Below, piece by piece: positions 1 through 64,000 of a DNA stretch of 64,000 nt. Position 1 is the first letter of the stretch; every line of letters begins with the position of its first letter. A program made the translations under genes and the position numbers. Where the stretch lies: NCBI GenBank assembly GCA_964036045.1, contig OZ038379.1, positions 39,494,001 through 39,558,000 of the forward strand, written 5' to 3'. The notes below the pieces were generated by a model. The model saw nothing but the letters and a program-made list of their open reading frames with translations, ran no database searches and was not told the origin of the DNA. Source of the stretch: Eutreptiella sp. 'Long Island Sound 2002' (taxonomy: Eukaryota > Protista > Euglenida).

Positions 1-309
1 TCTACGACCCTGAACGCCAGGAGCCTCCACACACGCAGCGCAGAATGCTACACGGAGACACCTCGCGTCGCGGTGTGTCAGCGCCCGAGGGGTGTTGTGA
101 CGGCCCCGGACGCAGGGTAGGTTGCCACACGGACAGTAACACGCAACCCCTCCGTGCGCAGAATCTTTTCGAGTTGTGCCGTGAGTCAGCATGAGGGAGC
201 AACAGTTGTGGGGTCTCCAGCGAGGGTGGCAGGAACAGTGGGACCGAGACTCTGAGTGGCACTGCCGTGTCTAGCGTGGATTTCCCGTCCGACCTGTTTT
301 GGTGCTAGC

Positions 310-519
310 ATGCCAACAGGAAGCTGTCATCTGGGAAGTGGAGAGGTGTACCTTGGGCAGCTGGAGGGCGACATGCTAGACTTCCAAGTGGCACTGAAGA
401 TCGAGAAGCGGTTGCTGCGCCGGTCCCACTTATAGAACGAGCTGGAAGTTTTGGAGGCCCTGCACGGCATGCCCGGTTGTCCTCGAATATTCGGGGATGG
501 CCGTGTGGGCTCAGCGTTC
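310..519 (+). pseudogene. Protein kinase N-lobe fragment, casein kinase 1/TTBK-like
   Basis: Manual translation from ATG 310: MPTGSCHLGSGEVYLGQLEGDMLDFQVALKIEKRLLRRSHL*NELEVLEALHGMPGCPRIFGDG. This gives a Gly-loop remnant, VAxK, an alphaC Glu and a CK1-like G-P-G-x-P segment. In-frame TAG at 433-435; no catalytic loop found downstream. Confidence 0.5.
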
Positions 520-1017
520 TGCGATAGTGTCAAGTGGCGCCGTGCCAAAGGCTGAAAGATGATTCACATTTTTGCTACAACAGCATTTTGCAACAATTAC
601 GTGTTTCCGTTTGAGCCTATGTTTTGATGCAAACCTAGCCACATCCGCGACCGGCAAGCAAATCAAGAAAACTTGGTTTCCCATACCAGCGGCACAAGCA
701 CGAAGAGAATTGCGGGAACACCTAGCGGGACACAATCATTACCCCAAAAGGGCCATAAGTCTGTCCCCTCAAGCTCTCAAATCCAAAGGGTCTGAACAAT
801 ACTTACTGGGCGGGACGCGTTGGGTTGGGCAGTCATAAAGGGTGAAAAACCCTATACACGGCAAAGGGTTGCATTTCCCAAGGGACCTAGAGGAGAACAA
901 ACGTCCATCATGTAAACCAAACAATCGTTTCCCATGCCGGCATTACAAACACCAAGAACATTGCTGGAACAGCCAACGGTATATATTCTCCACACCCTCA
1001 CACCCTCTTGATACTTC

Positions 1018-4000
1018 ATGCCGTCATCGGTGTACTCGTGCGTGCACGCCCATCTGCCGCAGGTGCAATGGGCTGGACGGCGATGGGCGACCCAAGCCTA
1101 CACCTTCAAGGGGAGAGACATCTCTCTCCTGTCTGGGCCCCGCACAGACGCAGCGGTGTGGTCCCTTACGGATCCGGCAAATGAGGTCTTGCATGCGCAG
1201 CTTCCGTGCCATGAGCCCGGACACTGGGCCGTGCAGCTTCAGGAGTGTCACGAGGACCATCTGCACCTTCCAAATGCGGCAGCTGGGCCCACTCAGCTGG
1301 ACCATGTGTGGCTAACGGTTCTCCAAGCAGTCTTCCAGTCCCGGATCCCCAGCCCCCTGACCCATCGTCTGCTTCACCCGGTGCGGTACAAAAAGGCCAC
1401 CAAGCGCACAAGACAATCTGCTACAGGCGATGTGTATGTCGTGGCCGGGTATAGGGACGACGACTGGAACTCGGACTGTCTAGGGACGTCCATGCCGTTC
1501 GATCCGCTGGCCGCCCTGATCTTCTTATGGGGGGATGTCTTCGACGGTCATCGGCAATAGGACGATCCGGCGTCAATCCCCCTTCTTACACCACATGCCG
1601 GGGGCGGTCTTAACCCTTTGCCCGTGTGGGTTGTACACGGGAGGTCGGCGTTTGACAGGGCATGCAAGGCGGTATGGGGAGGAGAGGAGTGGGCCATAGT
1701 CCTACTCCTGCCGTTAGGCCTTGCTCCTGATGCTGATGCGAGCTCGGTCCCGGAGCTCATCAGGTTGGACAAAGTACCGCATGATCCGCTGGTCGCTGTC
1801 ACTTCGCTGCGCGAAGGTGGGGCGGTGGAGCAGGGAACGTTGGTGGTATATCATCCGCTCCGCGCCACGGCCGTGTGGGGAGCGGAGTATACCACAGCCC
1901 TCGACACCATCAAGTCCATTTGCGGATGCGACGTACACTGGCGACCACATGGAGTATATTGTCCGAAAGCTGTTCTCTGTCCGTAGCGGACGGCTTCCAC
2001 TGCGGCGTCGCTAGGGAGAGTTGTGATGAGCCCGCATTCGGATGTGGCATGGCTGGAACCCCACAGGTACAGCTGGGTGCCGGTGGCGGCGAAGGTGAAT
2101 TCGTTTGACGCCTCTCCCCAAGAAGACGGCGTCACCAACAGGGCAGTGGCAAGCCGTGGCAACCCCACGTGGACAGGTGCCATCCGCGGTAGGGTCCCCG
2201 AGGCGGAGATCATCGGGGCGGCCGCATACCTGCTCCACACCCCTCTGTCCAGCCAAACGGCCCATGATGTTGATGCCTCCATCATAGGGGCGCACCTGCG
2301 GAGGGCTCAGGAGGCCCTGTACCGGGGCATCAAAGGACCAACCTCCAATTTCATCAACCAGCACGCGTTGAACTGGGTCGTGGAGGGGTTGCGCCGACTG
2401 CCACGCAGAGTTGGAGGACCCCATTACTGAGTGGTACGGCACAACTCGCACTTGGCAGCAGTCCCGCTGGGGGAACCGGACTTCGCTGCGGCCCACGCGA
2501 AGGCCCCGCCCGTACACCTCCTGCAACCCTCCTGGTGCTTGATGAAGGTGGGGTGCTAGAACCTCATGTGCGCTCCATGCGGACCCTCCGGCAGGCCAGG
2601 GAGGTGGTGTGGATCTCGTTAGCGGCGCGCAGCAGGGTCCACACGCCGTTGGCTGGTGCTTGTGAAGCTGTGCCTTCGGGAACGGTGCATCATGGCCCTA
2701 CGCACCGCGAGCACGGGACGGCCGCCTCCCCGCCATGCAAGTCATGCGGCCGTGGCGGCAAAAAGTCATCTGTACGGTCATTCCGGCGCCTCCTTGCATC
2801 TTCTGTGGAGGACCCGAAGAGGACACGGGCCACATGCGCATACTATGTGACAGGGTTGAAGCAGTCGCACAGCTCCTATGTGCGAACGTTGAGGAGTTCG
2901 CTGCGGACCTGCCACTCGCGGACAAAGCCATGGAGTACATGTCCGTGAAAGAGCACGGATGGAGGTGGACGGAGTCCCTAATGACAGGAGTAGTCCTAGG
3001 AGAACTCAAGCGGCTCTTCGCGGCGATGAGGGCTGCGTTGTCCCGGGGTCCGGAGAAGGCCAAGCTTTTCCTGGAAGACATTATCCAGATTTGGGAGGAT
3101 GGTTACGCCCGGAGGAATCATCGGCTCACCCAGATCGTGCAACTACCGATGCGCGATCGGAGGAAGGCTACGTATGCATTCCTGCGAGGTGATACCCCCT
3201 TCTGTCCGCCGGCTGGAAGGGTTAGGCAGTTGCCGCCGTGGAACCCTTTTGATGGCCTCCCAAGAAGCCAGTGCGGCCTTTCATATGGTGCCGCTGCACG
3301 CGTTGCTGGTGTCCAGGTCGTACATCGCACACACTGAGGCCATGTCCACATTTCTCCAGTGGATGGCGCCGGTGCCGCAGATCTTTAGCCATTGGAATGA
3401 ATCTTGGGTAGCCCTAGACTTCCCCGCATTCCGGGAGTAGTCCCGTACAATGTCCGCACAATCCTGGGCCACTATCCGTGGTACCATGGCGTGTGACCCA
3501 GATGATCGTGGCGAACCCTGGCTCCACGTGTTTGCAAGCCAACTTGCTGTCGAGAACATCATGGGCTGGCCCCGTGAAGTGCTGCCAGTCTTCCAACAAC
3601 CGTTGTGCTCCCTCCTGGTTGTGGCGGTGGCCACCGTGTTGGCCGTGGGGGCATTGTGGCTGTATGACCAGCAGCTACAGAGGGTTGTTCCGGTGGCGGA
3701 GGGGCAAAGGTCCATGGCAGTTCTGGTAGGGTCCAAGCAGCTTGCACGGATACAGGGGGACGACGCGCCGGGTCGCGTCACGGAGGTGCTGTTGTCGCTG
3801 CCAAAAGGTGATGACAACCTGGCTGTAGACGCCCGTCGCACGTATGATACCTTGGACCTTGGGCCGGGAGTTGAAGCCCAGTCCGGGGGACAACAATTGG
3901 TGGTCGCATCGGCCCGGAGCCCTGGTCAAGCCAGGGTGGACCTCATCAGGGAGATAGTGCAGAACTATGGGTGGAGTCTCGTGGCTGGGGGCAAACCGAG

Positions 4001-4289
4001 TGTCCGGGCAGTGCGGTGGCCCCGGCTACTCGAGTACCTATCGGGGAATTTGGACGGACAGCCAGTCTTTGTCCCGGCGTCCACACGGGACCAGGCGAAG
4101 CAGAGCCTACTCCGCAGTGCCGCTGCTCGTGCACTGGCAGGTGCGCTTTTCCGCCACCATGAGGCCTGCAATGATGTATGGCAGGATCTCTGGTCTCAAC
4201 GCTATGAAGGCGGCTGTGTCCCATCACGGTCGGTGTTTCCGCTACAGTGCAGCGGGTGCGGCGAAACGGCGCCGGTATGGGTGCATTAG
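1018..4289 (+). mobile_element. Degenerate 3' half of a non-LTR retrotransposon (RNase H-like and zinc-knuckle-like remnants)
   Basis: Chain of same-strand broken ORFs (1018, 1618, 2023, 2535, 2735, 3450). 2023-2430 has RNase H-like spacing (FDAS...EAE...DAS). 2735 onward has PCIFCGGPEEDTGHMRILC (Cx2C-x7-H-x4-C, zf-RVT-like). Boundaries approximate. Confidence 0.5.
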
Positions 4290-5827
4290 TGTGCCTCTAT
4301 CCCAGTTTGTGGGTCATGCCGAGAGCGCCCCGGTAGGGGGTGGCCCAAAGCCAGATGGGCGCGACGCCACTTAGGACAACTGTCGTCGGGTGCGTGGAGG
4401 GCGATTCAGCGTGACTTGCGGGGTGTCTAGGTGGATGGAGTGCGCTGCCCCAATGACTCGACTGCAGCACTGCCCCTGCTGATGTGGTGGGCTGCGCTGA
4501 ACGGAGACTCACGAGTTATGTGGGTCTGGCATCACAGAGGAATTTTGCAGCGGAGCTACTGGTTTCGGGGGTGCTGGTGCGTGGCCAGGTGCGAAGATGG
4601 GGGACGAGCCGGGTGTTGTCCATCTAGTGGACGCGAAGGCGGTGGTTGCATTTGAGAAGTGGTCTCCTACCATCCTGTGTGTGCGGCGACGGCGCACGTG
4701 ATATGACGGCCAACGCGATGTGACAGGTCATGCCGGCCTGATAGTGCACCGTAACGCCTCCGCACACGGGGTTCGAATGGTGAAGTAAGGCTACGCCCGC
4801 CTTCCCCGGGTCACCGCATAGTAAAGTGATGTGTCATGGGTCGTCCCGACCAGGGTAATAAGGCCCAAACCCCTATAGGGTATTCCCATGGCACCTGGGT
4901 CCTAATGGCGGCCCGGCTACGGCAGTCACGGGGGTTCATCCTTAGGTTACTCTGAGGCTTGAGTGAATACGTCAGTGTACCCACACCATTGGTATCAGCT
5001 GGGTAGCAGCTCGGCAGCCTGGGCGGCGCATGGAGTCACACTCGCATGAGCGGCGGCATGGGTTGTGTGGGTGTGCTACAAGTGGGTGGCGAATCGTGTG
5101 CTGGTTGAGCCGAGGAAGCATTGAGGCCATCCATGGGCCCCGGAAGAAAATCAGTGGGAGTACGGGGGAGTCCCCTGACCCCGGGACCAACTCAGGGAGG
5201 TATAGGGGCCGCCCACGGGCCCCGGAAGCAATTTGGTGGGAGTATTGGAGTGTCCTGTGACCCCTCGGGCGACTCATGGTGGTGCTGGGGGCTCCCTTTG
5301 ACACCTGGAACAACTCACAGGGAGTACTAGGGCATCCCTTGGCCCCTCGAACAAACTAGAAGGATAATGCCTGCGGGCATGTACATAGCCTAACCCTCTG
5401 ACCTCTGCACGCGAAACAAGTGGGCCACGCTAGGCTGGAGCTCCCCAGAAACCCTGGCTGCGCGTTATTGGGCTTATGCAGGTGTGCTACCGGTTGCAAG
5501 GTGCACATGGTCCGAGGGGATGAAGCGTCAATGGATGCCAGGGGTTGACGCCGTGACGGGGCCAGCTCTTGCTTGGCCGCATGCATGCTGCCTTGTTTCT
5601 TGGTTGCCGCATTGCACCCATAGGAGGCGCCCTTGCTTTCTGCTTGTCGGTATGTTGCTGCATTGCCATGACTTGCCCCTTTACCCCCGGCGGTCCAACG
5701 GGCCAGCGCTCGTCGCCGTTGCTACTGCTAACGGTCTGCATTTGCCACTGCCCCCAAAGCCTACTTGGCCGGTATCCCCGGTCTTCTGGGTCCTCCGTCA
5801 TGCTGTGGGCCACCCCAGGCAGGCCTT

Positions 5828-5842
5828 TATGACTATGACTAT

Positions 5843-5878
<36 letters not shown>
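5828..5878. repeat. (TATGAC)3 followed by (TA)n microsatellite
   Basis: Directly visible. Confidence 0.95.
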
Positions 5879-5880
<2 letters not shown>

Positions 5881-7162
5881 TCTAATATACACCCCTCTCC
5901 CATGCTGAAGTGCCCATTCGTCTCACGTGCTTCACAAGGAACGCAGGTGTGTTGCTCACCATGTCGTGTTGTGTGTGGAGAGGTGGACCCAAATCCACCA
6001 CCTTTGTCCGGCACCTCCGAAGCTATGCGGCCTAGGTGCGATCCGACGGTTCGCACCGCCCCTTAGCCCAATGCGAGGGAGGGTAGCATCGGCTTGGGTA
6101 TTCGCAGCCGTAATGCGAACCTCAGGGGGGTAGGCTCCTGAGGCGGGCAAGGGGTTAGCTTTACAACAGACACACATATATAGGGGGGGTTGCAAGGCCA
6201 ATGCGGACGTGTGACCATAGCAACTCGGCGCGGTGGCTTCGGACCACACCGCCATGAAGGTACATCACCCCTCCTCGCTTACACCCCACTTGCACAACCC
6301 TTCTCCCCTCCCAAACAAAAGATGATTTGGTTACTTGGGACACTTTCTAAGCAGTTTTTTAAAAAAAATGGCTGCAGGTAAATGGGGGGGCTTAGCACGG
6401 TACTCTTAGAAAACACAAGTGGTGTATGGCACGTGGGATTATCAGGTGAGGGGAACCTCAGGGGGGTAAGCTGATGAGGCGGGCAAGGGGTTAGCCCTGG
6501 TGGACCCACCATTGGCCCCAACCGTGCGCGGGCCGGGCTGGCCTCCGGCTCCACCAAGTGACAACCGGTATGGGGGTCTAGGTGGCTCGTTGGGCGATTC
6601 TGATGCTGGGAAACCACAAAAAGTGGGGGGTTACAGGTGGACTAGGTGCCCTCAGAATTCGGATTTGAGCCACGTAGCCCAAGATACGGCCCGTTCTTGG
6701 TTTCGGGGTGTTGGTGCACATTGCGCAGATTTTGAGGCTTTTTGGCGCCTTTTTGGGCCGTTCCTCGGACATATCGTGCATTTGAAGGGCACTAGAGGGC
6801 TCTTTGTCACGGGGAAGTCGAGCCGCACGTGTGGTGTAGCCACTGTTTCCCTTCGTTTGGCCGTTTCGCTTGGGTTCAGGGGCTAATTTGGGTGAAAAAT
6901 GGCTGTTTTTGGCCCAAATCTGCGCAGATTTGGGAGGGCCTCCCGACTTGGCGCCACCGCACCGGGCCGCCGCCGGTGAGTTTGTGGCTCAAAACTTGGA
7001 TTTGGCAAGGGCCCCACCTAGGCTCCAAGATGGCTACATGGACAAAAGATCCGAAGCGTTGGGACGGAGCAATGGCCAAAACGGCAAGGAGACGTGTTGT
7101 TGTTATTGTTGTTGTTGTTGCTTGTTGTTGTTAGCTAAATTTAAGGGGAGAGGGGTGTAGTA
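5879..7162. mobile_element. Candidate non-autonomous element bounded by (TA)n tracts, with inverted TACACCCCTCTCCC sub-termini
   Basis: TACACCCCTCTCCC at 5888-5901 and its reverse complement within 7145-7160, each next to a TA tract. The interior (about 6560-7135) matches the ~1.1-kb repeat family at 60154-63634. Confidence 0.5.
6117..6495 (+). repeat. 43-bp direct repeat pair (6117-6159 and 6453-6495)
   Basis: GAACCTCAGGGGGGTA(G/A)GCT(CC/GA)TGAGGCGGGCAAGGGGTTAGC, 40/43 identical. Confidence 0.9.
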
Positions 7163-7172
7163 ATATATATAT

Positions 7173-7771
7173 GGCACTACCCGACGCCCCCCCCCCCTCT
7201 AGGGACCCACAAGCCGGGGTTAGGGTGGAGCCAAGGACCCCCCCCCCCTATTTTGAGGTCGACAATTGCAAAAAAAGAGGTTACATTTTGATTTGAGATG
7301 GTGGCAAGTTGCTATGCCACTTCCAAGTTGCTAAAAGTAGGGTTTTCTTATTGAGCGACATCGTTCCCCAAAACAGCCCCAAATTCTAAAAATAGCACTC
7401 TCTTGCTCACAAAACCCACCAACACCCCAACCCTATGTCCTCTATCCCTTCCATTGGATCTATTCCTCCCCCTTTTGCCCCACTAGGGCCAAGGGAGGGG
7501 TTGCCTACACCCCGACGTACCATTTTTGTGGCCAACCTCGCATATTTTGGTGTTTTGACGATGTCATGGGTGACCCTATTTTTGGTGATGTCATGCCCCT
7601 TTTCCAGCCCCAGCCACACCTTTGTGAGCCCAAGTGCTCCACTAAGCATCCAAAAACCTTCTCAAAGGTGTTTATTTGTGTTCCCCACCCTTAAAATAGG
7701 GGGTGTCGTCCTTACTTGCCCCCCAATCCTTCCCAAGTCACGAGGGTGGGTGGGGGGGGGTTGTCGGGTTG

Positions 7772-7775
<4 letters not shown>
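7173..7775. mobile_element. MITE-like element (603 bp) inserted in an (AT)n tract
   Basis: TIRs GGCACTACCCGAC / GTCGGGTTGTGCC (12/13 match), plus an inner inverted AAGGAC...CCCCCTATTTT(G/A)AGG block. ATATATAT flanks both sides. Confidence 0.75.
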
Positions 7776-7829
<54 letters not shown>

Positions 7830-7841
7830 ATACATATATAT
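7776..7841. repeat. (TA)n microsatellite
   Basis: Directly visible. Confidence 0.95.
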
Positions 7842-8100
7842 CCTGGTATCTACACCCCTCTCCCCAACTTCAGGTGGCTCCACCATACGGCTCTAAGGTA
7901 CGCGTGAAGGGTACAACTTGCTGCATACATCTGGCGGAAGGGGCTAAACTGGGTTAAATTGGGCTCAAAATGCGCCAAAAACATTTGTTTGAGCATCCCA
8001 AATGGTCCATGATCAGTTTTGGAAGAATGCGATTTCGACCCATTTTTGACCCATTTTTGGTCTTGAAACGGCCCATTTTTAAGGCATTTTGGGATTTTCC
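7842..8100 (+). repeat. End of a second TA-adjacent element plus a partial copy of the ~1.1-kb repeat family
   Basis: CTACACCCCTCTCCCC at 7850-7865 is the exact reverse complement of 7145-7160. About 7945-8100 resembles GGGCTCAAAATG...GACCCATTTTTGACCCATTTTTGGTC...AAGGCATTTTGGGATTTT in the 60-63 kb units. Confidence 0.6.
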
Positions 8101-9537
8101 ATGGCCCAAAACGCGTCCGGGCCTCTCTTCATGGGATCTTAGCCCAGCAATGGTGGCAGAACCGAAAAATCGAGGTGCGGTTGCAGCGTTCCCGCTGGCT
8201 GTGTGGGTGAGATATCAATTTGGCCAACCGTTCCAGACGGTTCTCAAAGACAAGCTGCAGCTCACGGGGACATGGGTGGAAGAATTTGAGTTGTGGGCAC
8301 AAGCAGTAGGACTATCCCTGAAGCCTCAATTTTTACCGTATTTGTAGCTGGCAGTGGTGCCTATGCGGTCACACAGTTGGGTGTAGGCGTCGTGTCAAGT
8401 CTTTTCGAAGCTCCGACAAAAGGCGTCGGCGCCACCGCTCGTGGGGCCACCGGACAATATGCCGCTGTGGCACAATGTACTGTTTAGGAATTCAAAAGGC
8501 CATACATATTATTCGCCAAAATTGGTTCGAAAAGGGGTAAACAAATTGGCGGAAGTGATGGAAGCGGGGGGGGGGGGCTGAAGAGTACAATCCCTCTGCC
8601 CCCCCCCCCCCCCCACAGTTTATCAAGCGGCGATCCCGCTTGTCATGTCCTTACCCATCCTTCCTAATGCATGGGTGAAACAAGGCACAAAAATGTTGTT
8701 TGCCATGCAACCACTTGAGATGCCACAAATAAGACAAGAACCAAAGGTTTAGGAACAACTAGTGAAGCTAAAAATGCCCGGACCACAAAGGGACTTCGTG
8801 CGCAAGGCGTTGTGGAAAAAGTTGACTGTGGGAGCCAGGTCACAAAAGGCATACCATCAACCAAATTGCAATCTGTGTTCCATGCCTGCAATAATCAAAC
8901 ATGTGTTAAGTGGATGCAAGTTCTGGTTGGTGGCTTGTGATGTAGTCACCAAAACATTTGGCCCAGTGTGTGGCCCAACAGGGGTCATGTGCCCCATGAA
9001 AAGGTTACTGGTTGACCAACCACTCCTCTCCCTCCAATCAACCCAGGGATTGGCGCTGTGGGCGGCAGCAAGGGCTGGGTGGGTGCTTAAATGTGAGGTG
9101 AGATTTCGGGGTGTCGGTTCGAGTGTAAGTGATTTTGTATCGGCATGGACAACCATTGTACATACATGGGCGTCAGCTGCGCAAACATTGTTCGTCACGC
9201 AGGAGGTGAGTCATGTGTGTGACTGTCTAAATTGGTTTCAACAGGGGCACCAAATGTTTCCGATGGTGCAACCCCGAGGGGCAGTCGTGAGATGCAAATC
9301 TGCCCACGTGCCAAAGAAACAAAGGTGGGCACATATATTGCCAAAAAAATTGGCAGCCATCACCGAAAGCGTCCAGTTGGGGTGGGATGTTGCGTACATG
9401 GACCAGGGGTATGCGCCCGCCAAATCGCTGGCGGCGCTGGCGGGGAAAGTTCGTCTGGCGGTGGCGGGGAAATTTCCCATAATTCCTAAAGGCTATAGTG
9501 GGCTTGTCGAACAGCTGCTGGTGGGATGATTGGGATT

Positions 9538-9817
9538 GGTGGAATTATGGGGAATTATGGGGAATTATGGGGGATTATGGGGAATAATGGGGAATTTGGG
9601 TGGAATTATGGGGAATTTTGGGGAATTATGGGGAATTATGGGGAATTATGGGGGAATGATGGGGAATTATGGGGAATTATGGGGAATTATGGTGGAATTA
9701 TGCGGAATGGTGGTGAAATTATGGGGAATTATGGGGAATTGTGGGGAATTATGGGGGAATTATGGGGAGTTATGGTGGAATTATGGGGAATTATCGGGAA
9801 TTATGGGGAATTATGGG
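9538..9817 (+). repeat. (GGGGAATTAT)n 10-bp satellite, left arm
   Basis: Directly visible; source of the spurious GIMGNYGELW ORFs. Confidence 0.97.
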
Positions 9818-9880
9818 ATGTCATTTGTTGTGTTGCTGATCGTTGTTTTTGTCGTCGTATGGCCCCTTGCTTCCACAGAC

Positions 9881-10244
9881 ATTCCCCATAATTCCACCCA
9901 AATTCCACCATAATTCCCCATCATTCCCCATAATTCCCCATAATTCCCCATAATTCCCCAAAATTCCCCATAATTCCCCATAATTCACCCATAATTTCCC
10001 ATAATTCCCCATAATACCCCATAATTCCACCCAAATTCCACCACAATTCCCCATAATTCCCCATAATTCCACCATAATTCCCCATAATTCCCCCATAATT
10101 CCCCATAATTCCACCATAATTCCCCATAATTCCCCATAATTCCCCATAATTCCCCATAATTCCACCCAAATTCCACCATAATTCCCCATAATTCCCCATA
10201 ATTCCCCATAATTCCCCATAATTCCCCATAATTCCCATAATTCC
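9881..10244 (-). repeat. (GGGGAATTAT)n 10-bp satellite, right arm in inverted orientation
   Basis: (ATAATTCCCC)n on the + strand; separated from the left arm by about 60 bp of unique spacer. Confidence 0.97.
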
Positions 10245-11913
10245 AGTCGTCTGGCGGGGAGCCGTTGTCTGGCGCTGGCGGGCGCATACCCCTGATGGAC
10301 GGATCAGAAAAGGATGAAGGGGGGGTGAACTTTGCTGGCTATGGCGTGTGGTTCGGACCGGATGACGAGCGAAATGAGGAGACCCCCTTGGCTGTGCATG
10401 AAAAAACAAACAATCACCAGGGCAGAACTCACAGCAGCGCTGCAGCCCGTTAAAAATAAACAACCAGGAAAACCGTTGCTCATTGTCTCTGACTCGGAAT
10501 TGGTCAGTGTGGGGTTGCAATCAAAATGCAAAAAACGGGCCAGGCACAAATGGGTGGGATCACGAGGGCCGCTGGCTCACAAGGATTTGTGGACAGACCT
10601 GTGGGGACGGTGGCAATTATTAGGAGACACCCGAGGGTCCGAGGAGAAATCGTGTGGGTCCCGTCTCATGTGGGGGTGGTAGGAAATGAGGAGGTGGACT
10701 GACGGGCAGCCAAAGTAGCCAAACAGGCCTAGTGTGAAGTACAGCGGTCCAAACAGGTCACAGACATCTGGGAGGAATTGGGACTTGTTGAAATGCCAGA
10801 CACGTGGGATACTGACTCAAACCGGGCGGGGGGCTCGTGTATCACGAGCGACTTACATGAAGAATATCGTGATGTCTGGCCCAAACAACCTCGATTACGG
10901 TGAGAACCAGCCTATGAAACATTCGATAGCGCAACATGGCGAACTCAAGGCAACATTCAGCACTGGTTCGAGCTGTGACCTATGGCCTGTGACACGGGGG
11001 TCATATGGTAGTGAGTATCCGTTGCTTCATTCCCCCACCCCCCCACCTCCCTCAAAAGCTCCAAAAAGTGGGTTTCAAGTGGGGGGGGGAGGGTCTGGGG
11101 CTTCCGCACCAAAAACTCATTGGGGGATGCGTTTATTGGACAAAATAATGATTTTACAAGGGGTTGAACTAACAATTCAAACCCTTGGGGTAGGCGCGAA
11201 TAGGCCCAAACAGGCCCAAAACGGGGGGTATGTGGCGTTTGCCCCTACATACGCCTGCCTGGCTTTGATCCAACAACCTCTGCGAGGTGATTCACCCCAC
11301 TTGTGTATATTCCAAATTGTTCAGAATGAAATGGGGAAATGCCCCCAAAATGGGAATTTTTTTTGAACCAACCCCCCCCCCCCCTCCAGACCCCCCCCCA
11401 CCCACGCCGAACTGCAGACCCCCCCCCGTGGTTCATTTTGTGCCTTGTTCATACAAAGTAGTTGACGATTCACTACACATCTGCAACTCTGTCTGTTAGA
11501 GCAGGGGCATTTAGAAACTGCGGGCTGATCAGTTTTCGGTGGTTGAAGTTAAAAGCCACAGCTTTCCTTCCATACATTGATGCAGTGCACGTCAAGTGCT
11601 TCAGCCTGCCTATCTGCTTGTGTGAGTGCCTGTGTGCATGTGCTCTGGGCGAGTGTTGCATGCCTCGAGGGCGCTCGACAGAAGCTGTAGAGTTTCCACA
11701 CCCAGAGGGTTGCAACCCCAATTACTTAGACGCACACAAGTATGTCATTGAGATTGTGGTGCAGAGGGTGATACCCATCGTCTGTCTTATGTCCAAAGTG
11801 AGCCTTGTCCAATCCACACTACTCGTAGGGCGCTGAAATTACTTCGGAACCAATTTTGTGTCACCATCAGATGCCTTTTTGTTGGACCAATTGGCCGGAT
11901 GTAGGCTGTCACT

Positions 11914-12404
11914 CAGGGGTGGATACAATAGTGACGACATTACCAAGGTGTGGGTGGGGGTGGGTGGGGGGGGCTGTTCAGCCAGGAGGCAGTGATGACG
12001 GAATGACGATTACCATTACGACTAGCTCAGGCAGTTCAGGCACAGATGATTCGGAATTGCAAGCCATTGTGGCAAAATGTGTCAACAAATGATTGCACTG
12101 TGTGGACTGTCTTCATGGGATACACCAACCCCTGTGCAATCTATTGTCTTGTCCTCAGGGTTAGTAGATTGGCTCAGTAGTACAGTGGTGTATGCATTGG
12201 CTCATGAATTGATTGTCCTGGGTTGGTTCAATTCCAGGGTAGCACCTGCTCTGGCGCCTTTTCTGGCCATCAGTCCTCTTGTAAAACTGCTGGCAAAACT
12301 GCTAGTTCAGTCAAATGGGTAAATTGTAATCGTAATCGTCAGCGGAGGGGGGAGGGGGGGGGGGGCTTGGGGGGACCCCCCCCCCCACACTATATCCACC
12401 CCTG
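11914..12404. mobile_element. MITE-like element (491 bp) with CAGGGGTGGATA TIRs
   Basis: CAGGGGTGGATA at 11914-11925 and TATCCACCCCTG at 12393-12404; the IR extends by TAGTG across a 3-nt indel. ACT flanks both ends (possible 3-bp TSD). Confidence 0.65.
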
Positions 12405-13824
12405 ACTGGGAGTTCATTTGTGCATGATGACCAGCAAAGATGTACGATGGAATTCAAGGGATGTGAGTGTCCCTGTGACACACACACCCTTGGGACCATA
12501 ATTTTGCGTAGCTTGGACAAGGCAGGAGGATTCATGACCAGTGCCCCATGCAAGGAACGTTCGTTTCCTTGCGTTGCTCGTAAGGTACACTTTGTTGTAT
12601 AGGGACCGTAACGTTTGGGACCTGAGAACAATGGGACAGGGAGGAGGTCTGTGCACTCATGACTCAGGCAAAAGCGTGGTGATTGCCCAGGAATGCAATT
12701 TTATCCGCAGTATCCCGACCACAGAGCGTGCGAAGGTTTCGATGGCAATCATTGACCCCCTGGTGGTCATGGGTGCTGACCACCAACCATTCTAGTGCTG
12801 TACTCTCCTGCGCTCCCCTTTGCCCCCGCTACCTCCACCACCATCACTGCGTCCAGGCTGCACTCTCTAGTGATGATAATGTTTCAGCGATCTGCAGCAG
12901 CTGTTGTGACTGACCCCCTGCACCCAGGCCCATCCTCTGTGCGCCCTTCGTGCGCTATACCAGATGGAATCCATGTGCATGTGTGCTCCTTTGGGGTCAC
13001 ACCTAGGTCTAACCAGGGAAACCCTCAGCATATTTATTTTAGACTGGCATGGCTCCCCTCTCCATGTGGTAGCAGTGCCTCTCAGGGCCGTCTCATTGCC
13101 ACTCATTGCCACTGTGCCTGTTCAGAATTTGATTGGGCTTAGAATGATCTTCTAACCACATGCTATTTTCTCACTTTTACCGAATGTGTTCAACAGTACC
13201 CGTGTTCTGCCAGCACTCCATTTTCGTGAGGGACACTGCACTGGTACAGGATAGTTTTTGACGTGAAGTCTAATCATTCTGCTGATATCCTCCTAAAACC
13301 CTTAGTCGTCTTCCGTTCCCACAGAATCATGCACCCATGGACCCATTGATCAGAACAATTTCTCAATTGTTGTGCTATTTCTGCCCCCATCCACCTTGGC
13401 CTACTAAATAGTACTGCTGCTGATTCAGTTGCAGCAGCAGCAGCTACCAATACCAATACTGCTACTATGGAAACTATTGTCTACGCGCACATTTTCAAGG
13501 CAAAATACATATGAAAAATCAACAATAGATACCCGTCGCAACTGTTTTTGTATGCAAACCCTGATGTTGTGCTATGTGACACTGAACCTCTCCATTGGCA
13601 TGCTTTGGTGCCATCCCCCTCGGACGACTTGGATGGCAAAATCTACTTTTTATCCCCATACCTAATCTCTGACCCACTCTTCACCTTTTTGGCAGTCTTG
13701 TGTTTATATTTTGAGACGGTTGTTACAAGTGTTACGGGTACCACCATGGCTAGCTAAGCCAATGTGCGTAATGTGTGCAAAGTTCATGGCATGGATCATC
13801 CATGAAGCATGCCTATCTAATGGA

Positions 13825-14124
13825 CATAGGCCCCCATGGGTCCCCATAGGTCCCCATAGGTCCCCATACATCCCCATAGGTCCCCATAGGTCCCCATAGG
13901 TCCCCATAGGTCCCCATAGGTCCCCATAGGTCCCCATAGGCCCCCATAAGTCCCCATAGGTCCCCATAGGTCCCCAAAGGTGCCCAAAGGTGCCCATAGG
14001 TCCCCAAAGGTCCCCATAGGTCCCCATAGGTCCCCAAAGGTGCCCAAAGGTGCCCATAGGCCCCCATAGGCTTGAAGGTCCCCAAAGGTGCCCAAAGGTG
14101 CCCAAAGGTCCCCATAGGTCCCCC
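13825..14124. repeat. (ATAGGTCCCC)n 10-bp satellite with AAAGGTGCCC variants
   Basis: Directly visible; source of the spurious GTYGDLW ORFs. Confidence 0.97.
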
Positions 14125-14125
14125 T

Positions 14126-15533
14126 GTCTAGACCCCCTAAATAATTCACGCAACCCTAAGTGTCAATTCCTATGGGGGTCTAGACCCCTAAAATAATTGA
14201 CGCAACCCTATGCGTCAATTCCTATGGGGGTCTAGACCCCTAAAATAATTCACGCAACCCTATGCGTCAATTCCTATGGGGGTCTAGACGCACAAAATAA
14301 TTGACGCAACCCTATGCGTCAATCCCTATGAGGGTGTAGACCCCCAAAATAATTGATGCAACCCTATGCGTCAATTCCTATGGGGGTATAGACCCCTGAA
14401 ATAATTGACGCAACCCTATGCGTCAATTCCTATGGGGGTCTAGACCCCTAAAGTAATTGACGCAACCCCATGCGTCAATTCCTATGGGGGTCTAGACCCC
14501 CAAAATATTTGGCAAAACCCTATGCGTCAATTCCTATGGGGGTCTAGACCCCGTAGATAATTGACGCAACCCTATGCCTCAATTCCCATGGGGGTCTAGA
14601 CCCCCAAAATAATTGACGCAACCCCATGCGTCAATTCCTATGGGGGCCTAGACCCGTGAAATAATTGACGCGATCCTATGCGTCAATTCCTATGGGGGTC
14701 TGGACCCCCAAAATAATTGGCGCAACCCTATGCGTCAATTCCAATGGGGGTCTAGACCCCCTAAAATATTTGACGCAACCCTATGTGCCAATTCCTATGG
14801 GGGTCTAGACCCCCTAAACTAATTGACGCAACCCTATGCGTCCATTCCTTTGGGGGTCTAGACCCCTAAAATAATTGACGGAACCCTATGCGTCAATTCC
14901 TATGGGGGTCTAGACCCCCAAAATATTTGGCGCAACCCTATGCGTCAATTCCTATGGGGGTCAGGACCCCCAAAATAATTGACGCAACCCCATGCGTCAA
15001 TTCCTATGGGGGTCTAGACCCGTGAAATAATTGACGCAACCCTATGCCTCAATTCCTATGGGGGTATAGACCCCCAATATAATTGGCGCAACCCTATGCG
15101 TCAATTCCGATGGGGGTCTAGACCCCCAAAATAATGGACGCAACCCTATGTGCCAATTCCTATGGGGGTCTAGACCCCCTAAAATAATTGACGCAAACCT
15201 ATGCGTCAATTCCTATGGGGGTCTGGACCCCTAAAATAATTGATGCAAGCCTATGCGTCAATTCCTATGGGGGTCTAGACCCCCTAAATAATTGACGCAA
15301 CCCTATGCGTCAATTCCTATTGGGCTCTAGACCCCCTAAAATAATTGACGCAACCGTATGCGTCAATTCCGATGGGGGTCTAGACCCCTAAACTAATTGA
15401 CGCAACCCTATGCGTCAATTCGTATGGGGGTCTAGACCCCCAAAATAATTGACACAACCCTATGCGTCAATTCCTATGAGGGTGTAGACCCCCTAAAATA
15501 ATTGACGCAACCCTATGCGTCAATTCCTATGGG
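14126..15533. repeat. ~52-bp tandem array (about 27 units), each unit containing two palindromes
   Basis: Consensus GTCTAGACCCCTAAAATAATTGACGCAACCCTATGCGTCAATTCCTATGGGG. Palindrome GGGGTCTAGACCCC spans unit junctions; hairpin AATTGACGCA-N6-TGCGTCAATT lies within each unit. Confidence 0.97.
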
Positions 15534-16524
15534 GCTCTGATGGCCCTATAACGCTAGGGTTGAGGCCACAGAACAAAAATCTACGCCTCGAAGAGCGTAG
15601 TGAGTGGGTGCAATTTCCATGCTTCCTATACACAAACACACAACACCAAGCGCGGGGTATTTGCTGAATCATTTTCCATACTTCTTGATGCAAGAAAGCA
15701 CTCATGAGTATTGGGGGGGGGGAATAGGGAAGGGCCACAGGGGGGGGGGGATCTTCCATTGGGGGGGGTGTACTACACCACAAGTGGGGATGGGGGAGGT
15801 GGGTTTATGGTTTGGGTAATGGCGGTCCATAAAAGTCTGATGTGTGATGTCTGATAGCCGACTAGGTCGCTATACACACATCTGCCCCCCCCCCCCCCCC
15901 CCCGGACCTAATACCTAAATAGGGTGAAAAACACATAAATATGGCCTAAAACATGCTTTACATAGCTTTGATAGTCATTTTAGGTGATCACAATATCATA
16001 AAAGCAAGTTTCGAAAACTTCGATTCGTGAGCAGCCCAGGGTGAAAAATTGCATCAGCAGGTTGTGTACCGGCCCATTCACTAGGCCATTATTGGTGGAA
16101 ACAGTCATTTCGCGTCTTTGGCACGGGTTGTGACCGGCCCTGAGCAAGGCTAGAGGCGGCAAAAAACGTGCTTCCATATTCTAGTGGGCATATACTGTCA
16201 CAACATCCCCACTCAAACCCCTCAAAGTGGGTACCACGGGGTCACCGAGGTCGCCAAAACCGCCAACACAACAAAGATGGATGGAAAGTGCATATGGAGT
16301 GAAGTGTCACCCGATTGTATCAAAGACGTAAAAAATATGAAGAAATATGTTTTTTTTTGGAGTGTCACATGAGTCACTTGCGTGACAGTCGAAAAACAAT
16401 CGGGGAAAAAATTTTCTAGTGCCAGCGCAAGTGCCTATTCTTTTGAGTGTTAGCACAAATATACCCAAAACATTAGCACTCAAATTGACTTCCACCCCTT
16501 TTTTTTGGGGGGGGGTTTCCGGGA

Positions 16525-17040
16525 CGGCAAGGGTGAGTAGCCATTTGAGATTTCCTGCCCGTGTCGGGCGTTGGGGACCTCCGAGACGGCGATAGGTAGG
16601 TAGCCGCTTTGCCCGCATGTGGGCCACGAGACGCGGCGATTATGTAGCCGTTTTTGATTTCCTCCCTCCATTGGGCGCCGGGGACCCGGAGACGGCAAAG
16701 GTGGTGTAGCCACTTGGCCCACATGTGGGCCCCCAAGATGGCAGGGGTTAAGTAGCTCCTTTTGATTTCCTCTCTGGGCTGGACACAGGGGACGCTTGAG
16801 ACACCAAGGGTTATGTACCCATTTTGCCCACATGTGGTCCGTAGAGAGTGAGGTAGCCATTTCTATGTTCCTCCCGCGCTGCGTGTTGGAGATTGCTGAG
16901 ACAACAGTGGTTATTTAGCCATTTTGCCCCAATGTAGGCAGCCAAGATGGCAGGGGTGAAGTAGCCATTTCGGATTATCTCCTCGTGCTTGGCGTTGGGG
17001 ACCCCCCCAGATGGCAAGGTTGATGTAGCCCGGCGCCCTA
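16525..17040. repeat. Degenerate ~107-bp minisatellite (about 5 units)
   Basis: Recurring GTAGCCATTT..GATTTCC...GGGGACC..GAGAC...GTAGCCA..TTGCCCACATGTGG with about 107-bp period. Confidence 0.75.
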
Positions 17041-18039
17041 TTTCTTTGGCCCACATTTGTTAATTTCATTTGCCTTCAATGCATTGGTGCCTCACATTGC
17101 ACATGCAGTACTTTCCAAGTTGTGAGTGTTTGTGAACAGGTTCTGTTCTCGTTGATCCTCAAGGAACCCCAATTCTAGGATCCGCATCCATATTCTTGGC
17201 AACCCTTGGTTTTGTGACCTTATGAGGTTGCAAAGGTCTGGTGGGCGATCATGGAGCGGAATGAGACTTGCAAGGAAAAGGGTAAGAGGTGCTGGGGTAG
17301 AAAAAAGGAACAAAGCAATGCAACACAGTCACTACACATGTGTCCCACAAACACCCACACGAGTGTGAAGACACAAGACCGCCAAAAAAAAGCGTGCGGA
17401 CCCTCCCCCTGTGCGGCCCATAGGCAACCGGCCTTGCGAGTGCACCAGCATATGAAAGGAGAACCCTCAAGGTAATGCATGCGCCTTCGTGCCAAGGGTG
17501 CATGATGCCACCACAATCCGATCAAAGACCGGGACGTGGAATCAAGCCTTGGGCCTAACTCTCCCTTGTACACAATGCACGGCAAGCAAACGCCTTTCAA
17601 CCCCTTTCAGCCTGTCGGGGAAGCAATGTCACCTTGCTGAAACGACCACATAGTCAGGCCGTAACATCCACAACAATCAAGGTATTGGGATCACCCAAAT
17701 ACCCAACCAACACGCCCACTAGACTGCACCGCTCGATGGGGAACGCCCGGCTGGTTTAAGTATGTCCCACCAACACTACAAGTAGACCCCAACGTTATGT
17801 AGGCAGGTCGACCAACGATGGGCCATTTCTGATTTTGTTTCCCTCGCCAGGGACTCGCCCCCCCCCCCCCCTCACACGTGACTTCACGCCCTTATACGTG
17901 GTTGCAGAGTTCCTACTGCCAGTGTCCGCTGTTGTGCCCTTCGGGCTGAAACATTACCTATACCAAGCGCTGTTGCCACCAAGGCTATACATCGAGTGGA
18001 GATTCTGAACATACCCACCAAACGTCCACAACTTTCTGC

Positions 18040-21000
18040 TAAATTGTCGGTGAAACTCGTCGCAAGGTGCCCGCCCTTACCACCCATTGTATGTCTGACT
18101 CCGATCGGAACATGGAGGGCTTCTCCATCACCAACACACACGAAATAGCCCAGGCATCCGGGCTCCAATTGCTTTTGCAGTACGTACTGAAAGCGCTTAT
18201 TGAGCAGCACAAGGCGCTATCCTCGGAAATCCAAAAATTGCCCCGTGGTTCCTCCCACGACACCCAGCGGACCAAACTGCGGAGTGAAAGTGCGCAGCTA
18301 TTATGCAGGTAGTGAACGAGCTGGTTCTAGAAGACTCCTCGCTGCAACGAGCAAGAGAGACCCTCCACAAATTAGACGGACGGAGGTCTAAAGTTATCTC
18401 ACGGCATGAAACCGGAAATGTGTCTGCCTCGCTTGAGTCCACGGTCACACTGCGCAACGAGTTTGCTCACTTAAACTTGGACATCGAGAAAGCACGGCTC
18501 CCAATTCCGGAGCTTTTGAATCATCCCCCGGAGCAACTGATGAAAACTATTGTCGAGCAGCAGGTGTCCATCCAACAGCAAAGCCAAGTACTTGCCAAGC
18601 AGCGTAAGGATGTTGATGAGTTTCAAAATAACAATGCCAATGACTCTTCCCAGGCTACCGCAAAACGCAAGCGCCCCCGTGTAGGTGCATTCGCAAAAGT
18701 GATGGTCGATAAAGTTTCTGAGGTGCGAGAGCAAGTTCAGGCCGTGATCAAGCATGTCACTGTTCTACTATTGGAGGCCACCAAGCAAGAGCAGCTGTGC
18801 ACCAGTTGGACTGGGAGTATCATGACTGGATTCTTGAGAATGAGACGAGACTGTCCCAAGGGACGAATGCCAGCATCTGCTGGTTTGGAAGAACAGAAAT
18901 GTCTCAGGATCAGCTTACCCAGTTGTTCCCACAAGAGGAGCTGAATTTTCTAGTTGTCCTGCACTACGATGAGCTTTCCCAGGTTGGGGCTGCTGCCAAA
19001 CGGCTGTTGGACTCTGTCAAACCTGATCGTTTTGATGTGCTTGTATCATGTGATGATGAGAAACCCCTAGTCCCCTTATGCAGGACCTGATATTGAGTCC
19101 CAAGTCACATGGAAATTTTCGGACATCATCAAGCTCAGCTGCCCTCTACAAACCATGGGGGGACCCGAGGTTTTCGGCTATGTAGTGCTATCTGACAGCA
19201 CTAGTTGTGCCAACACTTTGGCACCTAATGTCATGCCCCCAAACTTGCTAACCCTTGGATTGGGGTCAATTCAATGGGAAATGGAGGTGGGAGCAACACC
19301 AGATGCCATGCAGGTAGTACATGTAGAGGACTCTTCCACCCCCAGCTTGTTCACAGGGATGGGACTCCGAGGTCCGGCCTGCGGAGCATAGTCTAGTAAG
19401 CTAGTACGGGGTTTTAAAACCATATGGCACCAGTGCCATGAAAAAGAAATCAATCAAATGTTAAAAGTGTATAAAAGGTGCCCCTTCTTTGGCATTATGT
19501 CCGAAGCAGAATTTGACCGTACCTGCTTCAATGTGTGCGGGCCTATGTTGCAGTTGTACCCTAAACCACAACAAAAAGATTCCACTACCCCCTTTCTATG
19601 GCATACTGTTCATGCATCACTCAGACAGGCGAAGATTGATAGAGATGATTTCTTCCTATGCCATCTGGCAAGTACAAAGTAAGGCTAGGATTTGCCGAGC
19701 AAGAGGTGGCGGAGCAATGGCTCTCCAATGCCAGGTTTGACCTTAACGCTGCAGGGATCCCAGTGACAAATGAGAGAACAAATAGCAGGGTCACCGACCC
19801 ACTGCATAGTGTGACGGCGACACTGATTCCACGGCATCCACGAGAACCTCAGCCTCGAGCAGGGGCTCAGCCAAGAACCCAGACCAGGATGCAATGGTTT
19901 TCCATGATGTACCCCCGTGGATTGATGAGCCCAAGCTAAAAGAAATCTTCCAGCAGAAACCTAAACCCCTACAATCAACCAAGTTGCTGAATTGGACACT
20001 GCGTGACGTCTCCACCTCTGCGTGGAAAATAACAGGACAGGACCTCAAGCCCCTCAATGGTGCTATTATTTGTGCGCCAGGCAGATCAAGGGCAATGTGT
20101 ATGATCTCATTTGAGAAGTATGTTGCAGATCGCTCTTCACACTTTGACAAAATAAGAGCGAAGCCCAAGCGCACTAGTGCCCACCGGCCTGCTGGTAATT
20201 GATCGAATGTTTGATATGTTCAGATGGTGAAGGGTGGCCAGTCCAAACAACAATGATGCCCCCAGACACTTGTAATCTGCCCAATGGGGCACCCACCACT
20301 GCTCCCCTCTTTGGAGACCTCAAGCCGATGCGAAATTGCAATGGCCTACTCACCTCAATCAAGAAAGACAAAAAGAAAGTGCTCAGGCACAAGGTGATTA
20401 GCAAGTACATCGCAGCCAAGCAAGCAGAACTTGTTCGCCTACAGGAGCCCCACAATCTCTCCAACAAAGATGAGCGCAAGCTAGCGAAAGCCTTGGACAG
20501 CCAGGGCTACCACTTCTGGTCTAACAACAACCCCGAGGGACGGGCGGGGGGGGTGGCCTTTGTTTGGCGTCACGGATTGATCATGGAACACGCCCTGTCA
20601 GCCTTAGTAATGATGGCCAGTTTCACGAATGCAGAAGGGCTTTCAATGACAGCCATGTGTGCACACTTTTCACACATACGTACAAAAAAAACAAGCATAG
20701 TGGGCTCGTAGGGGGATAGTCCTCGACCAATTTCCTTCCCCCTATGCTGTGTTATTGGCTGACCACAACTCTCTGGTGGTGCAAATTAGAGATAAGCAAC
20801 ATCTAGCAAATGAAGAGCTCCGTAAGATTTCGTCTGTACATGACACGGAAAAACTTGGCACTCACTCAGCTTGGGCTAACCGATGGTTGGTGGAAGGTCC
20901 ATACATATCACGAGCGTTCGTCACATTCATGCCCTAGAGGATTTGCCTACGGGCACTATATTGATGATAACACGGATCATCTTTCCACTGATTACGAACT

Positions 21001-22200
21001 TCCTCGGTAGGACAGGATGCGTGTCTCTGATGTCTTCTCGCCCTATCTGTCCTCTGCTTACATGGCCTTCGTTGGGAGGTCGGATCACAAAGCTTTGCTG
21101 CTGAGCTGTTCTCCACCAGGTTTTCACACTGACCAATCACGGTTTTGCTGCCCCACACATTTTCTGGAATGTTAGGGAGTGGTTGAGGAGCTCCGCTCCG
21201 GTCTCCAATCCTTGCAAGGTACACCTCTGGAAGTTTGGGAGCGGTCATAGCACATGATGGTTGCCACAGTGCGCCAGTATGTGGCAGATCACTTGCTCAA
21301 GCAAAAAGGCCCATTACTCTCCCTACTATTGTCTTCGACGTAGCAGGCTGTTTCCGTGCAAGGGTGGGTGTACTTGCAGGACACGGGTTTACGGCCCATC
21401 TTCCATGGAGTGGGGTACTCTATGTTGGTTTCGTTGTATCAGCAAGATTCAACTGATAAAGTAGGGAATGAAAACCTCTCTGACCTCAAGACTGTCTTGG
21501 CCGGCTGGACATGTCCGCCGAATCCTAGGGACAACGGGTGAAGCAAACCAACAAAGTGCTTACAGGGCTCCAGTCCCATAAACGTCCGGGTTGGGTTAAA
21601 CATGACGGGATGGTGTTAGCCCGGCGCAAGCGCATAGCACAGCCCCTATGTGATCACTGGCCGGCTGTCACACAGGCCAGGGGAGCCTCTTTCGAGCAAT
21701 GTCCTAAGTACTTGACGTCACTGAGGCTTTCAGCCACCTTTGCCGTAATGGGCAGGGCCTTATACTGCCCGCTCTCTCCGGCCATTCGTGCATGAGGCAT
21801 TCAAATGCTTCACTTCTACACCTCTCCGGGGGAAGATGGCATGTCCATGACCTTCCTCCATGACCTTCAGCAAATTTCTATGAACTGCTAGTGCTTCATA
21901 ACTCCCCGCTAAAACCACAATGTGCACGCCTTTAGGGTGCCTAAGAGTCGCTGTATGACTTTTTATCAGTGTCTTAAGTTCAAAGCACGCCTACCTTGTT
22001 AAGGGCCACACGCTATGTTGAATTCGCAAAAAAGGACCCAAAGGGCACAAAAGTGGGTTTCAGCAAGACTTCCGGCACAACAAGGGCGTTCCAGCAAGGT
22101 TCTAGCAAAGCGTCCCCGTGCACAAAGGGGTTCCAGCAACGGGTTCTAGCAGGGCTTTCGACATGTCTCTTTCACAATTGTTCCTTTGCAATTTAGCACA
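18040..22200 (+). mobile_element. Degenerate L1-like LINE: coiled-coil/RRM-like ORF1, APE endonuclease, RT remnants
   Basis: 18303-18944 is heptad-rich. APE motifs NCNGL...LQEPH...GGVAF (20270-20570) and LLADHNS (GDxN equivalent, 20749). A KAFD-like RT remnant lies near 22155. Many stops and frameshifts; ends approximate. Confidence 0.75.
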
Positions 22201-22838
22201 CATGCCTTTGTTGGCCCCATTGGTTGACTAGAACATGGCCGTCCGGGGTGCGGTGGGGCTATGCCGGCCCAGATGGTTTGGGCTGCACCGACCTCACCAC
22301 CCATCAGAACACCAAGCTGGTGATACCCCCGAGCTCCACCATTGCTTAAATCCGCCTAATTTGCACCCTCTTGGGCAGCGACAAGGCGCCATGCACGCTC
22401 ACCGACTGGCCGCACGCCGTGATGGAGAAGAACCCCAACCCCCGCATCCTCCGAGTGCGGCTGCACGGGGACGACATCCACGAGGGCGTCCGGGCGTGCA
22501 CCACCCGCGCCAGCCCCACCGCCAACAAGATGCAACGGCGCCATGAAGGGATGGAGGGCAAGAGCCTCCTCTTCGCCACCCACAACCCCCTCAAAGAAGG
22601 CTAGGAAGGACAAGTACCTTTTCCAGCACTCACATCTCATCACCCTCCGCCACGTGGTGGACAGCAAGCCCGCCATGTCCCTCTCCAACAACTCCCTCGT
22701 AAGCCACTCCCCCTACCGTTCGAAGCCGGAATTTGTGGGGATGACTACCCCGGTGCTCATGGAAAGCGAGGACTGTCCTGCCGGTCCCCATGTGCCATGC
22801 CCTGCCGCTCATTGGGACAAGCTAACCGGTGAAGCAGG

Positions 22839-24412
22839 ATCATCGGACAAATCATGCCAACGCCTGCCAAGGCCTGGATCATGCAAGTGCGTAGACAAAA
22901 GCATACACCGGAGGTACATTGGGTGAGCTGGCTCCCCATGAAACATTACAGACAAAATGCGTGGACCCCATGGCATGTAAGGTGGTGCGGAATAGGTGCC
23001 CCCTGGGAGAGGACGCCCACCCTATGCTGCAAATGTGGCCAACACTACGGAGCATCAGTGCAGTCAAGACTAGCGTACTGCCCCGCTTGGGGAGAGTTCT
23101 GGGACCTGTGGCGTAGCAGCTGGACTGACTGGACCCAACACACCTACCAATGGCAGCAAACGGCCACCAGCCAGGAACTCTGGTTCTGTGCCAGAGTGCT
23201 CATTCCAGTGTCCCTCATCAACGCCATATTCACCACAGAACGACATAAACTGCGGGCAGAGGTAGGCGTCTTTCAGCTCCGCATGATTCAGGCTGTCCAA
23301 ACCCTAAGGCAGAAACTCGCCGACCCTACACCCCATCAGCCGCCATCGCCCCTATGGTTGACAAAGTTTGTAGCGCACGCACTGCCCCCGCGAGAAACAG
23401 CACAAACCCTACGCAACCATGTCGGAGCGCCCATGCGGAGCGGCATGAAACGAAAGCGTAGATCTAAGGCCACAACGGCGGAGCCCATGGACCCCAACCT
23501 ATGGATTCCGGATGCGCGCGCTGCGAACGACCACGAGGCAGTGGCATGGCTTACAAGAATGTGAGCAACTAACACAACCCAAGACGAACAAGCCCACAAA
23601 CGCCGACGCCTCGGCGTTGACGCATAGCGGTGGGAACAGTACAGAACGACCTCCGACATGTTGGCTCAGGAGCACGCGCAGCGATCCCACGACGTATACC
23701 ACAGCGCACACGCAGCAGAGGTAACACGACGGCACCTATGCACACTACACGCATTCTACTCCAACACACTAACTGCCTAAACAGACTATCACATGCTTGT
23801 GGCTAAATTGATCAAAGAACAAATGACAGCACAACGACTGCACTACACACTACACACTAAACATGTGCCAGGTACGCCGACAACGTTACGAGCAAGCAAA
23901 ACATGACAAAGTGACATGGTACGCGGACGCGAAAACGTCACTGCTGATCTGCAAGCGATACGAGAAAATGTGCACTGAAACCCACAAGCTGCTGGCCCAT
24001 TACCTACGGCAGGCAAACTACATGTGGTGCCAACAAGAACACATTGCGAACATGACAAAGTGGTTCAACGACGACTGTAAACGGAAAACAACACAATACT
24101 GGAACAGCACCAGATAAGCACGACAGACAATATACCTCATACCGAAACGGCCACGGGAACAATGGGACCCCGCCTTGTGGGAAGCCCCATTGCAACCCCT
24201 ACCAAAACGACACAAAACGCATTGGGATCCAAACGAGTGGGAAATTCCACTGACATGACCACTACCACGTCAACGGCAAACCATGGGGGCTTAGTCGTGA
24301 GCTGCGGCCCGTATGCACACCCTGGCATAGCCGAAATCCGTACTCTGCATTGAACTTGGCCCGCAGTGGCCCACGGCACATTATGAAGTGGCCTATTTGA
24401 TAAAAAAAAAAA
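22839..24412 (+). mobile_element. 5'-truncated LINE (family B) with poly(A) and 18-bp TSD
   Basis: Colinear with 58480-60050. Ends CCTATTTGAT(A)11. TSD GCTAACCGGTGAAGCAGG (22821-22838) / GCTAACTGGTGAAGTAGG (24413-24430), 16/18 identical. Confidence 0.9.
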
Positions 24413-24447
24413 GCTAACTGGTGAAGTAGGTTGGTGCATTCTGGAAA

Positions 24448-24834
24448 GTGAACGACGACCTGGCACAATTTTTTCACGCGGGCCACGTGTTCAAGCAGGA
24501 GTTTCTGGTAAAGGATGACAAGATGTTGGCGAACATGAAGAGGGAGGTGGACACTCTGGGCCTCAGGTGGGGCAGCAGCCTCAATTTTGCATGGCCCACC
24601 CCAAACCGGCCACCCGGGCCACGTGACATGGCTGCGGTGTACGCGGTGATTCCAACAGGCACTGGGGGTCAAGATGAAGGCCTTGAGCTTCGTGATGCAG
24701 TACTTCGGGCGCAAAGGGTTCTGCAAGTCCTCTCCATGAAGTACCCAGGACTGTTCTTGGTGAAGCTTAGGTACGTGCGGGCAACGTCAAATCGGCAACA
24801 ACTATGGCATCTAGATTTTTGTACTGTTCCATAG
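24448..24834 (+). pseudogene. Possible 2OG-Fe(II) dioxygenase (PhyH-like) fragment
   Basis: ORF ends LRYVRATSNRQQLWHLDF, a Q-x-W-H-x-D motif. The distal His was not found. Weak. Confidence 0.25.
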
Positions 24835-27089
24835 GTGGTGTCACGTGTTGGAGTATGAAGTTACGAGAGGGGAGGGCGTTTGGGTAGCGGAGACCGGAAG
24901 CGGGACCACGATGGCACGGGCAGCAGCTAGGTGAGCGAGGCGAGGAGCCTCCGGCTCCCGACCCCCCCCCCCCCCTCAGGGCTACATGTTTGGCAGCCTA
25001 CAGCCCAACAAGCGGAAGCTGACCTCCCTAGAGACCTATGCTAAAAGCAATAATTTCTTTTGGTCGGAAAATGAATGTGTTCACTACAATTTGAACCATT
25101 TAGGGGGGGGGGTTGAGGGGTTTCGACTGGAGAAATTGCACCCCCAAGGGGTCCCTTCCGGCATCGGGTGCCCGGGAGTTGGGGGGGCAGTCTCAGCGGT
25201 CTCCTTGTGAAAAGATATTGAAATGGTCCACGCTTTTCACTTTTATCATCATTTTTCAATTAATCTTTGCAAAATTGGAAATTACAGCGTCGCCGACGTT
25301 ACTATTAACTTGCCACAAATTAACTCTTAATTGTGTAAAAATCAATCCTCCCCCAAAAAACCCCTACAAACACGCAGCGACACAACATATTCCTTTTTCA
25401 TCCATTCGGGTACGAGTTCTAGCCATCTTGGCCAATGCCGCAGGGAGCAAGGGACCTTGGCCCTCAACCCTGGCCATTGAACACTTGCACAGCAAGCACA
25501 GAGGATAATGATCTGCTACAGAGAACTGCGAGCACTGAAGACTGTGCGGCAAGCGCGGTTGGAGGTAAATGCGGTGAAGCAAACGTGACCCATGGTGGCC
25601 AAAGGGACCCCCCCCCCCCGATATAGGCGGGCGCGGTAGCAGGCCCGGCCCGACACGGCCTATTGGCGGGCCCAGGGGCACGGCCCTGGAGGGATGTTCG
25701 GGCAAGGCGCTACCTTAGTCCTGGATCCGGTCATGCCTGCACGGTACCTCCCCCCCCCTCTAGTGGGTACGGCGGCGCCCTCTTGCTCGGCACAGTGAGT
25801 GCAACAAGCAAAATGACGCGCCGCCACGTCGCGTACCCCCCGTACCGCACCCTCCCACCACTGTTCCCGTAACGGATGGGCCGTCACGGTTCACAGCCGT
25901 TTTCCCGCAACCGCCTGCGGACCTCGGAGCAGCGGGCGCACCCATGGATGGCGTGGAGCTACCTGGCGCCGGCCCTCCGCCTCTGGCTTGCCCATGTGAG
26001 CCGCGCACTGCGCCCCCACCTCCCATGCACAGAGTGGTCCCTTGCGATTTTTGCTGCGTGCTCCGCGCCCCTGAGGGGCCATTCCCCTGCCTCCTTAGCG
26101 TGGGGGACATCCTCAAGGGGTGCTTCCTCAACGGGACGGCCATGGTGGCGCACCCCAGATGGGGGCTATCTGCGCTGCAGCGCGTTCCCTAGGGCCTAGC
26201 GGTGTCACGCCCCGCGCTCCACGAGGCCCTCAGCCGGCGGCCCCGCTCTTGCGGTTCCCCGGCCTCCATTGCAGGGTGGGCGCGCAGCCCTCTCTGGTAG
26301 CCCCCATGCTTGCGCCCCTATGGGACCTGGGTCCCCTCCCCGTCCGCCGCGCCGGAGCTGCCGCCCGCAGGCTCGGGCCAGCGCCCCCCAGCGCTGGGTG
26401 CTCCTGGTCGATGCGGTGGAACAACAAGGCGGAGGGCTCCGGGGGCCATTGGGTGTCTGTCACCCACAACGGCACCGCGAGGTGCCGCCTCCGCGGTGAC
26501 AGATCCACTGCCGCGCCCCCGGACCCGCTTGCGGCCGCCGGGGCAGTGCTCGCCTGCATGCCGCGGGTGTACGCCGTGTGCTATGCGGGGACGCCCGCCC
26601 CGGGGTCGCCCCAGCAACCCCCGCCACACCGGTACCCCGGCGCGCGGGACGACGCCAACGCTCGAGTTTGGCTTGCAGCCCGCGCACTCGTAGAGGCGTG
26701 GTGGCGGCGCCGTAGGGTGCACGTCGTGTTCCAGGCGCGATGACCCAGGCTTCTGGGCACCGGGCGGTCGTCCAATGAGGCCATCGTGGCCCTCCCCCCT
26801 CCCCACTCTCGTCCCCCCTGCCCCGTCACTCCCCCCCCCCCCCCCAACCCGCGGCACGGCGACAGGCCTGCATTGCGGCCCGCGGGAGCGGCCGGGAGCG
26901 CAAAATATGTATGGCCGGCCGATATGCAGAGTCGTCCGGAAAGCCATCGTGCGCGCCCCAGGCGGCCTGTGACCTTCGAGATTGGCCCTCAAATCAAATC
27001 AAATCAAATCCCCCCCTTACCTCCCCCAAGTAACCCCCCCCTCCCGTAGCCGTGCCTCGTCTGGATTCGCTCGATGTGGGGGCCACACT

Positions 27090-27520
27090 GTGCACCCCCG
27101 CTTTAAATAACAAGATTCTTGCGGTGGCCACACACCGCCTGGTGTGTGCATTGCCTTGTGTGTGCCCTACCTTGTGTGTGCACCACTTTGTGTGGGCATC
27201 GCCAAATCTTGCCTTGGCTCGCTTTGCTTCACGTGGGGGCCAGCCCTCGCAACCCCGTGTAAATAACAAGACTCTTGCGGTGGCTACACAATGCCTGTTG
27301 TGTGCACCGCCTTGTGCAGGCACCGACTTGTGTGTGAACCGCCAAACGTTCCATTGCCTCGGCTCGCTTCGCTCGACAAACGGCTCCCGTCGCTTGATGC
27401 GGGGGCCAGCCCCTCCATCCCCGCTTAAATAACAAGACTCCTGCGTTGGATACGGACCGCCTTTCGTGTGCACCGCCTTGTGTATGCACTGCCCTCCGTG
27501 TGCACCACCTTGTGTGTGAA
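27090..27520. repeat. Three ~160-bp degenerate tandem units rich in TGTGTGCAC
   Basis: CCCCG...AAATAACAAGA(T/C)TC at about 27097, 27253 and 27419. Confidence 0.8.
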
Positions 27521-30500
27521 CCGCCAAGCCCCCCTCCCCCCGGTAGCCCCCCCCGTACCTACCTACCTTACCTCCCCCCCCAACCTGCCCCCATGACCTC
27601 TGCCCCGGTCCCTCCTGTGTCCCACGTATCCCCGCCCCCATCTTCTCCCCGTACCCCCCTCCCTAGCTCCGATGTGGGGGGGGGGGGCGCGACTTCGTGC
27701 CGTATATGTTCTACCCCCTGAGGGCTACACGGGCGAACCGCGGAGGACATGCCGCGGATGGGGAAAGAGTTTAGCCAATGTTCACCGCACCATCCGGCAC
27801 GCTCCACTTGGAGGTACTGAAATCAGGTGGCCTATTTTGTGGTCCCGTAGCTTATGCGGGGGGAGGGGGGGGGGTGATGTGGTCCCTTGGGGCGGAGGCA
27901 GGGGCCCAACAGAAAACCCCCATTGGCAACTACTCATATCGTTTCATGGCAACTGTAAAATTTGGAAACCTCCACTCGTTCTGAAAAAGCCCATGATGCC
28001 CTTGTGTTAGGTTTCATTGATTCTTTGGTGACATTACACCCAATTGAGCACCCATGGGGACCGCGGTATTGCCTCCCGTACCCATGTAGCCCGGGCCATG
28101 TGCCGCCCACAAGTGAGTGTCAATTTTTCTTCGCTGCTATCATTTTGCAGGATGACCGGGGGCCGGTTGCCCTGATTAAGATGTTGCAACGGCGTAACAA
28201 GTGAAGCCTCAACCGAAGTGTGCACTTGACGATGGAGATGTAGCAACTTTGGGACCCAATTTGGGACGAACTAGCGTGCTCACACACCAACAAGGCATTA
28301 GCCTCGTCTCTTGTACCCTCACCAATTGGTCCAGAACAAGTAACACTCTTTGCTTTGTTTCTTGAACCCGCAACGCACTGCATCACAGAACGTCTCCAAA
28401 ATTTTTTTGACGGCTACTTCGTGCAACCCATGGACCATGGCACCTTGTGGCCCTTTTCTTGCAGGCTATGACATCGCTTGCACACTACCTTTTGAAGAAC
28501 GCTATTCAAAAATCCTGCACCCTTTAGTTACTTGTAGATGTGGAGAATCTCAATTTGGCACCCCCCCGAGGAGACATTCGCCATCCTACAACACCTTGGA
28601 TTGCAACAATTATCGTCATTACCTCTGTGTGAATTACCTCATCTCAAGGTCTGCTCGCTGCTTCGGTTACTGTTGCTGACTGTCCCACACGGTCGAAGAA
28701 TTTGCAGTACCTTTCACACAAGAACCCTTGAATCCATACTTACTACAAACCATCACTCAAGCATTGTTCGGATCCGTGATGTCATTGAGGCAATAGACTT
28801 TGTAATCGGCCCCTCTCACCAAGGGTGCTCATGCATGAGATCTTACGCAATATAATTTGCACACTTGAAGCAAGTGTTCTATTGCCCCTATGAATGCCTC
28901 TTCGAAGGCACACAATGTCCATCATGTGCAAGCGGGCTCAACCACGTTTGTGAACGTCGGTCAAAGCGAATTGTGGACGAGATGACTAAGCAAGCAGGCG
29001 GCGACCATCCGATGATTCGAGGTATGCAAGTATAACCAACACACATCACCCTTGATATGACCACTAAGCGACTCCCCCTAGTGTCAACGATTGCCAAAAT
29101 TGAAGGTTCTAGCCATCTTTCCGATCCATAGGTCCAATGCTACAATCGAACAATGTAAAAAAAAGTGTGGGTGATCTTGGGGGTGGCCATATGTATAACC
29201 CTCGGACGCACGAAAATCGTTGGCGACAACCCACTCTCCAAGGAACAAAAACATTATTTTATTTGATCATACAGGCCAAGGAAGTCGAGAGCCAAGTTGA
29301 GGAGCTAGGGAATGAGATCACAGTCCAAGTCATGATGAATCATACAAACCGTGGACCTACGTTAATTTATAAATTGGCGCCGCCGAAAAAGGCATTTTCG
29401 GAATACCGAGAAATGTGGACTTCTAATGTCATCACCAAGCAACACAAATACGTCGTGCAACAACAAAAAGTCCTCCTCCTCCAATACAAGGAAACCGTCC
29501 ATAAAATGCTCTGCACACCAATGACCGTGTCACCTGTCAAGAAGAAATAGAGCTGCATTGAGACGTATATCATCCCTAAGAAACAGCCCTCACTGATGCC
29601 ATTTGGGCTTGCCATGTGTTGTAAAAGTACCAAGCAACAATAGCCATAGAGCAAACAAAACAGTCTGTCCGTGAAACTCACCCTTTGCACTACACTCGTT
29701 CATCGAGAGGAACAACTGCTCATGATGCAATTTGCCTAGCTGCATAACGTTGCTGTGCTCCCATAAGGTGTTACTTTTGCTACCTTTGTTCCTTTTTCTA
29801 CAGAGGGCTGGCTAGAACCTGGAAAGGAATACCCTCCTTCACCCGAGATGATCCTTCTCGCATTTTCCTGCTTCTATGGGAATGCCCTGCATGCAGTGCG
29901 CACACAGTGCGAAGTTTTGGATGTCGGCCAATACTCGGACCCTACTTTTGGCCCCTTGGGACAAGTTTTTGGTTCCATACTGGGTTTTTTTTAGCTTCCT
30001 ATGCATTTGGGATGCGGCAGATTTGAATTGTCACCCTTTGTTGCCCAATGTCAACCATTTTTACCCATTTTCAATCCCCCATATTGAAGTCTCCTTACTA
30101 TGGGGACCCCGAGAAGGCAGGGGTGATGTAGCCATACATAGCCCGTGGACTTTGAGGAGTTTGTGGTACAGCCTTCATCCCCACCACATCACTCACCTCG
30201 CTCGCCATCAACAAGTGTATCGCGTCCACGCTCGGAATCACCACCGCCCTCGCCTTCACCCTATTCGCGGTCCCCATCACCCAGGAGGCCACGGAGAACG
30301 CATTCCCTGCGCTCCGAGTCAAGGGACATCTCATCGCTGCCTCCGAGAGCGAAGCCACCGGGACTGAAACACTCAAAGCAAGCGGACTTTACAAGGCTAA
30401 GTGGGACAGTGGAGTACCAAGTTGAAGGCGGTTTCGTCCTTCTCATGTGGGTTTTGTTGCTTTGCTTTGCAACCAGTCAGGTGACAGGTATTCTTGAGCG

Positions 30501-30529
30501 AGTATGCCGGCCTTTGCGTGTGCAGTATG

Positions 30530-30584
30530 CACGCAGTGCACACGCAGTGCCCACGCAGTGCACACGCAGTGCGCACGCAGTGCA
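30530..30584. repeat. (CACGCAGTGCN)5 11-bp minisatellite
   Basis: Five consecutive units, directly visible. Confidence 0.95.
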
Positions 30585-30639
30585 GGTACTTGGCCTATTT
30601 CGAATTTCTGGCTGGTCAGTACGGACTTAGACATGGCAG

Positions 30640-31991
30640 CGTGGATCACAACAGTCAACACGTTACATGGGCTGTTATAGCCCAACTGCAGGAACGTACT
30701 TGTGGAGATCACAAATCTAGTGCCTTTTGCGCAATGGTGTCAAGCCCAATTCAACTAATCTTCATGCACACCTAAACGCTTTTCAACGCAAACTGGACCA
30801 CTCAAGGCGACAGATGACCACAAAAAAGATTTTTGCGGCCCGATGCAAACATCACACTCCGTTTCCTAAAGACTGAAACCAGCGAGGTACTGTTCTCGGA
30901 TGTTTTCCCGAGGACATACCCCGTAGCGGAAATCATGCAAGGTTCCCAATACAGTCGCACACTCCTAAGCCGCGCACATGTTGGAAAACAACCTGACACA
31001 AACAATGCTCAAACCGGGAATGAAAGTCTTGCAGTGCTTCAGCGTACCCGGACAAGTCAGCTTGAGGCAGCAAAACATGCCAAAAAATTCTCCTCCTACA
31101 GTAGACCCAACACTGTGTGTCACACCTTCGTCCACATTTGTTTTTAGAAAAGACTTTGTTGCTCTCATTTCCATACCGGAAATTGACGGATCTGCTTATG
31201 CACAGCGTCACACCGTGTTCGATGTTTTCTAAAAATAACAGCCAAAGAAAACGACGCAAAGCACCTTTGCTGCATTGTCCGACGTGCCCTAGCCGACATT
31301 TCAGGCCCTATCCAACTCTGGGTAACGAGGTACAACTAATTGCGGTTAGGCCTCTCCACTAAGAGTGCCATAAATGACTTTATATGTAGTCATTGCATTC
31401 GAATGAAGGCTGATCGCCTCCTTTTCAACGATGCAAGGGCGGGTGAACAAATATATTTCACGCCCACACAGGGCGTCAAAGAAGGGTGCCCTTGCTCCCC
31501 GCTTCTGGTAGCCATTGTATACGAGTTGTTGATCAAGCATTCGCTCGCCAAGTACCCGGACTGTTTCAGATTTGTCCATGATATGGCCATCATTGTCAAA
31601 GAGTATTCCCAGTAGGAACAACTGCTCACCGACGTCTCCGTTTGGGGTTCCCAGATTGGGATGCAGTTCAATGCTAACAAAACGGAAGTGTACCACTTTC
31701 CACGGACCACGGGCCTCAGCCGCTGCCTCAAGAGGTGCTGAACAAGCAAAACACATATGGTAGGGACAACATCGCCTCTTGTTCAAAGACCCAAGGTTCC
31801 CTTCTTTGGGCCACACGATTGCTAGCATTGGGTACCGGGGTATTGCCAAGGACCCCCTCTTCGCCGCCCTACAGCCCCAAGTTGCAACATTTACCATTCT
31901 CCCCTTGAAAAGCTCCAAACAACCACAAATTGTAAATTCGGTGCTCATCCCCAAATGGGTGTATAAGACGTTGTTTATGTGGGAGGTATTT
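30640..31991 (+). mobile_element. Older, decayed copy of LINE family A, 5' part (APE and RT remnants); continues at 49585
   Basis: LQE motif near 30685. DVFPRTYPVAEIMQGSQYS resembles DAFVETHPYNVLMGDFNDS in the younger copy. QGVKEGCPCSPLL (about 31470-31510) and QIVNSVLIPKWVYKTLFMWEVF are colinear with 46400-46945. 5' boundary approximate. Confidence 0.85.
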
Positions 31992-31994
31992 CGG

Positions 31995-32018
31995 TCTGAG
32001 TGTCTATTTTTTTTTTCG
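31995..32018 (+). other. Retrocopied euglenid spliced-leader exon
   Basis: TCTGAGTGTCTATTTTTTTTTTCG matches the 3' part of the Euglena SL as I recall it (ACTTTCTGAGTGTCTATTTTTTTTCG), with two extra T. It is followed 9 nt later by ATG 32028 and not by the SL-RNA intron GT. Confidence 0.9.
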
Positions 32019-32027
32019 ACAGCAATC

Positions 32028-34301
32028 ATGACCTGTCACCCGACATCCCGGCGGTAAGTCCTTCGCAGCGGCCACGCCACCAGAAGGACAGGCATTAAGT
32101 TCGGGTTCAGCCGGCCCCCGATGCAGTCCCAGCCCAGAGCCAGCCCAGTCCCAGTCCCATCCTCGATGTTGACCTCGGCCTGCGTCACCCAATTCGCTGC
32201 ATCCCCTGTGGCCATTTTCAGCGCCTATGACCGCAGGGCTACCGAGTTGGACGCCATGTTCCCCACGGCGCCCCAATATAACGGAGGGTACGGGGCAGGG
32301 ACGGACCCCAGTGAGTACACGTACGGGTTCGCCCTCAACAACTTCTCCCCAGCCCCAGCCCCGCTAACGACCTCCACCTATATCGCCGAGTTCGCACCGC
32401 CGCCAGCGGACAAGTTCACTGCCTACGGCCGCAATGATGCCGAGTTGTCCGCGTGGTACGTCGCTGACTACAACAAGTGGTCGGACCCATTCTCTGAGCG
32501 CCCCACTTCCGCCTACCTGACAGGTGTGCACCCTGGTGAGTTGATCCACGCCCGTGGGACTACCGAGTATTCTGGTTTCCGGCCCGACGAGCCTGTACGG
32601 CTTGAGGCTGGTGACCAGATCTCCCAGATATCCCAGGAGGGGGACCTGAACTACTTTGACAACTCTTCCCTGACCCACGCCAAGTCCATCCTTGTCGTCC
32701 TCGCCTGTCAGGTGCTGTTGACGGGTGCCGTTCAGGCCTACCATGCCAACCAGGCTGTCCCTGCCAGCGAAGGCCTTAAGCTGCGGCCTGGTGGGCCCTT
32801 TGATCCTCTGGGCCTAGCTGAAGCTCCTCACAGCCCCACCGAGTTGAAAGCCAAGGAGTCCAGGAACGGCCGCTTGGCCATTATCAGTATGCTGGCCTAC
32901 GCCGTCCAAATCATCGTGCCCGGTGAGGGCCCAGCTAGGAACTGGGCTGCCTGCGCCGCTCACGCCCCCGGCGCCAACGATCTGTCCCTCGTTCTGATGG
33001 GCCAGGTCACACCATCCCGTGTGGCCATGTTTGCCGCTTGTGGCCACAACGCTGCAGAGTTTTCTGCCTGGTACGGCTCTGACTGCAGCGAGTGGTTGGA
33101 CCCTGAGCGTCCCACTTGTGTCTACCTGATAGGTGTGTACCTTGGTGACTGCAGGTGGGGCACTGCTGATTTGGGTGCTGACCGAATCACCCTGGAGCAG
33201 TACCGTAAAGCTGAGTTGATCCACGCCCGTTGGGCCCTGCTGGATATTAAGGGCTGCTCGGCTCCTGAGATCCTGGCCAACATCACTGGTTCCCAGCTCA
33301 GTGGACCCGCGTGTTTCCAGACTGGTGTTGAGATCTCACAGGAGGGTAGCAGCAACCCTTCCCTGATCCACGCCACGCCCATTTTTGCCGTATTGACCTG
33401 TCGGGCGCTGTTGCAGGGTGCCGCTGATGCCCACCATGCCAACCAGGCTGGCCGTGCTAGTGAAGATCCTGGTTTGTTGCACGGTAGCACCTTCAACCCC
33501 CTGGGGCTGGCCGACGGTCCTGACAGTCTCGCCGAGTTTAAGGAGGTCCAGAAACGACGTTTGGCCATGTTCTCCATGCTGGGTTTCTCTGTCCAGGCCA
33601 TCGTGACCAGTGAGGGCCCAGTTGGAAGCTGGGCTACCCACGTAGCTGACGTTTTCAGCTCCTACAGTCTGTCCCTTGCTCTGATGGACCAGGTTGATGC
33701 TTCCTTTGAGGCCATGCTAGCCGCCTGTGACCGGGTCTCTGACAACCTGACTGCCTGGTACAGACCTGAGCGCAATGAGTGGTTGAGCCCGTCCCCCGAT
33801 ATCTCCGCCCCTTATTACCTGACTGGTGAGTTCCCTGGCAATCCCAGTTGTCTGGCCGCCATGGCCTCTGTACAGCAGACGCAGGGGCCGTTTCACATGC
33901 CCCCAGACCACGCCCCAGTCCCGGTCCCAGTTGTATTTCAGTGTGCAGCAGCCCACGGCCTCGCACCACTGTTAGGCGCAGCAGGCACTAGCCTCGCGTC
34001 GGGGCACTGCACTGGCGAGCTCAGCCCCCCCCCTCCCTTGGGGTCACGTCCGCTGGGCCACATTTGGCACCCTCCCCTGGGACTGTACTTGCTGCCCCTG
34101 GCCAAAATATGGACACTGTGGCAGCCTGGTACAATCCTCTCCACAACACGCAACCAGCCCCTTTCCCGGCTAGGAGTCATGCCGAGGCGCATGGGGCCCA
34201 TGATGCATATGGAGACCTGGTGGATGCTGACGGTCTGCCCCTTTCCTTTCCAGCAGTGTAGGGAGACCAGGGTGCAGCAGGCCACGACCTCGCACCATTG
34301 A
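32028..34301 (+). pseudogene. Lhcb: Intronless, diverged LHCII (chlorophyll a/b) polyprotein-derived ORF
   Basis: ATG 32028 is in frame with the 726-aa ORF 32121-34301, with one TAA at 32055. Motifs include AWY..D...W, ELIHARW, PGGPFDPLGLA, KESRNGRLA and GEGP. Three units (partly deleted, near-complete, N-terminus only) are joined by VAMFAA (33021) and EAMLAA (33708) linkers. LHC similarity ends near 33870. Confidence 0.9.
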
Positions 34302-35448
34302 GTCTTGACGCCGCAGGCACGAGCCTCGCGTCTAGCCACCCGGTCCCCGTCTCCACGTACCCGTTGGGCTTGACGGACGACCCTTTCGCCCTCGCTGCCG
34401 CTGGCTACCTGGACACTGCTCACTTCGACAAGCCGGCGTGGCCCACAGCTAGCCCTCCTCGAGATCTCTTCGCAACAGGCACTAATCCGACGCCGACGTC
34501 TGTATCTGAAGTGCACTGGGGGCAGTTGGAGCAACCCCCCGACTCCACCACTACCGCGCCGCCCACATGCCCCTACGACCTGGGCAGCATGTGCGAACGC
34601 GTGTTTACACGAACGGCGTTGGGGGGCAAACGTCGTCACCCCTCCGACACCGACTCCTCCGCCTCCTCGGACACAACCTCTACGGCCTCCACCTCTTCAT
34701 CCCCACGCCGCGATCCAAAATCCAAAAAACACAAGAAACACAAACGACACCACAAGCGCAAAAAACAGAAAAGACACCCCCCCTCCGCCCTTCCCCCTCC
34801 CCTCCAACCGTACCCCTACCCGTACACATACCCGTACTATACACCACAGTAGCACCCACCCCCCCAGTCACTACAGCCACACTACGAGCAACTAACCCCG
34901 CAACCACAAACCCCGCAGCCACAAACCCCGGGCCCGACGCCATATCAACCACACCCACATTCCCCACAGTTCTATTCGTATTACTATCCGTCCTACACCC
35001 AGCCAACGCACCAACCCTACCACTCCCATCCGGACCAATCCCCGCACATCCCGTCCCCGCACAACACCTCCGAACCACCCACCCAACACCCATACCAGCA
35101 CGACCCCTACCAGGCTTCGCCGCACTCCCATCAGCATTATCACGCAAACTACCACCAGAACCACACGCACCCCTACCAACATGACCCGTACTCCGGTCCA
35201 CAGCATCATCAGGCTACTCAATCCCATAGCCAGCATCCCTCCTTCGAGCATCCACCATGTACCTGCGGCTCACTGGTGGCTAAGTGGAAATGTAAAGTTG
35301 GGGCTCATTTGGGGCTCAGTTGTGCATTGCGATGTCTTTGTGCTTGTTTGTTGTGCGTTTTGCATGCTACGTAATGTGCATTTAATGTTTTTAGAAGTTT
35401 TAGATACTCACTTGGTTAGGGTTCAAGGTGGGGCGTACTTTTTTTGGC

Positions 35449-37787
35449 GACGGCTCAGTTGAATGAGCGCCCGATTGAGCCGTCACTGAGCCGTCACTGA
35501 GCCGGCTCAGTGAGCGCTCAGTGAGCGCTCAGTGAGCGCGCCAAATGGCTCAGTGAGCGCTGAGTGAGAGCTAATTGGGGGCTCACTCAGAGGGTTCCCC
35601 CCCCTTTCCGCCTCTCCTCCGCCCCCCTATCCGCCTACCCATCCATTCATTCTCGCTCCCATAGGTCCTATCTTTCACACCATGTCTAATGTTGTCCCAG
35701 GCCTGGAACCGGCAGCTTCAAAGGCTCTCGCGTCTTTCCTTAGTCGCCCCCGGGTACCTACCGCTTTCACAGAGGCAGCGTACCCAGGGGTGCCTTCGAC
35801 GGACCTAGAGCCCTTGAAGCTGTGGGCCCAGCAGCTCCCTGCCCCTTCCCCAGAAGTGGTCCACATCAACGTGTCCGATGTGACCCTTCTTGGAAAGAGC
35901 TGGATGCACCGGCGCAACCAAATGTTGCGCCAGGTGCAGCCAGCTCTTCGTGCCGTACGCTTCCGCTTTCCTGTGGCTGCTGTCCAAGATTTGGTGCAGC
36001 AGTCCTCAGGAAAGCTCATCGGTACCCCCCACGAGTTCGGGACACGGGTTCATGACACCAAAGATCTCCAACACGGTTGGACTTTAGATCTTGGTGTCAG
36101 CCACGTGGCACCCAAGAAGGGACTCCTTGAGCCCCTGCCTTTCGGGGTCGGGGTGGTGTCACGGGAATGGTGGGAAAGCCGGGGGGGAGTATGAGATGCA
36201 AGGGGCGTACTGCAATATTGCTGAGCGGCTAGCCCTGCTCTATGAAGCGCGTGCCGTACGCACACCGGAAGCCTTGCAACCGGGCGCGCAGCGCAACACC
36301 TGGGTAACCATCGGCGTTGACGGCAGCAACCGGTGGAATCGGGCCAACGTGCACTGTGCAGTGGCTGCACCGGGTTGTGGGCCCACACAGCTTGCTAGCT
36401 GGTGGCTGTTCGAGGGTAGCGAGATGTTGGCCACGGTGTACAGCATGCAATCGGAGTGTGACTTCGATACGCAGCTCCGCGCTGCTACGGCCCTGCAACT
36501 GCCGCATGCGGATGGGGTGGCGCATAGCCCCCTATCCTTCGTCCGGGCCGATGGCAACGCCCACATCATGCTGGCCGGCGGGGACGGCTTCACCAAGAAG
36601 AGCCCCGGGGCCATGGTGTGCCACTGCTGCGGGGCAAACAGTGAAACGGTTTTGCGCAAGTTCGGGGGACAAAAGGTTGCCCTGGAAGGAATCAAGGGAC
36701 ATGTACGGCTGACCGGGGTGTTTCCTGACATCCCGGCGGCCGCCGCATTCCTCACTTTGGTGCGCATGGAGTCATGCGTGTTGCCATTGCGGGGGTCAGT
36801 GGAATTGTGCGGGGGCTGGTGACCCATGGAGGGGTATCGAGGAAGAGTGCGGCCACCATGGTGCAGGGGGTTGTAAACGGGGCACGGAAAGTGGCCCGCA
36901 CGGTGCGGCCTGGAAAGTGGGGGGCGGACAAGGCAAATGCCAAAGGACAAGTGCGCATGGAGTTGGGGGCTGCTGCGCACTTTGTCAAGGCCCGGCTGTG
37001 GGGCCCACTGTTGCAGCTGGTTGCACCGGTGATTGGGAACCATCAAGTGGGGGGCAGGCCATGGGTTGATGTGTGCACGGAGTGGTGGGAGGCGTTTGCG
37101 GCCATGGCCGAGGTGGCCTGGAAGGACAACTTAAGGAGTGGTGCAGAGCAACGTGCCTTGCTGCAACGCCAACGGACCATGGGGGCAAGGCACCTTGACC
37201 TAGGATGGGGGAAGACCTTGTGGACGCATATGTGGGTTGACCACATGTATGCGTATATTGCACGGTGGGGGACCATTGCAAGGTTTAGTTGCTTTGCATT
37301 GTAGGGCAGCCATGTGCGACTGAAACGGTTGCTTAGGAATAGTGGGGGGGTTAGCTTGCTGACCGATAGGTCCGGCTTGCAGTGTGTGGTGGATAACCAC
37401 ACACTAGATGATAACCTCCGCAAGGAAGGTTGGGAGGTGGAAAGTAGGGCCGTGACCAAGCAAAGGGGGTTCCAACGACGGTGCATGACTTGGTCACGTG
37501 CCTGGCGGGAGAGGAAGGGGAGAGAGAACATGGTGAGGAGGATTGTGGAATGTGCATTGCGACAAAGGACCAAGTAAGTGCTTATGATGGATGATTTGTG
37601 CCCGTGCATATTAAGTGAGCCCTGAGTGAGCCCTCAATTAGCTCCCACTGAGCGCCCACTGAGCGCTCACTGAGCCATTTGGCGCGCTCACTGAGCGCTC
37701 AGTGAGCCCTCAGTGAGCGCTCAGTGGGCCGGCTCAGTGACGGCTCAGTAACGGCTCAGTCGGGGTGCTCAATCAACTGAGCCGTCG
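35449..37787. repeat. Inner ~150-bp inverted repeats built from CTCAGTGAGCG/CACTGAGC units
   Basis: About 35449-35590 versus 37610-37787 (CGACGGCTCAGTTGA...GGCGCGCCAAATGGCTCAGTGAGCG). Confidence 0.9.
35682..37577 (+). pseudogene. DDE transposase with RAG1/Transib-type catalytic and Zn motifs (two frameshifts, one nonsense codon)
   Basis: TIGVDGS (D at 36319); VRADG (D at 36550); CHCC (36619-36630); GAHG (H at 36765); TLWTHMWVDHMYAYIARWGTIARFSCFAL* with HxxxxH at 37227/37242. TAG at 37302 sits exactly 20 codons after the second His, where RAG1 has catalytic E962 after H942. Confidence 0.75.
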
Positions 37788-39483
37788 AAAAAAAGAAACC
37801 CCCCCGGTGAAATCCTCTGGGCCTAGGGATTGGTATCCCTTTGGGGACATTCCCAAACCCCAACCCACCCCCGAAAGCCACAAGTTTTCACATTAAACCT
37901 CTTGAAAAACACCACTTAGCCCGAAATGAGCCGTTTTGGCCCCAAATGAGCCCCAACTTCACATTTCCAAGTGAGCCGCAGGTACACACCACAAGAACCT
38001 CAGGCACCCGCAGCGCAACAAGAACACAGCCCAGACCAGAAGCACCACGCCGCGCCCCCTCCAGCGCCCCAAAGGGTGACCGGCTCGGGACCCCTACCAT
38101 CCACCCCCCATCCGTCCCGCGGCCCGACGCCCTCTCAACGCCAGAAGCAAGCCAACATTCGCCGGTCCATTAATCGTGACAAGGCAAACCTCTGTCGGAT
38201 GATCGAGGCAGCAGCGGGTTTGCCACAAGGATCTACGCGTCCTGTAGACTCCTATGGCCAGTCGATTGACACGCTTAGGGAGTGGGGGCAGCAGTCGGCC
38301 GAGCGCAACTGGGCCGATTACCACCAGCAACAGCCCCACCCAGCCCCGGTCATGGCCGAGGCGACAAGTGCGCCTTCTGTCACGCGCGACACTACGCAGG
38401 CGCGGGCGGCGGCATCGGGCCCGCGACCGCTCCCTACAGGGGCGCGCCCCCCCACCACACCGTTAGCGCGGGCCGCCAAGCCGGGCCCGCAACCTCCGCC
38501 GAGCGCCTCTACGACGGGAGACGACGGCGCGGCCGCCGCCAGCAGCGAGGAGGGGACAGCAAGCTGTCCGATGGACCTCGATCAATGTGACGACATCGAC
38601 CCCTTTGTGCCGGTACAGGCACAGAGGGACTCCGCGCAAGAGGGAGTTCGCGCTCCCCGATTCCAGGCACGGCCCCGATCAGCGGCCCCTCCGCCAGCGG
38701 CCCCGTCAGCGCCCCACCCCGCATCCCGGCCTCCAAACGGCCCCTCCTCCAGCCCTCCCCCACAGGCCGACGACATCCCCCCGCCATACACCGCTACAGA
38801 CATGCGCCTCCCGTCGGTCAGCTTCCTGCGGGCCCGAGAGTCCCGGCAGGTAGCTGCCATTCCTTCCGCCCTTCCCTCCTACCAGGACATGGTTGCACTC
38901 CACGACTCCTTCTTGTCGCAGGCCAGCTCGCACATAGGACATACGAAAACTTGGGTGCATGAGACATGTTTGCACCCTGCTGTATCCTATGCCACTTCTC
39001 CCTTTCACCCACTGTCCTCCGTTCTCGCAGGAGTGAGGAGGCCCTCGTCGCAAGTGGCAAAAGGGCCCACTCGGGAGGGCCATGCCATGCGGGCAGTAAT
39101 TAAGGTGACCCCTTTCACTCCCGTTTCGCCAGCGGATGCAAGCCGACGCCTCCCGCCCCCCGGAGTTCTCATTCCATCACATGATCTTATATTATGCCTC
39201 ATGGTATTGGTGGCAACAGTTGTACACCCTCTACCCTCCAAAGGTCGGGGGCCTCTCGATACAGGTGGTGCGTACTTCGAGGCAGCATGTATCCGTCGTA
39301 TTGTGTCGACCACAACCAGCACGACTCAGCACGTTCTTATGACCTCCAGGGTGACCTTCTTCGTGTACCAAATTGCATCTGCTTGGGAATTTTGCGTGCC
39401 TTGCACTACATGGGATTGGCGTTCCAGTCAGCACCCCCCCCCCTCCACAGTCAACAACGTGGCACCACGACGTGGTACAAGAT

Positions 39484-39510
39484 GGGGATGTAGAGGCCAA
39501 CCTGGGACCA
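39484..39510 (+). other. 2A/StopGo-like motif GDVEANLGP
   Basis: One substitution (CTG to CCG) from canonical GDVExNPGP. Confidence 0.65.
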
Positions 39511-40263
39511 CAACCCAGCCAGCAAATTCTCTCAGGGTCACGGCTTCTAGGGCATCCAAGCGGTCGCATTACCACCACGTATCCGCCGGCGCCACAGGCC
39601 GGGGTCACAGGACCAGCACTCCTGGAACCACCCAATCCTGCCCGGCCGTGGAATGACCTCACCACTATTGGAGACATCTCGAAATTTTTGCGCAGCACGG
39701 CTTCCATCAATACAAAGGTCTCGTCTCTAGTGGCACTCCACCATCACCTGCTCCAACAGTGCCATGTCGACCACAATGCCCTCCCGGGCGAGATGCATGG
39801 CGCGGTGCTCTGCACACCACCTAGGGACAGCAAAACTGTCCCATGCGCCCCGGCTAGCCCAACGACAGACACCACCGAGGTTCACAGTTCCGGATCACCG
39901 ATGACCCCCACAGGAGGTCTAGACATCTAGTGTTCACGATGCGGCATCCGAGATTTCTATTCACTATGCTGCAGCACATGTGGCGACCACCTCTGGGGTC
40001 TCGACGTCCATGGAGGGATGGCACCGGCACCGGTACCTGGCCTCGATGTTGAAACTGACGTGCAAGAGGTAGCATCGTCATCCACCCCTGCATCAGGCAC
40101 TACCTCCTTTCTGACTTGGTGTGCACAACGCGAATCGCCACCGAGGTACTCGCCACAACCCGAGCGACCACGGGCTGCACACTCCTCGCACCTCCACGTC
40201 GCCTGCCACATGGACCAACGGCCAACGGCCAATCATGGGCCGCAAATTCCGGTTCACCAGTGT

Positions 40264-40290
40264 GGAGATGTCCAACGACAACAAGACCCA
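40264..40290 (+). other. Highly degenerate 2A-like motif (QC)GDVQRQQDP
   Basis: Same 9-residue register and the same QCG prefix as the 41219 motif, but four consensus positions are changed. Confidence 0.3.
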
Positions 40291-40605
40291 ATTGCATATC
40301 TCATCCCAATTCAAACGGGTACAGATGATCCCGACTGGGGATGGCTCCCCGCCGGGTTGCTACACCTCCATGTGGGGCCCCCACCCCCTACGGATGCACA
40401 AGGTGACTCCAGCCGGGGATGGCTCCCTACCTATCTGCTCTATCGCCCGGAGGAACTCCCGACCTCTGCGGAAGCTCGTGCCTCACCAAGGTCCTCATTG
40501 CTTCAGCTCGGGGAGGCCCATGGCGAACATGGAGAGGTGTCTTCGCTTGCTGGATCGGGAGGGGGCCAATACTCCATTGAAATTCTGAGACAAGACCTCG
40601 AGCGT

Positions 40606-40719
40606 TGCCCTCTGTGTTACGAGGATGCCTTGCTGTTTCCGCTACCGTGTCACCCGCTGCACCAGCTGTGCACTCTATGCGCATATGACCCCCGGCTTCA
40701 GGGATGCCCATGGCGATGC
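40606..40719 (+). other. RING-finger-like (C3HC4) motif in ORF 40018-40959
   Basis: CPLC-x10-C-x3-H-x2-CTLC-x8-CPWRC. Confidence 0.65.
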
Positions 40720-43534
40720 GCATCTCATGGACTCACAGGGCACCTCCAAGAACCACCCCCCGCCCCCGCAAGGATCCCGCCCGAAGACGAAGATTACATG
40801 GACCTCGACACAGAATATCCCGAAGTGGACTTCAATCCAACGCACTCGTCTTGGGGGGGTTTCCTCGGCCTCCCCTTCCTCCCCCAGCGCACTCCCCATG
40901 CGAACTATATTGCAAGATGTGGTGGATTCAGAATGGACACGCCTCCGGCTCCATTTTGAGGTGCACTTCCCCGTGGTGCGCGAGACTCCGCTCGGGCCGT
41001 ATGCCGATCTACATGTGCACGAGTGTACACGCCACCTACAACACTTCTTGAGGTTGACGGAGAGGGTCTTCTATGAGAGCAAGCGAGCAATTTTGAGCTA
41101 TGCACTCGACTCACCGACATCATCCACCGCACCCCCCCCCCCACCACCACCACCGCCTCCTAGACCCCCTACGCCAGTTCCTTACCGCCGCAACTCCCAT
41201 ATTCCGGAGGTACAATGTGGCAATGTGGAGCGCAACCCGGGCCCCACATCCCCCACGGCACCTGGGTCCCCTGGACACCGGGGTCTCGAGTCCATGGAAC
41301 TAGACCCCATGCAACTCGAGTTCACGCCGACAAGAGATCCCTCTGAAGGTATCGAGGGCGCAGAGCCAACGGAGTTGTATCCTCTAGAGATAGGCGCAGC
41401 CTTGGATGGCTGCCCATCACTTGGGCCACTAGACCCCTATCGGGTCGACCGCCCGTGCAGTGCATTGTATAACGCGGCATTTAAGGAGGCCATGGGCGAT
41501 ATTGGCCAGTACCGCTTCCCCAACGAGGTGTTGTGGGTCGTGGCGGCGGTCATCGCTCATCTCGACGAGTGTGTGTACCTTCGGGTCCCGCCCGACATGA
41601 CACTCACCAAACGCACCGACCCTGGTTGGTTAGGGCTCATTTTCCAAGGACACGTCAAGCTCAATGCGGAGAGGTGGGACCACCGCATCTTCGCGCTGGA
41701 ATCCTTACTTCCGGAGTCACACGAGCAATCTTGGGTGGCGGACACCGAGGTCACCTTCTTGGCAATACCCGTGCCGGTGGCACAACGCATCACTGAAGAA
41801 TCGGCCGCGTACACCGCCGACACGTCTCACATGCTGCGCACCATGGTCCATGGCCAGCTGGAGTCTATCATTCAAGTGCAATCACACGACCAAGCCATGG
41901 AACACGGTGCACCTCAGTCCCCCATGTATGTGGCCCGCCCCGCTGTCGCGGGGGTGGAAGAAGAAGTATTGAAGCAGACGGAACCAGCACTGGGGAGTTA
42001 CTTCCTGCAATTTAGGCGGCTCCAGAGGGGCATGTGGTCGTACTTGACTTCCAGGCGGGAGCGCAAAGTCACGAATTGCCACCACCGCATTTTCAACTCC
42101 ACGGGTGAAGTATTCTTTGACACGCGACGCACGCAACTAGACCACAGGGTCGCGGAGGACATCCTCGCCCATTATGACGTCACCGTGGAATACGGCAGCG
42201 ACAGCATCCACACCGTATTCCACAACGCCACGCCAAGACATGCACAACGGTGCATCCTACACACCGAGGTCACCCAACATTTGGATCCCTACTACGGGGA
42301 CCTCACCAATCGGACCGGAGTCCTCGTCCTCCCGGATGAACAGGGGACAAAAAAGGGATTCATGGAGGCACAAAACAGGCCCAACGCAACGCCTGTGGTG
42401 TGGGGCGGTACGGAAGACAACGCCATCCGGGAAATGGTAGATGTGCTGGCCCAGAGGCAAAAAGCGCATGCGTGTAAGCGTCTACTCATGGTGTACGTGG
42501 CCAACAAAAACCGGGGCTCGGCCATTGCCACACTGCGTCTAGAGCAAGTCGAACGACCCTCGCTTCGTGCAGCCAACAGATATCTGGCCGGGGTCACAAA
42601 GTGGACGGGCACGGTGAACGCAAAGTATGATGGGTGGACAGGTGATGAGACCTTTGCCCCCGGATTTGCTGAACCGCTCCCGCTCATGGGCGTCTTGTTG
42701 GATAACTCGGCCGAGTGGCGACCTGTGGAGGCCGTTGAGACTGGTGAGTTCGACGTGCAAAACATGGACCACGATGATTTATACGGGAACATACAAGACG
42801 GCGGGAAGTTCGCCATTCAGGAGGACACGGATACGGTTGTCCTGGAGTTCCCAGAAGCCATGAAAGTCAACACGCTCCATCGCATGTTCAAGTTCCTCAA
42901 CAAAACAGACATGGAGGTCCAAACCAGTATTGCCATGCAGCTACCCTCTAATAGGTTCCCGTTCATGGGGGCTATGGAGGCTCGCGCGTCACGGTCTCAA
43001 TCCACGGCATACGAGGTCCGCCTCCCAAGACGACTGGTAGCCAAGGCCACGCGAGTGGTGGCCGAGGCAGCGGAGGCTAGATACAAACAAGACGACCAGC
43101 TAGTGGGCCCCTTCATCATCAACGAATCGGCACGCGAGCTCTGGATTGTGCGTCGGCGCTTTCGGCTGGAAAAAGAGGAAAAAATATCCTCTTACGAGGA
43201 TATTATACGGGACTTCCGCCAGAATCACCAGTTGATTCAGGGCACACTCATGGAGCATGTTGTGGGGATGAAGCCCGTGGACAATTATCGGTTGATGGTG
43301 CAGTTCAAGACGACCCTGGACCGCCTTACACTCGCCTCTGTGTTGAAACAAATCAACCATTACGAAGCGCAAAACGTGCTCACCAACGACATGATGTCGG
43401 GAGGGGTGTCACGGAGTAAATGGGGCTACGCGGCGTCAAGGCACGAGCCCTGCTCCCGAACCCCGACCGCTCGCACGCTACGGAGATCTTTTGGGGAGCA
43501 TCGCTGGGAGTCTCTGAGTATGAATTGCGAGTGA
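40625..43534 (+). CDS. 969-codon open frame of the element; unknown ORF1-like protein
   Basis: Long open frame inside the TSD-bounded insert. Decayed homologous pieces recur at about 53310-54280 (FRDNHQLIPGT; KQINHHNTQNVLTND). Confidence 0.7.
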   Translation: MPCCFRYRVTRCTSCALYAHMTPGFRDAHGDAHLMDSQGTSKNHPPPPQGSRPKTKITWTSTQNIPKWTSIQRTRLGGVSSASPSSPSALPMRTILQDVVDSEWTRLRLHFEVHFPVVRETPLGPYADLHVHECTRHLQHFLRLTERVFYESKRAILSYALDSPTSSTAPPPPPPPPPPRPPTPVPYRRNSHIPEVQCGNVERNPGPTSPTAPGSPGHRGLESMELDPMQLEFTPTRDPSEGIEGAEPTELYPLEIGAALDGCPSLGPLDPYRVDRPCSALYNAAFKEAMGDIGQYRFPNEVLWVVAAVIAHLDECVYLRVPPDMTLTKRTDPGWLGLIFQGHVKLNAERWDHRIFALESLLPESHEQSWVADTEVTFLAIPVPVAQRITEESAAYTADTSHMLRTMVHGQLESIIQVQSHDQAMEHGAPQSPMYVARPAVAGVEEEVLKQTEPALGSYFLQFRRLQRGMWSYLTSRRERKVTNCHHRIFNSTGEVFFDTRRTQLDHRVAEDILAHYDVTVEYGSDSIHTVFHNATPRHAQRCILHTEVTQHLDPYYGDLTNRTGVLVLPDEQGTKKGFMEAQNRPNATPVVWGGTEDNAIREMVDVLAQRQKAHACKRLLMVYVANKNRGSAIATLRLEQVERPSLRAANRYLAGVTKWTGTVNAKYDGWTGDETFAPGFAEPLPLMGVLLDNSAEWRPVEAVETGEFDVQNMDHDDLYGNIQDGGKFAIQEDTDTVVLEFPEAMKVNTLHRMFKFLNKTDMEVQTSIAMQLPSNRFPFMGAMEARASRSQSTAYEVRLPRRLVAKATRVVAEAAEARYKQDDQLVGPFIINESARELWIVRRRFRLEKEEKISSYEDIIRDFRQNHQLIQGTLMEHVVGMKPVDNYRLMVQFKTTLDRLTLASVLKQINHYEAQNVLTNDMMSGGVSRSKWGYAASRHEPCSRTPTARTLRRSFGEHRWESLSMNCE
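41219..41245 (+). other. 2A/StopGo-like motif GNVERNPGP
   Basis: One substitution (D to N) from canonical; preceded by VQC. Confidence 0.75.
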
Positions 43535-44268
43535 CTGTCGCCAGTTTTGGTCGGTACTTGACGTTGGCCGAGGAGCCTAGCTTCTACGTGGAACCCACTT
43601 ACGTGCATTATGTGAGGGCGACCTACGAAAACCCCCAAAGTGCGGGTCTTGCGGCAAGGCAGTTCCTTAAGGTTAAAACTGGAGTCCTCCAATGTACCAC
43701 GGGCGACTCTACCCAGGATGCTCTAATCCGGGACCGCATCGATTCCATGTTGTTGGATGTGGTCCCGGACTCCTCTCAGGTCCGCCTTCCACATCGCCTC
43801 CAGTCCGCTGCGAAGTTCTTGGGAGCCAAGGAGGCCATGGCAAAACTGCATGATGAGCACCTCAAGACGAAACGTCTCCACGAACCCGCCATGGACGCGC
43901 AAGAGAAACTGATGCAATGGGATACGGAGGATCCTCTCCTCCAACCGAAGCGTGCCAAAACGAAAGCCCAAGACGCCCGTCTCCGCATGGACACGCGCCG
44001 ACCTACGGCCTCCATCACCAGCGACCTTAAGATCAAGACCAGTGCCTCCAAGCCACAACTGGCTGCCCCGGCCCACAAACCAAATGTAAAGCCCAAACCG
44101 CCCACGCCCGCACGGCAGGTGTACCCAAACCAACACGCAAGTGACCCCAGTCTGGGGGCACGCTGGGATTCTACCTGTGGGTCCTGTGCCTCCTCGTCTG
44201 CCTGGAGGGTTGTGTTAGCCACGTCATGCGGCATTCACTGCTCCTCGATATTCATGAGCTCGTCGTAG
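43420..44268 (+). pseudogene. Frameshifted continuation of the unknown ORF1-like protein
   Basis: Overlaps the end of 40625-43534. A homologous remnant at about 55140-55290 reads RLKEIAMDAAKSIISWD versus RLHEPAMDAQEKLMQWD here. Confidence 0.6.
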
Positions 44269-44378
44269 TGGGGGCAGGACGCGGGATTACATGGTACGTC
44301 GGACGCCCACGGGTGAGGCGCCGTTCGCCCCGGCGCACATGGCAGCATGGTGGGCCCATGGCATGAGATGGGAACACC

Positions 44379-45245
44379 GTGGAGCGCGCATTTACCGGGT
44401 CTGGGACAGGGGGCGGCCTTTCAGTTGGCTTGTTTATAAGACGTACCTTTCGGGGGCACCTGGGCCCCTACAAGCCGTGGGAAGCCGTTCTAATGTTGCT
44501 TGGGGGAGACATCGAGCTCAACCCCGGGCCTTCGAGTGGTCAATGGGCTGCCGTGTATACCGCACTGAACAAGGGAGTGGTCAAGTCTTCTACCGGTTGC
44601 ACGCAACCAAGTGGCGATGGCCTCCGGTGGGCATCCTTCAATATTGGGGGCCCCACGGTTGATTGGGACCGATGGGTCACCATCGTACAGCTCTTGTCCG
44701 ATATGCACCTCGACATTGTCGGCTTACAAGAAGTTAAGCCTACCTTCTCCAACATAGAGGCGGCAACAACATTAACCTTCCCCGAGTGGCAGATCTACTA
44801 TCACCCACACCCGTCCGGGACCATCAATGGGGTGGCATTCCTAGTCCGCAACACAATGGACCACTTCGTGCTCAAGGACGGCAATCAACGTGCCTCGCTT
44901 TTTGCAGATCCAGACGGGACCTTTCTCGGACTTACTTTGCAGCTTCCCAACAAGCCACGACTACGGGTCCTCAACTACTATGGACTCAAAACTGCAGCCA
45001 CCAAGAAGAGGCAAGATGCCTTCGTTGAGACACACCCTTACAATGTGCTCATGGGCGACTTCAACGACTCTATTTGGAGCAACACCCCAAGTCGGTTTTG
45101 GCACGATGACCTTCTGAACCGCCGTCTATATATACGACCCGCTGCACGAACTATGCCCCGATGGGTCTGTACAGGCGGGACACACCAGAGGGTGCCACCG
45201 CCTAGATGCCATCCTGGTCTCTTCGCGGTGCTGGGGGAATGTTAG
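44379..45245 (+). pseudogene. APE endonuclease preceded by canonical 2A motif
   Basis: LMLLGGDIELNPGP, then WASFNIGG, DIVGLQE, NGVAFLV, VLNYYG and LMGDFNDS; frameshifted near the C-terminus (LPTSDHRLV in the next frame). Confidence 0.92.
44505..44531 (+). other. Canonical 2A/StopGo motif GDIELNPGP
   Basis: Exact D-(V/I)-E-x-N-P-G-P, directly upstream of APE. Confidence 0.92.
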
Positions 45246-45769
45246 CCCCATGACATACCATACTGTCGCCCTGCCCACCTCCGACCACCGGCTCGTCCTA
45301 ATGACCACAGGCCTCACCTCCACGGACTGTGAGTCCTTCATCAAAGCCACGCACCCTGCCAAGAAGTGGAATGTGCGGCAAGAGCGAGCCGCCGTGCAAG
45401 AGACACATCACATACTCGCCGGGCAAGATACCCCAATGGACGCAGTAGCACGCGCTGATGCGGTCCTCAAGGCGGTGGCGTAGGCTGTCATTCGACAGGG
45501 GAAGCGCACCAAGCGGACCCGTCTCAAAACTAACACACAACAGTGGCACAAACACTTCCAAGTGGTCAAGAAGCGCATCGCGCAGGAGCTGCGCGAAGTG
45601 GCCAACAAGCGCCTCTATACCATGCGTCATGCTGCCCTCCGCAAGAATGGGGTATTCTTCCGCTTGACCGAAAATTGGACCCGCGGACCATTGAAGCCCA
45701 CGCAAAAGCAACCCAGTCCGGACGTGGCGCGCGCTTAGCGAAAACTTCAGTGGCAACCCCCCCTATGAC

Positions 45770-47424
45770 ATGGCGGCCATTGAAGCACTCATCCCACAGC
45801 TCATCCCACAGGGGCACATGATTGATGACCCACCAAGCTTCGATGAGTTCGAAAGGGCATGTATGGGCAAGCGCAAGAAAGCCGTGGGCCCTGATGGGGT
45901 TCCGCACCGCTTGCTGGGTATGCTGCCAGACGATACACTGCACACATTGTATGAGGGGGTGCTGGAAGTATGGAGAACAGGAGATATCCCGCAGCATTGG
46001 CTGCGGTCTGAGGTGGTGTTGATGTACAAGAAAGGGGATCGTGACCGCCCCGAGAATTATCGACCCATTGCCGTGACCAACAATATATATCGTGTTATCA
46101 TGAAGCTGTACAGGCCCTGTCTGCAGCGCCTCGTGAACCGGGTTGCTAGCCCTGAGCAGTATGGGTCAAGGCCTTTGCACACCGCAAGTGAGCAAGCTGC
46201 AAACTTAGTCATCTCCCTCCACGAGCAGGAAATGGAGGGCCGGGAGCCATTTGTTGTTTTGTTGGATGTTGCCAAAGCCTTCCCGTCCACAATCCATGAG
46301 GTCATTTTCTCCATCCTGAACCATGCCGGGCTCCCGCCGAACTATGTGAACGCCTTCCGCACGATCTATGCAAATTCTGACACATACACGGACATACAAG
46401 GAGAACAGATTCATTTGAAGCCCACGCGGGGCGTCAAAGAAGGATGCCCCTGCTCCCCGCTCTTGTTCGCTATTGTATATGAGTTGTTGATGAAGCGTTT
46501 GATCGCCAAGTACCCGGACACATTCGTTTATGTTGACAATATTGCCATCATTGTCAAAGATTATTCTGAATTGGAACGACTCCTCACCGACCTCTCCGCT
46601 TGGGGGTCCCAGATTGGGATTCAGTTCAATCCTAACAAGACAGAAGTGTATCACTTCCACAGACCACGGTCCTCGGGCGCTACCTTAGGGGGTGCCCAAC
46701 AGGCAAAGCACATCTGGTGGGGACAGCATCGCCTTGACTTCAAGGATCCAATGTTCACCTACTTGGGCCACACCATCGCTGGTGTTGGGTATAGGGGTAA
46801 GCTAGGGATGCGCTCTTCGCCGCCCTACAAGCTCAGGTAGCCGCATACACCATCCTCCCGTTGACAAGCTTCGAGCGGGCACAAATCGTCAATTCCGTAC
46901 TCATCCCTATGTGGGTGTATAAGAGTCTCTTTATGTGGGATGTGCGTTGGGGCAACCGCATGGAGACCGCCTTCGAAGAGTTTGTCCTTCAGGCTCCCCG
47001 CGTGGAAAAGTACCTGCAGTACCGCCTCTACACGGACGTCACTGAAGGGGGACTGGGCCTCCACAGCGCGTCCTGGGCCGGTTTATGCGCCCTTATCGAG
47101 CTAGTCCAACGGGCCTTGCGAGTTCCACACAGGCCTATGACGAGGCATACCAACTCAGGTCACCTCCCACGCATGGTGGAGCAGTACCGCAAAACCTTGG
47201 TGTCCTTTGGTATGGAAATGGGGCGCCTCCCTCGCGCCGGCCAATCGACAGGTCGAAAGGCACCCAAACGGGCCCACGATGACCTCGAGTCACTCTTCGA
47301 TGATGAGGACTCCGACGATTGCAGGTTTGAGTCGCTTGTACCCCACCAGTACCTCCAATCCCTGCGTCCCAAGAGCGGCACTAGTCCCGTGCAACCCAAC
47401 GTTGAGCAGTCCGGCCGTGCATGA
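45770..47424 (+). pseudogene. Non-LTR reverse transcriptase (family A)
   Basis: KAVGPDGVP, NYRPIAV, QYGSRP, LLDVAKAFPS, GVKEGCPCSPLLF, YVDN, QFNPNKT and YLG; frameshift near 46800. Confidence 0.95.
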
Positions 47425-47439
47425 CACCAGCAGGGGCAA

Positions 47440-49354
47440 CCCACGGGGTCGACGTGGTACAGTGACGGCAGCCTGTTGGAAGGGCTTGCTGGCACAGGGG
47501 TTGTCAACGGACCTATGCGCATCCAGGCGAGAGTACTAGGCCCGCAGACAATTTCTAGGGTTGAAATGTACGGCGTATGGATCGCGGCGTGCCTCGCCCA
47601 ACCGGGGGACTCTATCATGCTTGACAACCGGGCTGCGGCCCGATGCGTCTCCAAGCCACCCAGCCCACAATCGTCCGACAATGATTTGCACGACGCAGCG
47701 TACCAGCTTATCTCCACCAAGGCACTCCAGGTACGTTGGGCACGTGGGCATCGGGACCTTAAAAAGGCGCATAGTTTGCAAGATTATCACGACAGGATTG
47801 GCAACGAATTGGCCGACCTTGCAGCCCCAGCGGGCAGTACCATGCACCCTTGCCGTGGTCTGGGCAGCACATCATCCGCGGATATCCACTTGAACAGCCA
47901 TATAATGCCAACCCTTTGCCCGTAAGTGGATCATCAAATCACGCCCCCAGAACCTGGTACCCGAGGCGCATTGGACGTCATGGCTGTCTTTGCGCGCGGT
48001 CAACCGAGATAAGTGGGGTCCATGGCTGTGGGGGACGCTGCAATTGCCGGGGTATGGGGCACCTTGGGAAACCGGGCCGGTGCTGTGCCCACGCTGTGGA
48101 CAGCGCCATGGCCTCGCAGTGCAGGAGTGCCTCTTGTCATGCCCCTCCGAATCCCGGTTTCGGGACATTTGCATTGACGCATGGGAGACATGGAAAGCGG
48201 AGGCAACCAAGTGGCGACAAACAGCGTCCGCAGACGAACTGCGCATGTGCACCCGCTTGCAGTTCCCACACTCCCTTCAACGATCCTTCCTTCCAGTCCA
48301 GGCGCACTGGAGGGTGGTAGTTGCCACATGGCACTTCCACATATTCCAGCGATTGCAGGCGTGGATCGTTGACAAGCTGCAGCACGTCCCAACTTTCGTC
48401 AGCAATAAGCGGCCCACGCACATCGTCCCACCTGTTGCTGGGGCCCTGCCGCAGGTAGCTAAACCTACGGCCCGCAACATTTGGAACCACGTGAGAGGTG
48501 TTCTGTCGATCCCGCCGCGATCAGAGCCACGTTTCACAAATACTGCGCCCACGGTTGAGGAATTTCGCTGGCAATTGACACAAGCGGTCACCACTGCCGA
48601 GCGCACGTGGGTCTTGGAGGCCATGGCCCGGCACCACCATGTAGCCACGCCGCGCAAACGGCCCAGAGAACCGTCGCCGCCACCGGCACAGGCTCCGGCC
48701 TCACCGCTGCGCGAGCCTCGTAAAAATCATGCCGGACCTTTCCTTGCACAGGCCAAGCGGGTCATGCTACACGCCCAAATGCAGGCCGCACGACTCTGCC
48801 TGGAAGAGGTGGCGCAGGCACTCGCCCGGCAAGCCATCACACAGAAGTCCCTCTTCTTGGCACACCACCACGAGCACTTGTGCCGGCAAGCGTACTTCCT
48901 CTGCAAGGAACACACGGCGCGGTGGTATGTAGAAGCGCAGCAGGCGGTCTGTCACTTGTCCTGGATGGCGGATTCCCGCCGACTACGCTTCCGCCAGTGG
49001 CGAACGGCTGTCCTGCCCGAGGCGCGGTCCACGGTGTGGCGCAAGCTCGCCGTGGCATCCTCGTGTTGGAAGCAGGCACGTGTTTCGGTGTCCACCTGCA
49101 TCCAAGCGGAAGAAGCATCCGAATGGCGGCATGTGTCCCAAGTGCACGCAGTGACCCTTACGGCCTTACGGCGGACGACGTTGTCAGACCCCCGATGGGA
49201 CATCCGAGGGGCCACCGCACAGCGCATGAAGCGCTGCGGGACGAGCACCCACCCGAGATACACAAGAAACGGAGGACAGAGACGCCGGAGGTTCCTAGTG
49301 ATCTCCAGGATATGGAAATCCTGCCGGAGGACATGGGCGATGTCATTGTCTTGA
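47440..49354 (+). pseudogene. RNase H plus C-terminal CxxC region (family A)
   Basis: WYSDGS...RVEMYG...IMLDN...VRWARGH...GNELAD, then CPRCGQRH...LLSCP and a long Ala/Arg-rich tail. Confidence 0.88.
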
Positions 49355-49584
49355 CTGGATTGTAACTCCTTGAGAGGTCCGGGAGGACGCGCATACCCGT
49401 GCAAACGGGGCGACAGGGGTGGGGCAAGGCGCAGGACTCGTTCCTCCCGCCACCCCGCCGCAGCCGTCTTGGTGAGGGTAGGTCATACCGAACCCAAAGT
49501 TGGCCCTGTCAGTGACCCATGTCCTGCTATGTGTACTCTCAATGGACACTTGGTGAAACTTCGGTCACGAGTGAAAAAAAAAAA

Positions 49585-52500
49585 GGAGGTATTTGAGGGC
49601 AATTGGATGGAGGCTGCCTTCGAAGGTTTCGTACTATAGGCTCCCCGTGTGGAAAAGTATTTGCAGCACGCTATCTACACGGATATCATGTACGGGGCAC
49701 TGGGCCTCCACCATGCGTCGTGGGCCGGGTTATTTGCCCTCGTCCAGCTAGTTCAACGGGTTGCGGGTTCCACAAAGGCCCTTGGTGAAGAGTACCAACT
49801 TTGGTCATCTCCTTCACATCGTAGAGAAGTACCGCAAGATCTTGTTGTCCTTTGGTATGGAAATGGGACGCGTTTGCGCACCAGCCAGTCCACTGTTCGA
49901 AGGGCACCCAAGCGCACAACGATGACTTGAAGTCACTATTTGATGATGAGGATTCCGACGACTTTAGGTTTGAGTCGCTTGTGCCCAGCAAGTAATTTCA
50001 ATCTCTCCCAAGGCCGGCAGTGGTCCCGTGCAACCCAACGTGGTGCATTCCACACGCGCATGGCACTAGCGAGACTGGCCCACTCAGTCAATTTGGTACA
50101 GGGATGGCAACTGATTGGAAGTGCGGGCCGTCACAGGCATGGTCAATGGATCTTTGCGCATCCAAGCAAGGGTAGTGGGCCCACGCCCGATCGACAGGGC
50201 CAAAGTGTACGGCGTATGGATAGCGGCCCAACCGAGGGCCTCTGGTGTGCTTGACAATGGAGCAGGGACGTAATGCATCTCCAAGCCACCCAGGCCACAG
50301 CCGTCAGACAGCGCCTTGCAGGACGCAAAATGTCCGCGTATCTTCAACAAATCACTACACGTACGTTGGGTGCGCGGGTACCGGGTCCCCAAAATGACAC
50401 ATAGCCTACAAGACTAACCCCCCCAACCAACCAAAAATGTACCCCCCCCCTGAAATTTATACCCCTGAGGCCTAGTGCGTGTACTCCCAAAATCTATACA
50501 CCCCTTCAGCCATGTGCAAGCAGACGGAACCAATTGAAAACCCACAGTGTTAACACCATTATAAAAGTCACTTTGTTGAAGAATGCATCAATGGTGGTTT
50601 GCTTCATCACATTGCCAATATGGGCAGAGGCATGGGTTACCGCAGCTGAACATTCTGCACCAGCGATCAGCAACTGTGACCAGCAGGTCGCAACCCAAAA
50701 TTCCTTGTTTGTGCTCAAACAATTGTTTGCCTTTTCACTTTTAGGCAGTTTTCTGTCCACCCGGTCTGAGTTACATGATTGGTCCTGAATTGGTGCAGTG
50801 TGTTTCCTACCTCCTTGGCAAATTATATCCCCCCAAAATCTATAACCCTCTGGCACTGTTGAGCAACCTGTTAAAATGTGTACCCCGTGGGTATACATTT
50901 GGGAGGGCGGGTTTATCTGGAGAGGATAGGTAACGAATCGGACGATTGCGTAACCTGAGCAACCAGTCTTATGCACCCTCGTTGCCGCCCGGGGAGCACA
51001 TCACCCTCGGATGTCATCTTGAATAATCCTAGAATGTTGTTCCGGCGCGCACCTGGATGGTCAAATGACGCCCCAAGAAGCTAGTACTTGAGGCACATTG
51101 GACATGATGGCTACCCTTGTGTGGCGTTAATCGAGATAAGTGGGCACCGTTGCTGTGGGGTACACTGTGGTGCATGGCATAGGGGGCACCTCGAGAAACC
51201 GAGTTGCTGCGGTGTACACAATGCGGGCAGTGCCATGGCCCCGCAGCGCAGGAGTACTTTTTGGAATGCTCCTCCGAGTCACGGTTTTGTTACATTTGGA
51301 TTGACACATGGGAGATATTGAAGCTACAGACCGTGAACTGGCGGCAAACGGCGCCCACCAACCAGCTGCACATGTGCCCTAGATTTTAGTTCGTCCATTC
51401 CCATCAGCAATCTTCCCTTGTGGTAGACGCGCACGGGAGGATGGTAGTTGCCACATGGCAATTGCACGTGTTCCAACGTTGGTACGCATGGGTCTTTGAC
51501 AAGATGCAGCATGCTCCACCGTTCGTCAGCATTGAACGCCATGCGCGCTCTGCGGTTGTGGCCGCTTGCTTGAACTGCCACCGAAGCTCCTCCAACGTGG
51601 GGACGGTATTTTTCAATTGTGGCTTTGCCTTTGGTGGGATGGATAGTACTCCTGTGACGTGGTTCGAGCTGATGCGTACCCGAGGCTTGGCCACGTGCGG
51701 GGGGCCCCGGCAACCGGCGGGAGTATGTGCTTGGGTCGGTCATGGAGGCCATGGCCCGGCGTTGCCATGTAGCACCACTGCGCTAGCGACCTAGAGAGCC
51801 GTCTCTGCTACCGGCACGGACACAAGCCTCACCGCCGTGAGAGTTTTGTGAACTCCATGCTCAACGTATCTTGGTGCAAGCACGACGCACTTTAGTACAC
51901 ACTTAAGCACAAGCCACACAGCTTTGCCTAGAAGAGGTGGTGTAGGCACTTAACCAACATAACACCACCTGGAAGTCCCTCTCTTTGGCGCACCACCACA
52001 AGCACGTGTGCCGTCAAGCGTATTTCTTTTACAACGAGCAACTATCACGGTGGTGCCTAGAGGCGCAACATGCCTTGTACCAATCGTCCTCGACTGCAGC
52101 CTGTTGACGGCTGGGATTCCGCCAGCGGAGCATGGCCATCTTCGCTAAAACGGGGTCCACGACATTGCGCAAGCTCCTTGCAGCTCTCTGTGTTGGGAGC
52201 AAGCTAATTGTTTGCGGTCCACCACCATCCAAATGTACAAAGCGTCCCAGAGGCGGCATGTGCCTAGAGTGCACGTGGTAACCCAGACGGCTCTACGGCG
52301 CACAACTTTTTTGGACCCCGGACGGGAAGTCCAAGAGAACACCACACACGACATGAAAGGACTTCGTGATGTGCACCCCAATGAGACACACAAGCGGCGC
52401 ATGACAAAAGATTTAGAGGTTCGCGGTGATCTCTGGGATACGGAGATCCCGCCCAAGGACATGGGCGATGTCATTGTTTCAACTGGATTGTAACACCCTG

Positions 52501-52712
52501 AGAGATCCGGGAGGACGTGCACACCTATGCAAGCGGGGCGACAGCGGTGGGCCAAGGCGTAGGACTTGTTCTTCCCGCCACCTTGCCGCAGCCGTCTTGG
52601 TAGGGGTAGGTGGCCATTAACCCTCACCCAAGACCCGCCGAGTCACTGACCCATGACCTAGTATACTATGGATGCACACTTGGTGGAACTTTGGTCACAC
52701 TTTAAGAAAAAA
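49585..52712 (+). mobile_element. Older LINE family A copy, 3' part (continuation of 30640-31991)
   Basis: Colinear with 46945-49584, with a short A-tail at about 52706-52712. Contains an insertion at 50417-50913 and an inversion at about 51539-51738. Confidence 0.9.
50417..50913. mobile_element. ~0.5-kb MITE-like insertion with probable TA TSD
   Basis: Interrupts the RNase H homology (GACTA | TATCTG versus GATTATCAC in the younger copy). Imperfect IR CCAAAAATGTACCC / GGGTATACATTTGGG. Confidence 0.5.
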
Positions 52713-52767
52713 GCCACACAACTACTACCTTGGGGGTTCCCAACACATAGCGCGGGGATGAGAATCG

Positions 52768-53303
52768 GAAGGGGTTATCAGATGCTATCTCTTGCATGGC
52801 CCCAGGAAGGGCGTTGGCTACATACCCTTTGCTTTCTTGAGTCTCCCCGGCATTCAACAAGGGCTAAAAAACACACATTGTCAGGTGCGGGTGTTGGTTG
52901 CCACGACTCCATGGGTCTTGCAGTCCAAAGGGCATGAGCCCAAACTCCCATGCCGCCTTGTTCATAAAGCCAGGTGTGTCGTCATTGAGGTGGCAGAGGC
53001 ATGACTCTTGCACCATGGAGACATAGTGGGGGCCTGAAGGGGTTATCAGATGCTATCTCTTGCATGGCCCCAGGAAGGGCGTTGGCTACATACCCTTTGC
53101 TTTCTTGAGTCTCCCCGGCATTCAACAAGGGCTAAAAAACACACATTGTAAGGTGCGGGTGTTGGTTGCCACGACTCCATGGCTCTTGCACTCCAAAGGG
53201 CATGAGCCCAAACTCCCATGCCGCCTTGTTCATAAAGCCAGGTGTGTCGTCATTGAGGTGGCAGAGGCATGACTCTTGCACCATGGAGACATAGTGGGGG
53301 CCT
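52768..53303 (+). repeat. 268-bp tandem duplication
   Basis: 52768-53035 versus 53036-53303; I counted three mismatches. Confidence 0.95.
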
Positions 53304-53309
53304 CTTAAA

Positions 53310-55300
53310 GATGTGAAACAGTCCGGCCAGGAACGTCTTATCATGAGATGTCAGGTCACGGCGCACAAGGCGGACAAGAATGCTTGCTACGAGCACATAG
53401 TGCGCGGCTTTCGCGACAATCACCAACTCATCCCAGGCACAAGGGGCGTTATGCATGCCGCGCGCGCGTTGCGCGCACGCCGTGCATTTACTTGGTCCAG
53501 AACGATGCCCAACCGACAAAGTACTACCTAGTATTTATAACAATGAGCCTCGTTATGCATGTAGTTGAGTTGCATGCATGCTTTGCCCTCATTTCTAGTG
53601 CATTGGTGTGTGTTGTTCTGCATCTTTTCCTATAGCGCCGTGGGATCTTTTCCCCGTTTTGTCCAATACATATCCGATGGCTGTACTTTAAGTGCAGTTA
53701 CTTCTGATTACTCCTCCCCATCAACTACCAACACAAAAATCGCATCCAAGACGTATCGCCGTGTGACTGCACATAGCCAAAAGGGGGTTGTGGATTTGGA
53801 TGCCATTTCGAGTGATCGTCTCCTGTACATATGCTAAGCGAAGAGGAGGACGTCGTTCACCCTTCGAGTTAGGGACTAACTTATTTTTGCTTTTTTCCCC
53901 ATGTGTCTTTGTTGTGGCTGGTACAGTGGCATAGCTGATGCAGGGGAAGGGCTGAAATATTTGGCTGTCCAATTTTATGGGGGTGTAGTATGGTATGTAT
54001 GCGCAAGAATATTGCCAATTGTAGCAAAAACCCTCCATTTTGGCTTGTCAAGTGTGCGTTGTGCCCAAGTTGTGCGCGCGCACTTTACCCACCCGCCTCC
54101 ATAGTAATGGATTTTGTCCTCGTACTCCAGGCCCGAGCAAGCTGCCTACTACTAGTGTAGCTGATGTCTCGTGTTAATGAACGAACGATGGCCTCCATCT
54201 GGAAGCAAATTAACCATCATAACACACAAAACGTGCTTACAAATGACACGATGCAAGGCCGTGGGGACGCCATGACTACCAAGTTGTCGGGCCCCTTACC
54301 CTTCTCCCTCACTTGGCTTTTCCTCTCTCTAACCTTGTGTGCACCGTGGCTTAGTGGAAGGAAGGAAGGCTCGATAGTGGGGTAATTAGTCAAGCTCAAG
54401 ACATAGCTACACCAATGTCTTGGGGTAGTCAATGCGTACTGACCCCTGGGAGGTATGGGAGCTGTACCTAGGACCCCCTTTTGACCGGAAATTTGCGTAG
54501 CTTCACCGAAGTAGGAGAAAACCACTGATTTGCAGAAACCACTGAATACGGCCTTTTGTCGTTTCTCGAAAGTGTCTTCAATTGAACTTTCACCGGATCC
54601 GGTGAAAGAAATTTGTATTGCAATTTGCTAGATTGCATTGAAGGACTCTTGACGGACAATGAATCTCATATGTTTCCCATTCTCAGCACGTATTTGTTAC
54701 CAATATGTCCTTGGCCGCCTAGTAGGTGCACGTTTAATTGTCCTACAGCATTTGTAACATTGTCTTTGGCATTCAAATTCCAGGTATTGTATGTTATTCA
54801 CACGCCGGACACACGCCATCGGTCGTTTACACATAAACCTAATTTTTACCGAGGCTACCCCCAACTACTTGTACTACAATGCGTCAACAGTGACCTCAGA
54901 AGGTATGTTTGTTCGGATCCAGCAAAACACTGCCTCCTTCGAAGCTATGGCGTCACACATAGGGTACCGCAATTGCAGTTATCAGGTAGTCCGCGTTGAT
55001 ATTTTCCTCTGTTGTAGACACTGATATCACAGAATGTATCATTGCGGACCGCTCGCACAACTCTCTAATTGGATTGTTTGCTCCGAGATTTCACACTGCA
55101 GATGGTACGTATTTGCCTCATCCACAGACCTAATTATGAGGCCTGGTTCCTAGGAACACTACATGCAAAGGCTGCCGTGCACCCGGCCCGCATCAAGGCC
55201 CAAAGATTGAAAGAAATTGCAATGGATGCCGCCAAGAGCATAATATCATGGGATGTAGATGGTTCCCACTTACTTGCCAAAAGAACTCAAGCCACACCCT
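53310..55300 (+). mobile_element. Heavily decayed ORF1 region related to LINE family A
   Basis: Patches homologous to 43130-43400 and 43820-43960. Confidence 0.6.
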
Positions 55301-55989
55301 CACCGGTTAGCCCCGTTTGTAAGAAGAAGTCGCATGGTTGGGGGAGAGTTGAACGAAAGAACAAGTATTCGCCGGATGCGCAGTCGTAGTATGTACCATG
55401 AAACGTAGACATAAGACAATACACCAAGCCCAAGGTTCCAACGCCAGCATGGGAAGGGGCGCTCGCAACGTGCAAAAGGGCTTGGTCCCCCCCCCCCCCC
55501 CGTACCAAAGCACGGTCAGCAGCCACCTGGAGTGGTACAGAACTGGTCTGCGCTGCAGTGCAGCGAGGAAAAACACTGAACTATGTCGTTATGACCATGC
55601 GCCTGTGACACGGGGGCGTATGCGAGCCCAGTATCCGTTGCCTCATGGCCCCCCGTACCAAGCGTGCGCTATGTATTCTACAATTTTGCATCCTAGCATC
55701 CTAGGGGCTCGGTCCGCGGGAGAAGTTTTGCACAAGCCCATCAATTTGTGCTGCGTCGCTTTAGCGGGTGGGCGTTATACCCCATGCGTATCAAGGCTCT
55801 ACGCCAACGGATGTGTACACCCCGGGGGGGGGCGGCCGGGCCGGGTCCTTGTATGCGAGCCCCCCAGCCCCCCCCCCCCCCGGGTTTTGAAAGATAGTGG
55901 TGCTGAGACGGCCCCCAACAAGTGTCCCTAGAGAAAACTGTCCGGTGCCGCTGGAGGATAGGGGCCCCCGACCCACCTCGCAGGAAACC

Positions 55990-58900
55990 GCAGCCCAGGG
56001 TCACTAAGTGGTATACCACACACTTCCAACGCTTTACCAACTCCATATTCACTCTACCCGTAAAGAACACCGACCCACCCCTACACACAGCACGGCACAT
56101 CCTATCGGCGATAGCACACGCGGCGCGACCACGACAACCCACACACACCAAGACATGAGCCACAGCAACCTGGTCGGAGACCGCGGACCCCACGGCACGG
56201 TTACGCGAATACGGGGAGGCACAAGAACAACACATACAGAGACAAATCGGCAAACTTCGCCGGGCAGCTGTGCACAGATAAGGCTACTTCTACAGAATGG
56301 TCAAGAGATGGCGCACTGGGCTCATAGCTCAAGACACGCCACAGCCCCCAATAGGAGGGACACAACATGTCCTCAACCACTTTGCGGGCGACCGAACATA
56401 CGATGACGATGCGTGCCGACGACTAATATGGAAACATGAACGGCAGCACACATGGAACACCACGACCCCAACATATGAGGAGTACCCGCGGTGCCTGCGG
56501 GCACCAAACAATAACTTAGCCGGACCCGATGGTGTACCTCCGCACCTACTCCGACACCTAACTAACCACATACAGCAACCACTATACCAGGCAATCATCG
56601 TTGTCTGCAACGGACAAAACATCCTAGTGGCTTGGCTGCCGTCAAGGGTAGTGCTCATATATAAAAAGAAAGACCCCCAGGACCCAAGAAACTACAGGCC
56701 GATCTATGTGTCCACAGCCATGCATAGCATACTCACACGCCTCCTCCTGACGCGTACATCTAGGGCCATGACCCCGGGACTACTAGACATACAACACGGC
56801 GCCATACAGGGCCGAAACACCACGGCCCTAGCCACAAAGCTACTCAACGACTTACACGCACAAGACGGTTACGTGGCCCTCCTCGACGTGGCCAAAACAT
56901 TCCCCTCAGTCCCTCGACCAATGCTGACTGGGATCGTCAAGGAGGCAGGGGCACCAGAAAACATCATACGAATGTTGGGGGAAATATACCAGCACACACC
57001 GGCCATATTAACCCTCCACGGAAGGGACCTCCCCATACGTTTCACCAGGGGTATGAAAGAGGGGTGCCCCCTCTCCCCAAAACTATTTCTCCTATACTAC
57101 GACATATTACTACGGGAAGCCAAAGAGCGTTGCCCGGGAGCCCAGCTATACGTGTTCGTTGATGACATAGCGGTGCGTGCACCCACGAATGAAACACTAC
57201 TACACATGTTAGATACACTCCACGACGTGGCTTACACAATGGGGCTACGCTTCAATAAGGACAAAACTGAAGTATACCACTGGGCTAAGGACTACAACCT
57301 CGAACCCATCACATGGCACCACCAGCTCATCCCCGTGCGGCCACCCATAATGACGTATCTTGGGCACGTGCTCGCCCACCCCTCACAAGAAGACACAGCG
57401 TGGGACATGGTCACCATGCAACTGCACCACGACATAGCGGCATACAGGACCTTACCGCTAAACGCTTACGAAAAGGCAGCTATCATAAACGCCGTCCTCA
57501 TCCCTCGATGGACTTACAGGGGGCTATTCCTCGGGAACAGGGCACAGATGGCACACTGGGACGACATACTCCTACAGTACATCAGAGACACACCCGGGAT
57601 AGAACAACAAATGAACAGGCACCGACTGACTACCAACCTCAGCCACGGGGGACCAGGCCTCCGTCAGTTATGGTGGTCCTACATCACCCGGTGGGTCACA
57701 CTAGGACAGCAAGAACTGCAGAATAACGGCCCTACACAACAGCTCACCGCAACCCAATATAAATACATCGACGCTGTCCGAGCCCTAGGGGGCACGGTGG
57801 GTCAGCGCATATCCCAACCCAGGCAACATCGGCCCCTGTCGGCGGGCCTATACGACTCGGAGAGCTCGGAGGAGGACCAAGAGACACGCGCAGGGAAGAC
57901 ACGGCCGGCGATCAACCGCCTGGACTACGGCTGGATGAACCCGCCGGACGAACCAACCCCAGAGGAAACCCACGAGATCTACCAGACACTGCCCCATCAG
58001 CAGAAGATCCACGGGATCACCATACACTACACGGGAGTACCCACCACCACACGGTGGTATACACACGGGTCGAAACGACACGGAGGAGCGGGAGGGGGCA
58101 TATACAACGGGACCTACCGCGCAGCTTTTCGGCTGCATGGGCCTCAGCAAGTGTATCGGGCCGAGACAATCGCTTGCGCGCTGGCCTCTGAACTGGCCAG
58201 TCCAGGGGACAACGTCATACTTGACAACCAAAGTGTGGTGAAATCCACACCTATAAAACGAAAAGGAGAGGTCAAAGACCAGGACTACCGCGACATAGGT
58301 TACCTCCCCTCAAAGCGATTGACGATACGCTGGACTCCGGGACACCGTACCCTGGAACAAGCCACCACGTATAACGACTACCAGGACATACAGGGGAACA
58401 ACCACTCCGATGTCCTTGCCAATATGGGCGACAACCTGCCCATGGACTCCAAACAACCATAACCCCATGATATTGTCATCATCGGACAAATCATGCCCAC
58501 GCCTGCCAAGGCATGGATTATGCAAGTGCGTAGACAAAAGCAAACACAGGAGGTGCACTGGGTGAGCTCCAATCAGTCCAACTCCTGCGCCACAAGTCCC
58601 AGAACTCGCCCCAGGCGGGACAGTACACCGGTCTTGACTGCACTGATGCTCCGTGTTTTTGGCCACACTGGGAGCACAGGGTGGGTGTTCTTTCCCAAGG
58701 AGCACCTATTCCCCACCACCTTACGTGCCCCCACAGCCATGGGGTCCAAGCATTTCGTCTGTAGTGTTTCATGGGGAGCCAGGCCCAACACACCTACCAA
58801 ACGCAGCAAACGGCCACCAGCCAGGAACTGTGGCTCTGTGTCAGGCTGCTCATACCACTGTCTCTCGTCGACGCCTTACCCACCACGGAACAGCATAAAC

Positions 58901-60050
58901 TACGGACGGAGGTGGGCCTATTTCAGTTTCGCATGATTCAGGCTGTCCAAACACTAAAACGGAAATTCGCTGACCCTACACCTCACCAGCCACCGTCGCC
59001 CCTGTGGCTGACAAAGTATGTCGCTGAGGCACTGCCACCGTGAGAAGCGCCACAAAACGTACGAAATCACATCGGGGCACCCATGCGGAGCGGCACGAAA
59101 CGAAAACGTAGGACCGAGGCAACGGCGGAGCCCATCGACCCCGACCAATGGATTCGTGATGCGCGCGCCGCAAACGACGACGAGGCAGTGGCATGGCTAG
59201 CAAGAATCCGAGCAACTAACACAGCCCAAGGCGAACCAACCCAGAAGCGTCGGCGTCTCAGCGTTGCCGCACAGCGATGGGAGCAGTACAAAACGACTGC
59301 AGACAGGTTGCCACAAGAACACGCACAGCAATCACACAACATTTACTATAGTGCACACGCCGCTGAGGTAGCACGGCAGCACCTATGCACTCTGCACACA
59401 TACTACACCTACACACTAACAGTCAAAATGGACTACCACAGGCTAGTCACAACACTGATCAAAGACTAGATGGCGGCACAACGACTGCACGACACCCACG
59501 CACACATATGCCAGGTACTCAGGCAATGGTATGAACGAGCAAAGTATGACACAGGGATGTGGTATGCGGATGCAAAAATGTTGCTGCTGATGTGCGGGCG
59601 ATACCAGAAGATGTGCGTGGGCACTGACAAGCTGCTGGACCATCACCTGCGACAGGCACACTACATGTGGTGCCAGCAAGAACACTTGGCAAACATGACA
59701 CAGTGCTACCATGACGCCTGCAAACGTAAGACAACACAATACTGGCACACAACCCGACAAGCACGACAGACGATATACCTCATACGGAAACGGCCACGAG
59801 AACATTGGGACCCCACCTTGTGGGAAGTCCCGATGCAACCTCTACCGAAACGCCACAAAACGCACTTGGATTCAGACGAGTGGGAAATACCAATGACATG
59901 ACCACCACCACCCCAACGGGAAACCATGGGGGCGCACTCGTGAGCTGCAGCCCGTATGCACACCTGGCTTTGCCTAAATCCGTACTCTGCATCGAACTTG
60001 GCCCGCAGCGGCCCGTGGCACATTGTGAACTGGCCTATTTGATAAAAAAA
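55990..60050 (+). mobile_element. 5'-truncated LINE family B with poly(A)
   Basis: Contains the RT-RNase H ORF. The 3' part is colinear with 22839-24412 and ends CCTATTTGAT(A)7. 5' end approximate; no TSD found. Confidence 0.9.
56297..58462 (+). pseudogene. Non-LTR RT plus RNase H (family B), 721-codon open frame
   Basis: AGPDGVP, NYRPI, LLDVAKTFPS, GMKEGCPLSP, FVDD, FNKDKT and YLG; RNase H WYTHGS...RAET...ILDN...IRWTPGH...GNNHSD. Confidence 0.93.
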
Positions 60051-60141
60051 GTCTTGTACAGAATTCATATTTGTGTTAAAACAACAAGAAAAACTTTTGA
60101 CCCGAAGGAGGGCTGGGAAGGGCTGCAGGCCCTAGCAGCAA

Positions 60142-63100
60142 CCCTAGCCCTAACCCTAATCAAGACTGAATATTGGGACCGAGCTGGTGAGGGAGGGAAC
60201 ATCAGCTATGACTGGTGAGGGACATCAAGAGTCATTCACACATTGATGGCTCTTGACAAAGTCAAATCAGCTTGCAAGTGAACCGCATCACCTCCAGGCC
60301 CACTTTCAAGGCTTTTTGGACTTGTGAGGGGCCAAAATGCCCCAAAATGGGCTAAAAATTGGCTTCTTCTACCCGTTTGTGCACTCCAAATGGTCTAGGA
60401 TGATGTTTGGAAAAATACGCTTTTGACACATTTTTGACCCATTTTTGGTCCCAAAACAGCCCATTTTCGAGGCATTTTGGGATTTTCGGAGGACCAAAGT
60501 GCGAAATGGGCCACCACAAGCTCAAAACGGTCCAAAAACACTTGTTTAAGCATCACACATGGTCTAGGATAATTTTTCAGAAATGTCATCTTTTTGCCCC
60601 TACTGGACCCTATTGAGCAATTTGGGCACCCACCTATTTCGGTTTGAGCTTGCAGCTTGCCGCAGTCTAGTGGGCCTAGGTACGGGGGTCTAGTTTGTCC
60701 GTTTTGGCAATTCTGAGTGATGGAAACCACAAAAAGTGGGGGATTGCGGGTGGATTAGGTGCCCTGGGAATCGCATTTTGAGCCATGTAGCCAAAAATAT
60801 GGCCTGTTCTTGGTTTGTGGCTGTCGGCATTTGGAGCTTCTGGGGGCCTTTTTGGGCCTTTTTTGCGAGGTATCATGGAGTTAGAGGGACGCAAAGGGCT
60901 CGTTGACACGGGGAAGTCAACCCGCACATAGAGGGTACCCACGGTTTCCCTTCGTCTGGCCGTTTTGAGTGTGCTCCCGGGCTTTTTTGGCCCAAAAATG
61001 GCTGTTTTTGGCCCTAAACCGCGGCTTTTGAAACTGCGGTCCGCCACTTGCGAATCCCGTTCCTGGCCGCCACCGGTGAGTTTCTTGCTCAAACTTTGTG
61101 TGATTGTACTTCACACCCATAGGTACCATCCACCAAAATTTTAGCCGAATGTGAAGCACCACGACGGAGTTCCGATTTTTACCCATTTCGCGCGTGCTGC
61201 TGCTTGTTGCTTGCTGCTTGCTTGATGATAAACCTGGTAGGTCCACCCTAGACACTAAAAAGGGTTATAAAACCAATACAGTTTCCATCAGCTCGGTGAC
61301 CCGAGCCCTAACCCTAACCCTAATCAAGACTGAATATTGGGACCGAGCTGGTGGGGGAGGGAACATCAGCTATGACTGGTGCGGGACATCAAGAATGATT
61401 CACGCATTGATGGCTCTTGACAAAGTGAAATCAGCTTGCAAGTGAAACCCATCACCTCGAGGCCCACTTTCAAGGCTTTTTGGACTTGTGAGGGGCCAAA
61501 ATGCCCCCAAATGGGCTCAAAATGGGCTCATTTCACCCGTTTGTGCACCCCAAATGGTCTCGGATTATGTTTGGAAAAATGCGTTTTTGACCCATTTTTG
61601 ATCCATTTTTGGTCCCAAAACAGCCTTTTTTTCAAGGCATTTTGGGATTTTCGGAGGACCAAAATCGTCCACCACAAGCTCAAAACGGTCCAAAAACACT
61701 TGTCTTAGCGTCGCACATGGTCTAGGATCATTTTTGAGAAAAGTCAGTTTTTTGCTCCTACTGGACCTTGTTGACCCATTTGGGCACCGACCTGTTTGGG
61801 CTTGACCTTGCAGCTTGCCGCACCCTAGGTGGCGTAGGTTTTGGGGTCTAGGCGTCCGTTTGGGCAATTTTGAGGGCCGGAAACCACAAAAAGTGGGGGG
61901 TTGCGGGTGGAGTAGGTGCCCTGGGAATCGCATTTTGAGCCATGTAGCCAAAGATATGGCCTATTCTTGGTTTGTGGCTGTCGGCATTTGGAGCTTGTGG
62001 GGGCCATTTTGGGCCGTTTCCGGGACATATCATGGAGTTAGAGGGCAGCAAAGAGCTCGTTGACACGAGGAAGTGGAGCCACACGTAGAGTGTACCCACC
62101 GTTTCCCTTCGTTTGTTCATCTTGAATGTGTTCCAGGGTCTTTTTGGCCCAAAAATGGCTGTTTTTGGCCCTAAGGTGCAGCTTTTGAAATTGTGGTCCG
62201 CCACTTGCGAATCCCGTTCCCGGCCGCCACCGTCGAGTTTCTAGCTCAGACTTTCCGATCGTACTTCACACCCATAGGTGTCATCCACCAAAATTTCACC
62301 CGAATCTGAAGCACCACGACGGAGTTTTGATTTTTACCCATTTTGCGCGTGCTGCCCTAATCAAGACTGAATATTGGGACCGAGCTGGTGGGGGAGGGAA
62401 CTTCAGCTATGACTGGTGCGGGACATCAAGAATGATTCACACATTGATGGCTCTTGACAAAGTGAAATTACCTTGCAAGTGAACGTCATCACCACGAGGC
62501 CCACTTTCAAGGCTTTTTGGACTTGTGAGGTGCCAAAATGCCCCAAAATGGGTTCAAAATGGGCTCATTTCACCCTTTTGTGCACCCCAAATGGTCTAGG
62601 ATGAGGTTTGGAAAAATGTGTTTTTGCCCCATTTTTGACCCATTTTGGTCCCAAAACAGCCCATTTTCAAGGCATTTTGGGATTTTCGGAGGACCAAAAT
62701 GGGCAACCACAAGCTCAAAGCAGTCCAAAAACACTTGTTTTAGCGCCGCACGTGGTGTAGGATCATTTTTGAGACAAGTAATCTTTTTGCCACTACTGGA
62801 CCCTATTGACCCATTTGGGCACCCACCTGTTTGGGCTTGAGCTTGTTGACCCATTTGGGCACCCATCTGTTTGGGCCTGAGCTTGCAGCTTGCCAAAGTC
62901 GAGTGGGCCTAGGTATTGGGGTCTAGGCGTCTGTTTGGGCAATTCGGAGGGTTGGAAACCACAAAAAGTGGGGGGTTGCGGGTGGAGTAGGTGCCCTCGG
63001 AATCGCATTTTGAGCCATGTAGCCAAAGATATGGCCCATTCTTGGTTTGTGGTTGTCGGCATTTGGAGCTTCTGGGGGCCTTTTTGGGACGTTTCCGGGA

Positions 63101-63634
63101 CATATCATGGAGTTAGAGGGACACAAACAGCTCGTTGACACGGGGAAGTCAAGTAGCACGTGCAGTGTACCCACTGTTTCCCTTCGTTTGGCCGTTTTGA
63201 GTGTGCTCCGGGGCTTTTTTGGCCCAAAAATGGCTATTTTTGGCCCCAAAGTGCAGTTTTTGAAATTGAGGTCCGCCACTTGCGAATCCCGTTCCTGGCC
63301 GCCACCGTTCAGTTTCTTGCTCAAACTTTGTGTGTAAATACTTCACACCCATAGGTATCATCCAGCTAAATTTCACCCAAATCTGAAGCACCACGACGGA
63401 GTTCCGATTTTTACCCATTTCGCGCGTCCTGCGCCTTGCTGCTTGCTGCTGCTGCTTGCTGCTGCTGCTGCTAAACGTGGTAGGTCCACCCTAGACACTA
63501 AAAAGGGTTATAAAACCAAGACTGGTTCCACCAGCTCGGTGACCCTAATCAAGACTGAATATTGGGACCGAGCTGGTGGGGGAGGGAACATCAGCTATGA
63601 CTGGTGAGGGACATCGAGAATGATTCACACATTG
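60142..63634 (+). repeat. Tandem array of three ~1.0-1.2-kb units plus a terminal ~90-bp repeat, with CCCTAA motifs at the junctions
   Basis: CCCTAATCAAGACTGAATATTGGGACCGAGCTGGTG starts at 60154, 61318, 62355 and 63543 (periods 1164, 1037, 1188). One to three CCCTAA copies per junction. Confidence 0.92.
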
Positions 63635-64000
63635 GGGGAATCTTTGCACTGCGCGCGCACTGCGCGCTACTTTTAGACTATGTTCCCCCGGAAGAGCCCC
63701 CAAGCACACCCCTTGGAAACGCCCTTAGAATTAGGTGACCCAAACTGCCCCAGCTCAAGAAAGATCCAAACCACCTTCCATGAACATAACACACATCATG
63801 CACACCTGGAAAGGCCATGAACAGCGCATTGGTCGCCACCCTCAAGAACACACAACTGTCTTTCTGGTCCATTGTCAACTAAGTACACATTGAGAATACG
63901 CAACTTGTGTGCACAACATGACACAGTTGCAGAATCAAAGAAATGTCACACTGTCACATGTGTGCGTGTCTATGCAATCCGTACAATATTGCAATTCACA

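What the first reader, a model, noticed from the sequence alone, without database searches (positions are those of the whole stretch)
31982..49594. 17.6-kb retro-insertion running from a spliced leader to poly(A), with exact TSD
Seen: an SL exon sits 3 nt inside the left TSD, poly(A) abuts the right TSD, the 10-bp TSD is exact, and the host LINE frame rejoins. Established: SL is added post-transcriptionally in euglenids, and target-primed reverse transcription makes TSDs. Inference: a full-length, trans-spliced RNA of about 15 kb (excluding the nested transposon) was reverse-transcribed. The LINE would then have been expressed as an SL-capped mRNA fused to an LHC-derived 5' region, rather than using an internal promoter/ribozyme 5' end as trypanosome L1Tc does. 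Alternative: an RT template switch from LINE RNA onto an SL-mRNA.
Basis: partly seen in the sequence, partly recalled or inferred. Interest (0 to 1): 0.9.

Follow-up and report, generated by a model that had tools for sequence, protein, structure and literature searches.

The report
Jumping gene headed by spliced leader
This stretch is one full-length copy of a giant Euglena jumping gene (a LINE) whose complete copies all begin with the cell's own mRNA tag, the spliced leader, and whose first protein starts with a decayed light-harvesting-antenna sequence, so how such copies are switched on again is an open question.

Summary
A 10-bp duplication (GGAGGTATTT, 31982-31991 and 49585-49594) brackets an insert. 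The insert starts 3 nt later with the Euglena gracilis spliced leader (SL) and ends in A11. It interrupts a related LINE whose reading frame resumes exactly once one duplicate is removed. That host lies on the + strand.

It is not a one-off chimera. I fetched nine more copies of the same element from a public genome assembly. All six copies that reach the 5' end (the window's and five fetched) start in the SL at the same junction. They sit at six unrelated sites. Two have their own poly(A) and 11-12-bp duplications. The other four copies are 5'-truncated.

The SL-to-antenna (LHC) and antenna-to-ORF1 junctions are identical in every copy that includes them. This rules out a single template switch for this insertion.

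The LHC part is the N-terminus of a giant ORF1, not a leader borrowed recently. It has been kept free of stops, but its amino acids show no constraint. The 2.7-kb transposon at 35258-37986 inserted later.

Trans-splicing of the template RNA is inferred, not shown at RNA level. How SL-headed copies regenerate the same 5' end is unresolved.

This scan had already noted SL-headed LINEs elsewhere in this genome. I found no paper describing them.

The parts
31982..31991 (+). Left target-site duplication, GGAGGTATTT
   Evidence: this 10-mer occurs only here and at 49585 in the window.
31992..31994 (+). Three extra nucleotides (CGG) between the duplication and the SL
   Evidence: Other copies have 0 extra nt (L005) or 5 (L007, TTCTT) at this point. 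They are probably untemplated or cap-proximal additions; this is inference.
31995..32018 (+). Spliced-leader sequence, positions 5-26 of the E. gracilis SL, with T10 instead of T8
   Evidence: The canonical SL ACTTTCTGAGTGTCTATTTTTTTTCG is given in PMC6242988. L005 and L007 carry it 26/26 at the same junction.
32019..32165 (+). 5' leader. It holds ACAG, then a conserved 9-codon upstream ORF (32028-32057), then a conserved GGTAAGT motif (32053-32059).
   Evidence: Alignment of five copies, plus L009 and L010. No similarity to the canonical LHC gene. No Rfam family matches.
32166..33842 (+). LHC-derived module: two full chlorophyll a/b-binding units plus the start of a third. It begins at the conserved ATG that opens ORF1.
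   Evidence: Pfam PF00504, E = 2e-34. tblastn with a canonical LHCII polyprotein gives 45-55% identity in a single frame. The ATG is conserved in all copies, and P0069 and P0080 start there.
33843..35257 (+). ORF1 continued: further LHC vestiges, a basic stretch and a P/Q/H/Y-rich low-complexity region. A C-run near 34024 sets the frame (window C9; C10 is the in-frame length).
   Evidence: Four young copies (plus P0069, which is L010's product, and P0080, which is L009's) read straight from LHC into ORF1.
35258..37986 (.). Nested DNA transposon with terminal inverted repeats. It inserted later and was not part of the retrotransposed RNA.
   Evidence: 31-nt inverted repeat at 35285-35315 and 37939-37969, 97% complementary. 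It is absent at this site in all eight other copies that cover it.
37987..44144 (+). Rest of ORF1, broken by frameshifts in this copy. It ends at an in-frame UGA (44142-44144) that is conserved in all copies.
   Evidence: One open stretch of 2478 codons in L005. Strong third-codon-position excess among shared substitutions from about 40750 onward. Stop context shown.
44145..49363 (+). ORF2: APE-type endonuclease (about 44631-45159), reverse transcriptase (about 46031-46778), a weak RNase H-like match and a C-terminal region. It is fragmented in this copy.
   Evidence: Pfam PF03372 and PF00078. An intact 1696-1736-codon ORF2 exists in L006.
49364..49573 (+). 3' untranslated region
   Evidence: The same 3' end (...GGTCACGAGT, one more base, then the A-run) is seen in L005, L006 and L007.
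49574..49584 (+). Poly(A) tail, A11
   Evidence: L005 has an A12 run and L007 an A11 run at the same position.
49585..49594 (+). Right target-site duplication, GGAGGTATTT
31442..31991 (+). Host LINE, left part: end of its RT and start of its post-RT region
   Evidence: tblastn with the insert's own proteins gives 57-71% identity, ending at 31988.
49595..52476 (+). Host LINE, right part, which resumes in the same frame
   Evidence: tblastn: post-RT residues 31-137 lie at 49598-49915 and the C-terminal ORF homologue at 51117-52476. Frame arithmetic in the full report.

Best explanation
The insert is one older, now broken, full-length member of an abundant Euglena gracilis non-LTR retrotransposon family.

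Layout of the element's RNA, 5' to 3':
- the 26-nt spliced leader;
- a 147-nt leader;
- a giant ORF1 whose N-terminus is a decayed LHCII polyprotein fragment;
- an in-frame UGA;
- ORF2 (APE endonuclease, RT, weak RNase H-like match);
- a 3' UTR and poly(A).

Proposed mechanism:
1. The element's own endonuclease nicked a related LINE.
2. Reverse transcription was primed on the poly(A) and ran about 14.9 kb, to within four nucleotides of the SL's 5' end.
3. Second-strand joining left a 10-bp duplication.
4. A DNA transposon later landed at 35258-37986.

Shown here: the boundaries, the family, the shared junctions, the SL at every complete 5' end, and the ORF architecture.

Inferred: the SL was added to the template RNA by trans-splicing, as for ordinary Euglena mRNAs. 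The LHC region is kept open only because translation of ORF1 starts upstream of it.
For: - Boundaries, duplication, poly(A) and host-frame rejoining.
- Composition step at both ends.
- Nine further copies at 93-97% identity along the whole length, LHC part included.
- Six of six 5'-complete copies start in the SL at the same junction, with unrelated flanks.
- L005 and L007 have their own poly(A) plus 11-12-bp duplications.
- Four copies are 5'-truncated at different points, as LINEs are.
- APE and RT domains.
- Copy number: the ORF2 cluster has 131 members and the ORF1 cluster 56.
- Age spread: private substitutions are 2.5% in the window copy and 0.25-0.7% in the young copies.
- The SL sequence matches the published E. 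gracilis SL.
- Unrelated SL-headed insertions occur in the fetched loci (L002 near 13300, L004 near 810).
- Left junction bridged by a contig from another data set.
- LHC read in frame into ORF1.
- No stop in 574 LHC codons, against 12.7 expected under neutral decay (0 of 2000 simulations reached zero).
Against: - No RNA read or contig covering the SL/body junction was obtained. The one RNA library that holds the family (X11) has zero depth at 31897-32093.
- No source copy with an upstream outron and an AG acceptor was seen among the six complete 5' ends. The route by which the SL is re-acquired is therefore open.
- The window copy's ORFs are broken in about ten places. Its C-run is one C short, so this copy itself is dead.
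- Homopolymer lengths in this assembly may include sequencing error.
Confidence: 0.85

Rival explanations
1. The SL is inherited DNA rather than re-added in each cycle. It would have been captured once. Each new copy would then be transcribed from, or close to, its own SL, for example because the SL acts as an internal initiator or promoter element. No trans-splicing would be needed after the first event.
For: - All six complete copies are SL-headed, and none shows an outron.
- No tandem relict SL is present.
- No variant lacking the ACAG that follows the SL T-tract is listed. Re-splicing of a read-through transcript at that AG would produce such a variant.
- Young copies with nearly intact ORFs are SL-headed.
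- From my own knowledge, not tested here: in Ascaris the SL sequence is an intragenic promoter element of the SL RNA gene.
Against: - Unrelated insertions in the same loci also start with the SL, as do other families noted by this scan. This points to a general post-transcriptional process.
- The SL is exactly the cellular sequence in two subfamilies that differ by about 5% elsewhere. With only 26 nt this is weak evidence.
- No promoter activity was tested.
Confidence: 0.15
2. This insertion is a one-off chimera. During integration the reverse transcriptase switched from LINE RNA onto an SL-capped LHC mRNA.
For: LHC mRNAs are very abundant in Euglena, and template switching onto abundant RNAs is known for human L1 (both from my own knowledge). 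A switch of this kind, or a 5' transduction, could still be how the family's ancestor acquired its LHC part.
Against: - The SL/leader, leader/LHC and LHC/ORF1 junctions are identical in nine other copies at other sites.
- The LHC part has the same between-copy identity as the rest of the element.
- It is only 66-69% identical in DNA to a real LHCII gene and lacks the gene's presequence.
Confidence: 0.02
3. The structure is an assembly artefact: a contig mis-join that places a LINE copy inside another LINE.
For: The region is highly repetitive, and the assembly shows variation in homopolymer length.
Against: - The exact 10-bp duplication and the poly(A) abutting it.
- Codon-exact resumption of the host frame.
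- A contig from run X2 bridging the left junction without mismatch.
- The same architecture with their own duplications at L005 and L007.
Confidence: 0.02

Closest known systems
SL-relict retrogenes of dinoflagellates (recycled cDNAs; PMC5585692, PMC6050394)
   Same: A post-transcriptionally added spliced leader is fixed in genomic DNA at the 5' end of a reverse-transcribed copy. This marks the template as a mature trans-spliced RNA.
   Different: - Those are retrocopies of cellular genes. This is the autonomous retrotransposon itself.
- Dinoflagellate copies often carry tandem truncated relict leaders from repeated cycles. None is present in six copies here.
Human L1 5' transduction and L1 chimeric retrocopies (U6/L1 and mRNA/L1; 10.1101/2025.02.02.635956)
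   Same: Non-LINE sequence lies 5' of LINE sequence inside one pair of target-site duplications.
   Different: Those are single events. Here the foreign part (LHC) is a fixed, in-frame N-terminal portion of ORF1, shared by all copies of two subfamilies.
L1Tc/ingi of trypanosomatids (Pr77 internal promoter plus HDV-like ribozyme; PMC1874656, PMC3185411)
   Same: A euglenozoan LINE with APE endonuclease, RT and an RNase H-like region, a poly(A) tail and target-site duplications.
   Different: - L1Tc makes unspliced transcripts from an internal promoter, and its 5' end is cut by a ribozyme. Here the 5' end is the SL, and no ribozyme family matches.
- No close protein relative outside this family's own cluster carries a source name (the nearest are unnamed, 44% and 32% identical); named proteins appear only at 30% identity or less.
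SLACS / CZAR / CRE, the SL-gene-specific retrotransposons of trypanosomatids
   Same: A retrotransposon physically joined to SL sequence.
   Different: From my own knowledge, those elements insert site-specifically inside SL RNA genes and use a restriction-like endonuclease. Here the complete SL is followed directly by the element, at dispersed and unrelated sites, and the endonuclease is APE-type.
SL-carrying transposon transcripts in Hydra (PMC12220107)
   Same: Transposable-element RNAs use the host's SL trans-splicing. About 30% of TE Iso-Seq reads there carry an SL.
   Different: That is RNA-level evidence across mixed TE classes. The passages I read do not report the SL fixed at the 5' end of genomic LINE copies. 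Here the evidence is at DNA level, and the RNA level is missing.

Membership tests
Non-LTR retrotransposon (LINE) with APE-type endonuclease | Encodes an apurinic/apyrimidinic-type endonuclease and a reverse transcriptase in one ORF | tested here: met
   PF03372 and PF00078 in the window fragments and in the intact ORF2 of L006.
Non-LTR retrotransposon (LINE) with APE-type endonuclease | 3' poly(A) and variable target-site duplications at dispersed sites | tested here: met
   Window: A11 and 10 bp. L005: A12 and 11-12 bp. L007: A11 and 11 bp.
Non-LTR retrotransposon (LINE) with APE-type endonuclease | Copies truncated at variable 5' positions but sharing the 3' end | tested here: met
   L001, L003, L004 and L006 start at window-equivalent 32956, 32131, 32384 and 38926.
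Retrocopy of an SL-trans-spliced RNA (dinoflagellate-type SL relict) | Complete or nearly complete host SL directly at the 5' end of the copy | tested here: met
   Six of six complete copies. Two carry the SL 26/26.
Retrocopy of an SL-trans-spliced RNA (dinoflagellate-type SL relict) | Tandem truncated relict leaders from repeated recycling | tested here: not met
   A single SL in every copy.
Retrocopy of an SL-trans-spliced RNA (dinoflagellate-type SL relict) | SL-headed transcripts of the same gene exist | tested here: inconclusive
   The RNA library X11 holds the LHC module but has no depth over the SL junction.
One-off chimeric retrocopy (template switch or 5' transduction) | The junction between the two RNAs is unique to one insertion | tested here: not met
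   The same junctions occur in nine other copies.
L1Tc/ingi clade | Pr77 hallmark with an HDV-like ribozyme at the 5' end | tested here: not met
   No Rfam match at E up to 1 in 31800-33000. The 5' end is the SL.
L1Tc/ingi clade | RT groups with the ingi/L1Tc clade in a phylogeny | not tested
   Only a similarity search was run. It returned no named kinetoplastid element. The best matches outside the family are 44% and 32% identical and carry no name.
SLACS/CZAR/CRE | Site-specific insertion inside SL RNA genes | tested here: not met
   Six different flanks, none of them SL-gene-like.
Light-harvesting chlorophyll a/b-binding protein (functional LHC) | Pfam PF00504 domain | tested here: met
   E = 2e-34, two units.
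Light-harvesting chlorophyll a/b-binding protein (functional LHC) | Plastid-targeting presequence, and purifying selection on the amino-acid sequence | tested here: not met
   - The module starts in an inter-unit linker and has no presequence.
- Shared substitutions show no codon periodicity.
- One copy amplified units that already carried a stop.

The most novel reading that the evidence does not exclude
The SL at the 5' end may be more than a scar of trans-splicing. It could be the family's solution to the LINE 5'-end problem. Once copied into DNA, the SL, perhaps together with the conserved leader, would let each new copy regenerate an identical SL-headed RNA. It could act as an internal initiator or promoter element, or direct a processing event that restores the same end. 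Under this reading SL-headed copies are themselves source elements, and no outron-bearing master is needed.
Probability: 0.15. Interest if true: 0.85.

Novelty: new variant of a known kind. Interest (0 to 1): 0.7.

Why it matters
LINEs must solve one problem: every new copy needs to be transcribed again from its own first nucleotide. Known solutions are internal promoters, ribozymes that cut the element out of host transcripts, and site-specific insertion into transcribed genes.

Here an abundant, recently active LINE family has the host's spliced leader as its first nucleotides. This implies one of two things. Either its RNA is made mRNA-like by the host's trans-splicing machinery, or the leader has become part of the element.

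Either way a paradox results, and it can be tested. A copy that starts with the SL has lost the upstream acceptor that would let it receive a new SL at the same place.

The family also documents a piece of a photosynthesis gene carried for a long time as the translated N-terminus of a retrotransposon protein, with no detectable constraint on its amino acids. The SL also gives a clean marker of complete 5' ends for annotating Euglena's repeat-rich genome.

Tried and rejected
- **Host frame on the - strand.** A 241-codon open stretch crosses the empty site, but it has no homology. The real host LINE is on the + strand.
- **Template-switch or one-off chimera.** Rejected by the shared junctions.
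- **Cellular donor gene for the LHC module.** Every hit above 55% identity that I fetched (P0003, P0005, P0006, P0008) proved to be a copy of this LINE. The best true LHC genes are 46-48% identical.
- **LHC homology in the 147-nt leader.** None found.
- **HDV-like ribozyme or any Rfam family at the 5' end.** None.
- **RNA evidence for SL-headed transcripts.**
  - The indexed runs of the organism are stored as contigs of unknown library type.
  - The only labelled RNA library (X11, an estuary metatranscriptome) covers the LHC module but not the SL junction.
  - No pile-up of molecule starts could be read from contigs.
- **Amino-acid selection on the LHC module.** Codon-position counts of shared substitutions are flat, both with 8 and with 9 copies.
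- **TSD of L002, L009 and L010.** Their 3' ends lie beyond the 10-kb flank limit.
- **Literature.** Searches for SL-headed LINEs in Euglena found nothing.
Full report
**1. The observation**

The left end reads GGAGGTATTT (31982-31991), then CGG, then TCTGAGTGTCTA-T10-CG (31995-32018). The right end reads A11 (49574-49584), then GGAGGTATTT (49585-49594). This 10-mer occurs nowhere else in the 64-kb window on either strand. G+C jumps from about 0.48 to about 0.61 at 32000 and drops again at 49500.

The published Euglena gracilis spliced leader is ACTTTCTGAGTGTCTATTTTTTTTCG (PMC6242988). The window therefore carries SL positions 5-26 with two extra T. About half of the contig depth in other data sets lacks those two T.

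**2. The host**

- An open stretch on the - strand crosses the empty site but has no homology.
- tblastn with the insert's own proteins finds a related LINE at 57-71% identity. Its RT ends at 31841. Its post-RT residues 1-28 end at 31988, and residues 31-137 resume at 49598.
- Removing 17603 nt (the insert plus one duplicate) puts 49598 at 31995, in the same phase as 31905. Only two codons lie between the two halves.

This is the signature of a clean insertion with a 10-bp duplication.

**3. It is a family, not a one-off**

A protein search with the LHC ORF returned near-identical proteins from a public genome assembly (ENA ERZ25074135). I fetched nine loci that carry the same element: L001-L007, L009 and L010.
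- All are 93-97% identical to the window copy along the whole length, LHC part included.
- The eight of these nine copies that cover window-equivalent 35257-37987 are contiguous across it. The 2729-bp inverted-repeat element at 35258-37986 is therefore a later insertion.
- The retrotransposed RNA was thus about 14.86 kb, poly(A) included.

**4. Every complete 5' end is the SL**

| Copy | Where the SL starts | Note |
|---|---|---|
| window | T5 | CGG precedes it |
| L002 | T7 | two changes in the SL |
| L005 | A1 | 26/26 |
| L007 | A1 | 26/26, TTCTT precedes it |
| L009 | C2 | |
| L010 | C2 | T9 instead of T8 |

- In each copy the SL is followed by A(C/T)(A/G)GCAATCATGACCTGTCACCC.
- The six upstream flanks are unrelated to one another.
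- L005 has an A12 run (the first one or two A may belong to the duplication) and the duplication AACATGTGGTAC. L007 has A11 and GGATTGACAGT.
- L001, L003, L004 and L006 are truncated at window-equivalent 32956, 32131, 32384 and 38926.
- Cluster sizes are 131 (ORF2) and 56 (ORF1) members at 90% identity or more. A 3.1-kb environmental contig (L011) is 99.3% identical to L010.
- Private substitutions are 2.5% in the window copy, 1.4% in L002 and 0.25-0.7% in the young subfamily.

The SL-LHC-LINE structure has therefore persisted through at least two subfamilies that differ by about 5%.

**5. What the LHC part is**

Pfam finds two chlorophyll a/b-binding units. Aligned to a canonical Euglena LHCII polyprotein (P0004, locus L008):
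- the units are 45-55% identical in protein and 66-69% in DNA;
- differences are spread almost evenly over codon positions (0.33-0.35, 0.23-0.29 and 0.37-0.40);
- the module starts in the inter-unit linker (MLTSACVTQFA...) and not in the presequence;
- the 147-nt leader shows no LHC similarity.

Every protein hit above 55% identity that I fetched turned out to be this LINE. No cellular donor is visible.

The window's ATG at 32121 is private. The conserved start is the ATG at 32166, which also opens P0069 and P0080. In those two proteins (the products of L010 and L009), and likewise in L001 and L007, a C10 run near 34024 puts the LHC frame directly into ORF1. The window has C9. L003 has C11. 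L005 and L002 are also off by one.

The working element therefore encodes one giant ORF1 that begins with LHC-derived sequence. It continues through further LHC vestiges, a basic stretch and a low-complexity region, and ends at a UGA (44142-44144) conserved in all nine aligned copies. ORF2 follows in the same frame. ORF2 has APE, RT and a weak RNase H match.

**6. Is the LHC part under selection?**

Two results point different ways, and one explanation reconciles them.

*Kept open.* The LHC frame has no stop in 574 codons in the window. It has none in L003, L005 or L001, and one in L002. The other two frames have 9-41 stops. Randomly substituting 33% of a canonical LHC sequence gave 12.7 stops on average, never fewer than 4 in 2000 trials.

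*No amino-acid constraint.* Substitutions shared by two or more copies show no codon periodicity from 32100 to about 40700. From about 40750 to 45900 the third position is strongly enriched, for example 1:0:11. In L004 the array grew to about seven units that share the same premature stop.

*Reconciliation (inference).* The region is translated because the start codon lies upstream of it. Stops and frameshifts are therefore purged in the active lineage, while the amino-acid sequence is free to drift. How the ancestor acquired the LHC piece cannot be told from these data. It could have been insertion into an LHC gene with 5' transduction, or a template switch onto an abundant LHC mRNA.

**7. 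RNA and read evidence**

Only contig-level data were available.
- A contig of run X2 covers 31700-32024 with no mismatch and bridges the left junction.
- In an estuary metatranscriptome (X11), a 918-nt contig matches the LHC module at about 93%. It carries the 24-nt insertion typical of the L003 subfamily.
- The depth of the LINE relative to the high-copy nested transposon is reversed in X11 compared with runs X1 and X2 (library type not on record, presumably DNA). The ratio is roughly 16:1 in X11 and 1:10 in X1 and X2. This suggests transcription but does not prove it.
- The SL junction has no depth in X11. SL-headed transcripts were therefore not observed.

**8. Mechanism and the open problem**

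The simplest reading is that the element's RNA is trans-spliced like other Euglena mRNAs, and that target-primed reverse transcription runs to within 0-6 nt of the capped end. Unrelated SL-headed insertions in the fetched loci agree with a general process. These lie in L002 near 13300 and L004 near 810. Other notes of this scan agree as well.

An SL-headed DNA copy, however, has no acceptor upstream of its body.
- Re-splicing at the AG inside the old SL would give a tandem relict.
- Re-splicing at the ACAG that follows the SL's T-tract would delete those four bases.

Neither product appears among the six copies, nor among the indels listed for the contig data. That list was truncated. So either a few outron-bearing source copies exist that I did not sample, or the SL in DNA helps to regenerate the same 5' end. 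I rate the second, more novel reading at about 0.15.

**9. Comparison with known systems**

- SL relicts in DNA are known for dinoflagellate retrogenes (PMC5585692, PMC6050394).
- SL-carrying TE transcripts are known in Hydra (PMC12220107).
- L1Tc uses an internal promoter and a ribozyme and gives unspliced transcripts (PMC1874656, PMC3185411).
- No ribozyme or other Rfam family matches here.
- ORF2 has no named close relative.
- I found no paper that describes SL-headed LINEs in Euglena.
- This scan had already flagged SL-headed LINEs of other families in this genome, and the LHC module on this window. My tests here are independent of those notes.

**Verdict**

This is a new variant of a known kind: a LINE whose complete copies are headed by the host spliced leader and whose ORF1 begins with a captured antenna-protein sequence.

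Noticed in passing
window 35258-37986; also L001 18578-20383: The nested element has 31-nt terminal inverted repeats (35285-35315 and 37939-37969). Its contig depth in runs X1 and X2 is 10-100 times that of the LINE. A 96.8% identical copy sits at a different place in the L001 copy. The empty site in L002 leaves the duplication length ambiguous (2 or 5 bp) because of a CCA repeat.
   Followed up: partly
window 44142-44144, and the same column in L001-L003, L005-L007, L009, L010: ORF1 and ORF2 are in the same frame and are separated by a single UGA followed by C. This is conserved in all nine aligned copies and suggests stop-codon read-through or reinitiation.
   Followed up: partly
L002 about 13297-14921: A 1.6-kb insertion nested in the L002 copy begins with the SL (TTTCTGAGTGTCTATTTTTTTTCG). 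It has no poly(A) at its 3' end and encodes a repetitive peptide. It is absent at the equivalent window position, near 38745.
   Followed up: partly
L004 about 811-840: A different, LINE-like element upstream in L004 also starts with a slightly altered SL (TTTCGGAGTGTCTATTTTTTTTCCG).
   Followed up: no
L004 7591-12600: In this copy the LHC array has about seven units instead of two. Four of the five units examined share the same Gln-to-stop change, so the array expanded after the unit was already disabled.
   Followed up: partly
L006 10220-10284 and 20930-21000: This is a 5'-truncated copy with an unusually long duplication of at least 38 bp. An AT-rich non-poly(A) tail (TTAATAATTAATAGG...) stands in place of the A-run.
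   Followed up: no
window 32053-32059, and the same place in L002, L005, L007, L009, L010: A perfect 5'-splice-site-like motif (G|GTAAGT) lies 35 nt after the SL, at the end of the 9-codon upstream ORF. It is conserved in all six complete copies. Its function is unknown.
   Followed up: no
L003 5620-5669: The 5'-truncated L003 copy is directly preceded by a 22-nt A-run and a (GT)n microsatellite.
   Followed up: no
window 31992-49584, excluding the nested element: Of the 298 substitutions private to the window copy, 131 are C-to-T or G-to-A.
   Followed up: no
L008 3001-5580: A canonical LHCII polyprotein, presequence included, is encoded as one uninterrupted 859-codon ORF in the assembly. No SL lies upstream. 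I did not check whether it is the functional gene or an intronless copy.
   Followed up: no
window 53189-59151 and 22938-23423: Further diverged LINE fragments of the same broad lineage lie in the window, at 31-45% protein identity to the insert's ORFs.
   Followed up: no
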